Source: Pavona decussata (lineage: Eukaryota). From it: a DNA stretch of 64,000 nucleotides. Under the pieces are notes generated by a model. That model had not been told where the DNA came from and ran no database searches. It saw only the letters and a list, made by a program, of their open reading frames with translations. Position 1 is the stretch's first letter. Each line of letters starts with the position of its first letter. Both the position numbers and the translations under genes were made by a program. The DNA lies in contig CDRNST010000129.1 in the NCBI GenBank assembly GCA_977016875.1, positions 496,001 to 560,000 of the forward strand. Reading direction: 5' to 3'. This document shows, one piece after another, positions 1 to 64,000 of the stretch.

Positions 1-3000
1 AATTCCTCTTGTTTTGAGTAAACTCAGTGTATTCCATTCGTTCACTTCATTCTCCTACCAGAGACCAGAATACAGTATTCAGAATTCAGTAGTAATGGCT
101 GATTAGGAATACTATTCTGTTGATAAATACCATCTATTCTATGTATTCCTATTGCGGAATAGTCCAAAAATAACGCGCCCAGAAATTTCCACTCTAGTTC
201 CAATCTCCCATCCGCTATGCTTCAAAACAAACTCACGATGTCAAGAGAGGATGAGGACGATGTACAGTATTTTTATTTTAGTGTCTTCACAAAACAGAAT
301 ATAATAACCTCTAAGTAACGGCGCGTCGAAATTTGAAAAGAAAACAAGATGGAAACTGAAATGCAAAAATTAGCTTCACCGAAGTCTGTATGAAGAAAAG
401 CGATTTAAAAGCATCAAATAATATAGATCATAAACTATTGTCAGTAAATATTAAATTGTACATTTTACAGATTTTCATGATTCCATTAAGGCTGTAGACC
501 CGCATAAGGTAACGGTATAACAATATCCCCACCCCATCCCCTAAAGTAAAAAAGTGAAGAGATTACGAGTATCGATTCCATTATGGAATGAAATAAAATG
601 CGACAAGCTTTCCAAGAAAAAAATTCGTTATCAAGCCATCGAAACACCTCTAGATTACTAATTTTTTTCGTAACTGAGAAAGCTAACTGACATACGTTGT
701 TCTTAATTTATGCTAAAATTTTAAAACACTCGTAAATTATGTCTACAGTAACATACAATATAACCAGCTGCAGTTCAATAAAATCCCTAGTTTGGTAAAT
801 ATTACTTTTTGATGAGTCAAGTATATCAAAACTAAATAATAGTCGACTAAAACCGGACGCCAGGATCGAAAATGCGACTGTTCGAAATTAAGGACGGAAC
901 TTTGGAAAAGCTGCAATTTTTACACAGTTCAACAATTTGGTGCGGTGAAGTATGTTCAATGTTATCACTCATGGTGATTTGCAACTAAATTCAAAGATAA
1001 TTGTATCGACATGGGGTAAACAAAGCCGGCAATAAACTGCAGCGGCGACAAGTATGGAAAATGAAAAATGGATCCGAAGTATTCCAGGAATATTTGAAAT
1101 CTTTAAAAGCCCCTAATTTTAGTTTTAAGACACAAAACCGAAAAGTTTACTTTTAAAAAAAAATTAGAGAGATGTAGCTTTGCTGAATACGTGAAATCGC
1201 GTTTTCAGATAATTTCCATGCAATTTGTGTATAACATTTTTCCTGTTATTCTGTGCGGGCTTTGATGGTTTTAATGTGTGGAAACTGAACACTTTCTAAA
1301 ACAGCTGTCTCGGCCTCAATTTGAAAGAAAAGTCTTATTAAGCTGTGGCCGATTTTAACGTAAAAATAGTCTATTAAAACATGGCCAACTGATGGTACAA
1401 TAAAAAGTTTACAAAACACATTCTTTACTTACCATATAATGGTTTCTGAGTCTGAAGCTCTTCCGGCACGCCGAGAGTTTACAATGTTAATTATGAAGTT
1501 TTTTGTGAGGTGAAGTATATTTTGAAATCGTTCACCATTCAATTCGATGACAACTTTGAAAATAGAAAATATTTATGGGAAAGAAAACTGCAGAAGAATG
1601 GGAACCATTTATCAACCTTGTTTAGGTCTCGTCTATAAGCTGAAATTATAGCTTGAAAATGTTTAGTCTGATTAAGTTCACTGAATAGAAATTTAGAAAT
1701 ATCATACAAGTTTAACGACGTCTAGGTGCATGGTGTTTTATTTATTAACCAATTAGATTTATGCAATTCATAAGTTATAAATGATATTTTGTTTCAAAAT
1801 AACAATTTAATTGTCGGTGATTTGTTTTGGTAGGAGTGCATTTGGCGCCGGAAAATGTGTGCTAGAATCGATCTGAGCGAAAAGCAATTCTACGGTTGAC
1901 ATACCTATAAAAAGAGTTTTAAAAGAAATTGTTTTTTTACGTCTTCTTGATTTGTTGATGTGGTTTCTCACTGCGCTAGAAAACTCGCGCTGAAGACGAA
2001 AAAATATACACATCGATCAAAATTTGACTTAGTAAGTAAGGAGAAAAAAGTGACAATAATTCAGAAGTGAGAAAAACATTTTTGTAGTCCCCAGTAATGT
2101 GAAACATTTCAATCTGATGATAAATCAGTTGTTTTATTTATGAAGTTGGAAGTTTTTAGCACCCAGCAAGGAGAAACATTTCAACCTGATGAAAAATCAG
2201 TTATTTTTTTCATATAAGGCTGTGAGGACTTTACGCTTACTTTTGTTTTAAGTGAAAACAGACCCCTGTAATTCATAAAATACCTTGCTGTTTTAAACTG
2301 GCAGAAGATTAAGGAAACATTTCTGTGGAAACTACGTTTTCCCCGAATGTTTCTACCATTTTAAATCGCCGGGACAAAGCACTTACCCCGTGAGAGAAGC
2401 ATTTGCGCTTCCAAGGACCAAAAATGTCCGTGGAACATTTCAACAATTTTCTTCTCAAAATTTTTTCTTTTTGTTCACAAGAGGCTCACTAAGCAACCCT
2501 CAAAATGGGGTCAGTCTTGAAGTAGCTAAATAAAGAGCTGTTATGGGAAATAATTAATGTTTCAAAAACTACATTTAACTTGCTTAGCCATTCTTTGACA
2601 GGTGCTCAGACAGTGAACTGCAATGCATTTGGTAACATGAAAATAATATATTCTCTAAAAGACCGGTGCTTGCTTTTGCTACTGTGCATACCTTCGGCGC
2701 ATCTCTCGATGGTTCGAGAACGACGGTAACCTAGCAGTAACCAAGTAGACTCCAACACAGGCTATAACGATGGTGTAATACAAAGGCTTTTTTGCTACCG
2801 GAACTCCTAAACTGATAAGGGGTAAACACGCATTTTCACAACTAATTAAGCTTCAATTTGAAATATTATTAACGTATTTCAAAGCTTCTTAGAATTATTG
2901 CTGGTTAATTATCTCTCAAAAATGCGTGGTTGCTCCCAATTCAGTTCTTTTTGGGTTGCAATTGCCCTCGCTAAGAACTGCTTTTCGCATATAGTCATAA

Positions 3001-3129
3001 ATTAAACGGTGCAAAAATAACCCTGTATTAAGAGGTACCGTCATTGAATGTATGACTAACGTTGCAAAACGCTTTTTCACCTGGATGAAAAACACTCAAG
3101 AATTTTCAATTTATTAGTTACGGTTCGCT

Positions 3130-3270
3130 CTGAAGAAGGCCTAACGCTCGAAACGTCATCAGTCGAATCTCTTTACAGTGGCCAGTTTACCTTTAGTTAT
3201 CAACTCTGTTGATAAACCAAACATTCGTTTCTACTCTTCCACTGACGTAGGACCACAGGTTCTTTAGAAC
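3130..3270 (+). repeat. Penelope-associated repeat with minimal hammerhead-ribozyme-like core
   Basis: CTGAAGA-aggcctaacgctc-GAAACGTC at 3130-3157 fits the CUGANGA...GAAA core; the stem II pairing is degenerate. Confidence 0.5.
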
Positions 3271-4539
3271 CTAACCTCTGTACTTTCTAGTTTCAGGTAG
3301 CTTCTTTTCAAACAAGACTGTGCAAGCCTTTTTGACAATTACCGTTGACAATTTCTTTGGTTTTAATTTTGTTAGTAGACAATGCCCCATTTCTTGTCCA
3401 ATTTTCAAGCAAGATACCCTTTAAAATTAAAATTATAAATTGGAAATGCTAAAGACGTACCATAAACTGCGAAGAACCTTGTTAGGCTGGAATAGTCCCT
3501 ATGAAGGCTTCAGTGCGAATTACAATTTCGCGTTCAATCATATATAACGGTGAAAAGACTTAAAATATTAATTCAATTTGTATCCCTTGTCTATGAAATG
3601 AAAACCACAACAGAAGGAACAAAGGCATTGAAATTATCTGAGATTCATTGGGCAGGTTTTCTCGCCCTTCTGGGTGAGACATTTGTCACGAAATGCTTTT
3701 CAACCTAACACACTATAATCAGTGAAAATCCTAAACGTTTCTGGTTTCAGCGGCCTTGGTGAGGCCTGTTTTAGTTTAAATCCGGAAATCGGAATGGAAC
3801 ACTTAGGGGAACAATTGTTCAGGTTCGCTCATGGGAAAAAATTCAGTTCGGTTTACCGAGGAGAAAAGTGATGACGCGATCAATTTTGGTGCGAAATTGA
3901 GCGAGCAAGAGTATTAAATTGCTCTCGAAACAAATTAAATCGCTCTCGTTTCCTGTGGTTATAAATTTATAAATTCTTATATCCTCAGCGTATCTTTTAA
4001 TTTACTTACACAACTACAAGGTTTTGATCTAGAATTGCAAAAAAGGCCTAATGAGTTCTGCCAATAACATGATGCAAAAAAAAGCCGATGTGTGAGAGTA
4101 AAGCCCACAAAATTAACAATTCTATAATTGAGGTGCTAAAACTGTTTCGCCGCTTGGTAACTCGATTTATATCAACCACTATTCACGTCCACTTCGAATA
4201 GGTGTTAAATGTTCGTACTCGATTCGCGCGTTATTCGAAGACTGCTAACTGGAGTGAAGTGATGCACAGCTGTTACAAGTAGTCTCGGGGCGGGTGGGGG
4301 TGGGGGGAGATGGGGTGCTTCGCCCCGAGTTCCAAACCCTTACCCTTTCTTATATACCATTTTAGTGTTTAGAGAGAAAAGGTAACTGTTTCATTAACGT
4401 TCCACAGTAAATGACACTTCTTTCACGTACCTTCAGAAGAAACGCTGCATCCCTTTTTTCTTGGAATTAAATTTCTTAGAGGCACTTTAACCTAAATGAC
4501 AGTTTGTTCTTCAGCTCGTGAAATCCCTGCTCTGGTATA

Positions 4540-4787
4540 CAGCTGCTTCGACAAAGGTTGTCCAAAACAAAAAAAAGCCAAAATGCGTACGCAACAATGC
4601 CGAAAGGTAGTCTGGGAAATACTCAATAAATTTCAATAAAGGTTCAGAATCCATAATGTCTTGAGATGGCGGGCAATATGGATTCTGAGCTTTTATAAAA
4701 ATTTATTGAGTATTTCCCAGAGTACCTTCAAGCACTGTTGAGCACGCTTTCAAGCTTTTTTTTAGACAACCTTTGTCGAAACAGCTG
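4540..4787. mobile_element. Fold-back MITE, TA target (Tc1/mariner-like)
   Basis: ta|cagctgcttcgacaaaggttgtc ... gacaacctttgtcgaaacagctg|ta; inner arms tctgggaaatactcaataaattt / aaatttattgagtatttcccaga. Confidence 0.75.
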
Positions 4788-4870
4788 TATACCTCCAGCC
4801 CGAAAAAGTTATCCCCTTAGGGCGGAACCTTCTCATATAGTCCATTATAGGGTGTGTAGTAAAAAGACTA

Positions 4871-5236
4871 GGGAGCTTAAGCAACGACGACGGAGATGAC
4901 AACGACAACGCCGCAAAACAATAGGTTTAATGAGTAAGAACAATCGCTTTGCACGTGCGTTTTACATTTTGGTACATTTCTTTGCCGTCCTCTGCAAAAC
5001 AACAACGTGAAATGACCACATTTAAGGTTTTGAGGAGAACGTGAACGCACGACGGTGAATTTTTCATTTTCTCTCTTACTTTGTACGCCACTCCTGCCAA
5101 TTTGGTTCCTGAATAGTTCGCCATTTTTGTTAAAGTTGAGCGAGTTGAAATAATCGCGAAGTAGCACAAATGAAATAAAGATATATTTTCGGATGACGTT
5201 TTCGTTGCCGTTGCCGTCGTCGTTACTTAAGCTCCC
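4871..5236. mobile_element. MITE (PIF/Harbinger-like)
   Basis: TIRs gggagcttaagcaacgacgacgg / ccgtcgtcgttacttaagctccc; flanks cta/tta. Confidence 0.8.
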
Positions 5237-5259
5237 TTACTGAAAGATGGAGTACTTAC

Positions 5260-5360
5260 GTTTCTCTACAGTGATGGTGACTGGGTCATAGTCAGGAGGC
5301 GGAGTAATCTTCTTCAAGGAGCACAACTGAACCGAGTGACATTTCACACAGAAGCAATAG
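5260..5360 (-). CDS. Exon 3 of a spliced MANSC/MANEC-like Cys-domain protein gene
   Basis: TTTTTAG acceptor and GTAAGT donor on the minus strand; the only open frame reads YCFCVKCHSVQLCSLKKITPPPDYDPVTITVEK and matches the phase-2 donor of exon 2. Confidence 0.8.
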
Positions 5361-5532
5361 CTAAAAACAACAATACATGTAAAAACTGTACATTATGCTG
5401 TTCCTGAATTTCTATATTTATATACTTTTTTACAATCTCGGTTCCTTGATTGACATTTTAGTGTTTTGAATTTTGGATAGTGTCCTCACTTAGTGGTGTG
5501 CAACTGCTATATTTTATTGACACTTCAAGAAA

Positions 5533-5557
5533 GTTATTATTATTATTATTATTGTTA

Positions 5558-5592
<35 letters not shown>
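5533..5592. repeat. (TTA/TTG)n microsatellite
   Basis: Run of tta with a few ttg units. Confidence 0.9.
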
Positions 5593-5767
5593 TAAAATAT
5601 TCTTATAATGAGGGTCATCAGTGGAAATTGATCTTTTATCTTCTGAACCAAACCAATATGAATTAGCTTTTATATATGAGTTGTTGATATTTTACAATTT
5701 TATGACAGCAAACTGAAAAATCACTCAGGTTTTGATAGAATCGAACTGTATCTAGAAGATTTTATTC

Positions 5768-5900
5768 NNNNNNNNNNNNNNNNNNNNNNNNNNNNNNNNN
5801 NNNNNNNNNNNNNNNNNNNNNNNNNNNNNNNNNNNNNNNNNNNNNNNNNNNNNNNNNNNNNNNNNNNNNNNNNNNNNNNNNNNNNNNNNNNNNNNNNNNN
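5768..5900. other. Assembly gap (N run)
   Basis: Ns, adjacent to a satellite. Confidence 0.99.
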
Positions 5901-5959
5901 AACGAAAGGAAATGAAAGAACGCAATGAATGTTGCTGGAATCTTTGATTGGTAAATTGG

Positions 5960-6355
5960 AAGAAGTCTGTCAATGAATCATTCAAATGAACGCTACTGAG
6001 CAAAAATTTCCGGTGGTGCAGTTTACCATATTATGCCTTGCAAGGTGGTTCTAACGTTTGAGTCTGTGGTTGTAATCCTGAAGTGTGTCCATTCAAATGA
6101 AAGCTACTGAGCAGTACTTTCCTGTGGTGCTGTTTATTATGCTGTACGAGGTGTTGCTAACTTTGAGTCTGCGGATGACCAAGAGCCATTGATTATGGGC
6201 AGTACTTCCTCGTTCCTCGTGGTGCTGTTCTTTATACCCTGATTATTCTGTACGAAAAAGTTCTAATTTTTGAGCCAGTGGGGCGAAGTGCAATCCTATC
6301 TGTTGACGATTCAGATAAAAGCTAACGCTAGCCGTACTCTTCTGGCACTGTTTAG
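5960..6355. repeat. Degenerate ~110-bp tandem satellite
   Basis: Units of the type atgaaagctactgagcagtactttcctgtggtgctgttt recur at about 5987, 6098, 6195 and 6316. Confidence 0.75.
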
Positions 6356-6894
6356 ATTTCATTCCGTTTTAATACTGGATTAAGCGCGAGCGAACGACCC
6401 TGGAACCGTCTCAGCAGCAGGCTAGTGTAGCAGTTAGTCCCTTACAGACACAGCCCAAGTCCCACTGCCCGTCATGGGGACAATTTCTTTGTAGTTAAGG
6501 CTGCTTTGCAATGCAGCCTTAAAGATACTATTACATATAAAATATGTTTTTAGCCTTTTCGGGAGTGCCGAAGCAGACAGTACCAAAGAAATGCGTTTAA
6601 ATCCACTAATATTTCTAGTAGACTGTAAGATAATTGTTTTTAATGGCCAATCGATAGCTTTAAACCTCATCACTTCTCTCTCCTTTTACAAATTTTTTTT
6701 TGGATCTCAGTTTATTGTTTCTGAATTAGAAACAGGCTGTCACTATTTAGTCGCATTTCCGCATTTCAAAAACTCCGAATACCATTTGCGTCCCCACCTC
6801 GAAAGGTGGCAGTCCCCGTGCACGTCTTCGTATTGTGTCTACGTCCCCGATTTCGCGCCCCCGCGTCCTCGTCCATATGAGCCCGCACCCTCAC

Positions 6895-7093
6895 CTGTTC
6901 AGCAGAAACACTACATCAGTATCCGGGCTTTTACAGCAATGTTCTGTGCATCTATCATGTGTCATGTGACCCTCATCGCTTGGTTCCCAAGGCGTGTAAT
7001 TGCCAGCCTTCAAGCCACCACTCAGTATCACGTTATCATGCGTAGCGCTTTTGAAACAGAAAGAAACATCCTTTGCGTGGACAGTGAAAGAAA
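6895..7093 (-). CDS. Exon 2 of MANSC/MANEC-like protein gene
   Basis: TTGTTTTAG acceptor, CAG|GTGAGG donor; reads SFTVHAKDVSFCFKSATHDNVILSGGLKAGNYTPWEPSDEGHMTHDRCTEHCCKSPDTDVVFLLN; phase 1 in, phase 2 out. Confidence 0.8.
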
Positions 7094-8037
7094 CTAAAAC
7101 AATGAATTAAGACAATTTTAATTAAGTTTTGCCCATCTCGTCCTTGAAAGTGATTGTGAACTGTCAGAGTTGTGGAGGAGCGCAGGGTCATTTCCCCGAA
7201 CAGCGGCTGGTAGTCGAGCCTATCAGAGATTAGCAATGTCGGTGAGGAAAGATTGCGTGACGATTGCGTGACGAGCCAAAAGAGCGACTGTGAGGGAGAC
7301 GAATCAAAGATAAGTCCACCACCAAATCAAATTACTTAAAAAAAAAAAAAAAGAAAGATACTTGGGGATAACATAACACAAATGGTACATAAACCATTTT
7401 CAACAATCTCAACTGGTAGAAGGCTTATCATTTGGCTTTTCTGGTTTAATTCAACCTCCCCTCCCCTCAAGAGTTCCTATCGGTCCGCCTCCAGGCCATC
7501 TCTTATTTACAACATATTCGGAATAATCCGAAATCAGAATTTCTTTCCAGAATTTTGAAAAAGCCGAATAACACTCCTCTCCCCCTAAAAACAAAGATCA
7601 ATGACGAATTTGCGCGCAAATAAAAAAAGCGCCATTTTCCGTCATTGAGGTATGGGGGTAAAAAGGTTATTGCTTAGAAGCGCATAAGGGAAAGGGGGGG
7701 GGGGGGGAAGGGGTGAGTTGAGAAGTGAAACATCTGATTTTTCATTGCTACTGGATCTTCAAAATCTAGCGAACACAACCTTTAATAGCTACTGTGAAGC
7801 TCAAAAAGGCATTGCAACCCTATGGAGGCGTGATATTTGTTTACAATGATTGAAACTGCTTTCTCAACTGTCCGGCAGCACTGTAGCGTCTCCGCCTAGA
7901 CGGATCAACGTGTGCTATGTTTTCCACTAATCATTGTTAAAAGAGAAAATCCTTTCTCAATTGTTTGGTATCTTGAAAGTCCTTGATCAGACTAGGGATA
8001 GAAAAATAAATAATCCGAAGCAATGCCCTTCACTCAC

Positions 8038-8110
8038 CATCGTGTACAAAGTTCAGCAATATCCATAACAACACGGATCGCTTTCGCTGCTTTTGCCTAT
8101 CTCCAAACAT
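8038..8110 (-). CDS. Exon 1 (signal-peptide-like) of MANSC/MANEC-like protein gene
   Basis: MFGDRQKQRKRSVLLWILLNFVHD then G|GTGAGT phase-1 donor, compatible with exon 2. Confidence 0.7.
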
Positions 8111-8334
8111 GATCCAACCAACCTCATACAAATCTTCACTTTTGGCACAAAATAGCGTTTGAATTTTGCACGCAAAACGCTTCAGAATCCCCAGACTCTG
8201 CGATTTTGACTAGTGTAATGTAGAATGTTGTCAGAGAGAGCAAACGTATATCATGTGTATAATGTTACACATTCAAACGATAGGGTTACCTATCATCTGG
8301 CCAAAACAAACCCTGTCTCCCGCCAAGCTTCGTA

Positions 8335-8428
8335 TAGCCTCCCACGCAGCGCAGACGTTCTTAGGGGTTCGTCACGCGTTCCTCCAGAATGCGTGACGAA
8401 CCCCTAAGAACGTCTGCGTGAGAGGCTA
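8335..8428. mobile_element. Short hairpin MITE (TAGCCT...AGGCTA)
   Basis: Near-perfect palindrome; 9-bp imperfect TSD agcttcgta/agcttcgca. Confidence 0.75.
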
Positions 8429-9645
8429 AGCTTCGCACGGTTTGAAAATTGACCATCCGCTGTGGGTATTTTCTTCGAAATTCGGTCGCATAACGTGGCA
8501 CTTCTTTAGGTATTTAAGACTGCGAGTGGTCCTTTTTTTTTTCAGAGATAGCGGGGTGCATACACTACACCACTTGTAGGTCTCTTTATATTTTTCTCCA
8601 GGACAGAAGAGCGAGTGAATCGAAGCAAAACAAGCAAGCGAGCGGCTTCTGCAAGCAAACCAGACTCGTGAGGGTTTTTGACTTGCTAGAAACCTGGGGT
8701 GCTCTGGTGTGGGTATCAACTATCTGTTGGTGTTTTTAAAATCATTTTCTTTCTTTTATCTCTTCTTCAAACCTCTAAAAATTCCATTCAAATTCACGTT
8801 TACCCCCACCTTAAGAAAAGATTTTACAGATATCTTATTCTACTTCTACTTATAGCGACGTCCATTCAGTTAAATCAATTTTCATTCAGTTTCCGTACAG
8901 CCATTTTGTTTTGTTTTCTTTTTTTATTCAGTTACAACTATGCCGGTTTTTCTATCTGACACTAAATAATTTTTCTGTACATAGGCCTCTTTTCTCGGTT
9001 CTTAACATTCACAAACTCAAATTTATTAAGAGGGACAATTATGATTTTCTAGTCTTTCTGAAACTTACTGTGAAACTTGGTACTGTAATTTAATTCCAAA
9101 TGTGAACCCCTCTGAAAAAATCCCACCCAAACATAAGCCCCAAATTTCAAAATATGATTAAATTACAGCAAGCTCTAATTTAAATTTCATGGGTACTCTA
9201 AGCACAAGGCACCTAAAATAGCAGATAATATCCAGATCAAATTGGAATTTGAAATAAACCTTACGCTTAACCCTGACATTTGGTGATTAGATTTATAACC
9301 ATTCTTTTTTTTAAATTACAGCAAAACAAAAGCAAATGCAAAATACCTTTAATACTAATTTGAAAACTTCTCCGAAGGCCTAACCCTAAAAACTAACTCT
9401 GGCATCAGTCGACTTTTTTTTAGAAAATTACTGAGCGTAGTAGAGCAAAACAAAAGCAAATGCAAAATTACTTTCGATGCTAATGTGAAAAATGCTGTCA
9501 ATGCTTATAATGGCAGATATCATTACATGTAAGTACATGTAAGTTACTGTTTTCAGATTTTGTTCATATCTTTTTGTATTCATCTTGTGATTTCCTGTAT
9601 GTGAAACTAGACTTTCGTTTTATGGAAAGGCTTGCCTTTGTTGGA

Positions 9646-10959
9646 TTACACAGTGAATAATAATTCAGGGAATTGCCTACGAAGCGCATTTGTTCCTTTC
9701 CCACCCTCACAATCTGTAAATGTAAATGTTACACCTGAACATGTAACAGAGCGCACACCTTTGTCTCCGCACGTCCTCGCATTCCCTGTAGGGTCGGTTA
9801 TTTTAGCTTGTAAGTGGTACACAGCGTTTTTCTTAATAACAATTGGTGCGTCAAAGATGACGGTAAAACCATAGTAGCTAAACAATTCAAGCGTATATAG
9901 CGATGAAGAAAATTGTCCGCTTTTGGAAACCAATTTCCTCGCGCTTTCCTTTACCTCCAGGTCTACATCAATTGTGGTGTTTTCAATACCAAAAATGCCA
10001 ATTCCATGCAAGAAAATATCTTTGTTTACAGAAAAATTAATGCAGTTAACATAAGTCGTCAATAAACTATCGAATTGGACTACCGAATTGAATCTATGAC
10101 ATCGTTGAACTGACAACAGAGAGCCACAACGTTTGATTTCTGAAAATCCCACAGGAGATGTTAACACTGAACTTAAGTATTTGACAATTTCGACGATTTC
10201 TTCTGTCATTAAAATTCCACTGTTCAACACAACACTGGCGAAGTCTTCTAGTTTCATTGTTGGAAAACGTATTCCTTTCACTATTTGCTCTCCAAGAATT
10301 CTTCTTTTAGCTTTTCCGTCCGCTTCTACTAAGCCTTGCCGCCGACATTCCTTTGTGGCCCACAATTCCACAGCTTTAAACAGTTCTATTTCCGCAATCA
10401 GCAGGGTATCTCTTGCAACCATAGCCTCAAGTAAGGACCTGTCGATTGTCACAAATCCATCCGATTTCACAGCCGCATTGGTTTGTTCATCGATCAGTTT
10501 CCAGCACTGATCTACCAGGTTTTTCTCTTCGTATTTCTGCGCAGATGGTAAAACACTGAAAACATTTGATGGATCTAAATTTTCTTGTAAATATTCCGTG
10601 CATTTATCAACGAGTGAAGGCACCATGTATTTCTTCGCCAAATACAACACCGCCATCACATTATTTCCGCTCAAATTCACTTCATCGCTGTACATGTAAC
10701 GAAATAACTCCAACAGACTCTGGTACTCACAGTCAGGCAGTTCAATAGAGTCTCTAGTCTCCGCTAGCTCACCGTAAAACATGGCTTCAAACACAGGACT
10801 GCCAATCGACAGCACAAACTTGTGAGCTGGAATCACTTGCTTACTTTCACTTTCTCCATCGCTCTTACGAACCACAAACTTCACATCGCTGAAGAGATCG
10901 TTGTTGAGCATAAACTTGGTTCTTTCTCTGATGGTTGGTTTCGTTGTCTGCCAGTTCAT
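9646..10959 (-). CDS. BTBD6-like: BTB/POZ-BACK-PHR protein, copy 1 (437 aa, intact)
   Basis: SDVKFVV, IPAHKFVLSIGSPVFEAMFYG, BACK region (EIELFKAVELWA, IRFPTM), PHR (RCHRF...QFPELLF). Confidence 0.93.
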   Translation of the reverse strand: MNWQTTKPTIRERTKFMLNNDLFSDVKFVVRKSDGESESKQVIPAHKFVLSIGSPVFEAMFYGELAETRDSIELPDCEYQSLLELFRYMYSDEVNLSGNNVMAVLYLAKKYMVPSLVDKCTEYLQENLDPSNVFSVLPSAQKYEEKNLVDQCWKLIDEQTNAAVKSDGFVTIDRSLLEAMVARDTLLIAEIELFKAVELWATKECRRQGLVEADGKAKRRILGEQIVKGIRFPTMKLEDFASVVLNSGILMTEEIVEIVKYLSSVLTSPVGFSEIKRCGSLLSVQRCHRFNSVVQFDSLLTTYVNCINFSVNKDIFLHGIGIFGIENTTIDVDLEVKESARKLVSKSGQFSSSLYTLELFSYYGFTVIFDAPIVIKKNAVYHLQAKITDPTGNARTCGDKGVRSVTCSGVTFTFTDCEGGKGTNALRRQFPELLFTV

Positions 10960-11878
10960 TTTGGTCTACGATTTGGCTTCAGAACCCGAAAGCGGCGCAC
11001 TCTAATCGGAAATTTTAAGCAATGCTTTAGGAAACCTGACACGGAATATTAAAGCTTGCAACTTATCGCTTATGCAAACAGCGGCGACACAAAATAACTT
11101 CCGTATAGAATTACCATAGAACTTACTTAGCGTGACCGTGATTAAAATAGATTCAGTCATGCAGTCAGGTGTGACTGAAAGCAGAAAGTGTACACTACTC
11201 CACCGTGCGAAGGTCTCCTATTTTCCTCCGGGATAAAAAACGAACGAAAAAAGAAAGCAAGCGTGAAAATCGCCTTCTGTGAGGAAACCAGACTCGTGAG
11301 GGGTTTCAACATTTAACTCGATCAGCCTTTAAAACAGTTTTTATAGATATCTTATTCTACCTCTACTTATAGTGACGTCCCTTCAGTTTTAAAAATATCA
11401 TTGTGAATTTCATGAGAACTATTGTTAAATCAATTTTCATACAGTTCCCATATAGCCATTCTGTTTGATTTCCTTTTCTTTATTTTTCAACCATGCCGGT
11501 TTCAACAGCAAACTGTTTCCTATCTGAAACTAAATAATTTTTCTGTACATGAGCCTCTTTTCTGTCACTTAATCTTCTAAAATTCAGAATTATTCAGTGA
11601 AATAATTATGATTTTCCAGTGTTTCTGAAACTTACTGTAAGACTTGGTACCGTAAAATTCCCAATGGGAGCCCCTCCGAGAAAATCCCACCCAAACATAA
11701 GCCCTAAATTTCAAAATATGATTCAAATACAACAAGCTCTATGATAGTGCCCCTTTAAGCTAATACTTGACTGTTTCACGTTGTTTTAAGCTCTTTTGAT
11801 GATCAAGCCAAAACAATTTTGTAAAAAACATTTTCATCAACAATATAAGCCCAGCTTTCCCCACATTTTAAGGTTTAG

Positions 11879-13237
11879 AAGAAGGAGAAGAACCTTTATT
11901 GATTTATACCGCTCAGGGTAGGCCCTTCAGATGCAAAAAGCTGTCTGTTATCAATGGGAACCCTGAGCACAACAATGTACTAAAACTATAGTATACATAT
12001 GCATTACACTGATACTGATAATAATATAGATAGAAAACTATGTACAAATATAAGATTTAGAAGTAAATAAATACGAAATACCATCAAGATAGTTCGTTAA
12101 AAAGAGTGCAACCATAGTAATAGAAAGATGGTTTTGCGATCTCAGTCCTCACTGCAGGCGGATGTAAAAGGTTGCTTTTTCTAGTGGCACGCGCATGGAT
12201 TCTATTATTACGTTTAAAATATTCTTTACAATATTGGGTGTAGCGGTCTCGCTCAAGTTAGAAATGAAAGTCTCGCTCCCGGGTTGTCACACGCGCAGTC
12301 GAGAATACCAAGCCAAATTAGGTTACGATTCTTTCTTTATTGTTCCTTCGTATTCCTATTCTTGTGGCCTCAGGGCACTTATCGAAGCGGTCAACTGAAA
12401 TGATTACATTAAGAAATTACCTAAATATTCGTTTCTTTTATAGCTAAAAATGATCACAATCCAAGCGCACGTGATATTGAAAAGAACTAAATAAAACAGT
12501 CAAGATCTAGTGAAACTAATGGAATAGAAGCAACTTACGACCTACATAACAATGTAATCTTAAAGATAGGTAAGTTGTCGCTTACCAACGTTCGCGGGTC
12601 TTAATTTCTTCGGAGAATTTCGCTCTAACTTGTCTTCTAGATCTTGATCTCAAGGGGTCTTAGTTTGAACTGAAACACGAGCTATGGGCTATGCCTATCT
12701 ATAATGCGGTAATCACGGCGGTAACATAAATCAAACCACAAAATATTTCGCGACGTATTTGATTCCAACGGAAGCGGTTACATTGGGGACATTGACACTG
12801 CAGGCATTTCTTAACGAGTTTAAAAACAGTTTTACGACGGCGCTCCTCCAGCGTGGGCCATTTCAGAGCGTCCATTGACGGGTTTCTACGCAGAGTTCTT
12901 GCAACTATTATGGCAGCCCGGTTTCGGAGGGCTTCAAGGGCTTTGTTTGTGACCTTGTCCGCAGCAGCCCCACACACACACAGTATTCTAAAATTGGGCT
13001 AATTAGACTACAACAAACTATATTTGCACTCTCTCTAGTGAGGCTTCTACGAAGCCTGCCGAGCATTCCAACGCGTTTTCCCGCCTTCGAAATAAGGTGC
13101 TTTATTTGCTCATTCCAGCTAAGTCAAAAACTATACCGAGATAAATAAAGTGAAAAACCCGCTTAATAGCATTGTTATTTAAAGTAATAGAAAAAGAGGT
13201 TACGGCAGATAATCTAACGGCAGTTCCGAAAACCACA
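11879..13237 (-). mobile_element. 5'-truncated LINE (CR1/L2-like) 3' end
   Basis: Degenerate RT C-terminus (YLGIVFD, LRNRAAIIV, LKWPTLEERR, RTEIAKPSFYYYG), 3' UTR hairpin gctcaggg/ccctgagc and AATAAA; it interrupts the spacer that is contiguous near 26100. Confidence 0.75.
12239..12782. mobile_element. Solo LTR nested in the LINE
   Basis: TGTAG...TTACA ends with perfect 5-bp TSD TTGGG (12234-12238, 12783-12787); it splits the LINE peptide CPQ|Y. Confidence 0.75.
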
Positions 13238-13803
13238 GTTTACAGAGTATAACTAAAATTAAATCACTTTATTTAAGTTAATTTCATATACGTAATTTAA
13301 GCACAAGGCACTACAGTAATATCGGATAATATCCAGATCAAATTGGAATTAAACTTAACCCTGACATTTGGTGATTAGATTTATAACCAATTTTTTTTTT
13401 TGATAATCACTGAGTGTAGTACAGCAAATCAAAAGCAAATGCAAAATTATCTTTGATACTAATTTGAAAACTCCTCCTAAGGCCTAACCCTAAAAACTAA
13501 CTCTGGCTTCAGTTGACTTTTAGAAACTAACTGAGCGTTGAAGAACAAAACAAAAGCAATGTAAAATTACTTTTAATACTGATTTGACAACTCCTGTTAT
13601 GCCTATAATGGTAGATGTAATTACATGTAAGTCCATCTAAAATATTTAATCTATTCGTCCTATTTATACTATATCATTTCGCTCTCTCTCACTGTTTTCA
13701 GATTTTGTTCATATCTTTTTGTATTCATCTTGTAGGTGAATCTGGACTTTCGTTTCTGGAAGCGTGTCAAAAAGCCTCCCCGCCAAGGCTTTCCTTTGTT
13801 GGA

Positions 13804-15138
13804 TTACACAGTGAATAATAATTCAGGGAATTGCTTACGAAGCACATGCTCTCCGTTCCCACCTTCACAATCTGTGAATGTAAATGTGACACCTGAACAT
13901 GTAACAGAGCGCGCACCTATGTCTCCGCAAACCCTCTTTTTATCATCAGGGCCGGTTATTTTAGCTTGTAAGTGCTGTACATTGTCTTTCTTAATAACAA
14001 TTGGTGCGTCAAACATGACGGTAAAACCGTAATAACTAAACAATTCAAGAATGCATAGGTCTGAGGAAAACTGTCCGCTTTTGGAAACCAATTTCCTCGC
14101 GCCTTCGTTTACCTGCACATCTACGTCAAGTGTGTGTTTTTTAGTGCCAAAAATGCACAGTCCATGCAGCAAAATATCTTTGTTTGCAGAGAAATTGATG
14201 CAGTAGTTATATGTCGAGATAGCCGGTCCAAGCGGCACCCGCCAAAGAATTCCAACCCCCATGATCGAGTTGAATCTACAACATCTTTGGACCAACAGAA
14301 GACCACAGCGTTTGGTGTTTGAAAATCCTATAGGACAAGTCAACACTGAACTGAAAAATTTGAAAATTTGATTGATTTCGTCTGTCATTAAAATTCCGCT
14401 GTCCAACACCACACCAGCGAAATCTTCTTGTGTCATGGTGGGAAAACGCATTCCTTTCACTATTTGTTCTCCAAGAATTCTTCTTTTATTTTTTCCATCC
14501 GCTTCCATTAAGCCTTGCCTCTGACATTCCTTTGTGGCCCACAACTCCACAGCTTTAAATAGTTCTATTTCCGCAATCGATAGAGTGTGTCTTGCAACTA
14601 TTGCCTCAAGTAAGGACCTCTTGATTGTCGCAAATTCATCCGATTTCACAGCCGCATTTGTCTGTTTATCGATCAGTTTCCAGCATCGATCCATCAGGTT
14701 TTTCTCTTCGTATTTCTGCGCAGATGACAGAATGCTAAAAACGTTCGACGGATCTAAATTTTCTTGCAAATATTCTGTGCATTTGTCAGCGAGTGAAGCC
14801 ACCATGTACTTCTTAGCCAAGTACAACACTTCCACTGCATTACTTCCCCTCAAATTCACTTCATCGCTGTACATGTAACGGAACAACTCCAACAAACTCT
14901 CGTACTCAAAGTCAGGCAGTTCAATAGAGTCTCTAGTCTCCGCTAGCTCACCGTAAAACATGGCTTCAAACACAGGACTGCCAATCGACAACACAAACTT
15001 GTGAGCTGGAATCACTAGCTTGCTTTCACTTTCACCATCGATCTGACGAACCACAAACTTCACATCGCTGAAGAGATCGTTGTTGAGCATAAACTTGGTT
15101 CTTTCTCTGATGGTTGGTTTTGTTGTCTGCCAGTTCAT
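13804..15138 (-). CDS. BTBD6-like: BTB/POZ-BACK-PHR protein, copy 2 (444 aa, intact)
   Basis: Same domain motifs as copy 1; full ORF. Confidence 0.93.
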   Translation of the reverse strand: MNWQTTKPTIRERTKFMLNNDLFSDVKFVVRQIDGESESKLVIPAHKFVLSIGSPVFEAMFYGELAETRDSIELPDFEYESLLELFRYMYSDEVNLRGSNAVEVLYLAKKYMVASLADKCTEYLQENLDPSNVFSILSSAQKYEEKNLMDRCWKLIDKQTNAAVKSDEFATIKRSLLEAIVARHTLSIAEIELFKAVELWATKECQRQGLMEADGKNKRRILGEQIVKGMRFPTMTQEDFAGVVLDSGILMTDEINQIFKFFSSVLTCPIGFSNTKRCGLLLVQRCCRFNSIMGVGILWRVPLGPAISTYNYCINFSANKDILLHGLCIFGTKKHTLDVDVQVNEGARKLVSKSGQFSSDLCILELFSYYGFTVMFDAPIVIKKDNVQHLQAKITGPDDKKRVCGDIGARSVTCSGVTFTFTDCEGGNGEHVLRKQFPELLFTV

Positions 15139-15708
15139 TTTGGCTTTTGACGTGGCTTCTGAACCAAAAGCGGCACGCTCTAATCGGAAATTTTTAAGTT
15201 ATCCTTTAGGAACACTGACATTGAATATGGCTTAGTAAGGACTTAGCGGTCACACAAAACATTGTCCATATAAAATTACAAAAGATCTTACTTGCACTTA
15301 GCAAGCGTTACCGTCATTACTGCAAGTCATTCAGTCATGCAATCAGGTGTGTTTGGGTCGTCACGGCTGTTTTGCTTAAATTTAATATCCAGAGAATCAA
15401 ATACTGTGATCTTCTTGTAAAATGGCAGTTTTCTTGTACTGAGAAGTATTCCAGATGGCTTTCAATAATTCGTACATTGTTCGTTTCAATTTCAGACGTG
15501 GAATGTGAAATTTCATGTTTGTGTGCCATTTGGGATCGGAAAATTTGGAATTAACGTTCAAGCGAGGGAGGAATGTTTACAAAGGATAAGTAGTTGGTAA
15601 ACATATTTTACTTTGATCTTACGTGTAGAAACTCGGTTTTCTTGTAGGTGTGCCTTCAATTGTAATTTGCGGGACAAGCCCGTTATGTAATCTGAATTTA
15701 TAAAATAA

Positions 15709-15716
15709 GTTGTTGC

Positions 15717-15750
<34 letters not shown>

Positions 15751-15752
15751 GC
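15709..15752. repeat. (TTG)n microsatellite
   Basis: Direct reading; source of the spurious poly-Leu ORF. Confidence 0.9.
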
Positions 15753-15830
15753 TACGTGTGCGGATATTTATAACGAGTATAATTGGAACTATGACTGGCA
15801 GTGATCACTGTGCTTTATGGGGTTGTAATG

Positions 15831-16254
15831 CCGGGGGGGGGGGGGGTGGGTACTCGGGTATAAACGTGACGAGGTGTCCGACGGAGCCTAATATTTTGCA
15901 CCCAAAAAACTACATGGACCTTATATTGTGCACCCAAAAAAATACAAGACTGGAAATTTTAGACCCAAAAAAATACATGACTTTTATACCCTAAAAATAC
16001 AATCTTAAGAACAGTATACATACTACCTTTCTACTCTTTCTGCCTTTCGGATCTTGCGGGAACTTTGGCTTGAATTGCGTAAGAACTATTAGCCTGGCAG
16101 AAATTCGAACCCAAAAAAATACGCGCAGATTTTTCAGACCCAAAAGAAATTCACGCTTAAATCTTCAACCCCAAAAAATATAGGAGTTGAAAATTTTAGC
16201 CCCCAAAAAATACGTCCGAACCCCCCGTCACTTTTATACCCGAGTATCCCCCGG
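15831..16254. mobile_element. MITE of the CCGGGG...TACTC family
   Basis: TIRs ...tactcgggtataaacgtgacg / cgtcacttttatacccgagta...; TSD ggttgtaatg at 15821-15830 and 16255-16264; internal acccaaaaaa repeats. Confidence 0.8.
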
Positions 16255-16643
16255 GGTTGTAATGGGGTTGACAGGCCTGCGCTACTCTCACGTGCGTGTT
16301 TTAGCCTAAATAAAAGTTTTTCCCTCACGGTATTTCTTTTTAAGAACACTTTTTTTTCTCTAAGAAAAGAGCAGTGTCCCCTGTTAATTTTCTTTTAGCG
16401 CTGAATTTTATTATTATTAATGTCATTTATGGTTTGGAGGATTTGCGTGGTGGTCACTGAACATGTTTTGTATTTTGATCTCAAAGGTCATTTCTGGGTT
16501 ATGCGTGCTTCTGTTTAGGGACTGTTTTTCTTATTCCCGTTGTGGTATTTGATTCAGGTTTGGTATGGCTCATGTCAGTGCGTCCGGTGACAGTAAAGCC
16601 TCTCTTTTTATCTCCGTATAAAGGATAGGATTTGAACCGTGTA

Positions 16644-17465
16644 CAGTCAACTCTCTCTAAGGAGGACACCCTAGGTGCCAGATTTACTGTCCGCCTTAGA
16701 GAGGTGTCCGTCTTAGAGAGAGTTCATGTAAACTGATACCCGAACATCAAAACTGAAACCAGTGCTTTATTACTTTAATTACAGTGTACAATGTAGTCAT
16801 GACGGGCCAGCTGTGCCTCTTTTATATATTCCTTACGGAATCCAACACAGTTCATACACACTTTGAACATTTGTGAATCAACCTTAACAAAACTCGTTTC
16901 TGTCGCTTGTTATTTGACAGTACGTGGAGTCGAGGTTCATAACCCCCATTCACTACGAAAAAGACTTTGTAATACTGCACTGCTGTTGCGTTGCAAGTCT
17001 GGCATCTCGTAGGCGCTGGATAGCAAAGTGCATAGGTAAAGAAAACGAGAAGATTACAACTGCGGTTGATCTAAACCAAGACGCGAAAAAGCGAAGGAAG
17101 AATACAAGTGACTCAACTGATTCCAGTAAACGGCAGCGCAAATGAGTTGTTGTATAAATGACACGAAAAGTGACTTCAATGTTGTATTAAGACATATTGT
17201 AAGGTCTGGTATATTTTATTAAAACCGCTGTTATCAGATTGCGCTAATTTTTCGGAATTTTGGACCTGTTATAAAATTTCAAAAACATCCGGTGTCCGCT
17301 TTGAGAGGTTTTTTGAACCAACATGTTGGAAAAAAGTGTCCGCTGTCCGCCTTAGAGAGAGTTCAGTTACAGAGAAACAAGTGAAATTCGACAGGGACTA
17401 AATTTACTGTCCGCCTTAAAGAGGTGTCCGCCTTAGAGAGGTGTCCGCTTAGAGAGAGTTGAGTG
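16644..17465. mobile_element. Non-autonomous Tc1/mariner-pogo-like element
   Basis: ta|cagtcaactctctctaag ... cttagagagagttgagtg|ta; subterminal tgtccgccttagagag repeats. Confidence 0.8.
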
Positions 17466-17655
17466 TAATAATCATTATCTTGCACAGAGCTTTTGTATTG
17501 CCGGGCCTGGCTATTTGCTTTTGTGGCATGATGATGTTTATAATCACGACTATTTACACGGAATGCCCGCAGGGCATGACATGTCTAGGTTTCGGTCGGG
17601 TATCTTCTTCGTCGTAGCCACAAATGTGCACATTAATTTATGCATTAAAATATGT

Positions 17656-17942
17656 CCTACCCTGGTAGGGATGTATTGTTCTGATTTTCTTCAACAAAAG
17701 CGGCCCAATCAAAATCTATTATTCGGGCACATATCACGAGAGAGGGGACCCACTCATCCCTTCCTGTGTGACGTCAAATCATTATTTGATTTATTCATTA
17801 AACCTTGATTAAATTCTACCCTCTCCCAGCAGGGATTTATTGTTCTGATTGTCTTGAAGAAAAACAGCCCAATCAAAATCTATTATCGGCGCGTATATCA
17901 CGAGGGAGGGGACCCACTTATCTTTACCTGTGTGACGTCAAA
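17656..17942. repeat. Two-copy tandem duplication (~160-bp period) containing CCAAT and TGACGTCA
   Basis: gcccaatcaaaatctatt...ggggacccact...cctgtgtgacgtcaaa occurs twice. Confidence 0.8.
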
Positions 17943-18679
17943 GCAAGTCATCATTTCGAAAAGTTGTTTTTGTTCAATGGCAGCCACATGTATGAATCTA
18001 AGACTCTGATCTGCCGTTTTCAGAGAGAAAACAAACCTTTTTCAAGCGGTAAATCGAAATAATAACTTCTAGGTAGTACTGGACAGTTGAAACGGTGGAA
18101 ATTGGGAGAGTTCACAGCGAAGAAACTCCGCTTTCAAAAACAGATCGAATAATCAAAGCGAAGGATTAAAATAGAGCTAGCAGCGGGGTCATGACGTTAT
18201 TGCAGAGTTATTTCTGGTATGATTTCTAGGCACAACGATAAGTATCACGCAATATATCTGAATAAAACCATTCAGACAATTATGTCAATTGCCAATGGAG
18301 GATAGTTTTTAAATATCTGCGAAACATACAATGGGGAATAATTGGGGCTACATTAAGCATTCCGTGTAATGCCCTTAGCCGGGCATCTTGTTGTCTTTTG
18401 ATCCTTTGTTTAGTATTGTAGCTTCTTTGAGAGCTGTGCAATGCCTTAAATTGAGGGCTTATAAGTCATTCTGCTCTAGTTACGGGCGGTGTTTTTGTGT
18501 TCGCTTCGCTCCGCACTGTAAACATGAGGTTTGCGTTGAGGGAGCTGAGTATTTTCCCCCTGTGTTTTGATAACGCCATAGAATGATAAGGCAATTCTTC
18601 TGTGTTGGTATTCTCGTTGCTCTAGCCTCCCAAGCAGTCGTTTTTAGGGGATTCGTATTACCACCTACCCAAAGAAAAC

Positions 18680-18990
18680 GTCTACTCTAACCGAGACTCA
18701 ATCCGTAAGGCTGGGGAAGCCTTGTTAATCTTAAAAGGCAGAACACTTCTTCCACATGGCCTCAATATTCGCGAAGAAATTTACTAGCTTTTTTCCTTTT
18801 ATTATTTCTTTATATGTTTTGTTATTATTATTTCATTCGCTTCATATTTTGTACTGTCAATCAATTTAGTTTTACGTAGTTCCGCTATTGCGCAAATATT
18901 TGTTATATAAGCGTATGTCTCAATGTAAATTCTTATTGCACCTGAATTAAGAAGGCTGGTTTGACCAGACGAAATATAGTAACCTTTAAA
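18680..18990 (+). mobile_element. Penelope-like element 3' fragment (ORF end plus degenerate hammerhead-like motif)
   Basis: RDSIRKAGEALLILKGRTLLPHGLNIREE resembles a GIY-YIG C-terminus; ctga..gaaggctggtttgaccagacgaaa at 18942-18974. Confidence 0.55.
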
Positions 18991-20257
18991 CCGTAATTCT
19001 ACCTTGTATCGGTCTCTGTTTTTTTTTTTTATCATTTGTTTTTGTTAAGCCGATCAGATCAACAATTGATCCAACGTATACGAGCAGGATTATCGTCCAC
19101 GGTTGTTGCTTAGACTTTACTTATCTAAAAATATATTCACAAGAACATTTTCAGCCTAACGTTGGCAGAAAAATATTCAGTTCGGGCCGGAAAAACAATA
19201 TTCTTATAAAAGAAATAAGTGTATTAAAAGATGTTCCCAAGTTTTCAAGCCTTGAGTCACTTCAATGTTACAAAATGCTCTATTTGAGCCTATGCGAGCT
19301 TAAAAAAAACCGTTCCTCGAAGCTCACAGTGTTCCACCGACACTCATTATTTATGTATGATATTGAGCCCAGAAGAATTCGAAGTTATTGTTTGTAAAGT
19401 GAAAGATGAGGGAGACTGAAGGGTTACAAAGGATCCATATATACGATTTTTTAGGCTCGGCTGCAGCCGTTCAAAGCCTAACTTGTTCCTCTTTTTCTTC
19501 TTTTCGCTTTCCGTGAAAAGAGATCTGAGAGTCGACTGACCTGCACCGGGGCAAGAATGTAAGGAAAGCATATAATACATGTCAAGTAGTGGTTGCCTAG
19601 GTAATATGTAGTCTGTTCCCACCTTGAACCGGCAACGTTTTGATTAAACCAACAAACATGAACACGTTTATTCTTACAATCACCTTTATTTTCAAAATAA
19701 CGCGTTCGTATATATATAGCACGTGAACAAACATAGCAAAAAACAAAATTACCATGGCCAGAAATTTTTTGTTTTGATAACATCGAATTACACCGACACA
19801 AATGTAATTTTTCTTTTGGCGACCTAATATTGATTCACTTAGTGAATAGACCATCTGATGTTCAGGATGTCCATGAGCGTTTAAAAAAAGACAGAAAATT
19901 CACTGTTATAACCCTAATGCGAAAACAAAAACAAGGTACATAGATTTTTTCAGATTACTTACTACAGAAAAGAAGGCAGAGAAGAGAATTAAACTTCATC
20001 AGATTATATTATTTGGTAACAAATTGCTTCTTAAATCAAAACAGGAATAAATGAACTTAACCATCTGCTGCATGTGCTGACATGATCAGAGGAGATAATT
20101 GATGTGGTTTGTAAATGTTTGAAAAACGTTTTGCTTATCCTATGAAAATATATTGTTTATGCTATAGTTTTAAGTAGTTTTGGTATTTGTATATTCCGCA
20201 ATTTTTGAATTTTGCTTACTTGTATTTGAACCTTACTTTTCAATTCACAGCAACGTT

Positions 20258-21157
20258 TTAAGTCGTGCACTCTATCCTCCGGTGTGAGCTATGTGTAGAT
20301 TCATGAGAGGATGACAGAGAACCAAAACGTTTGGTTTCTGAAAACCTTAAGGGAGAAGTCAACACTGAGCTGAAGTGTTTGATCATTTGGATGATTTCTT
20401 CCTGTATTAAAATTCCACTGTCCAGCACTACACTCGCAAAATCTTCTTGTGTCATGGTTGGAAAACGCATTCCTTTCACTATTTGCTCTCCAAGAATTCT
20501 TCTTTTATCTCTTCCATCCGCTTCTACTAAGCCTTGCCTCTGACATTCCTTTGTGGCCCACGATTCCACAGCTTTAAACAGTTCTATTTCCGCAATCAGC
20601 AGAGTATCCCTTGCAACTATCGCCTCAAGTAAGGACCTCTCAATGGTCGCAAATCCATCCGATTTCACTGCCGCATTTGTTTGTTCATCGATGAGTTTCC
20701 AGCATCGATCCGCCAGGTTTTTCTCTTCGTATTTCTGCGCAGATGGCAAAATGCTGAAAACATTCGACGGATCTAAGTGATCTTGCAAATACTTCGTGCA
20801 TTTCTCAGCGAGTGAAGGCACTATGTATTTCTTAGCCAAGTACAACACTCCCATCACATTACTTCCGCTCAAATTCGCTTCATCGCTGTACATGTAACGA
20901 AACAACTCCAACAGACTCTCGTACTCACAGTCAGGCAGTTCAATAGAGTCTCTAGTCTCCGCTAGCTCACCGTAAAACATGGCTTCAAACACAGGACTGC
21001 TAATCGACAGCACAAACTTGTGAGCTGGAATCACTCGCTTACTTTCACTTTCACCATCGCTCTGACGAACCACAAACTTCACATCGCTGAAGAGATCGTT
21101 GTTGAGCATAAACTTGGTTCTCTCTCTGATTGTGAGTTTTGTCGTCTGCCAGTTCAT
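20258..21157 (-). CDS. BTBD6-like: BTB-BACK protein, copy 3, PHR domain deleted (299 aa)
   Basis: Intact BTB/BACK; after KRFGSLS it jumps to the 3' flank shared with copies 5 and 10. Confidence 0.8.
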   Translation of the reverse strand: MNWQTTKLTIRERTKFMLNNDLFSDVKFVVRQSDGESESKRVIPAHKFVLSISSPVFEAMFYGELAETRDSIELPDCEYESLLELFRYMYSDEANLSGSNVMGVLYLAKKYIVPSLAEKCTKYLQDHLDPSNVFSILPSAQKYEEKNLADRCWKLIDEQTNAAVKSDGFATIERSLLEAIVARDTLLIAEIELFKAVESWATKECQRQGLVEADGRDKRRILGEQIVKGMRFPTMTQEDFASVVLDSGILIQEEIIQMIKHFSSVLTSPLRFSETKRFGSLSSSHESTHSSHRRIECTT

Positions 21158-21920
21158 TTTGGCCTACGACTTGGCTTCTGATCCCGAAAGCGGCGCGCTG
21201 TAATCGGAAATTTTAAGTAATGCTTAAGGAATCCTGACACGGAATATAAAGCTTGCAACTTATGGCTTAGTAAGAACAGCGGCGATACAAAACAATGTCC
21301 ATATAGAATTACCGGCATAGAACTTAGTAATAGCGTGACCGTGATATAGATTCAGTGATGCAGTCAGGTGTGACTGAAAGCAGAAAGTGTACACCACTCC
21401 CACGTGAGAAGGTCTCCTATTTTTCTCCGGGATAAAGAGCCGGAGGAAAGCAAACAAGGGAGCGTGAAAATTGCCTTCTGCGAGGAAACCAGACTGGTGA
21501 GGGTTTTCGACATTTTACTCGATCAGCCGTTTTAAACAGTTTTTGTAGATATATTATTCTACCTCTACTTATAGTGACGTCTATTCAGTTTTTAGAATAC
21601 CATTGTGAATTTAATAAGAACTATTGTCAAGTCAACTCATAGCACTTTTGTTTTATTTCCTTTTCTTGTTTTTACAACTGTGCCGGTTTCAACAGCAAAC
21701 GTTTTTCTATCTGAAACTAAATAATTTTTCCCTACATAGGTCTATTCACAAACTAAGATTTATTTAGTGGGATAATTATGATTTTCCAGTCTGTCTGAAA
21801 CTTACTGTGAAACTTGGTACCGTAAAATTCCAAATGGTTGGAGATGTTGGGCGGTGAAACGAGCGGTTCGCTCTTCGTGCGTTTTGTGATGCCGAGTACG
21901 ACTGACACGAGCGCTCTTTC

Positions 21921-22843
21921 CGTGCTTTCCCCATTTACCAAGAGATTCACGGCCGGAAATTCCGGTTGGGTTGTAAATGTAACATGCCTTTTTCAGTCGT
22001 TCCACTGGAAAATTTCCGGAAAGAATGGAACTTCTGAAAAGGTAGTCTCGTTTTCCCGTTGGAAACTTTCCGATGAACGGCGTGTTCCATTTACGAGTTT
22101 CACAAGGTTTGACCAGTTCCAGGCCGTTCACGACCATATCATGGCGGCTTCTTCTACTCCCCTGGTGACTTCCCTCTCCTCGAGCAGTACTTTATACGAA
22201 TGCTCGGTGTGTCATGGCCTGGCTCCAGATTTTCAAACGTTACTTAATCACAACTGTGCCATGTATGTCAATGCATGGCAAGTAGTATTTATCGAAGAAA
22301 ACATTACATTTCACCCTCGGGTTCTTTGAGTGTTCCGCTTATTTCCTGCCTTGAGACCTAAAATCTGTAATTAAACAAGGTCTTTTGTCATTCACCTTTT
22401 CACATCATCTGTTTCAAGTGCATGTCGTTGAGGAGCTCTTCCTGTGGTTTGTACTTCTCTGCACATAGCTTTAATGGTCTCTCAAGTTATCCTGGAGTGG
22501 CTTTTAAATTCATCAATCGTATATCGCGGCAAAATATTTTAACGAAAACCTTGATTTTGGTGAGGATCGCGGCTCACATAGGTTGCAATCGCCGCCAGGA
22601 TAGGAATGTCATCATTTTTTGAATTCACGAGACTCTCTTCTTCCAAAGGCAACTCTACAATTTCGTTTAACTACAACAATTGTGCAACCATTTTGTATTT
22701 TTGGTGCGGAATACATCGGACGGAGAAGGGAGCCTGGAAATGGATGGAACGTGTGTCAAATGGAACGCGTTCTTCACCGATAAACATTTCCTACCGAAAT
22801 TCCCGGAATTTTCCGGAATCTTTTGTTAAATGGAAAACGCCCC
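21921..22843. mobile_element. Non-autonomous DNA transposon (Harbinger-like)
   Basis: Degenerate TIRs ccatttaccaagagattc / gaatcttttgttaaatggaaaacgcccc; ccggaaattcc subterminal repeats. Confidence 0.55.
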
Positions 22844-23430
22844 TAGTTTTCTTCCCTTATTTTCAAGGTCCTAGTGAAGTATGTCCAAAAGGTTTTTGAA
22901 CTTTTGGCCCACAAATTAACATGCTTTTGCCTGTTAGTATATTAGTCAATCTTTTGCGTCTTCAGTTGGTTAAATTTGTGTGGATTTGAACAGTGTCGAA
23001 TGCCTGTACTTTACGCTAATCGTGAACGAGTAGTGTTCCGCGTCCTCTTTTGCAAAAGCTCCAAATTAATCCACCCTAAATTTTACACATGTTGAAGACC
23101 GATAATTTTTTCATAACATAACAAAAAAATAGCTGGATATATTTGGATATAGCAAGCAGCTTTACAAAACTTTAAACTTTACATCTTGCTCCATCACGCT
23201 TACGGCGATCACGCCATTAATGGCACGCAACATGTAAATTGTATAAACAAAGTTTCTTTCTTCATTTCTTTTGCAAAAACTCAACAAAATACAAACTGTC
23301 ATCGCAGAATGACAATTGATTTGGAAGGAAGTATCGCTTTTCCTGAAGAAATGAACAGGCATGTGGGAGGTTTTGCAACAGAAATCGACCTTGTACGAAT
23401 ATGAAATCGATAAAATATACCGTTATCATC

Positions 23431-24520
23431 ATGGTAATAATGGGGTTGACCGGCCTGCGTGGCTCCCACTTGTGTGTTTTAGCTTTCATCAGAGTTTTGC
23501 CCTCACTAGTATATCTTTAAGGGAACGCCCTTTCCTGTATGAAATGAGCGGTTTTCTCGTATAAATTTCTTTGAGCGCTGGATTTTGTTCTGAATGCCAT
23601 TTATCGAGTGTATTTGTTTTAAGTTTGACACTGATGGTTGACATTGGGTAACGAAAGGCAAAGGCGTTTGTTTTCTTTTTCGTTTTGTAGGAGAGCTCGC
23701 CCTCTATTTTCAAAGTTTACTTCTGAGAGTGTCTTTTTAATGAAGTTTCCTGGGTAGCCTCTCTCGAGAAGTTTCGCTTTGAAGTTGTTTATGCTCTCCT
23801 CAAATTGTGTTTTAGAGGAGTTTGTTCTTAGCAGTCTAAGGTCCTCTCCTAAGGCACTACTATTGTGGTCATGAACATACAAGACAAAATAAACGACCGT
23901 CAAATCAACCTAGATAACATAGAACACTACAGACCTCTAGAAAAAACGGTGATTAAAGACACAAATCGCAGAGTCCAACAACTAATCAGTGAGCTCCACG
24001 GCGGAATTCACATAGATGACCCAAAGATGGCTTTGTTGTCAAACACCGAACACGCCTCGCACTCCGATCTTTTACACCCTAACGAAAATACACAAGCCTA
24101 TACCAGTTGGTAGGCCAATAATATCAGGGTGTGAAGGCCCAACAGAGAGACTTTCATCATTTGTTGCGAAACTTCTCGAGAGAGGCTACCCAGGAAACTT
24201 CATTAAAAAGACACTCTCAGAAGTAAACTTTGAAGATAGAGGGCGAGCTCTCCTTCAAAACGAAAAAGAAAACAAACGAATCTCTCATTTTGTTACCCAA
24301 TATCAACCATCAGTGCCAAACTTAAAACAAATACTACTCGATAAATGGCATTTAATAGAACAAAATCCAGCGCTCAAAGAAATTTACACGGGAAAACCGC
24401 TCATTTCATACAGGAAAGGGCGTTTCCTTAAAGATATACTAGTGAGGGCAAAACTCCGCTGATTAAGGCTAAAACACGCACGCGAGGGTCGCGCAGGCCT
24501 GTTAACCCCATTATTACCAT
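23431..24520. mobile_element. Penelope-like retroelement fragment with inverted duplicated 3' end
   Basis: RT N-terminal motif FYTLTKIHKP..GRPIISG; thumb/linker LLERGYP...KDILVRAKL; arms 23431-23777 (-) and 24166-24520 (+). Confidence 0.8.
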
Positions 24521-26670
24521 CTCATTAGTTTGGCCTGCTTCTCGCTTTTATTCAGTCATTTGGTCGTTTTTTTTTTTAACATCTTTATCAAGTTAGAATG
24601 GTATAAAGTAAACTGAACTGCAAGTGTGGCTTCAATTATGGACCACATTTCCTTTATTCTTGGGCATCGATTGGGCGATTCATTCAGTAGGAAGTTAAAT
24701 GGTTTTATTCTAGAACTTAAATTGACACTATAGTGACCTTCACCCAACCCACTTATGCAATACCGGGAACGACAACTATGACAAGTGAACTCCAATACTA
24801 GATAAATTCAGGGTGATGAACAGCTTGTTCATATTTTTGGCCCTCACGGGGACAATTATTTTACATGTCCTTATTAACACTGATGAGTTCAATTCTGATT
24901 ATGGGAATGTATCTGTTTTTCCAAAGAGACTAAATCAAGATATTCACTTTGTCAAGTCCTTTAATTTTCCTTGCAATGACAAATGTGTTTATGTTCACAA
25001 AACATGTCAGTTTTCACGTTTATTTAATGGCAATAATATGAATAGTCTTGTTGCTTTTGATCAAGAACATTACGCAGTCAAATTTTAATGAAGTTGAGGA
25101 ATGTTTATATCTTGCTCAATCAAATGAGCGTCTCCCAAGGGCAGATGGCCATACAAACCTTGATCTAGCTCTACAGCAATTTTATAACCTGATGATGTAC
25201 AGATAAAATCTTCAAATATCTAACTCACATCACAAAGGGCTCAATGGGTACAATTGCCGGCCTTCGCTATCCAAATACTCAGTTGAACAAGAACAAATAT
25301 CAATATGGCCGAGAAAGAACCTATAAATGCTCAGACTTCCGTTTTAGCATATACATTGTGAACTTTGTGTCTGAACCTTTGACCCATTTTTAACTCTTGA
25401 GTAATACAGAACCAGTGAATAAGTTGTAGCATTACTTCAGATTTCTTCCACATTCATCTTCTGCAACATTTTTTGGTTTTAACAAAAACCATTCAAATGT
25501 TTGTTAGCCTTGACCAAATCTTTACACTGGTAATGTAGGATGTGTCACAAGAAAACTATGAGAAAAAGGTTACAAATTATGTATATGATGTATATGATAA
25601 TTGAGTGTACAAGCTAAGGTAGCAAACCATTTTTATTTAACCATAAAATTACCGCTAGACATTTTTTACTGCACAAATAAAAAATACTTTCTAATGATGC
25701 AGTACATTTTACTGCCTTGTTGCTCTTATGTAGACTAACCTTGTGTGCAAGTGAAAGTAATACACACCAAAATAAACTAGTAACAATACAATTTCCCACC
25801 CCCAGCAATAGCCCTGCACCCTTGAATAGAATTAAAAGGATAAAGTGCAGTCGCCGCCATTTAGCTTTTAATTCGAGCCTAGTCCACTGCATCACACCTT
25901 TTTGCTCGGACCCGCTCGTTTCGAACACCGCCCAACATCTATCCGCCTTGATTACAGCAAACTCTATGAGAGTGCCAATTTAAGCTAATAGTTAAGCGTT
26001 TCACGTTGTTCCAAGCTCTTTTCATTATCACTGAAGCCAAAACAATTTTGGATCGCAACATTTCCATCAATAATATGAGCCCGACCTCTCCAGCATTTTA
26101 AGGTTAACTGAGTATAAAAAAAAAAATAAATCATTTTATTTAAGTTTCATGGGTACTTTTAGTACAAGGCACTACAGTAATAGCGGATAATATCCAGATC
26201 AAAATTGCAATTTGAAATAAACCTTAACCCTGACATTTGGTGATTAAATTTATAACCATTTTTTTTTTATATATAATCACTGAGTGTAGCACAGCAAAAA
26301 CAAAGATGAAAGCAAATGCAAAGTTACCCTTGATGCTTATTTCAAAACTTCTCTTAAGGCCTAACCCCTAAAAACTAACTCTGGCATCAGTTGACTTTGA
26401 CACTGAGCGTAGTAGAGCAAAACCACAGCAATGCAAAATTTCTTTAAACACTAATTAATTTGAAAACCCCTTTTAATGCCTATAATGGCAGATGAGGTTA
26501 CTTATAAGTTTTCTTAATAAAAAATTTTATCTATTCATTGTATTCATACTCTATCATTTCGCTCCCTTTTACTGTTTTTAGATTTAATTCATATCGTTTT
26601 GTATTCATCTTGTGATTTCTTCTATGTGAATCTAGACTTTCGTTAAATGGAAAGGCTTTCCTTTGTTGGA

Positions 26671-28008
26671 TTACACAGTGAATAATAATTCAGGGAATTG
26701 CTTACGAAGCACATCTTCTCCGTTCCCACCTTCACAATCTGTAAATGTAAATGTTACATCTGAACATGTAACAGAGCGCGCACCTATGTCTCCGCAAACC
26801 CTCTTTTTATCATCAGGGCCGGTTATTTTAGCTTGTAAGTGATGCACAGTGTTTTTCTTAATAACAATAGGTGCGTCAAACATGACGGTAAAACCATAAT
26901 AATTAAACAATTCAAGAATGCAAAGGTCTGAGGAAAACTGTCCGCTTTTGGAAACCAATTTCTCAGCGCCTTCGTTTACCTCCACATCTACATCAAGTGC
27001 GTTTTTTTTAGTACCAAAAATGCACAGTCCATGTAGCAAAATATCTTTGTTTGCAGAGAAATTGATGCAGTGGTTATGAGTGGAGGAAGCCGGAAGGGGC
27101 ACCCACCAACGAATTCCAACCCCCATGATCGAGTTGAATCTAAAACATCTTTGGACCGACAGAGAACCACAACGTCTGGTTTCTAAAAATCCCATAGGAC
27201 AAGTCAACACTGAACTGAAAAATTTGAAAATTTGATTGATTTCGTCTGTCATTAAAATTCCACTGTCTAACACCACACTGGCGAAATCTTCTTGTGACAT
27301 GGTTGGAAAATGTATTCCTTTCACTATTTGCTCTCCAAGAATTCTTCTCTTAACTTTTCCATCCGCTTCCACTAAGCCTTGCCTCTGACATTCCTTTGTA
27401 GCCCACAATTCCACAGCTTTAAACAGTTCTATTTCCGCAATCGATAGAGTGTGTCTTGCAACTATCGTCTCAAGTAAGGACCTCTCGATTGTCGCAAATC
27501 CATCCGATTTCACTGCCGCATTGGTTTGTTCATCGATCAGTTTCCAGCATCGATCCATCAGGTTTTTCTCCCCATATTTCTGGGCAGATTGCAAAATGCT
27601 GAACACATTCGATGGATCTAGGTGATCTTGCAAATACTTCGTGCATTTCTTAGCGAGTGAGGGCACCATGTATTTCTCGGCCAAGCAAAACACTCCCATG
27701 GCATTACTTCCGCTCAAATTCGCTTCATCGCTGTACATGTAGCGAAACAACTCCAACAGATTCTCGTACTCACAGTCAGACAGTTCAATAGAGTCTCTAG
27801 TCTCTGCTAGCTCACCGTAAAACATGGCTTCAAAAACAGGACTGCCAATCGACAGTACAAACTTGTGAGCGGGAATCACTTGCTTACTTTCACTATCACT
27901 TTCACCATCGCTCAGACGAACCACAAACTTCACATCGCTGAAGAGATTGTTGTTGAGCAGAAACTTGGTTCTTTCTCTGATGGTGGGTTTTGTTGTCTGC
28001 CAGTTCAT
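26671..28008 (-). CDS. BTBD6-like: BTB/POZ-BACK-PHR protein, copy 4 (445 aa, intact)
   Basis: Full ORF; its PHR is closest to copy 2. Confidence 0.93.
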   Translation of the reverse strand: MNWQTTKPTIRERTKFLLNNNLFSDVKFVVRLSDGESDSESKQVIPAHKFVLSIGSPVFEAMFYGELAETRDSIELSDCEYENLLELFRYMYSDEANLSGSNAMGVFCLAEKYMVPSLAKKCTKYLQDHLDPSNVFSILQSAQKYGEKNLMDRCWKLIDEQTNAAVKSDGFATIERSLLETIVARHTLSIAEIELFKAVELWATKECQRQGLVEADGKVKRRILGEQIVKGIHFPTMSQEDFASVVLDSGILMTDEINQIFKFFSSVLTCPMGFLETRRCGSLSVQRCFRFNSIMGVGIRWWVPLPASSTHNHCINFSANKDILLHGLCIFGTKKNALDVDVEVNEGAEKLVSKSGQFSSDLCILELFNYYGFTVMFDAPIVIKKNTVHHLQAKITGPDDKKRVCGDIGARSVTCSDVTFTFTDCEGGNGEDVLRKQFPELLFTV

Positions 28009-28507
28009 TTTGGCCTATGACTCGGCTTCTGAACCCAAAAGCGGCGTACTCTATCGGAAATTTTAAGTAATGCTTTATAAATACTAACACGGAATATGGC
28101 TTAGTAAGAACAGCGGTGACACAAAACATTGTCCATATAGAATTACCAATTAGAACTTACTTGTCAATAGCAAGCGTGACCCATTGAGTCATGGAGTCAG
28201 GTGTCTTTGGGTCGTCACGGCGGTTTTGCTAAAATTTAATAACCAGAGAATCAAATTCGGTGATATTTTTGTAAAATGGCAGTTTTCTTGTGCCGGAAAT
28301 TATTCCAGATGGCTTTTAATAATTCGTACGTTGCTACTGATTCGTTTTAATTTCAGACGTGGAATGTAAAATTTAATGTTTGTGTGCCATTTGGGATCGG
28401 AAACTTTGGAATTAACGTTCAAGCGAGGGAGAAACCTTTACCAAGGACAAGGAGTTGATGGGGAAATTATATTTGACTTTTATATTGGGAGTCAAAACTC
28501 GGATTCC

Positions 28508-31500
28508 TTTAGTGTTTGTGATATACTGTAGTAGTTCTGATAAGAACGAGCTGTAACGCTGGCACGTGATTGTGATCATATTTCCGTGCATAATCTCTGA
28601 GGTTAGCTATGTAAAAGTACTTCGCGAGTTGTAAACGAAGAGGTCATCTTCAAGACCGTGCATGTTATTAAAATAAAATACGAAAATACAAAGTTGGCGA
28701 CGAGGATGCCCGATACCGTCCCTACGTCCGGCAGTGCAACGCCAGCCATTTCAGCAAGTCCTTCTAGTCCGATGGCTTCTTTACCGACTTCCCGAGTTGC
28801 CGTCATTTTCTTTAGCAGATTAAGTCGTCTACTCTCGGACAGCGTTGATCCAAGTGGGTTCAGTCATTGGAGTATTTTATTCTTGCTTGTGGTATAAGGG
28901 ATCCCAAGCAGAAGCGGGCCGTTCTTCTACACCTTGCGGGCCAAGAGTTACAGGATGTACATTCGCCACGTTACAAGACACAGGAGAAGACTACGATACA
29001 GCGGTTCAACGCTTAACGGCTTACTTCGAGCCCAAAAAGAACGTGCCCTTCGAGAGGCACATTTTTCGGTCCGTTCCTCAAATGCCCGACGAGCCCCACG
29101 ATGCTTTTTCAACACGGTTACGGCAGTTGGTGAAGAGTTGCGACTACTGGGAGAGGGCTAGTGAAATGATCAGGGATCAGCTAGTTGACAAGTGTCAGTT
29201 ATTCCCGGGACCTTCGACAACGGTTTCTTCGAGAGACGGACCTCACTTTGCAGAAGGCTCTGTCCATCGCGCGCGCTACAGAAGCTTCAAATCGAAATGC
29301 CGCGTAAATGGAGACATCAGCTTCAGCGCCGGTCAGTTCGCTGCGATTTCGTTCAGACCGTCCGAAACATTCTAACCCGCCCCGCACCGTCCAAATGGAA
29401 ACGCCCCTAGGTGAAGCTGGTCTGTCAGTTTTGCTGCGGTAAAGAAGGTCACAAAGCGAAACACCGCGTGAAGCAAATTCGCCTCGTTGAAACCGGAGAG
29501 TACTTGCAAGATAACTCTCTCGATCAAGAGTATCTCTTCGCATTGGAAACCTCTGTTTCGAAGTGCATTGTCTCGATCCGCGTCATTGACACGGAAGTAC
29601 CCGTAGTCATTGATCTGGTGCCAGTGTAAACGTTCTTGACGGTACGGCTTTCCAGCGTTTCCACGGTATTTCACTGTAGAAAACAGATGTCCGTGTGTAT
29701 CCCTATGAATCGCCGAAACCTGTATCTGTAGGGGACATATTCGATACGCGCGTGTACTCTAGCTCTACTGGTTTATCAACTGAAGCTCGATTTGTGGTTG
29801 TTGAAAATGACAACGCTGGTTCGCTCTTAGGAATTCGAAAGGACACAGATTTCGCCTTGGGTCTACTGAGAGTCGGGCCAGCCCGGTGGAGGTACGGTCG
29901 CTCATGCAAAGTTCCCCCGGGACAGAGGGTGCCTCGCGTGGTCTCGCGTAGATCATCTGGTCACGCAATACGCCAGTATTTTCGAGGCAGTCTGAAGAAC
30001 TGCCAGCTAAAAGTTCACACCGATCCGAAAGTTACTCCTGTGGCGCAGCCTCTCCGACGGACGCCCTTCCACTCCGTAAGGCTGTCGACCAGAAACTACA
30101 GCAGTTTGCCGATCTCGATATCATTGAAGATGCTGACTGTCCTACCCCGTGGGTATCCCCCTTAGGGTTCAAACCAAAGCCCAGTGGGGACATCCGTGTC
30201 TGCGTTGACATGAGACGAGTTAATGAAGCAATGGTGCGTGAAAGGCATCCTATACCCACCTTGGAGGAGACCTTACAGGCCATGAATGGTGCAAAGGTGT
30301 TTTCAAAACTTGATTTGCGATGGGTTTACTATCAAATTGAGCTTCATCCAAACTCGCGCAACTCTCATGATTACCACGTTCTCCACTCACACGGGCCTCA
30401 AGCGCTACATTTGAACGCCTTATTTTCGGTCTACCCTCCGCTTGTGAACAGTACCAGTACGTAATTCAAGAAACCCTACAGGGTATTGCTGGCGCCCGGA
30501 ATATTTCCGACGACACCCGCATCTTCGAAAAGGATCAGGATTCACATGACCGCTACCTAAAAGAGACTTTTAAGAGACTTAAGGAATGTGGGCCCACTCT
30601 GAATAAAGAAAAGTACCTTTTCAGCGTTTCTGAGCTGGTTTTCTTCGGTTTCAAAGTCTCTGCGGCTGGTCTTTCTCCGTATGATAAGAAGGTAGAAACC
30701 ATACAGAATGCTTGCACCACTCAGAATTCTGGCGAGGTAGAAGCTTCCTGGGTCTTATTAACTATTGCTCCAGATTTATTCCAGATTTCTCCACCAGGTC
30801 AGAACTGCTCCGGCGGTTGACCAGAAAAGGAGTCCCGTGGTCGTGCACCTCTCAGCACCAAGAAGCTTTTGAGAAGCTGAAGTCCACACTGGCGAATGAT
30901 TGTGTTATGGCACACTATGATGAGACCAGAGCTACTCAGTTACGAGTGGATGCAATTCTAGTAGGTGTTGGAGCAATACTAATGCAGCATAATGGCACTA
31001 CCCCTTCGCCCAGTCGCTTTTGCTAGGCGTACACTTACAGACGTGGAAAGACGGAACTCGCAAACTGAACGCGAGGCCTTAGCGGTGGTTTGGGGTTGTG
31101 AACAGTTTCACATTTACTTATACGGCAAGGAATTCAGCCTCTTCACTGATCATAAGCCTGTAGAGATCATTTACAGCCCTAAGTCAAAGCCGCCTCCCCG
31201 CACTGAGTGATGGGCGCTAAGGCTACAGCCCTACAAGTTTAAAGTGATTCACATGCCAGGCAAGACAAATCCAGCCGATTTTCTTTCGTGTCTCCCTCTT
31301 CAAGGCCAGCCCAACCGTGGACGGCAGATAGCGGAGGAGTACATAAACTACGCTGCCTCCAATTCGATCCTCAAAGCCATGTCCCATACAGAGATTGTTA
31401 ATGCAACGCGAGACGATCCGGTACTGCAGAGTCTGCTGAGCTTTCTCCTTGGTGGCAAATGGCCGGCTATTCCCGACCTTCTTCCTTTCTACCCGGTTCG

Positions 31501-32847
31501 TTCAGAATTATCCGTTTGTCATGGTCTCATTCTTCGCGGACGCAGAATTGTAATTCCAGCCCACTTACGACGGCCAACCCTCCAGTTAGCCCACGAAGGT
31601 CACCAGAGCATAGTACGTACGAAGCAGCTTCTACGAGAGAAAGTTTGGTGGCCAGGCATCGACCGCGACATTGAACAGGCATTTTTAAAGTTGTGCCTTC
31701 AAAAGTTGTGCCTTGAAAGTTGTGCCTTCAGTTGTCATCCGATGTCTCCCAAATCTCCAGCAGAGCCCCTACATCAGTCCGTTAAGCCGCGAAAGCCATG
31801 GGAGGTCGTTCACATCGACTTATGCGGTCCATTTCCCCGGGGGGATACTCCCTCATATGGGCTATATAGGTATGTGCGGCCCCAAAGGTTATGGTTTTTC
31901 AGCCGCTTTGGTCATAAATAGGGTATCGATTTTTGCACACTAGTCTTGAATTCGTTTATTTTTCTTTTTGAAGAAGCTACTTCTTCATCATGATGTTTAC
32001 GGCAACTGTGTACATGCCGCAGACACTATCAGGTCATAAATAGGTAAGAGAGGATGATCCTCTCTTGAAATAGGGTATCAAATTTTTGGTCAGGTCATAA
32101 ATAGGGTAGGGAAAATCGCAGATTTTGGTCATAAATAGGGTAAGGGTTTTGGGAAGCGGGCCGCACACCCTATCCAATTTTTTTGGGAGTACTCCCCCCC
32201 CTCCCCGGGTCCACTTCCTTCTGGAGAAAGTCTCCTCGTCCTGGTTGTCGCGTGGTCAAGGTGGCCGGAGGCTGCTATTCTCCGATCGACCAAAGCTGAA
32301 GTTCTTGTGAAGTACCTTCAGGGGATATTTTCTACACACGGTCTTCCAAAGCTGATAACTTCGGACAATGGCCCTCAATTTGTTTCGAACACCTTTTCAG
32401 ATTTCCTTGAGGCGCATGGAATTTCTCATCGCAAAGTCACGCCATACTGGCCTCAAGCTAACGCGGAAAGATTGGCAAAGATTGGCAAAAGGAAAGTTTC
32501 AAGTTCTTCAATGACAGTCGCTTTTTAGTGTTTATCAAAGACATTTCGGCATATCTGATTTTAGCCCGACGTTTTATTTATTATTATTTTTTTTAGCTTT
32601 TATTTGGTGATGAAATCCTCAAGTGTAGCGAATTGATTTAATTTTCTTATCTCAACTTGGGGAGGGATTTAGTGTTTCCGGTATAGTATTTCTGATAAGA
32701 AAGAGCTGTAACGCTTGCACGTGATTGTGATCATATTTCCGAGCATAATCTCTGCGCTTTTGATGTAGAAGTTATTCGCGAGTTGTAAACGAAGAGGTCA
32801 TTTTAAAGACCAAGCATGTTATTTAAGTAAAATACGAAAATACAAAA
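28508..32847 (+). mobile_element. Degenerate Ty3/Gypsy LTR retrotransposon
   Basis: LTRs ~28508-28693 and 32668-32847; TSD ATTCC; PBS TGGCGACGAGGATG (tRNA-Ser-like) at 28695; PPT ggggaggga; gag (YFEPKKNVPFERHIF), RT (FSKLDLRW), RNase H (EREALAVVWG, TDHKP), integrase (HEGHQ, SDNGPQF); many frameshifts. Confidence 0.92.
31836..32209. mobile_element. MITE inserted in the Gypsy integrase
   Basis: cccggggggatactccc ... gggagtactccccccc..cccggg; duplicated ggtcca(t/c)ttcc splits DLCGPFP|SGESLLV. Confidence 0.85.
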
Positions 32848-33017
32848 ATTCCTTGTAGGTGTGCCTTCAATGAGTGGGAAAAGTTCCTTGTTCAGTAGTT
32901 GTAAGGGCGCACAAATTGTCTTCTTTTCTCTGAGTCAGATATGTAATATGCCCCGGGTCATGACGTTTTCCGAAAGAAATTTCCAGTATGATCTCTAATA
33001 ATGTAATGTAATGTAAT

Positions 33018-33523
33018 GTTTTTTTAACCAACTTTGAGGTGTTTGGGAATAGGAGGAAACCCCTCTTTCGAGTGTTTGATATTACTTCTCAAACTATTGA
33101 TAATTCTTGGAGAAATTCGCAGCAAAAGTTCACAAAATTTTATGATAATTAAGATCACTTTTTTAAACCTTCTTCACGGTAGTGCTTTGCTTTGTTTTGG
33201 CTTGATGAATTATTAATGAGTTTGAGAAGTAATATATCAAACACGAGGAAGAGTGTTTCCTCCGATCTCCAAACACCGCGGAGAAGTAGGTTGGAAAAAC
33301 GAGGCACAGCCGAGTTTTTTTAACCAACTTTGAGGTGTTTGGCAATAGGAGGAAACACTCTTTCGAGTGTTTGATATAGCTTCTCAAAATATTGATAATT
33401 CTTGGAGAAATTCGAAGCAAAAGTTCACAAAATTTTATGATAATTAAGATCACATTTCTAAACCTCCTTCACGGTAGTGATTTGCTTTGTTTTCTCTTCA
33501 TGCATTATTAATGAGTTTGAGAA
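33018..33523. repeat. Tandemly duplicated ~210-bp repeat (period ~298) with internal inverted segment
   Basis: ttttaaccaactttgaggtgtttgg...ttaatgagtttgagaa occurs twice. Confidence 0.8.
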
Positions 33524-33714
33524 ACAAATGTCCTGTATAATCTCCAGTACCGTAACGCAATATTTCAATTGCGAAGGGAGGATAGCTTTAAAATCTGCGA
33601 AGCGACATTGGAAATAAATCTGGCACAGCATCACGTGTAAATGCCAGAAAAGGGATCTTGTTTTATAAGAATATCAAGGCTGAAGTTTGCGAAATTTTAA
33701 GAATGTTTTAAGAA

Positions 33715-33756
<42 letters not shown>

Positions 33757-35302
33757 GTTAAAAATTTGTAAATACAATACAATTGTATGTTCTTAACCAA
33801 ACCGTATAAAATTCTTCCTTTCTCTAAACGGAAAAACTAGCCAACAAAATGATAAAAACCTGCACTAGCCAAATGTTCGATCCTCATGGCAGTTCGATGG
33901 CTATCTAAGAATATTCACAAGAATATTTTCGGCCTAACATTGGTAGAAAAATAAGAATATTCAGCCTGGGCCGGAAAAACGATTTTCTTATAAAAGAAAA
34001 GAGTGCATTGAAAGATGTTCCAAGTTAATTGTCAAGCCTTGAGTCGCTTCACTGATGTCACAAAATGCTCTATTTGAACCTTTGTGCGCTTGAATAAAAA
34101 ATCGTTCCTTGAAGCTTACAACAAGGCAGTGTTCCACCGACACTCATTATTTATGTATCATATTGAGCCAAGTAAAAGTTATTACGAAGGATCCATATAT
34201 ACGATTTTGTAGCCTCGGATGCAGCCGTTCAAAGCATATTTCGGTTTTTCAGGTTTTCGCTTTCCGTGAAAAGAGATCTTGGAGTCGACTGACCTGCACC
34301 GCGGGCAAGAGTGTAAGGAAAGCCAATAATACATGTCAAGTCGTAGTTGCCTAGGTAATATGTAGTCTGCTCTCACCTTGAACCGCCAACGTTTTGATTA
34401 AACCAACGAACAAAAACAGCAACAAACCAAATCACCAGATTTTATTTTGTTTTGATAACATGGCCTTACACCGACACAAATGTAATTTTTCTTTTGGCGC
34501 CCTAATATTGATTCAGCGATTAAAAAAAAGACAGAAAATTCACTCTTATATCCCTGTCTACTGTTCCAAAACAAAAACAAGGTACATGGATTATTTTCGA
34601 TTCAGTTGGAAAATCGCTCTAAAACAACAATAAGATTAATTTGTATGACCATATTACAAACTGCATAAATTATACATATTGCATGTTACAGTATTGCAAA
34701 AGCGTCAAAAGATTCCTGAAGTTCTGCTAACTAATAGAAATATAAAATACAAAGTACTTACTACAAAAAAGGAGGCTGAGAAAAGAATTAAACTTTATCA
34801 GATTATATTATAGGGTAACAAATTTTTTTCTTTAATCAAAACAGGAACAAATGAACTTAACCATCTGCTTATTGACCTGACACGATCAGAGGAGATCATT
34901 GATGTGAATTGTAAATGTTTGAAGTTTGGAAATTTAGTACTTATTTCATCCGCATAAAAGTCATTTCTAATGGATAAATCAGATTAAGACAAAAAAATAG
35001 AAAAAAAAAATAGATTTCATCTCAATGAACTCACAGAAGGGAGCTAAGTTGTTCACATCTCGATATTCTCGTATCTAACTGTCTCTAGCTCTAAATTATC
35101 ATCAGTAATGGCTGTAAGAAATGGTAAAGTACTACATTCAAAACTTATTGCTTATCCTAATATATTGTTTATACAATATTTTGGGCTAGTTCTAGTATTT
35201 TCATATTTCGCTCTTTTTAAATTTGGATTACTTGTATTTGAACCTTACTTTTCCATCCACAGGAACGTTTCAAATTGCGCACTCCTCTGAGCTATGTGTG
35301 GA

Positions 35303-36622
35303 TTACAGAGAGAATAGTAATTCAGGAAATTGTCTGCGATGCAAGTCTGTTCCGTCCCCTCCATCACAATCTGTAAATGTAAATGTTACACCTGCACATG
35401 TAACAGAGCGCACCCCTCTGTCTCCGCACACAATGTTCACCGTGGAGCTTTTTATTTTAGCCTGCAAGTGGTACACAGTGCCTTTCTTAATAACAATTGG
35501 TGCGTCAAACAAGACTTTAAAACCATGATAACTAAACAATTCAAGTTTATAAAGCTCTGAGGAAAACTTTCTGCTTTTGGACACAACTTTGTTTCCGCCA
35601 GAGCTTTTTGTTATCTCCGCGTTTGCGGACGTTACATAGAGACGACTACCAAAGATGCACACTCCATGCAACAAAATATCTCTGCTCACAGAGAAATTAA
35701 TGCAGTCCTGATAAGACTCAAGGGAACTGTTCAGTTTTCGTGGAAATACCGATTTAAATCTACAACATCGTTCAATCGACAGACAACCAAAACGTTTGGT
35801 TTCTGGAAACCTCACGGGAGAAGTCAACACTGAGGTAAAGTGTTTGAAAATTTGGATGATTTCTTCCTGTATTAAAATTCCACTGTCCAACACAACACTC
35901 GCGAAGTCTTCTTGTGTCATGGTTGAAAAACGCATTCCTTTCACTATTTGCTCTCCAAGAATTTTTCGTTTATCTTTTCCATCCGCTTCCACTAAGCCTT
36001 GCCTCTGACATTCCTTTGTGGCCCACAATTCCACAGCTTTAAACAGTTCTATTTCTGCAATCAGCAGACTGTCCCTTGAGACTATCGCCTCAAGTAAGGA
36101 CCTCTCGATTGTCGCAAATCCATCCGATTTTACAGCCGAATTGGTTTGTTCATCGATCAGTTTCCAGCATCGATCCACCAGGTTTTTCTCTCCGTATTTC
36201 TGCGCAGATGGCAAAATGCTGAAAACATTCGATGGATCTAAGTGATCTTGTAAATACTTCGTGCATTTCTCAGCGAGTGAAGGCACTATGTATTTCTTTG
36301 CCAAATACAAAACTCCAATCACATTACTTCCGCTCAAATTCGCCTCATCGCTGTAGATGTAACGAAGCAACTCCAACAGACTCTCGTACTCAAAGTCAGG
36401 CAGTTCAATAGAGTCTCTAGTCTCCGCTAGCTCACCGTAAAACATGGCTTCAAACACAGGACTGCCAATCGACAACACAAACTTGTGAGCTGGAATCACT
36501 TGCTTACTTTCACTTTCACCATCGCTCTGGCGAACCACAAACTTCACATCGCTGAAGAGATCGTTGTTGAGCATAAACTTGGTTCTCTCCCTGATGGTTG
36601 TTTTTGTTGTCTGCCAGTTCAT
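35303..36622 (-). CDS. BTBD6-like: BTB/POZ-BACK-PHR protein, copy 5 (439 aa, intact)
   Basis: Full ORF ending QFPELLFSL. Confidence 0.93.
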   Translation of the reverse strand: MNWQTTKTTIRERTKFMLNNDLFSDVKFVVRQSDGESESKQVIPAHKFVLSIGSPVFEAMFYGELAETRDSIELPDFEYESLLELLRYIYSDEANLSGSNVIGVLYLAKKYIVPSLAEKCTKYLQDHLDPSNVFSILPSAQKYGEKNLVDRCWKLIDEQTNSAVKSDGFATIERSLLEAIVSRDSLLIAEIELFKAVELWATKECQRQGLVEADGKDKRKILGEQIVKGMRFSTMTQEDFASVVLDSGILIQEEIIQIFKHFTSVLTSPVRFPETKRFGCLSIERCCRFKSVFPRKLNSSLESYQDCINFSVSRDILLHGVCIFGSRLYVTSANAEITKSSGGNKVVSKSRKFSSELYKLELFSYHGFKVLFDAPIVIKKGTVYHLQAKIKSSTVNIVCGDRGVRSVTCAGVTFTFTDCDGGDGTDLHRRQFPELLFSL

Positions 36623-36959
36623 TTTGGCTTATGATTTGGTTTCTGGACCAAAAAACGGCGCGCTGTAATCGTAAATTTTAAGTAATGCTTTAGGAATCAG
36701 TAAGAACAGCGGGGACACAAAACAATTTTCATATAGAATTACCATAGAACTTAGCGTGACCGTGATTCAGATCAGGCGGGTAAATATAGATTCAGTCATG
36801 CAATCAGGCGTGTCTGGCTCGTCACGGCGGTTTTTGCGAAAATCTTCTTGCAAAATGGCAGTTTTCTTATACTGAAAACTATTCCATATACGGCTTTCAA
36901 TAATTCGTAAGATTAGCAAATGGAACTCAAGGGGATGATAAAGTGATCGGTGTTCCCCC

Positions 36960-37318
36960 TGTGGGGTGGGGGTACTCCTCGGAATTCTCATTAGGGATGT
37001 GCACGTGCCGCCCGGCTCTCCAAATCCTGACCCTAATTTCAGACCAACATACCATTTTCCATGCACACCCGCGTTTTCAGACCTGCCCTCTAAAATCCAC
37101 ACCCGTCTTCCTGAGACCTTTGTTGTAGCGTAATTTAGCTTTGCATTAGTGCTGAAGTCAAGAATTGGTAAAATTCACCAGAAAATTAAGCTCAAATGAT
37201 ATATTTTGGATGTTTCTCTTTCTCTACTATTAAATTGGAGTTGAGAAGACAAATACGTTTATACGCTGTCGTGATTCCCTTGAAAACCATACCCTATTTA
37301 AGACGTGACCATAACGGT
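36960..37318. mobile_element. MITE upstream of copy 5 (truncated by the BEL element)
   Basis: ggggtactcctcggaattctc start, identical position and sequence to the elements upstream of copies 8 and 10. Confidence 0.65.
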
Positions 37319-40300
37319 TGTTAAGAAAAAGTTCTCCTTGAATGGTAGGCTCAAAATCCAAATTTAATCCCAATAAATAAACGGGAAAATGTTAAACAAC
37401 AAGGCGTGAAAAGAAACTACAAACTCTAGCAAAAAAAGCAAAAAAACTTGTACGCGTCAACAAAATCGTACGCGCCATAAAAATTTGAAATATCGCGCGC
37501 GTGTCACGTGATCACGCGCGCGCCAAGTTCTCCGCTAGAGGGTAGTCTCAACGTCTCAAAGAATTCAAACATCTTCCCTCCTCGGTCAGTGTTCATCATA
37601 ATCATCGAGTTCAGCAAAACACTGATCGACTTTTCGTCTCTTCATTTCACCAACAACAGCTGCCTTCCTTCTGAGTCTTTGTTCTGGATGGGTGCAAGTT
37701 GGTGAACTTGCATCTGCAACTTCCGTTGTGGTAACTTCAAGAGGATACACATTCTGTAAGGGTCTCCTGAGACGGGTACGTTTGCCTTTGTTTGAGATAA
37801 CTTCCACCGTTGCTCCTCGTACAAGACCATCGTTCCCTGGATGAACGTCTTGAACCTCTCCAAGCTTCCACGTTCCTCGGTTAGACCTTCCTTCTTCCAT
37901 CACAGTAACGATGTCTCCTAGCTGAATTGAGCGACCGGAGAAAGTTCCCTTCTTAGTCCTGTGGTGTTCTCGCAACTCTACCACGTATTCTCGCTTCCAA
38001 CAGTTCCAGAAATGGGACAGCAGTAACAGTAAATAACGCTGTCTTCTAGTGAGAAGTGAAACTTCACTTGTCTCTTCTTCGTCGACTGCAATTTCGTCAG
38101 GAATTGAAAGCAATCTTCTTCCTGTCATCAGATAAGATGGTGTGAGTGGTTCCTCAACATCTTCTGAAGACACGTACGTCAGAGGGCGGGAATTCAACAC
38201 GCATTCCACCTCGGTAACAACAGTCAATAGTTCTTCATACGACAACTTGGCATTCTTGAGAATTTTCTTCAGACAACGTTTCACAGAACGAATCAAGCGT
38301 TCAAAGAAACCACCCCACCAAGGGGCTCTTTCCAAATTAAACCTCCACTTCACCTTAAGATTCAACAGATACCTCTGTACTTCTGGCAGCTCAAACACTG
38401 AAGACAATACTCTTGCGGCGGTCTTGAAAGTTTTAGCGTTGTCTGATACAACCAACCTCGGAATACCGCGCCTACAAATAACAAGTTTGAAGCTTCTGAT
38501 GAATGTTTCAGTGCTGAGATTGGGTACCACTTCAAGATGGACGGCTCTGGTGCTTCCACAGGTAAACAGTGCAAGGTAGACCTTCTGCATATTGCTCCGC
38601 TCTTCATTTTCGCCACTCCTCACAAATAGTGGTCCAGCAAAGTCAATTCCAGTATTTGTAAAGGCAGGGTTCTCTTCCACGCGGAATTGAGGCAATGGTG
38701 CAGTTGGCGGGACGGCATAATGCTTGCCTTCGGTCTTCTTACAATTCACACATTTCGATATTACCTTTCGAACAGTTTGTCTTCCCCTTGTGGCCCAAAA
38801 TCGAGATCTCAGTTCCGTTAAAGTTTCCTTAACACCATTGTGTAGCACTCGCTGATGGCAGTCATCGATAATAAGCACTGTCAAATGATGGTCAACTGGC
38901 AAAAGAATAGGAAGTTTAGCATCAAACGGTATGGATGCGTTTTGCAATCTTCCCCTGCATCTGAGTAATCCATTGTCATCTGAGTACAAGCCAAGTTGTT
39001 GCTTCAAATTCTCGAATCTTGGGGACCTGACTACAGCTTTCTGCATTTCCTTCAACCACAAGATTTTCACAGATTCACATTCTTCATTACTGAGCGGTCC
39101 GACTAGTTTTTCTTTAGTCTCCTTTGACCTTGTGTTACGCAGAAATCGGAGTACAAAGGCAGTTACTCTGATTAGGCGTTTGAAGTCGCCAAATTTGTTA
39201 GGGTCCAATACACTGGACAGACTTGGGATTCTGCTTTCCACAACGAGTCCAGTAGAATGAATCAGCTTACTCTTCGGTTTGTCGCTGGGACGCATCTCAT
39301 CATAGTAGTCACGTGACAATTCAGTGACATCTGCTGGGCTGGGCCACTTATCCTTTCCTTCGAGCAGCCAAGGGGGTCCATGCCACCAAATTTCAGACTC
39401 TTGTAAGGCCTCCGCACTCATTCCACGGGATGGCAAATCAGCTGGGTTTTCATAACCTGGGCACTGGTTCCACGATTCAGATGGGATCAGTTGTCGAATT
39501 TCTTTGACTCTGTTCTGCACAAACTGCTTGTACTCTCTATCGACTCCCTTTATCCAGTGCAGTGTCGTCATGGAGTCAGTCCAGCAGAAAACTTCATTAA
39601 TTTGAGCTATCGGTTGAAGCGCCTCTCTCATACGCTGGACTAGCCTTGCTAATATCAACGCAGCTAAAAGCTCAAGTCGTGGGATTGTTGGTTTCGTCAG
39701 GGGTGCAACTCTAGTTTTGCTCATGATAGGCCGGGTCGAGATGCCTTTAATCGTCTCGATTCTTAAATATACGGTAGCAGCGTAGGCGACTTCTGAACTG
39801 TCTCCAAAACCATGGATTTGCAGAGAGGTTACTTGATCTCTAATGTTGTGGAAATAGCATCTGTCAATCGAAATAGACTGAACTCTCATCAGATCTGACA
39901 ACCAACTTGTGTACTTGAAGTTCAGTTCATCACAAATAGGTTCGTCCCAGTCAGTCTTTAATTTGCACAAATCTTGAAAGAGGATCTTGACTGTGATAAA
40001 CAGTGGAGATATGAAACCGAGAGGATCGTAAAGTTTAGCGACGACTCTAAGAACTGATCGTTTGGTCAATGGCAAGTCTTTAGCGAAGTTAACCAGCCAA
40101 TCAAAACGTAGAATGAAGGCATCTCTTGTTATGTCCCAGTTCAGACCAAGAACCTTTCTCTCTTCAGATGTTTTGCCTTTCATTCCAAGATGAGTTGTCG
40201 CGTATGTTTGATCTTCTTCTGCTACTGTAGCAGCCTCTGTGATTGGAACGCCTTCCTCGTGATCAATCCACTGCATCAGCTTCTGTCAATTTGAAATCCA

Positions 40301-43300
40301 CTTTCTCAAATTGAATCCTCCATCTTTCATTCTAGATCTTGCCTTCGAATAGAGTTCGAAGGCCTCGGAATCATTGTCCTTTCCCCCGTTGAAATCATCC
40401 ACATAGAGAGAGAGTTCAGGAATTCGTTTGCGAACTGAGGATCGTCTGATTCATAGCTTGTGACGTGGTGTCTTATCGTGCCATTTAGGAGAAAGGGTGA
40501 ACTCGTGACGCCAAACACAACTCGGTTAAAACGCTTGAGAACAATTTTGGGGACTTGACTTGTAGGGTCATCTACCCACAGGAAACGTAAGACATCTCGG
40601 TCGGGCTCTGCAACCCCTACCATTAAGAAGGCTTTCTCTATGTCGGCTGAAAAGGCAATGCGATGATATCTGAAACGCATGAGGACGTCAGATATGTCAG
40701 AGAGTAAAGATGGGCCTGCATATAGACATTCGTTGAGGGACGGGCCAGTAGACGTCGTCTGTTTATCTTCGCGTATAACTGGATGGTGTGGCAAGTAATG
40801 GAGGCGACCAACCTTGATTTCAGAGTTAGAATCAACTTCAGAAATTATTCCTTTGGACGACTGTTCTTCTATTATTCTGTTGTATTCGGCGAGCAATTCA
40901 GGGTTTCTTCTCAGACGCTTCAAGACAGAATTTAGGCGTGAGACTGCAACTTCATAGTTGTCTGGTAGCAAAGGGTGATGTTCCTTCCACGGTAAAGATA
41001 CTTCATAGCGGCCATCGCGATTGTGAATCGTATCCAAGAACTTGTCATGAACAGATGCTTCGTTTGCTAACACGCCAATGCTCTCTAACTCCCAGAATGT
41101 CTTCATTTCCTCCACTAGCGGGTCTCCGTGTTTTTCCTCTGAAACAGCCTCGGAAGGGTGCGACGTGTCAAGTCTCAGAGTGTGGCAGGTTGTTAGATTC
41201 ACTTCAGATTCAGAACTCAGTTCTTGGGGTAAGGGACCGGATAGTACCCATCCTAGAGTCGTTTTCATGGCGACAGGACCAAATTCCCCCCGTTTCAGAT
41301 CTCCGGTAAAGAAACACCAATAGATGTCATTTCCAATCAAGATATTCACTTCTGAGCCGCAATCCACGACTGGGCAATCCGCGAGTTCTAAATCAACCAA
41401 ATGTCTGTAAGACTGTTGGGCAAGTTGCACTGATTGATCCTTTAGAGGGCTGCAAATTAGGGGAACTACATTCGCAGTCATCTGAACTGTCGAGCTGTCT
41501 ACACCAAGTCCATTGACACAGAATTCAACGACATCGCATTCTTTCAGTTGCTCCTTCTTGTCCGAAAGTCTTGATAAGAAGCTTCTCGGATTTTACAGCG
41601 GATAGATTAAGCTTGTTCCTAGCACGTTCGGTCATATAGCTTCGCTGACTTCCACTATCAAACAAGATTCGCATAGTGCGACCAGTGTGTAGCTGATTAA
41701 CGCTAGACACCTTGCCAATAGCAGTTTGCAGAAGGACAGATGTATTCGAGTTTACGTACACGGTTGTTAAAGACTTCCTTTCCTGGACTCCCTCTTGACG
41801 CGCAGTTGTACATTTGGCTTTATTGCAAATCGACACGTGATGTTTTCCTGAGCAATCATGACACGTGCTGCTAGAAGGGCAATTCAGGCCACATGACTGC
41901 GGCGCAAGCACAAGAAACAACGCCCCTGTTGTTTTAATAGATTTCTTCTAGCTCCAATATCAGTGATTGTGGTACAACGTGCGCTGGGGTGCTTCTGTCT
42001 GCAGTACGTACAACTCACAGACCTCTCTTCTGATTGTGTTACTAAGGTAGATGCGGTAGAGGGGCCTGACCTACCCTTAATAAATCTCCCGACATTCAAC
42101 TTCACTGGGATCACAGCTGGTTCAGACAAGTTATTTCCAATCAGTTCACAGCGCTCCCTTGCTTCAATTTCGCTGTCAAAATCCCTTAAGAGTACATCTA
42201 AGTCCCACTGTTCTTTATCTATGGACCTTGAAATTGTTAAGGGCAGATTTGCTGGTAGTTTCTCCATCAGAAGGGGTATAAACAACTTCCCATAAGATTC
42301 ACTTTCCACCCCTATAGCTTGAAGAGCGCGAATGTGGGCCTCAACTTGATCGTAAAGCTCCCTTAGACGTTTCAAGTTACTGTCAAATGCTACTGCTGCT
42401 ATCTTAACGAGACACTCCATATGTGCATCGATAATAACTTGTGGTTGCCCGAAACGCTTCATTAGAATGTTTTTCGCCGCTTCATAATTATCGGCTATTA
42501 AAGGAAGACCACGAATGGCTGCGGCGGCCGTACCGTACCCACTAAGGTTTTAAGATAGTTGAACTTATGAACATCTGACAGCGCTTGGTTCTCGTCCACA
42601 GCACTTACGAATGAATCCCAAAAGGGAGAGAAAAGGATGGGATCCCCATGGAACTTTTTCAGAGAAATCTTAGGTAGTTTTGCCTTTACCCCTAGGCCAT
42701 AACTAAACGAATTAGAAGTAACAGAATGAGAGTTGGACTTATCTGAATTGTTCTCCACTTCTGCAAGGAGCACCTCGTCTATCTTCACCATCATTTCATG
42801 AATAGACTCTCTGAAATTTCCTGTTTCTTCTATTTCTGCTTCGATTTGATCCTCTTTAAGTAGACTGAGGATTTCGTCATCTAGACTTCCAAGAATCTTG
42901 AGTTTCTCTTCAAGAGCAATCCGATATGTTTTCAACTGATTAACCACGGTGGGCTCGAAACGGTCGAGTAGAGATTGAATCCTTTCCAGAGTTTTTGTGA
43001 CATATCCCTTATGTCCTCCTCGAATTTTCTTGTTCTTTTTCAGATCTTCGTCCCCCATTTTGTAGATGAAATCCTCTTCAGACGGCGACTTGTCGCTTCT
43101 CGATGAAAGTATCTGAAATAATCCTTAGACGGCGAGTTGTCGCTTCTCGATAAAAAATTCTCAGAAATTCTTCTTTAGACGGCGACCATTCGCTTCCTGG
43201 GTCTCGGCACCATGTTAAGAAAAAGTTCTCCTTGAATGGTAGGCTCAAACTCCAAATTTAATCCCAATAAATAAACGGGAAAATGGAAAACAACAAAGCG

Positions 43301-43465
43301 TGAAAAGAAACTACAAACTCTAGCAAAAAAAGCAAAAAAACTTGTACGCGTCAACAAAATCGTACGCGCCATAAAAATTTGAAATATCGCGCGCGTGTCA
43401 CGTGATCACGCGCGCGCCAAGTTCTCCGCTAGGGGGTAGTCTCAACGTCTCAAAGAATTGCGACA
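37319..43465 (-). mobile_element. BEL/Pao LTR retrotransposon, near full length, frameshifted
   Basis: LTRs 37319-37571 and 43213-~43465 (5 substitutions by eye over ~247 bp); PBS TGGTGCCGAGACCCAGG; PPT ccgaggagggaaga; gag, protease LFDSGSQRSY, RT, Pao RNase H (TIPRLEL), integrase (IDFAGP, APWWGGFFER). Confidence 0.95.
37586..40276 (-). CDS. BEL/Pao pol C-terminal part (RNase H, integrase), 896-aa open frame
   Basis: RKVLGLNWD, YDPLGFISP, KTRVAP, TIPRLEL, ENPADLPSRG, RAVHLE, LNSRPL. Confidence 0.85.
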   Translation of the reverse strand: MQWIDHEEGVPITEAATVAEEDQTYATTHLGMKGKTSEERKVLGLNWDITRDAFILRFDWLVNFAKDLPLTKRSVLRVVAKLYDPLGFISPLFITVKILFQDLCKLKTDWDEPICDELNFKYTSWLSDLMRVQSISIDRCYFHNIRDQVTSLQIHGFGDSSEVAYAATVYLRIETIKGISTRPIMSKTRVAPLTKPTIPRLELLAALILARLVQRMREALQPIAQINEVFCWTDSMTTLHWIKGVDREYKQFVQNRVKEIRQLIPSESWNQCPGYENPADLPSRGMSAEALQESEIWWHGPPWLLEGKDKWPSPADVTELSRDYYDEMRPSDKPKSKLIHSTGLVVESRIPSLSSVLDPNKFGDFKRLIRVTAFVLRFLRNTRSKETKEKLVGPLSNEECESVKILWLKEMQKAVVRSPRFENLKQQLGLYSDDNGLLRCRGRLQNASIPFDAKLPILLPVDHHLTVLIIDDCHQRVLHNGVKETLTELRSRFWATRGRQTVRKVISKCVNCKKTEGKHYAVPPTAPLPQFRVEENPAFTNTGIDFAGPLFVRSGENEERSNMQKVYLALFTCGSTRAVHLEVVPNLSTETFIRSFKLVICRRGIPRLVVSDNAKTFKTAARVLSSVFELPEVQRYLLNLKVKWRFNLERAPWWGGFFERLIRSVKRCLKKILKNAKLSYEELLTVVTEVECVLNSRPLTYVSSEDVEEPLTPSYLMTGRRLLSIPDEIAVDEEETSEVSLLTRRQRYLLLLLSHFWNCWKREYVVELREHHRTKKGTFSGRSIQLGDIVTVMEEGRSNRGTWKLGEVQDVHPGNDGLVRGATVEVISNKGKRTRLRRPLQNVYPLEVTTTEVADASSPTCTHPEQRLRRKAAVVGEMKRRKVDQCFAELDDYDEH

Positions 43466-43645
43466 GCGACATGATATTTCAGTTCTCTTGTTCGTTGTTC
43501 GTAGTCACGCGCTATGACGTGGACGGATGTCTAAATTTGGGCCCATCCGAAATCGGCTACCACGTGCATTTGGTAGACTACTCGACTCGCGTTGGTTGTT
43601 CTACTTTTTGCTGTGCTACACCTTGCTGACGAGAGCGGAAATTTT

Positions 43646-44313
43646 AGTCAATTCCAACAGTGCCCATCCCACCCCCACCACCAAGACCGGAATTAGGATT
43701 TTTGGAAAATTAACTAGCAAATGCCCCACCGCCGGGACAAAATAGTTGTTCAAATGCCCCGGGGTTGTGGTTCAAATATGTTTTATTTTCTTCATTTCTA
43801 GTCGTCTTGCTTTCAGTAAAATCTAAGCTAATTTAGGCCAAATTAAGTCCTAGCTGGGTCTTATTTCCCATAGTTGGTGTAAAAAATAGGTCATTCTACA
43901 GCTCTAGCGTCCCATTTATGTCCTATCCAGACATATTCAATAAGAAATTTGCTGTATTTACTAGTGAGTTTGCCATTAAAAGTAGCGACAATGCTGTAAC
44001 GTGAAAAAAGTGAGATGGTCAAATTCCCCGGGTTGGACCATTTGCGAGTTGCTTTGAACCTCATTATAAAAGCGAGGCTTAGTGCAAAGTTTTTGTTATG
44101 AAAATTAGTTTTCATTTATATGCAAACAAAACTAATTTCCATATGAAAACTTTTGCACTTAGCTTCGCTTTCACAGTGAGGCTCACAACAACTCGGAAAT
44201 GGCCTATTGGGTGTAAGGCTAATGCCCGACCCCCGGGATGGACAGTGTGGGAAAATGACCCACTATTTCCCGGGAGGGAAAGGGATGGGAATAGCTGGAA
44301 TTGACTCAAGCAT
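43646..44313. mobile_element. MITE with nested palindromic MITE (44034-44206)
   Basis: agtcaattccaacagtgcccatccc / gggatgggaatagctggaattgact; inner hairpin gaccatttgcgagttg...caactcggaaatggcc; same family restarts at ~63920. Confidence 0.65.
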
Positions 44314-45040
44314 TAATAAAAGAAAAAGAAAGTTTTCACGCGCGGAAACATATGAAGAGGAGATAAACCAGACTGAAGAGGTCTAAATCTGCCTGAGATG
44401 AGATGGGATCCATTCTCTACTAATACATTTCCTCTTAAACCAGCTTTCCTTCGCTTTGTTTAACCTGGACACCTGGACAGGCTAGGCATTTCGCTTAAAA
44501 AGGTTCAGTGGAAAAAAACAGCTGAAGGGTTGACTAGTTTTTACTCCGTAACATCTTTCTATTAATGCGTAAATGCTGTTGATGCGTCTTTCGCTCGTCA
44601 TCTACGTAAACACGATCGAAAGCGTTGGTAACAACGGTTGAAAGGATGAAGCTTTTAAAAACACATCCTTTTCATCGCAAACGGGCGAAAATAGAGCTCC
44701 TTTTAGGCAGGGATCATCCGCTTAGCACTGATCTACGCTGTTTAGGCCTAAGCTATACTTTGAGGTGTTAAACTTCTTTATTGTTTGAAGCACACAATAG
44801 AAGCACACCTCTCGTAGCTACCAGATTTTCTCAATGCGAAAGTTTTTCAGGAAATCTGGCGTATTGCCGAATTTACTAGGCTAATATTACAGTGAAAAGT
44901 TCATCAGTAATAGAGATGTGAATAAAAAAAATTATTCGCCAAAATTATACTCTCTTTGTAAGAGTTTGCTAAAACAATTGCTAGCACAATCGAAAAAGGC
45001 CTCCAACATTCCCATGCGCGCGCACTGCGGTATGTCGTGT

Positions 45041-46381
45041 TTAGACGCTGAACAGCAGTTCAGGAAACTGTCCCCGCGTAATGCTTGTTCCATTTAAACA
45101 GTATTTACTGTTCGTAAAAGTAATTGTTACGCCTGGATATTTCACTGATTTAAAGCCATTTCCACCGCTACAAGAATCGGAGCCAGTGATCGAAGCTTCT
45201 ATGGAGTATGTTGTGAATCTTTTAAGGTTAACAACCGTGTCAAAAAACACCTCAAAACCTTGATATTGACGTAGCTTGCTCTGCAAAACACCGGACGAAA
45301 ACCATCCAGCTTTGGACGCCAAAACGGATTTATTCTCGGCGTTTTTTACCTCCAAAATAACCCAGTAACTGTTGTTTTCCCTGCCAAAGAAGCTGACACC
45401 ATGTAGCGTAACATCTCTGTCCGCAGACAGGTTGATGCAGTCTTTTAAAGAATCATTTTTCCAGCTGTTGCAGACGGACACCGAACCAAATCTACAACAT
45501 CGTTGAATGTCACCGAGAAAGCCCGACCTTTTGATGTCTGGGAATCCTACAGGACAAGTTAACACTGAATTGATGTGTTGGACGACACGGACAATTTCTT
45601 CGGTGGTTAAAATCTTGCTGTCTAAGGCGGCCGTAGCAAAGTCCACTTGCTCCATCGTCGGAAAGCGTATGGCTTTGACAATTCTTTCGCCAAGAATTCC
45701 TCTTTTCATTGTACCATCTGCTGTTAAACCTTGCCTCTCACACTCCCCTTTTGCCCATAAATCTACAGCACAAAATAAGTCAACCTCTTTTATGTTCAAA
45801 GTGTCCCTCGCAACAATTGCTTCAAGTAAGGACCTCTCAATTGTCGTAAATCCGTTCCCAGGCTTCGCAACCTCTTTCGTCTGTTGATCTATTACTCGCC
45901 AACAGCATTCCACCAAATATTTCTCTTCATATTTCTGTGCAGATGGCAGAATGCTGAAGACATTTGACGGATCTAAATTCTCTTGCAGATATTTGGTGCA
46001 TTTCTCAGCCAGAGAAGGCACCATGTATTTCTTCGCCAAATACAATACTCCCATCGCATTGCTTCCGCTCAAATTCACTTCATCGCTGTAGATGTAACGA
46101 AACAGCTCTAAAAGACTCTCGTACTCACAGTCAGGCCGTCCAATAGAGTTTCTAGTATCCGCTAGCTCACCGTAAAACATGGCTTCAAACACAGGACTGC
46201 CAATCGACAGCACAAACTTGTGAGCTGGAATCACTTGCTTACTTTCACTTTCACCATCGCTCTGACGAACCACAAACTTCACATCGCTAAAGAGATCGTT
46301 GTTGAGCATGAACATGGTTCTTTCTCTGACGGTGGTTCTTGTTTTTTGCCAGTTTATTACAGAAGCAGACATGGCATACAT
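45041..46381 (-). CDS. BTBD6-like: BTB/POZ-BACK-PHR protein, copy 6 (446 aa, divergent subtype)
   Basis: Full ORF; different 5' flank; PHR keeps canonical W and NGTSITRGQFP. Confidence 0.9.
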   Translation of the reverse strand: MYAMSASVINWQKTRTTVRERTMFMLNNDLFSDVKFVVRQSDGESESKQVIPAHKFVLSIGSPVFEAMFYGELADTRNSIGRPDCEYESLLELFRYIYSDEVNLSGSNAMGVLYLAKKYMVPSLAEKCTKYLQENLDPSNVFSILPSAQKYEEKYLVECCWRVIDQQTKEVAKPGNGFTTIERSLLEAIVARDTLNIKEVDLFCAVDLWAKGECERQGLTADGTMKRGILGERIVKAIRFPTMEQVDFATAALDSKILTTEEIVRVVQHINSVLTCPVGFPDIKRSGFLGDIQRCCRFGSVSVCNSWKNDSLKDCINLSADRDVTLHGVSFFGRENNSYWVILEVKNAENKSVLASKAGWFSSGVLQSKLRQYQGFEVFFDTVVNLKRFTTYSIEASITGSDSCSGGNGFKSVKYPGVTITFTNSKYCLNGTSITRGQFPELLFSV

Positions 46382-47590
46382 AAAATCTTATCGACATTCA
46401 GTTGTAGAGAACCTTTAAAGTTCGTGAAAATTAGTTTGCCAGGCCGCGCTCGTCGATCTGTAGTTTAGTGTTATCGATGGGCGGAAACAACGCTATGCTG
46501 TTCTCGTTCCATCGTTCCAAACCCTCAAGACAATTCCATATTAAATTACTGACGAGAATTCAATGTATTTCACACACTTATGCCGTCGTGAATGAAGACA
46601 ATTACATATCCATCCGTCATAGTATAAATATCAGGCCTTGTTTTAATCAGGCTTACGCGAGAGATAGCAATCTGCGCAAAGATTTCCACACAGCACACAT
46701 TATTATGTATACATTTTTCCATTCAAACTTTGGCTCAGAGAATTAGTATGACAGTGATGCGCGTATAATTAAATGTGGAAGCTGTGCAGAAATCCCTCCG
46801 CAATCTGTTCCTGAGACCGAGCAACCTTTGAAAATAGTATATTGAGAATTGTAAGAGTAAAATATCACAGTTTTCTTGGGCATTTTTAAGATTTTAGGGT
46901 GCCTTTTCGAAATTTTTTGCGAAAGACTCCAGTATCAACCTGAGTCAGACGCTTCTTTAGCACACATGACGACTGAGACTTTTGAAATGTTCAAACGTCC
47001 TGGTTTTGAATTGATTCTGAGAATAGAAATGTCCCGCATGGAAACATTAACGGTTACCCAAACTAATTGAGAGGAAAACTCTATTCATAAACTAACCGCT
47101 TTAACTTCGCGTACCTCTAATAAAATACGTGAAACTGAGTGGTGAATCGACACTGGATTACACCGGACTGCCGTTAATTATGAATCTACTTTTTTATATA
47201 ATAAATTAACTCTCCACAAAAATATGTATGTTACAACAAGCCTATACTTAACTATTTCTGTTTGCCCAATTAGTTTACACATCTCGTTAATTCCCCTTTA
47301 AGTGGTAATTTCCGCGACCTTAATTAAGCAAGGCGTTGATTTCCGTGGCGCTTATTTCTGCCATGTTCACCCCAAATGTTGAATTCTGTCGGGCAGCGCA
47401 CAGGCACCTCAACCACTGACATACCATTATTCACTCTGAGCCGAATGCGACCCTATAAATGATGTCAAACTTTGGCTGCTCCTATTTGTTGTTTCCAATT
47501 TTTAAGAGTTTGGTGTCAGCTGATGCTAGAATCTAACACAGATGTTTTTGTTTTGAACGACATGGAGGGAGACACGAATCACCAAAACAG

Positions 47591-47734
47591 TAGCCTGCGA
47601 ACAAACTCTCTGTTAGGTCAGCCGCGAAAGAATTGTAGGTGAACGAAACGAGCAGCGAGAGGATCGCGGCTCGCTTGGCGGCTTACCTAAAATCCTTTCG
47701 CGGCTGATCTAACAGAGAGCTTGTTCGCAGGCTA
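47591..47734. mobile_element. Short MITE (TAGCCT...AGGCTA)
   Basis: tagcctgcgaacaaactctctgttag / ctaacagagagcttgttcgcaggcta; TSD ccaaaacag/ccaaaagag. Confidence 0.8.
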
Positions 47735-48470
47735 CCAAAAGAGAGACCTCGGAGTGTAGCCGTAAGGCAACCCTTGCTCCAGTGAACCTTCGGCTTTCTA
47801 TTTTCGGTCCGGGGAGTCCGAATACCGGCGAAGAAATTAGTTTTTTCCCTCGCTGTGAAAATGGTTTCGGGGCTGGAACATGCGGCAAGGGTATAAGGAG
47901 TGCAAACAGCAAAATGTTTGCCTCGGTAACACCGGTATGCTTTCAACGTAATTCGGTAAAAATTCATCCTCATCCGGAGGGGGGGGGGGGGGGGAAGGGG
48001 GAGGGGGGCAATCGGGACGGAGGATTTTACGGGCGGAAAATCAAGACTAGCGAAGTTCCAGCCAGTCCCGACTTTCGCCCGTGAAATCTTCGCCCCATCC
48101 CTACTATCTCCCCTGGGTCTCGGGGGATGGTAAAGTTTATGGACCCTCAGTCGAGGCTCGCGATGTTTCTGTTGAACCAACAGACATGAACGCATCAATT
48201 CTTCAGTACAATCAGATTTAATGGCAATAATAAGTTCGTATAAACACGGCACGCGAACAAAAACAACCAGCCAAATCTTTTGTTCTGGTAACAAAGCAAC
48301 CTGTCAAAAACAGGCATCGTTAGCTTTTTACTTGTCTTTTTGTTGAAAAACGTAGCTTTTTGTTATCTATCTATTTATTTTGTTTTTCTTGTTTTTTACT
48401 ATTATAATGACGAACATTCGTTTGAAATGTTCTGATCGACAATTAAAATACTTACCTGTCAGAATAATAG

Positions 48471-48981
48471 TACCCTGCTAACAGAGCGTTTCTTTCTGGC
48501 AAGTGTTTTAACATATACGACGTCGTTCGCGTCTCTGGTATTTTGTAGTTGGCTTGTTTAGCTTTTTAAAGTCAGCGACACACCTGGCGATTTTATACGC
48601 TGATCGCGGCGAATTTGATCGCCAGCGAAAATCGCGAGCGATTTTGCCACCGATTGATGAGGGCACGCTTAGCGAATTTTTCGCCGATCGCGGCGATGTG
48701 GCAGTTTTGAAAAGTCATGTAATAAAATCGTCCAACCAGATGGGTTGGCTTTACTGGCGACTCGCAGGAATGATTGTAGAAAATCGCGGGAACGAGCACA
48801 CTTGGCGAATTTATTCGCCGGTCGGCGATCGCAATCGCTGCACCGAGCACGCCTGGCGATTTTCGCCGATCGGCGTATAAAATCGCCAAGTGTGTCGCCA
48901 ACTACGCAAAACACCAGAGACGTGAACGACTTCGTGCACGCTAAAAGACTTGCCAGAAAGAAACGCTCCGCTAGCAGGCTA
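48471..48981. mobile_element. Nested palindromic MITEs
   Basis: Outer cctgctaacagagcgtttctttctggcaag / cttgccagaaagaaacgctccgctagcagg; inner gcgacacacctggcgattttatacgc / gcgtataaaatcgccaagtgtgtcgc. Confidence 0.75.
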
Positions 48982-49042
48982 GAATGTAGAGCCCACATTG
49001 GGCCTTTAAACGTGCTACATTTGTAATCTTGATTATGTGCCA

Positions 49043-49226
49043 TTAAATGGAAAACAATAATTCGGGAAATTGCCCGCAAGATACGTTCGATGCACTTTCA
49101 GAATATTCCCTGTTGAAAAAATCAAATCTTACATCTGAACACGAAACTGATTCAATCCCAAAGTTACCCATACATCGAACAAGGACCAGTTATTTTTGCC
49201 TTTACGCAATAGGTGGCGTTCTTTTC
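49043..49226 (-). pseudogene. Orphan PHR C-terminal remnant of an additional BTB-PHR paralog
   Basis: KNATYCVKAKITGPCS(frameshift)CMGNFGIESVSCSDVRFDFFNREYSESASNVSCGQFPELLFSI*. Confidence 0.8.
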
Positions 49227-49279
49227 TTGTATTCGTCTTGCGATTTCTTGTATGCGAATCTCAGCTTTTCTTTGTTGGA

Positions 49280-50577
49280 TTACACAGTGAATAAAAATTC
49301 AGGGAATTGCTTACGAAGCACATGTTCTCCGTTCCCACCCTCACAATCTGTGAATGTAAATGTTACACCTCCATTTGTAAAGAGCGCACACCTATGTCTC
49401 CGCAAACCCTCTTTTTCCCAGTAGGCTCGGTTATTTTAGCTTGTAAGTGGTGCACAGCGTTTTTCTTAATAACAATTGGTGCGTCAAACATGACGGTAAA
49501 ACCATAATAATTAAACAATTCAAGCATGCATAGCTTCGACGAGAACTGTCCAATTTTCCAAACCAACTTCCTCGCGCCTTCGTTAACCTCCACGTCTACC
49601 ACCATTGTGCTGTTTTCAATACCAAAAATGCACAGTCCATGCAACAAAATATCTTTGTTTACAGAGAAATTAATGCAGTGATAATGAGTTCTGAAAAAGG
49701 TCTCCCAATGAACTACCGACGGAGTTGAATCTACAGCATCGTTGAGCTGACAAAGAAGTACAACGTTTGGTTTCTGAAAGTGGGGAAGTCAACACGGAGC
49801 TGAAGTATTTGACAATTTGGACAATTTCTTCTGTCATTAAAATTCCGCTGTCCAACACCACACTCGCGAAATCTTCTTGTGTCATGGTTGGAAAACGTAT
49901 TCCTTTCACTATTTGCTCCCCAAGAATTCTTCTTTTAGCTTTTCCATCCGATTTTACTAAGCCTTGCCTCTGACATTCCTTTGTGGCCCACAATTCCATA
50001 GCTTTAAACAGTTCTATTTCCGCAATTAGCAGGGTATCCCTTCAAGCAAGGAGCTGTCGATTGTCGCAAATCCATCCGATTTCACAGCCGCATTTGTTTG
50101 TTCATCGATCATTTTCCAGCATCGATTCACCAGGATTTTCTCTTCGTATTTCAACGCAGATGGCAGAATGCTGAAAACATTCGACGGATCTAAGTGATCT
50201 TGCAAATACTTGATGCAATTTTCAGCGAGTGAAGGCACCATGTATTTCTTCGCCAAGTATAACACTCCCATCACATTGCTTCCGTTCAAATTCACTTCAT
50301 CGCTGTACAGGTAACGAAACAGCTCCAACAGACTCTCGTACTCACAGTCAGGCAAGTTCAATAGAGTCTCTAGTCTCCGCTAGCTCACCGTAAAACATGG
50401 CTTCAAACCGGCAGGACTGCCAATCGACAGCACAAACTTGTGAGCTGGAATCACTTGCTTACTTTCACTTTCACCAACGCTCTTACGAACCACAAATTTC
50501 ACATCGCTGAAGAGATCGTTGTTGAGCATAAACTTGGTTCTCTCTCTGATTGTGAGTTTTGTTGTCTGCCAGTTCAT
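49280..50577 (-). pseudogene. BTB-BACK-PHR pseudogene, copy 7 (multiple frameshifts)
   Basis: Indels near 50410, 50355, 50040, 49717 and 49370 relative to intact copies; four ORF pieces. Confidence 0.9.
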
Positions 50578-51468
50578 TTTGGCTTTTGACTTGGCTTCTG
50601 AACCAAAAAAGGCGCGCACTTTAATATCGGAAATTTTAAAGTAATGCTTTAGCAATCCTCACACGGAGTATGGCTCAGTAAGTATTAAACAGCACGCGGC
50701 TACACAAAACAATTGCCATATAGAATTACCTTAAAACTTTATACTTAGCCTGACTGTGGTTACATGCAAGTAAAAACAGATTCAGTCATGTAGTCAGGTG
50801 TGCCTGGGCCAAAATTTAAAATCCGGAAAATATACTTTGATCTTCTTGTAAAATGGCAGTTTTCCTGTACTGAAAAGCATTCCAGATATCTTTCAATAAT
50901 TCGTACGTTGCTACTGATTCGCTTCAATTTCAGAGACGTACAATGTGAAATTTAATGTTTGTGTGCCATTTGGGATCGAAAACTTTGGAATTAACGTACA
51001 AGCGAGGGAGAAAAATTTACCAAGGACAAGCAGTTGGTGGGGAAAGCATATTTTACTTTGATCTTGCGAGTAAAAAATCGGATTCCTTGTAGGTGTGCCT
51101 TCAGTGTGTGGGAAAAGCTCATTGTTCAGTGGGTGTTAGCTGGTGTCAGAGCGCACATTATCTTTTTAAAGTGATGCCCGCATGCGCGTGGCAAACTCGC
51201 ATTACCAAAAAGTTAATAAGCGCCCACCCTGAAAGCCCAAAAAAACTTTATAAGCGCTCACTCCCACCCCTTCCCAACAAAAACCATCTCTGTTTAGCTC
51301 AGTTTCTGTTTAACATTTCCGTTTAGCCCATCGTGAAGAAAGAGGAGCGTCAGTTATGTTCCCAAATTGCTTTAGACACGGTAGTCAGTGAACTTTGATA
51401 TTCTTTATGGCTTTTTTATGTCAGCGTTTGCACTTTGTTTTGTCTTGCTGAAGCGAAAATAAACTTGT

Positions 51469-52344
51469 CATAGGCGTACGGGCCCCCTCAGTTTTGAAAG
51501 TTTTCGGGCAAAACGCTTACGACAACCCTCGACACGCTTACAAGCTCAAGTCGGGGAAAACTAAAACGTTAATGCTGCTCCTCCGCCATCGAAACCAGAG
51601 GATTACCATCGTGCCAACACCTTTTACACCGCTGTGGATAAGGTACTGGCCGAAATTCAGATTTGATTCAGTGGAAATGACCAAGATGTTCTTCCTGCGT
51701 TTGGTGACATCACCCTAAGTGATTCGCCCACCAGTAATAGCTTTGACTAATCTCGTACCCAGATCTCCCAATGTCTGTTCAGTCAATTTAAGGCAGCACA
51801 CGTGGAGAAATCGATAAAAACAACTGCAGAAGTTGTTGAAGTGTTGAACGAAAACAGCCTCTATGAAATGACTCCACAGTTCTCAAATGTCGCCTCCATT
51901 CTGGCCGTCATCCCCTCAACATCATGCTCAGTGGAGCACTCGTTTAGCGGACTCCGGCGCTTAAAGACCTACATTCGGAGCACGATGAGGCAAAGTAGGC
52001 TGAATAGTCTCGCTATCGTGTGCATTGAGCGCTCTTATGGCAATAAGGTAATTGTCAACAGTATGGACAAGATTATAAATATTCTCGGACAGCGCCACGG
52101 AAGAAAAACCTTTTTCTTTCAATAACTTTCTAATTTGAACATGATTGAGTAAACTTGTCAATAGAGGTCATAGATTAAGCGAGGTTTGAAAATAACTGTA
52201 CAGTAACAGTTTCAGTAGATGTGAGAATTGTGAACCCTTTTGTTTTTCTTGCAATTTAAGTGCGTTTATATCTCAATTTCAACGCTTACACATTCGGGCA
52301 TTGTGTAATTTTTTCGGGCAAGAAGATCACCCCCTATGCCTATG
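51469..52344 (+). mobile_element. Internally deleted hAT transposon (dimerization-domain relic)
   Basis: PSTSCSVEHSFSGLRRLKTYIRSTMRQSRLNSLA at 51802-52125; TIRs cataggcgtacggg / cccctatgcctatg; no clear TSD. Confidence 0.75.
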
Positions 52345-53054
52345 GTTATCGCTTGTTTTGTCATTCTCTAAAAATGTCCACGTTTGCTGAAAATGTTGGG
52401 AAAATAATAAGCGCCCGCCCTGGAATAAGCGCTCACCTTGAATAAACGCCCACCTTCACGGGCCCAAAATTAAATAAGCGATAATCACCCTACCGTTGTT
52501 ATTTCCTATGAAACTGGCGCATTTGTTGTGGAGACTAGCTTCTATGGAGCGTTTGGCGAGAGGCTCGCACGAGATGGGTCACCAGAGGAAGCTCTTCCAC
52601 TCCTCTCGTTGGCTTACAGACAAAATTGTCCCTTATCGATTGTCCCCTATCGTTATGTAGTGTAGTAGACACAAAAATATCAAAGAGCCATGTCTCAAAG
52701 AGACAGGCCTTTTGCAATTAATCGTGGGGGGAGAGAAATTTTGAACTCTGTTCACGGATATCGTGTCTTAATGAGACCCGACCCGAACACCTAACTTGAC
52801 TTAATTTATGGGTTCTTTCTGCATTGATTGAGAGAATTCCTAATTGTTTGACATATTTCAATAGCATTACATTCCCTCGTGCGTTAAGAGAAATTAAAAC
52901 TAATGGATTAACTGCAGGGGACAAAAATGTAATCTGTGATGGGAAAACATGGAAGCCAACCAATAAGGTCAGTGTTACCAATAGTACAGATATCGTGTGT
53001 TCTTTGCGGAGATTAGGCGTAGACCCTGGAAAAAATGCAGTACAAGTTTTCTAC

Positions 53055-53275
53055 CAATCTCGTACCCAGAGTCCTCAGGCTCTTTGGCCAGCGGTTAGTC
53101 GCCAGGAGAGACTCTGGGGACATCGAATTTTATTACCACAGGATTTCTGCGGTAAAACAATGGAACCGTTACGGAACAGCCAATCAAAAAAAAAATGAAT
53201 TTTTTCGATGTCCCCAGAGTCTTCCCGGCGTTGCCCCGCTGACCAAAAAGCCTGAAGACTCTGGGTACGAGATTG
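53055..53275. mobile_element. MITE
   Basis: caatctcgtacccagagtc / gactctgggtacgagattg; perfect 9-bp TSD gttttctac. Confidence 0.88.
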
Positions 53276-54269
53276 GTTTTCTACTAGTATACCAGAATAT
53301 AACAAACGAACACACAAACAAACAACCAAAATAAAAGGGCGAAATCAACGAGTCTAGAACCCATAAACTTAGTGAACAAAAGGATACCCAGTGATCGAGT
53401 GATTTATATACAGTCAGCCTGTTGACCGCTGCCACCTCGTTTGTGGGCGAACTAGTCGGGAACCCAGGCTTCCCAGTTTCCACTCAACTTTGCATAGAGT
53501 CACTGAATAGGACATAACAGCTGGTTCCTGGGCTGTTCCTTAAAACTTGTGTTTTCCCAGAGCGTAAACTGTTCGCTTTTCGGAACAGCCGGATAACATC
53601 CATGGATCAATACTGGCGGATATTTTCGCAGCAGATAGGGGCTGTTGTTTATATATCCCCCACACTTAATAAAATATGCTCCCAAGTTTTCGAAACTTGA
53701 GTCGCTTCAATGTCACTAAATACTCTATTTGAAATCGTCAACAACCTCTGCGCGCTTAAATAAAACATTCGTTCCTCGACGCTCACAGTGTTCCACCGAC
53801 ACTCATTATCTATATTGAGCCAAGTAAGAGTTATTGTTTGTAAAGTGAAAGATCAGGGAAAGTGTTATGAAGGATCCGTGTATACGATTTTGTAGCCTCG
53901 GTTGCAGCCGTTCAAAGCATATTTCTGTTTTTCGCTTCCAGTTTTGAAAGAGCTCTGGGAATCGACTGACAAGAGTGTAAGGAAAGCAAATAATAACAAG
54001 TCTCTGCTCTCACCTTGCAGCGGCAAGGTTTCGATCAAGCCAAGAAACCGGAACACATCAATTCTTACAATCACCTTTATTTCCAAAATGGAATACGTTA
54101 ACACGAAAAACAAAAAAACAAAACAAAAACAGCAACAAACCAAATCACCAGATTTTCTTTTGTTTCCATAGTATGGACTGACAGCGACGCAAATAGAATT
54201 TTTCTTGTGGCGACCTGATATTGGTTCACTGAGTTAATCGACCATCATATTCAGAACAACCTTGCATAT

Positions 54270-54560
54270 AACTATAAAAGTTAACGTTAAAAGAGAACGA
54301 CGTTTCGACCGTCCGACGGTCATTTTCAAGTTCAAAATGAGAAGAAAAATATGTGCTTATATACAATTGTGAAAAAACTAATGAGATACTGACTTAAAAA
54401 GCTTTAAGATATTCACATCTAAACAATATAAAAATAATAGCGTGATGATAAATACAAAAGGAACGCTAAAAACGATAAAAGGTATTTAAAAGGTATTTAA
54501 AAGTGAAATAATTAAACAAATAACTTCGCGCGGATCGAGTCGCATTGTTTGTTCAACCTT
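54270..54560 (-). mobile_element. Penelope-like 3' end with hammerhead-like motif
   Basis: Minus strand LNKQCDSIRAKLFV* then TTGAAAAT-gaccgt-cgg-acggtc-GAAACGTC; flanked by caaccttg(c/t)atat duplication. Confidence 0.65.
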
Positions 54561-54757
54561 GTATATGCGAAAACAAAAACAAAACACATGGATGTTTTCG
54601 GTTCGAAAATCGATCTAAATTATGGCCGTAAGGGTGTGATAAAGTACTAAGTTTAAAAGCCATTGATCATAGTTGATTTTGCTTACCTGTATTAAAACCT
54701 TACTTCTCAATTCAAACGACGGTTTCCAGTTTCTTACTCCTCTAAGCTATGCTTGGA

Positions 54758-56060
54758 TTACTGGGAGAATAGTAATTCAGGGAATTGTCTGCGCTCGAAG
54801 TCGCTTCCGTTCCGCTCAAAACAATCTGTGAATATAAAAGTTACACCGGCACTTATAACAGAGCACACACCTATGTCTCCACACATCATCTTTTTCCCAG
54901 TAGGGCTGATTGTTTTAGCTTGTAAGTGGTGCACAGTGTTTTTCTTAATTACAATTGGTGCGTCAAACATGACGGTAAAACCATAATAATAACAAAACAA
55001 TTTAAGCGTGCATAGCTTTGAGGAGAACTGTCCACTTTTAGAAACCAAGTTACTCGCACCTTCGTTAACCTCCACGTCTACCAACATTGTGCTGTTCTCA
55101 ATACCAAAAATGCACACTCCATGTAGTAAAATATCTTTGTTTACAGAGAAATTGATGCAGTGGGCATGAGTCGTCAAACCAGAATCCCATTGAACAACCG
55201 AATTGAATCTACAACATCGTTGAACTGACAAAGAACCACAACGTTTGGTTTCTGAAAATCCCACAGGAGAAGTTAACACTGAGTTGAAGTATTTCATAAT
55301 TTGGATGATTTCCTCTGTCATTAAAATTCCACTGTCCAACACAACACTAGCGAAATCGTCTTGCTTCATTGTTGGAAAATGTATTCCTTTCACTATTTGC
55401 TCTCCAAGAATTCTTCTTTTATCTTTTCCATCCGCTTTTTCTAAGCCTTGCCTCTGACATTCCTTTGTGGCCCACAATTCCACAGCTTTGAACAGTTCTA
55501 TTTCCGCAATTGATAGAGTGTGCCTTACAACTATCGCTTCAAGTAAGGACCTCTCGATTGTTGCAAATCCATCCGATTTCACAGCCGCATTTGTGTGTTT
55601 ATCAATCACTTTCCAGCATCGATCCACCAGGTTTTTGTCTTCGTATTTCTGCGCAGATGGCAAAATGCTGAAAACATTTGACGGATCTAAATTTTCTTGT
55701 AAATATTCCGAACATTTCTCAGCGAGTGAAGGCAGCATGTATTTCTTAGCCAAGCATCACATTATTTCCGCTCAAATTCACTTCATCGCTGTACATGTGA
55801 CGAAACAGTTCTAAAAGACTCTCGTACTCACAGTCAGGCAGTTCAATAGAGTCTCTATTCTCCGCTAGCTCACCGTAAAACATGGCTTCAAACACAGGAC
55901 TGCCAATCGAAAGCACAAACTTGTGAGCTGGAATCACTTGTTTACTTTCACTTTCACTATCGCTCTTACGAACCACAAACTTCACGTCGCTGAAGAGTTC
56001 GTTGTTGAGCATAAACTTGGTTCTTTCTCTGATGGTGGGTTTTGTTGTCTGCCAGTTCAT
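54758..56060 (-). pseudogene. BTB-BACK-PHR copy 8, single frameshift (11-nt deletion at ~55754)
   Basis: ccaag|catcacatt versus ccaagtacaacactcccatcacatt in paralogs. Confidence 0.88.
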
Positions 56061-56394
56061 TTTCAACCCAAAAGAAATGCTTTAGGAATCAGTAAGAACA
56101 GCGGCGACACAAAACAATTTCCCTAGAAAATTACCATACAACTTACTTAGCGTGACCGTGATTCAAATGAGGCGAGTAAAAATAGATTCAGTCATGCAAT
56201 CAGGTGTGTCTGGGTCGTCACGGCGGTTTTGGCTAAAATTTAATATCCAGAGAATCAAATACTTTGATCTTCTTGTAAAATTGCAGTTGTGTTTGTACTG
56301 AAAACTATTTCATATACGGCTTCCAATAATTCGCAAGATTTGCAAATGGAACTCAAGGGTATGATAATGTGATCTGTGCCCCCCTCCCCCCACC

Positions 56395-57085
56395 CCGTGG
56401 GGTGGGGTACTCCTCGGAATTCTCAGCAGGGATGTGCACGTGCCGCCCTGTTCTCCAAATCCTGACCCTATTTCAGACCAAAACATGGCGTTTTCCATGC
56501 ACATCCGTTTTCAGACCTGGGGCCCGTTTCTCGAAAGTCCCGGTAACTTACCGGGCCCGATAAGTATATTTTGAAATGTTTTTTTTGGCGATTACACAGT
56601 GATTACAGACATGGTACTTGGCTAATGTGTTCATGGAATTATAAGCTTTTAAAATTTAGTATTCAAAGCTAACAAAAATTGACTTCTGTTAAGAAACATT
56701 TATCACCAAGACACTTATCGGGCCCGATAAGTTACCGGGACTTACGAGAAACGGGCCCCTGGCTTTCCCATCCACACCCGTTTTCCCGAGACCTTTGTTG
56801 TGGTGTAATTAAGCTTCGCATCAATGCCGAAGTCAAGAATCGGTAGAATTCACCCGAAAATCCAGCTTCGAATGATATATTTTAGATCTTCTTTATCTCT
56901 ACTATTCATTTGGAGTGGAAAAGACAAATACGTTTGAACACTCTCGTGATTCCCTCGAAAACCATACCCGATTTCAGACCATAATGGTCAAAATTTACCA
57001 AAACGGCTCAAAAACCATACCCTTTAGGGCGGCACATACCTATATAGCTTATACAGGGGAGTACACCCCACCCCTCCCCCTCGGG
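56395..57085. mobile_element. MITE upstream of copy 8 with nested Harbinger-like MITE (56520-56758)
   Basis: Inner TIRs gggcccgtttctcgaaagtcccggtaactta / taagttaccgggacttacgagaaacgggccc, TSD CTG. Confidence 0.8.
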
Positions 57086-58295
57086 TTGTGACGGGGCAAC
57101 ATTGAAGCCAACGAATAGGGTCAGTATTACCAAGAGTACAAATGCTACCATGTTGACGCATTTTTCGCTCATCATCCACGTAAACACGATCGCAATCGTT
57201 CGTAACAACGGTTTACAGGGTGAAGCTTTTGAAACTCCGACAAACGGAGACTTCTGCAAAAGCTGAAGATATTTTCAAGCAAAAAATCTACGAAGACGCG
57301 GATGTGGACGACTGAAAATATGAATTTGATGCGGTCAAAATGCGAGGAGATACTTTGCTAAGGCATCGGGACTTAGGCTTTGGCCGATTGTGCTTAATTG
57401 TAAGATGTTTTTGTTAGCATTTTTGGCCTTGACCATGCACAGACCGCAATATATAGATTTTGAAATGTGTTGGAGCAACTGGCCAATAGAAACGTTCCTG
57501 TTAAGATATTCAACTGTAGTGTGAATGTTAAAGCAAAGGATTGTACACGGTCGCGGCCCTTCCAACATAAATTGCAGCACCATTAATCGTCATGGCAAGA
57601 TTTCATAACTAGTTCCTCGCATGCTAATTTTCTTTCTGATCTGTCGCTACTTATTGACAGGCTTACTAGAATGGATACTCCAAAATGAGCTTGGACACCT
57701 TATGGTGTTTACACAATGTATTCGGAAATCGTGATAGACCTCACGTGGAAGAGAAGAGAAGCCCATTTCAGTTAGGCACAGAACTGAGAGAATCAGAGTT
57801 TCATTTAGGCAGGGATCATCCGTTTTGGGAGTTTAGCACTGATCTACACTATTTAGGCCTAAGCACTGATTTAAAAACGGTTACCTGTCAATTTGTTGTG
57901 ATGGTAACTCTCAGAAATAAGTTAAAAATTACCAATTTCGTCAGCTAACCCTCTTTGGTCTAGTGGATATGGATATAAAGTAAATGACCCGGGTTCGAGG
58001 CGTACACTACTTTGAGGTTTTAAACTTCTTTTATCGTTTGAAGCACACAATAGAAGGCCGCCACCTCTGGTAGCTACCAGATTTTCTCAATACGACGGTT
58101 TTTCAAGAAATCTGGGGTGTTGCCGGATTTACTAGGCTAATATTACAGTGAAAAGTTCATCAGTAATAAAGATGCGAATAAAAAAAAATTATTCGCCAAA
58201 ATTATACTCTCTTTGTAAGAGTTTGCTAAAACAAATTGCTAGCACAATCGAAAAAGGCCTCTAACGTTCTTAGGCGCGGGCACTGTATGTCGTGT

Positions 58296-59461
58296 TTAGA
58301 CGCTGAACAGCAGTTCAGGAAACTGTCCCCGCGTAATGCTTCTTCCATTTACACAGTACTTACTGTTCGTAAAAGTAATTGTTACGCCTGGACATTTCAC
58401 TGATTTAAAGCCATTTCCCCCGCTGCAAGAATCGGAGCCTGTGATCGAAGCTTCTATCGAGTACGTTGTGTATTTTTTAAGATTAACAACCGTGTCAAAA
58501 AACACCTCAAAACCGCGATATTGACGTAGCTTGCTCTGGAAAACACCGGACGAAAACCATCCAGCTTTGGACGCCAAAACGGATTTATTCTCGGCGTTTT
58601 TTACCTCCAAAATAACCCAGTAACTGTTGTTTTCCTTGCCAAAGAAGCTGACTCCACTGACGTAGCGTAACATCTCTGTCCGCAGACAGGTTGATGCAGT
58701 CTTTTGAAGAATCATATTTCCAGCTGTTGCAGACGGACACCGAACCAAATCTACAACATCGTTGAATGTCACCGAGAAAACCCGACCTTTTGATGTCTGG
58801 GAATCCTACAGGACAAGTTAACACTGAATTGATGTGTTGGATGACGCGGAAAATTTCTTCGTTGGTTAAAATCTTGCTGTCTAAGGCGGCCGTAACAAAG
58901 TCCACCTGCTCCATCGTCGGAAAGCGTATGGCTTTGACAATTCGTTCTCCAAGAATTCTTCTTTTCGTTGTTCCATCTCCTGGTAAACCTTGCCTCTCAG
59001 ACTCCCTTTTTGCCCATGAATCTATGGCGCAAAATAAGTCAACCTCTTTTATGTTCAAAGTGTCCCTTGCAACTATTGCCTCAAGTAAGGACCTCTCAAT
59101 TGTCGCAAATCCGTTGCCCGGCTTCACAACCTCTTTCGTCTGTTGATCTATTACTCGCCAACAGCGTTTCACCAAATATTTCTCTTCATATTTCTGTGCA
59201 GATGGCAGAATGCTGAAGACATTTGACGGATCTAAATTCTCTTGCAGATATTCGGTGCATTTCTCAGCCAGAGAAGGCACCATGTATTTCTTCGCCAAAT
59301 ACAATACTCCCATCGCATTGATTCCGCTCAAATTTACTTCATCGCTGTACATGTAACGAAACAGTTCTAAAAGACTCTCGTACTCACAGTCTGGCATTTC
59401 AATAGAGTCTCTAGTCTCCGCTAGCTCACCATAAAACATGGCTTCAAACACAGGACTGCCA
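58296..59461 (-). pseudogene. BTB-BACK-PHR copy 9 (sister of copy 6), 5'-truncated and frameshifted
   Basis: Begins abruptly at GSPVFEAMFYG, fused to spacer sequence like 33795; +4 nt at ~58655. Confidence 0.88.
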
Positions 59462-60949
59462 AGTTAACTAAACCGTATAAAATTTTTCCTTTCTCTAAAC
59501 GGCCGGCAAAACTAGCAAACAAAACGATAAAAACCTGCACTAGCCAAATGTTCGATCCTATGACAGTTTGATGGCTATAATCAAAGAATATTCAGCCTGG
59601 TCGGAAAAACAATATTCTTATAAAAGAAAAGAGTATATTTAAAAAAGAAGTTCCCAAGTTTTCAAAACTTGAGTCGCTTAAATGTCACAAAATGCTCTAT
59701 TTGAACCTATGCACGCTTAAAATAAAAAATCGTTCCTCGAAGTTCACAGTATTCCACCGACACTTGTCATTATCTATGCATCATATTGAGCCAAGTAAAA
59801 CTTATTTTGTAAAATGAAAGATCAGGGAAAGGGTCACGAAGGATCCATATAATTCTACAATTTTGTAACCTCGGATGTAGCTGTTCAAAGCATATTTCAG
59901 TTTTTCTGGGTACCCGGTTTCGCTTCCCGTGAAAAGAGATCTGGGAGTCGACTGACGGGCAAGAGTGTAAAGAGCCAATATGTAGTCTGCTCTCACCTTG
60001 CACCGGCAATGTTTCGATCATATCAAACGAAAAACCCGGAACACATCAATTCTTACAATCACCTTTATTTGCAAAATAATGCGTTCGTATATACATAGCA
60101 CGCGAACAAAAACAGTAACAAACCAAATCACCAGATTTTTTTGGTTTTGTTTTGATAACATGGACTTACACCGACACAAATGTAATTTTTCAATTATTTG
60201 GCGACCTAATATTGATTTACTGAGTTAATAGACCATCTGATATTCAGGATGTCTATGAGTGTTTTAAAAAAGAAAGACAGAGAATTCACTGTTATAACCC
60301 TGCCCACTGATGCGAAAACAAAAACAAAGTACATGGAATTTTTTTCAGTTGGAAAAACACTCTACAACAACAAGCCCCATCTGCATTACCATATATTAAC
60401 TTGTTACAGTATTGCAGAAGCGTCAAAAGAGACCTATAGCTCTGCTAAGTAATGGAAACTCAAAATACAAAGTACCAGGAGCCGATAACTCATGGGCTCC
60501 TGAAAGTACTTACTACAGAAAAGAAGGTGGACAACAGAATTAAACTTCATCAGACTATATTATTTGGTAACAAATTGTTTTTTAAACCAAAACAGGATGA
60601 AATGAACTTAACCAGCTGCTGACATGCTCATTGGAGATCATTGATGTGATTTGTAAATGTTTGAAGTTTGGAAATTTAGTACTTATTTCATCATAAAAGT
60701 CACTTCTAACGGATGAATAATAGAACAAACAACAGATTTCATCTCACTGAACTTGCAATGAGAGCTTAGTCGTTTACACCTCGATATTTTCTCGTATCTA
60801 ACTGTCGCTAGCTCTAAATTATCACTAAATTCAAAACTAGTTGCTTATCCTATGAAATATATTGTTTATACAATATTATGTGCTAGTTCTAGTACTTTTC
60901 AATTCACAGGAAAGTTTCAAATCGTGCACTCCTCTGAGCTATGTGTGGA

Positions 60950-62269
60950 TTACAGAGAGAATAGTAATTCAGGGAATTGTCTGCGACGCACGTTCGTCCC
61001 GTCCCCTCCATCACAATCTGTAAATGTAAACGTAACACCTGCACATGTAACAGAGCGCACACCTATGTCTCCGCACACAACATTCACCGCGGGGCTTTTT
61101 ATTTTAGCCTGCAAGTGGTACACCGTGTCTTTCTTAATAATAATTGGTGCGTCAAACAAGACTTTAAAACCATGATAACTAAACAATTCAAGTTCATAAA
61201 GCTCCGAGGAAAACTTTCTGCTTTTTGACACAACTTTGTTTCCGCCAGAGCATTTTGTTATTTCCAGGCTTGCCGTCATTGCATTATTTAGACTACCAAA
61301 GATGTACACTCCATGTAACAAAATATCTCTGCTCACAGAGAAATTGATGCAGTCCGGATAAGGCTCGGGGAAACCACCGCCAAAACACCGTGGAACTACC
61401 GAGTTGAATCTACAACATCTTTGAAACAAAGAACCACAACGCTTGGTTTCTGAAAACCCCACGGGAGAACTCAACACTGAGTTGAAGTATTTGACAATTT
61501 GGACGATTTCTTCTGTCATTAAAATTCCACTGTCCAACACCACACTCGCGAAATCTTCTTGTGTCATGGTTGGAAAACGCATTCCTTTCACTATTTGCTC
61601 TCCAAGAATTCTTCTTTTATCCTTTCCATCCGCTTCCACTAAGCCTTGCCTCTGGCATTCCTTTGTGGCCCACAATTCCACAGCTTTAAACAATTATATT
61701 TCCGCAATCAGCAGGGTGTCCCTTGCAACTATCTCCTCAAGTAAGGACCTCTCGATTGTCGCAAATTCGTCCGATTTCACAGCTGCATTGGTTTGTTCAT
61801 CGATCAGTGTCCAGCATCGATCCACCAGGTTTTTCTCTTCGTATTTCTGCGCAGATGAAAGAATGCTGAAAACATTCGACGGATCTAAGAGATCTTGCAA
61901 ATACTTTGTGCAAATTTCAGCGAGTGAAGGCACCATGTATTTCTCCGCCAAGTACAACACTTCCATCACATTACTTCCGCCCAAATTCACTTCATCGCTG
62001 TACATGTAACGAAACAACTCCAACAGACTGTCGTACTCACAGTCAGGCAGTTCAATAGAGTCGTTAGTCTCTGCTAGCTCACCGTAAAACATGTCTTCAA
62101 ACACAGGACTGCCAATCGACAGCACAAACTTGTGAGCTGGAATCACTTGGTTACTTTCACTTTCACCATCGCTCTTACGAACCACAAACTTCACATCGCT
62201 GAAGAGATAGTTGTTGAGCATAAACTTGGTTCTTTCTCTGATTGTGGGTTTTGTTGTCTGCCAGTTCAT
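60950..62269 (-). pseudogene. BTB-BACK-PHR copy 10, one in-frame stop (GAA>TAA at 61694-61696)
   Basis: 1320 nt collinear with copy 5; AEI*LFKAV versus AEIELFKAV. Confidence 0.88.
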
Positions 62270-62705
62270 TTTGGTCTATGACTCGGCTTCTGAACCCAAA
62301 AGCGGCACACTCAAATCGGAAATTTTAAGTAATGCTTTACGAATCCTGACACGGAAAATTTAAAAGCTTGCAACTTATGGCTTAGTAAGAACAGCGGCCA
62401 CACAAAACAATTTCCATACTTAATTACCGTAGAACTTACTTAGCGTGACCGTGATTCAGGCGAGTAAAAATAGATTCAGTAGCCTCAGTCATGCAGTCAG
62501 GTGCGTCCGGGTCGTCGCGGCGGTTTTTGCTAAAATTAATTTCCAGAGGATCAAATACTTCTTGTAAAATGGCAGTTTTCTTGTACTGAAAACTATTCCA
62601 TATACTGCTTTCAATAATTCGCAAGATTCGCAAATGGAACTCAAGGTGATGATAATGGAATGTGTGTCGCCCCCCTCCGCCAACCCCCCCCCCCCCTCCC
62701 TCCAG

Positions 62706-63162
62706 CTGGGGGTACTCCTCGGAATTCTCAGCAGGGATATGCACGTGCCGCCCGTTTCTCCAAATCCTGACCCTATTTTAGACCAAAACATGCCATTTTC
62801 CACACCCGTTTTCAGACCTGGCCTTTAAAATCCGTACCCATTTTCCTGCATGAGACCTTTGTTGTAGCGTAATTAAGTTTCGCATCAGTGCTGAAGTCAA
62901 GACTTGTTAAAATTCACCTGAAAATCCAGCTCGAATGATATATTTTAGATCCTTCTCTTTCTCTACTATTCATTTAGAGTGGAAAAGACAAATACGTTTG
63001 TCACTCACTCTCGTGATTCCCTCGAAAACCATACCCGATTTAAGACCATAATGGTCAAAACCATTTCCATTTTCAGACCAAAACGGCTCAAAAACCATAC
63101 TCTTTGGGCGGCACATACCTATATAGCTTATATAGAGGAGTAACCCCCCCCCCCCTCCCGGG
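62706..63162. mobile_element. MITE upstream of copy 10
   Basis: gggggtactcctcggaattc ... gaggagtaacccccc..cccggg; homologous to 36960 and 56395. Confidence 0.7.
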
Positions 63163-64000
63163 TTGTGACGGGAAAACATGGAAGCCAACGAATAGGGTCA
63201 GTATTACCAAGAGTACAAATGCGGTACAAGTTTTCTCGACACATTAGCATGTATTTTGCCAGAGGCCTTAACAGCCTCATCCAAGGGTAAATAAAGTTTC
63301 ATTCATTTCATTCATTCATTCCACTAATAAAACCAACGATTGAAACATAGAAATACACAAACAAACAACCGAAATAAAGGGGCGAAATCAACGTCTGTAG
63401 TAACCATCAATATCATGAACAACAAAAGATGCACAGTGATTAACGGATTTATAATCATTCAGCTTGTAGGCTAGTACCCAGGCTTCCTAGTTCCTGCTCA
63501 ACTTGTCCAGCGTCACTGAGTCAGGACGGATAGACCATCTATCAGCCCTGTTGAGTAGCAAGGCAACCCGTTCCAAGGCTGTTCCTTAAAACTCACGTTT
63601 TCCATAGCGAAAATTGTTCGCTTTTTAGGAACAGATAATGACTATGGATTAATACTGGCAGATCGCAGCAAATTATTAAAGGCTGTTGTTTGCACATCCC
63701 CCAGTTCAGTGATATTATTCCCCAGTTCTCAAGAGATCCTAGTTTGAAAATTCGCCCCTAGAAGCTCACAGTTTTCGACGGAGACTCGTTATAGGCGCAT
63801 GTTACTGAGAAAAACAAAAGTTATTGTTTGTAACGTAAAGATCAGGGAAAGGGTTAGGAAGGATACATATCTGATGTAGGATTTTGTAACCTGAGATTGC
63901 AGCCGTTCAAAGCATAGTTATGCACCAGTCAATTCCAACAGTGCCCATCCCCCCCCCCCCCTCCCCCCTGTGCCAGAATTAGGATTTTTGGAAAAACAAA

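Follow-up and report, generated by a model that had tools for sequence, protein, structure and literature searches.

Does a tandem array of BTB-BACK-PHR genes on contig CDRNST010000129.1 of a coral encode a repertoire of target receptors built on a constant docking end, or has a gene family simply been multiplying and decaying there? We analysed a window of 64,000 nucleotides (the whole stretch of DNA under study), for which a preliminary description had reported ten co-oriented copies with similar BTB domains and a variable loop. A tblastn search with copy 1 as the query bore out all ten; the copies are BTBD6-like, single-exon and on the minus strand, and span positions 9646-62269. The nine loop strings given in that description were correct on re-reading, including that of copy 7 after its frameshift. 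On balance, we consider it probable that the array belongs, as one cluster among several, to a large expansion in the coral lineage of intronless genes of the BTBD1/2/3/6 type, probable Cullin-3 adaptors, which evolve as two modules and form a PHR-variant receptor repertoire.

The array and its family

9646..10959, minus strand: copy 1, intact, 437 aa, BTB-BACK-PHR in one ORF
13804..15138, minus strand: copy 2, intact, 444 aa
20258..21157, minus strand: copy 3, truncated, BTB-BACK only, with unrelated sequence in place of the PHR
26671..28008, minus strand: copy 4, intact, 445 aa, sister of copy 2
35303..36622, minus strand: copy 5, intact, 439 aa
45041..46381, minus strand: copy 6, intact, 446 aa, conservative subtype with the hairpin W and GQ motif retained
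49283..50577, minus strand: copy 7, pseudogene with several frameshifts and stops
54764..56060, minus strand: copy 8, pseudogene with a deletion and frameshift near codon 103, the remainder open
58299..59463, minus strand: copy 9, pseudogene of the copy 6 subtype, lacking the first 51 codons, PHR frameshifted
60953..62269, minus strand: copy 10, pseudogene with one TAA at codon 192

Five of the ten copies in the window (1, 2, 4, 5 and 6) are intact. The tblastn match to copy 3 covers residues 1-279 only, and no PHR was found downstream of it in any frame. Copy 7 was recovered as four pieces in differing frames and gives 11 stops on read-through; its hairpin is legible after a change of frame. 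Beyond the window the array continues, and it comprises at least 16 copies, 9 of them intact, with 7 of about 16 broken in the array as a whole. The truncation of copy 9 is repeated in its duplicate outside the window, and the outside duplicate of copy 10 (L006) is intact, with 99.2% identity across the aligned 4.3 kb.

Genome-wide, at least 146 PHR loci scored above the Pfam cut-off, in several tandem clusters that are monophyletic contig by contig. Near-full-length matches were scored for 98 of 469 candidates, and most of these are ORFs without stops. Protein identity among copies is 76-88%, and segmental duplicates are 95-99% identical. The number of loci, the monophyletic clusters and the broken copies together make this a large lineage-specific tandem expansion with birth-and-death turnover: duplication, both tandem and of multi-gene segments, has multiplied the genes locally, with frequent death.

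Three further features lie between the copies.

10960..11190, minus strand: sequence of ~230 nt shared upstream of main-clade copies, probable 5' UTR and promoter
28845..31921, plus strand: decayed retroelement remnant between copies 4 and 5 (Integrase_H2C2 1.3e-10, broken ORFs)
37586..43058, minus strand: BEL/Pao-type LTR retrotransposon between copies 5 and 6, outside the gene family (Peptidase_A17 1.2e-46, Integrase_H2C2, rve, DUF1759)

As seen from an alignment of 13 upstream regions, the shared upstream sequence carries a tandem TGACTG/TGACTCA-like element. Short, fragmentary contigs from two RNA libraries are the evidence of expression, and some extend into this sequence. GAS sites occurred at chance level, with none up to 500 nt upstream of any copy and none in the shared upstream sequence.

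Domain organization and the variable hairpin

In each of the four copies examined (1, 4, 5 and 6), BTB, BACK and PHR all exceeded their Pfam gathering scores, and the same domain order was found across a 45-gene family alignment. For copy 1 the E-values were 1.3e-27 (BTB), 1.1e-21 (PHR) and 2.7e-08 (BACK), and its BTB matched that of human BTBD6 (2vkp) with an E-value of 2.6e-29. The AF2 model of copy 1 predicts a PHR beta-sandwich, with a pLDDT of about 76-96 per ten-residue block; its best Foldseek match was the BTBD2 PHR (3no8; E 2.5e-13, TM 0.81 by target), and other top matches were the MYCBP2 PHR domains 3gbw and 3hwj. The phi-x-E motif is the Cul3 contact motif of adaptor-type BTB domains. 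In the coral genes L65 is invariant, conservation of A66 and E67 is 90% or more, and L-A-E, aligned with M-S-E of KLHL3, is found in 36 of 39 genes; a BACK/3-box region follows the BTB. In the Pavona decussata genome the Cullin genes are broken up into exons that each encode about 35-75 residues.

The PHR signature of W-x-Y and NGT...GQ(I/F)P (W-G-Y and GQIPE in BTBD2, W and GQIPQ in MYCBP2) was absent from the main clade of the window, where W is not fixed and the C-terminal motif is R/K-Q-F-P-E. A W-x-Y-like hairpin and the GQ signature are mostly retained in copy 6 and in the clusters found on other contigs; the loss in the main clade is a derived state within the family and not a ground for excluding it.

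According to the model, what the preliminary description called a loop maps to the first beta-hairpin of the PHR sandwich and makes up its outer half.

10045..10083, minus strand: hypervariable hairpin of copy 1, codons 293-305 (AF2 strands 290-297 and 302-311, tip 298-301)
14203..14265, minus strand: lengthened hairpin of copy 2, 21 residues, with a modelled 12-residue tip loop of lower confidence

The contrast between BTB and loop drawn in that description holds in the 45-gene alignment, where entropy was 0.3-0.8 bits in the BTB and peaked at 2.4 bits at residues 291-310. The hairpin also carries in-frame indels; the insert that lengthens it in copy 2 is shared, in the whole genome, with copy 4 only (copy 2 PHR model, pLDDT 89 overall; strands 7-12 and 25-36, block 11-20 with pLDDT 61). 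Between copy 1 and its nearest paralogue, identity was 83% in the hairpin window, as against ~90% in the non-coding flanks and 96-97% in the BTB, and a second assembly contains copy-1-type genes with wholly different hairpins. Entropy along the strands had an autocorrelation of +0.34 at lag 2 and -0.03 at lag 1; variable positions thus alternate along the strands, which indicates that the fold is maintained. Hypervariability of the hairpin is specific to the main clade of the array; in copy 6 and in clusters from other contigs, variation falls at other patches of the PHR.

Selection and recombination

Site models were fitted with our own implementation, which reproduced the IQ-TREE M0 likelihood to 0.001; relative branch lengths were fixed, sites were assigned by naive empirical Bayes, and recombination can inflate tests of this kind. 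For the PHR of the window clade, M2a was preferred over M1a with 2dlnL of 41.7 (p 9e-10; 17% of sites at omega 3.6), and with 2dlnL of 20.6 when only intact genes were used. The same preference was seen in six intact close genes from two assemblies (2dlnL 49.0), where four of the six hairpins are equal in length and flanked by conserved codons, in a seven-gene close set (45.3), and in C84, an independent cluster from a different contig (79.7; M0 omega 1.11), where the signal lies outside the hairpin. Across data sets the positively selected class of PHR sites had an omega of about 3.6-9, and about 40-48% of PHR sites fell in the class with omega=1. Positive selection on BTB-BACK was sought in the window, close-set and C84 clades and was not found (2dlnL 0.0, 0.0 and 2.4; omega 0.27-0.41). 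Comparison of the two modules, as the preliminary description had suggested, therefore confined positive selection to the PHR in three clades, with the exception of cluster C56, where 2dlnL was a modest 8.6 for the PHR and 10.0 for BTB-BACK, the latter possibly an artefact of recombination.

Most selected PHR sites of the array lie at the tip of the first hairpin, with others at positions 389-394 and 423-426; in copy 1 the posterior for omega>1 exceeded 0.95 at 296-301 and 304. Removal of the hairpin left a weak PHR signal in the window clade (2dlnL 1.5-9.5). In the C84 cluster the selected sites occupy other surface patches of the PHR, and the PHR of copy 6 is under purifying selection (omega 0.2-0.45 versus relatives). 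Enrichment of selected sites in loops over strands was not significant (Fisher p 0.15). Omega was not uniformly near 1 along the gene, the pattern that the preliminary description had equated with neutral decay, but differed by region, with pooled values of 0.21-0.27 for BTB-BACK, 0.67 for the PHR outside the hairpin and 2.3 for the hairpin. A tree-free count agreed: pooled hairpin pN was 0.40 and pS 0.18 (pN/pS 2.3). Since pS in the hairpin is ordinary (0.11-0.19 elsewhere), the amino-acid excess reflects selection and not hypermutation.

The two modules have different histories. AU tests on the BTB-BACK and PHR trees rejected the tree of the other module with p from 0.001 to 8e-53, the best single breakpoint fell at the BACK-PHR linker (residues 240-270) in two clades, and dS was flat at ~0.22 in the BTB versus 0.08-0.76 in the PHR. 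Between paralogues the front halves are thus swapped or made uniform, and separate PHR types survive. BTB-BACK is under purifying selection, and the sameness of the BTB comes partly from recombination or gene conversion between paralogues, not from constraint alone. The picture of a constant adaptor with a diversifying module is accordingly upheld by the codon models, and has to be amended in that BTB uniformity is partly recombinational and half of the window copies are pseudogenes.

Could neutral birth-and-death explain the array, with a drifting or selfishly amplifying family whose PHR is relaxed and decaying and whose BTB is kept constant only via gene conversion? The number of pseudogenes, the large fraction of PHR sites at omega=1, the reality of front-half recombination or conversion and the transposons within the array would all fit. 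We nevertheless regard this as quite improbable, because M1a was rejected in favour of the high-omega class in four data sets, the intact-only one included, because in the hairpin pN is over double pS and above the divergence seen in the non-coding flanks, and because an omega of 0.21-0.27 in BTB-BACK requires selection and not conversion alone. Conserved core positions of the sandwich, with the strand periodicity, and the open frames in most of the 98 scored matches likewise argue against decay. That the signal itself is an artefact, of a misaligned indel-rich loop, of recombination inside the PHR or of near-identical repeats collapsed in assembly, is scarcely credible. It is true that the hairpin has in-frame indels, that its removal takes away most of the clade's signal, and that recombination is demonstrably frequent. 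However, the close six-gene set, in which most hairpins need no gaps between conserved codons, still gave 2dlnL of 49, the tree-free pN/pS agrees, the equally recombinant BTB-BACK halves gave 0-2.4 as negative controls, the C84 signal is located outside the hairpin, and copies at 76-88% protein identity are too diverged for assembly collapse.

Other readings accept the selection and differ on its cause. The variable PHR surface might tune localisation, oligomer assembly or regulation, with substrates (for example, other BTB proteins) recruited by BTB heterodimerisation. Vertebrate Btbd6 gives a precedent, as Cul3 is bound by its BTB-BACK and not by its PHR, its sole mapped substrate, Plzf, is recruited by heterodimerisation with the BTB and not by the PHR, and the PHR promotes nuclear import (bioRxiv 10.1101/575910). 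For the coral genes we find this highly improbable: localisation alone poorly explains why an exposed hairpin tip should be under recurrent positive selection and change in length, conservation is strongest in the very domain, the BTB, that would have to serve for recognition on this reading, and TOP1 was recovered in pull-downs with BTBD1/2 C-terminal regions containing the PHR (PMC3002306). Alternatively, the repertoire may be real and driven from within, by conflict with transposons or other selfish elements, by germline or gamete recognition, or by co-evolution with an expanded endogenous partner family. The data point to no particular targets, LTR retroelements sit within the array, and immune-type promoter motifs are absent, with GAS sites at chance level. 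To our knowledge, the nematode and plant adaptor families with the same pattern have never been firmly linked to pathogens. We judge an internal driver unlikely: a BTBD6 expansion in a vent snail was placed by its authors among immune gene families (PMC7895826), and knock-down of BTBD2 in vertebrates modestly raises HIV-1 permissiveness (PMC3002306).

A candidate receptor repertoire among known systems

The constant, putatively ligase-docking end and the fast-changing hairpin form what appears to be the evolutionary signature of a target-recognition repertoire. In the explanation that we propose, BTB-BACK would dimerise and dock on Cul3, by analogy with vertebrate Btbd6 and with the L-A-E contact motif retained; each PHR variant would bind a different protein and present it for ubiquitination, so that the array would be a repertoire of putative substrate receptors. 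The role of the PHR as the substrate receptor we infer by analogy. More speculatively, the targets may be fast-evolving or foreign proteins of viruses, intracellular microbes or symbionts, or transposons. In its fullest form, the proposal is a germline-encoded coral PHR repertoire of >100 Cul3 adaptors, with hypervariable hairpins or loops on a common BTB-BACK chassis and recombination at the linker, that ubiquitinates viral, bacterial, Symbiodiniaceae or transposon proteins, in parallel to TRIM5/SPRY and of independent origin; this we put forward tentatively, as a possibility on the doubtful side.

The coral genes resemble vertebrate BTBD1, BTBD2, BTBD3 and BTBD6 in domain order, BTB match, PHR superposition and the L-A-E motif. 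In contrast to the four vertebrate genes (10.1101/575910), however, the coral has at least 146 PHR loci, its copies are single uninterrupted ORFs, and its main clade lacks the hairpin W-x-Y, has R or K for the G of GQ and carries a PHR under positive selection. Two reports on nematode and grass MATH-BTB (BATH) and F-box families describe lineage-specific tandem expansion, birth-and-death, a conserved docking domain and selection in the presumed substrate-binding domain (PMC4091423; PMC6883508). The coral array shares the tandem expansion, the turnover, the conserved docking domain and the confinement of selection to the presumed binding domain; it differs in having a PHR beta-sandwich, and not MATH or FBA/LRR, as the variable module, in its cnidarian host, in the documented exchange of modules at the linker, and in that clusters diversify different patches of the same fold. 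The coral family is a real, new variation on these adaptively evolving adaptor families (Thomas 2006, Genome Res 16:1017, as cited in PMC4091423).

TRIM5 and TRIM22 have short B30.2/SPRY beta-sandwich loops with positive selection and length variation, in clustered tandem genes (PMC2151084). Like these restriction factors and the fish finTRIMs, the coral array combines a putatively ligase-linked beta-sandwich, positively selected length-variable loops and tandem clusters; its fold is different, it would act as a Cul3 adaptor instead of having its own RING, and the evidence for it is of a different kind. For BTBD1/2, the reported link to TRIM5 variants is co-localisation only (PMC3002306). The vent snail Gigantopelta aegis, also a symbiotic marine invertebrate, has an independent lineage-specific expansion of genes annotated as BTBD6, listed by its authors as immune-related and known by gene counts alone, from a heat map (PMC7895826).

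For coral genomics, these genes are all labelled 'BTBD6-like', they collapse in short-read assemblies, and pseudogenes make up to half of an array. The PHR sandwich, otherwise conserved and poorly understood, acts here as a scaffold for variable loops, with module exchange at the linker and patches specific to each cluster. What is known of innate immunity in cnidarians concerns chiefly expanded sensors of the NLR, TLR and lectin types. If the proposed reading is true, an intracellular, ubiquitin-linked repertoire under diversifying selection would be a new arm of this immunity, and coral biology would gain a concrete gene set for disease, bleaching and symbiont specificity.

Organization of the array and of the family

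The window belongs to the 602-Mb assembly of a stony coral, and the closest named relatives of its proteins are from Pocillopora, Stylophora, Oculina and Porites, annotated publicly as 'BTBD6-like'. Using copy 1 as a tblastn query, we recovered the ten co-oriented BTB-BACK-PHR copies claimed in the preliminary description, all on the minus strand (9646-62269). Their presence was thus borne out; only copies 1, 2, 4, 5 and 6 have open frames. Each intact copy is a single ORF of ~440 codons, the coding part having no intron. Two retroelements are inserted between the copies.

Copies (numbered by position) and retroelements in the window
Copy 1, 9646-10959, minus strand: open frame
Copy 2, 13804-15138, minus strand: open frame
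Copy 3, minus strand: stops past the BACK domain; no PHR-like sequence downstream
Copy 4, 26671-28008, minus strand: open frame
Remnant, 28845-31921, plus strand: decayed retroelement between copies 4 and 5; integrase zinc-binding domain, short broken ORFs
Copy 5, minus strand: open frame
BEL/Pao-type LTR retrotransposon, 37586-43058, minus strand: between copies 5 and 6; split into four ORFs, with DUF1759 (gag-like), Pao peptidase and integrase
Copy 6, 45041-46381, minus strand: open frame
Copy 7, minus strand: many frameshifts and stops
Copy 8, minus strand: frameshift and small deletion near codon 103
Copy 9, minus strand: first 51 codons absent; frameshifted
Copy 10, 60953-62269, minus strand: one TAA stop

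The remnant sits in a GC-richer stretch (0.47-0.49), and a run of 133 N at 5768-5900 marks an assembly gap or a masked stretch.

The array runs ~30 kb past the window and comprises at least 16 copies, 9 of them intact. Segmental duplication of several genes at a time contributed to its growth: window 58008-64000, with copies 9 and 10, is repeated 8.4 kb downstream at 97.9% identity, and the copy 6 unit and the copy 7 pseudogene have duplicates of 95% and 96% identity, respectively. Dead copies duplicate alongside live ones, since the 5'-truncated pseudogene copy 9 has a counterpart (x11), truncated alike, in the duplicated block. Copy 10 and its intact duplicate, locus L006, lie within 4.3 kb of 99.2% identity; with the stop masked, their coding sequences differ by ~10 substitutions.

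Genome-wide, 469 first-look candidates gave 98 scored near-full-length matches, and 146 PHR-domain matches passed the Pfam cut-off, the majority in open frames of 440-500 codons; vertebrates have four such genes (10.1101/575910). Tandem clusters were found on contigs C56, C84, C45, C36 and C129 (that of the window). In a tree of 45 intact genes each cluster formed its own clade, indicating amplification in place. A second coral assembly (ENA ERZ25073751, ctg101768; locus L074) carries a similar array of at least six copies in 21 kb, two of them broken; the hairpins of its copy-1-type genes match none in the window, and its copy-6-type gene is almost unchanged.

Fold of the proteins and selection on the PHR domain

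BTB, BACK and PHR all score above the Pfam gathering thresholds, and the BTB domain matches the human BTBD6 crystal sequence with an E value of 2.6e-29. At the residues corresponding to the phi-x-E Cul3 contact, 36 of 39 genes have L-A-E; the cullin genes of this coral are split into exons of 35-75 residues. AlphaFold2 models of copy 1 and of the copy 2 PHR domain showed a confident beta-sandwich. The PHR of copy 1 has a pLDDT of ~76-96 by ten-residue block and that of copy 2 an overall pLDDT of 89; the top structural matches are to BTBD2 (3no8) and MYCBP2, in their PHR domains.

The segment reported as variable, between the RCxRF and CIN(F/L)S anchors, is predicted to be the outer half of the first PHR beta-hairpin, which in copy 1 has strands 290-297 and 302-311 and its tip at 298-301; copies 2 and 4 carry an insertion that makes the tip a 12-residue loop of lower model confidence. 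All nine loop sequences quoted earlier were verified, including that of copy 7 after the frame change. Column entropy over the 45-gene alignment (BTB 0.3-0.8 bits, BACK 0.6-1.2, PHR 1.2-2.4, with peaks at 291-310, 331-360 and 411-430) agreed with the description of a near-constant BTB domain and a variable hairpin. Within strands, positions two apart had correlated entropy (lag 2, r = +0.34) and adjacent ones did not (lag 1, r = -0.03), so that variable and conserved side chains alternate, the pattern predicted for a preserved hydrophobic core.

We analysed selection with Goldman-Yang site models (M0, M1a, M2a, M7, M8, M8a) in our own Python code, which reproduced the M0 likelihood of IQ-TREE (-2246.049 versus -2246.0485). 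Relative branch lengths were held from M0 and then scaled; the test was M1a versus M2a. The close set of seven sequences includes three copy-1-type genes from ERZ25073751.

Site-model tests by domain (2dlnL, M1a versus M2a)
Window main clade (copies with the hypervariable hairpin), nine sequences: PHR 41.7, p 9e-10, 17% of sites at omega 3.6; BTB-BACK, M2a collapses to M1a
Window main clade, intact only: PHR 20.6
Seven close sequences: PHR 45.3; BTB-BACK 0.0; sites 296-300, 389, 394, 423-426
Six intact close genes, two assemblies: PHR 49.0
Independent C84 cluster, nine genes: PHR 79.7, p 5e-18; BTB-BACK 2.4 (not significant)
C56 cluster: PHR 8.6; BTB-BACK 10.0; weaker, no domain specificity

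The signal expected in PHR and not in BTB was thus found in the main clade, the close set and C84, but not in C56. For the nine main-clade sequences the M7-M8 and M8a-M8 comparisons were concordant; in C84 the PHR omega under M0 was 1.11, with 22% of sites at omega 5.6. Without the hairpin the main-clade PHR signal was weak (2dlnL 1.5-9.5). The hairpin is a hot spot in the main clade only: copy 6 and its relatives keep its W and the GQ motif, with PHR omega 0.2-0.45, and in the other clusters, which retain a W-x-Y-like hairpin, the variation falls at 339-347 and 413-428. Judged by secondary structure only, selected sites were not significantly enriched in loops over strands (p 0.15).

A tree-free count on six close intact genes gave pN/pS of 2.26 for the hairpin (pN 0.40, pS 0.18), 0.67 for the rest of PHR, 0.24 for BACK plus linker and 0.21 for BTB. 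Local hypermutation of the hairpin was rejected, since its pS resembles that of the rest of the gene; across all regions pS stays within 0.11-0.19, evidence against a hotspot of mutation. Copy 1 and its nearest paralogue are 96-97% identical in BTB, ~90% in the non-coding flanks and 83% in the hairpin window, which thus evolves faster than the adjacent non-coding DNA. A search for a micro-conversion donor of the hairpin also failed, the long hairpin of copy 2 being found genome-wide only in copies 2 and 4.

Recombination between the two halves of the genes

Over all pairs, synonymous divergence was flat in BTB (~0.22) and ranged from 0.08 to 0.76 in PHR. The trees of the BTB-BACK and PHR halves conflict, and AU tests in two clades rejected the tree of the other half (p 0.001, 5e-39, 9e-5 and 8e-53). 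A single-breakpoint scan placed the best break in both clades at residues 240-270, the BACK-PHR linker, with a gain that comes partly from rate differences between the halves. Taken together, these results indicate that part of the sameness of BTB stems from concerted evolution or an exchange of modules, and that distinct PHR types predate the front halves now joined to them. The constant adaptor of the preliminary description is under purifying selection (BTB-BACK omega 0.2-0.3), so that picture is refined rather than overturned, but constraint alone does not account for the constancy, as recombination contributes.

Two further loci (G000:C35:2271953-2273404 and G000:C110:898695-900146), each one 498-codon frame, look like mutual duplicates or haplotigs. 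Their BTB-BACK is 75-76% identical to copy 1 and their PHR just 42%, possibly a further instance of module exchange. The flanks of copy 6 and of its duplicate x13 (locus L016) are 96-100% identical, but the coding synonymous divergence is 0.11-0.20; the gene is thus several-fold more diverged than its surroundings, yet under purifying selection. One possibility is patchy gene conversion from pseudogene copies of the same subtype.

Transcription and possible function

Upstream of the main-clade copies 230 nt are conserved. A conserved element there (11100-11190 at copy 1, with homologous blocks at the other copies) contains a tandem TGACTG...ATGACTGA motif resembling AP-1/MARE sites, exactly TGACTCA in copy 4. 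As the copies share this element through common descent, they do not count as separate lines of evidence for its function. Promoter control by GAS/STAT was not supported for this array: GAS sites (TTCNNNGAA) were at chance level in the window (33 versus 31.8 expected), the 500 nt upstream of each copy contained none, and the recurrent match falls within the coding FPELLF motif. A 5' UTR intron at GTAAGT in the conserved block was rejected, as RNA-library contigs run across it with no joint reported; the loose end seen at 11143 corresponds to the sequence upstream of copies 8 and 10, and so reflects a paralogue difference, not a splice.

Short contigs (95-97% identity) from two metatranscriptome runs cover the coding part and proximal flanks of copy 1, with none over intergenic 11400-11799; one run of unknown type gave contigs across the whole region, intergenic part included. 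The contigs are compatible with transcription but, giving neither strand nor level, are suggestive rather than proof. Contigs from other samples bridge the conserved anchors with different letters, indicating that more hairpin variants exist elsewhere.

In vertebrate Btbd6, Cul3 is bound by BTB-BACK and not by PHR; Plzf is recruited via BTB, and PHR affects nuclear import (10.1101/575910). TOP1 is pulled down by PHR-containing C-terminal fragments of BTBD1/2, and permissiveness to HIV-1 rises two- to three-fold when BTBD2 is knocked down (PMC3002306). The array might serve as an immune-surveillance repertoire, an attractive idea that we consider less likely than not. It resembles the nematode and grass MATH-BTB and F-box adaptors (Thomas 2006, cited in PMC4091423; PMC6883508) in lineage-specific tandem expansion and turnover, and in its presumed docking and binding domains, the former conserved and the latter positively selected. 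It differs from them in its cnidarian host, the PHR sandwich as variable module, large scale, intronless genes, module exchange at the linker and clusters that diversify different patches of one fold. A BTBD6 expansion is listed for a vent snail (PMC7895826); a literature search covering a minority of subscription journals found no account of the coral family or of the selection acting on it. The coral array is therefore a variant, not previously described in the literature searched, of the known expanded-adaptor pattern.
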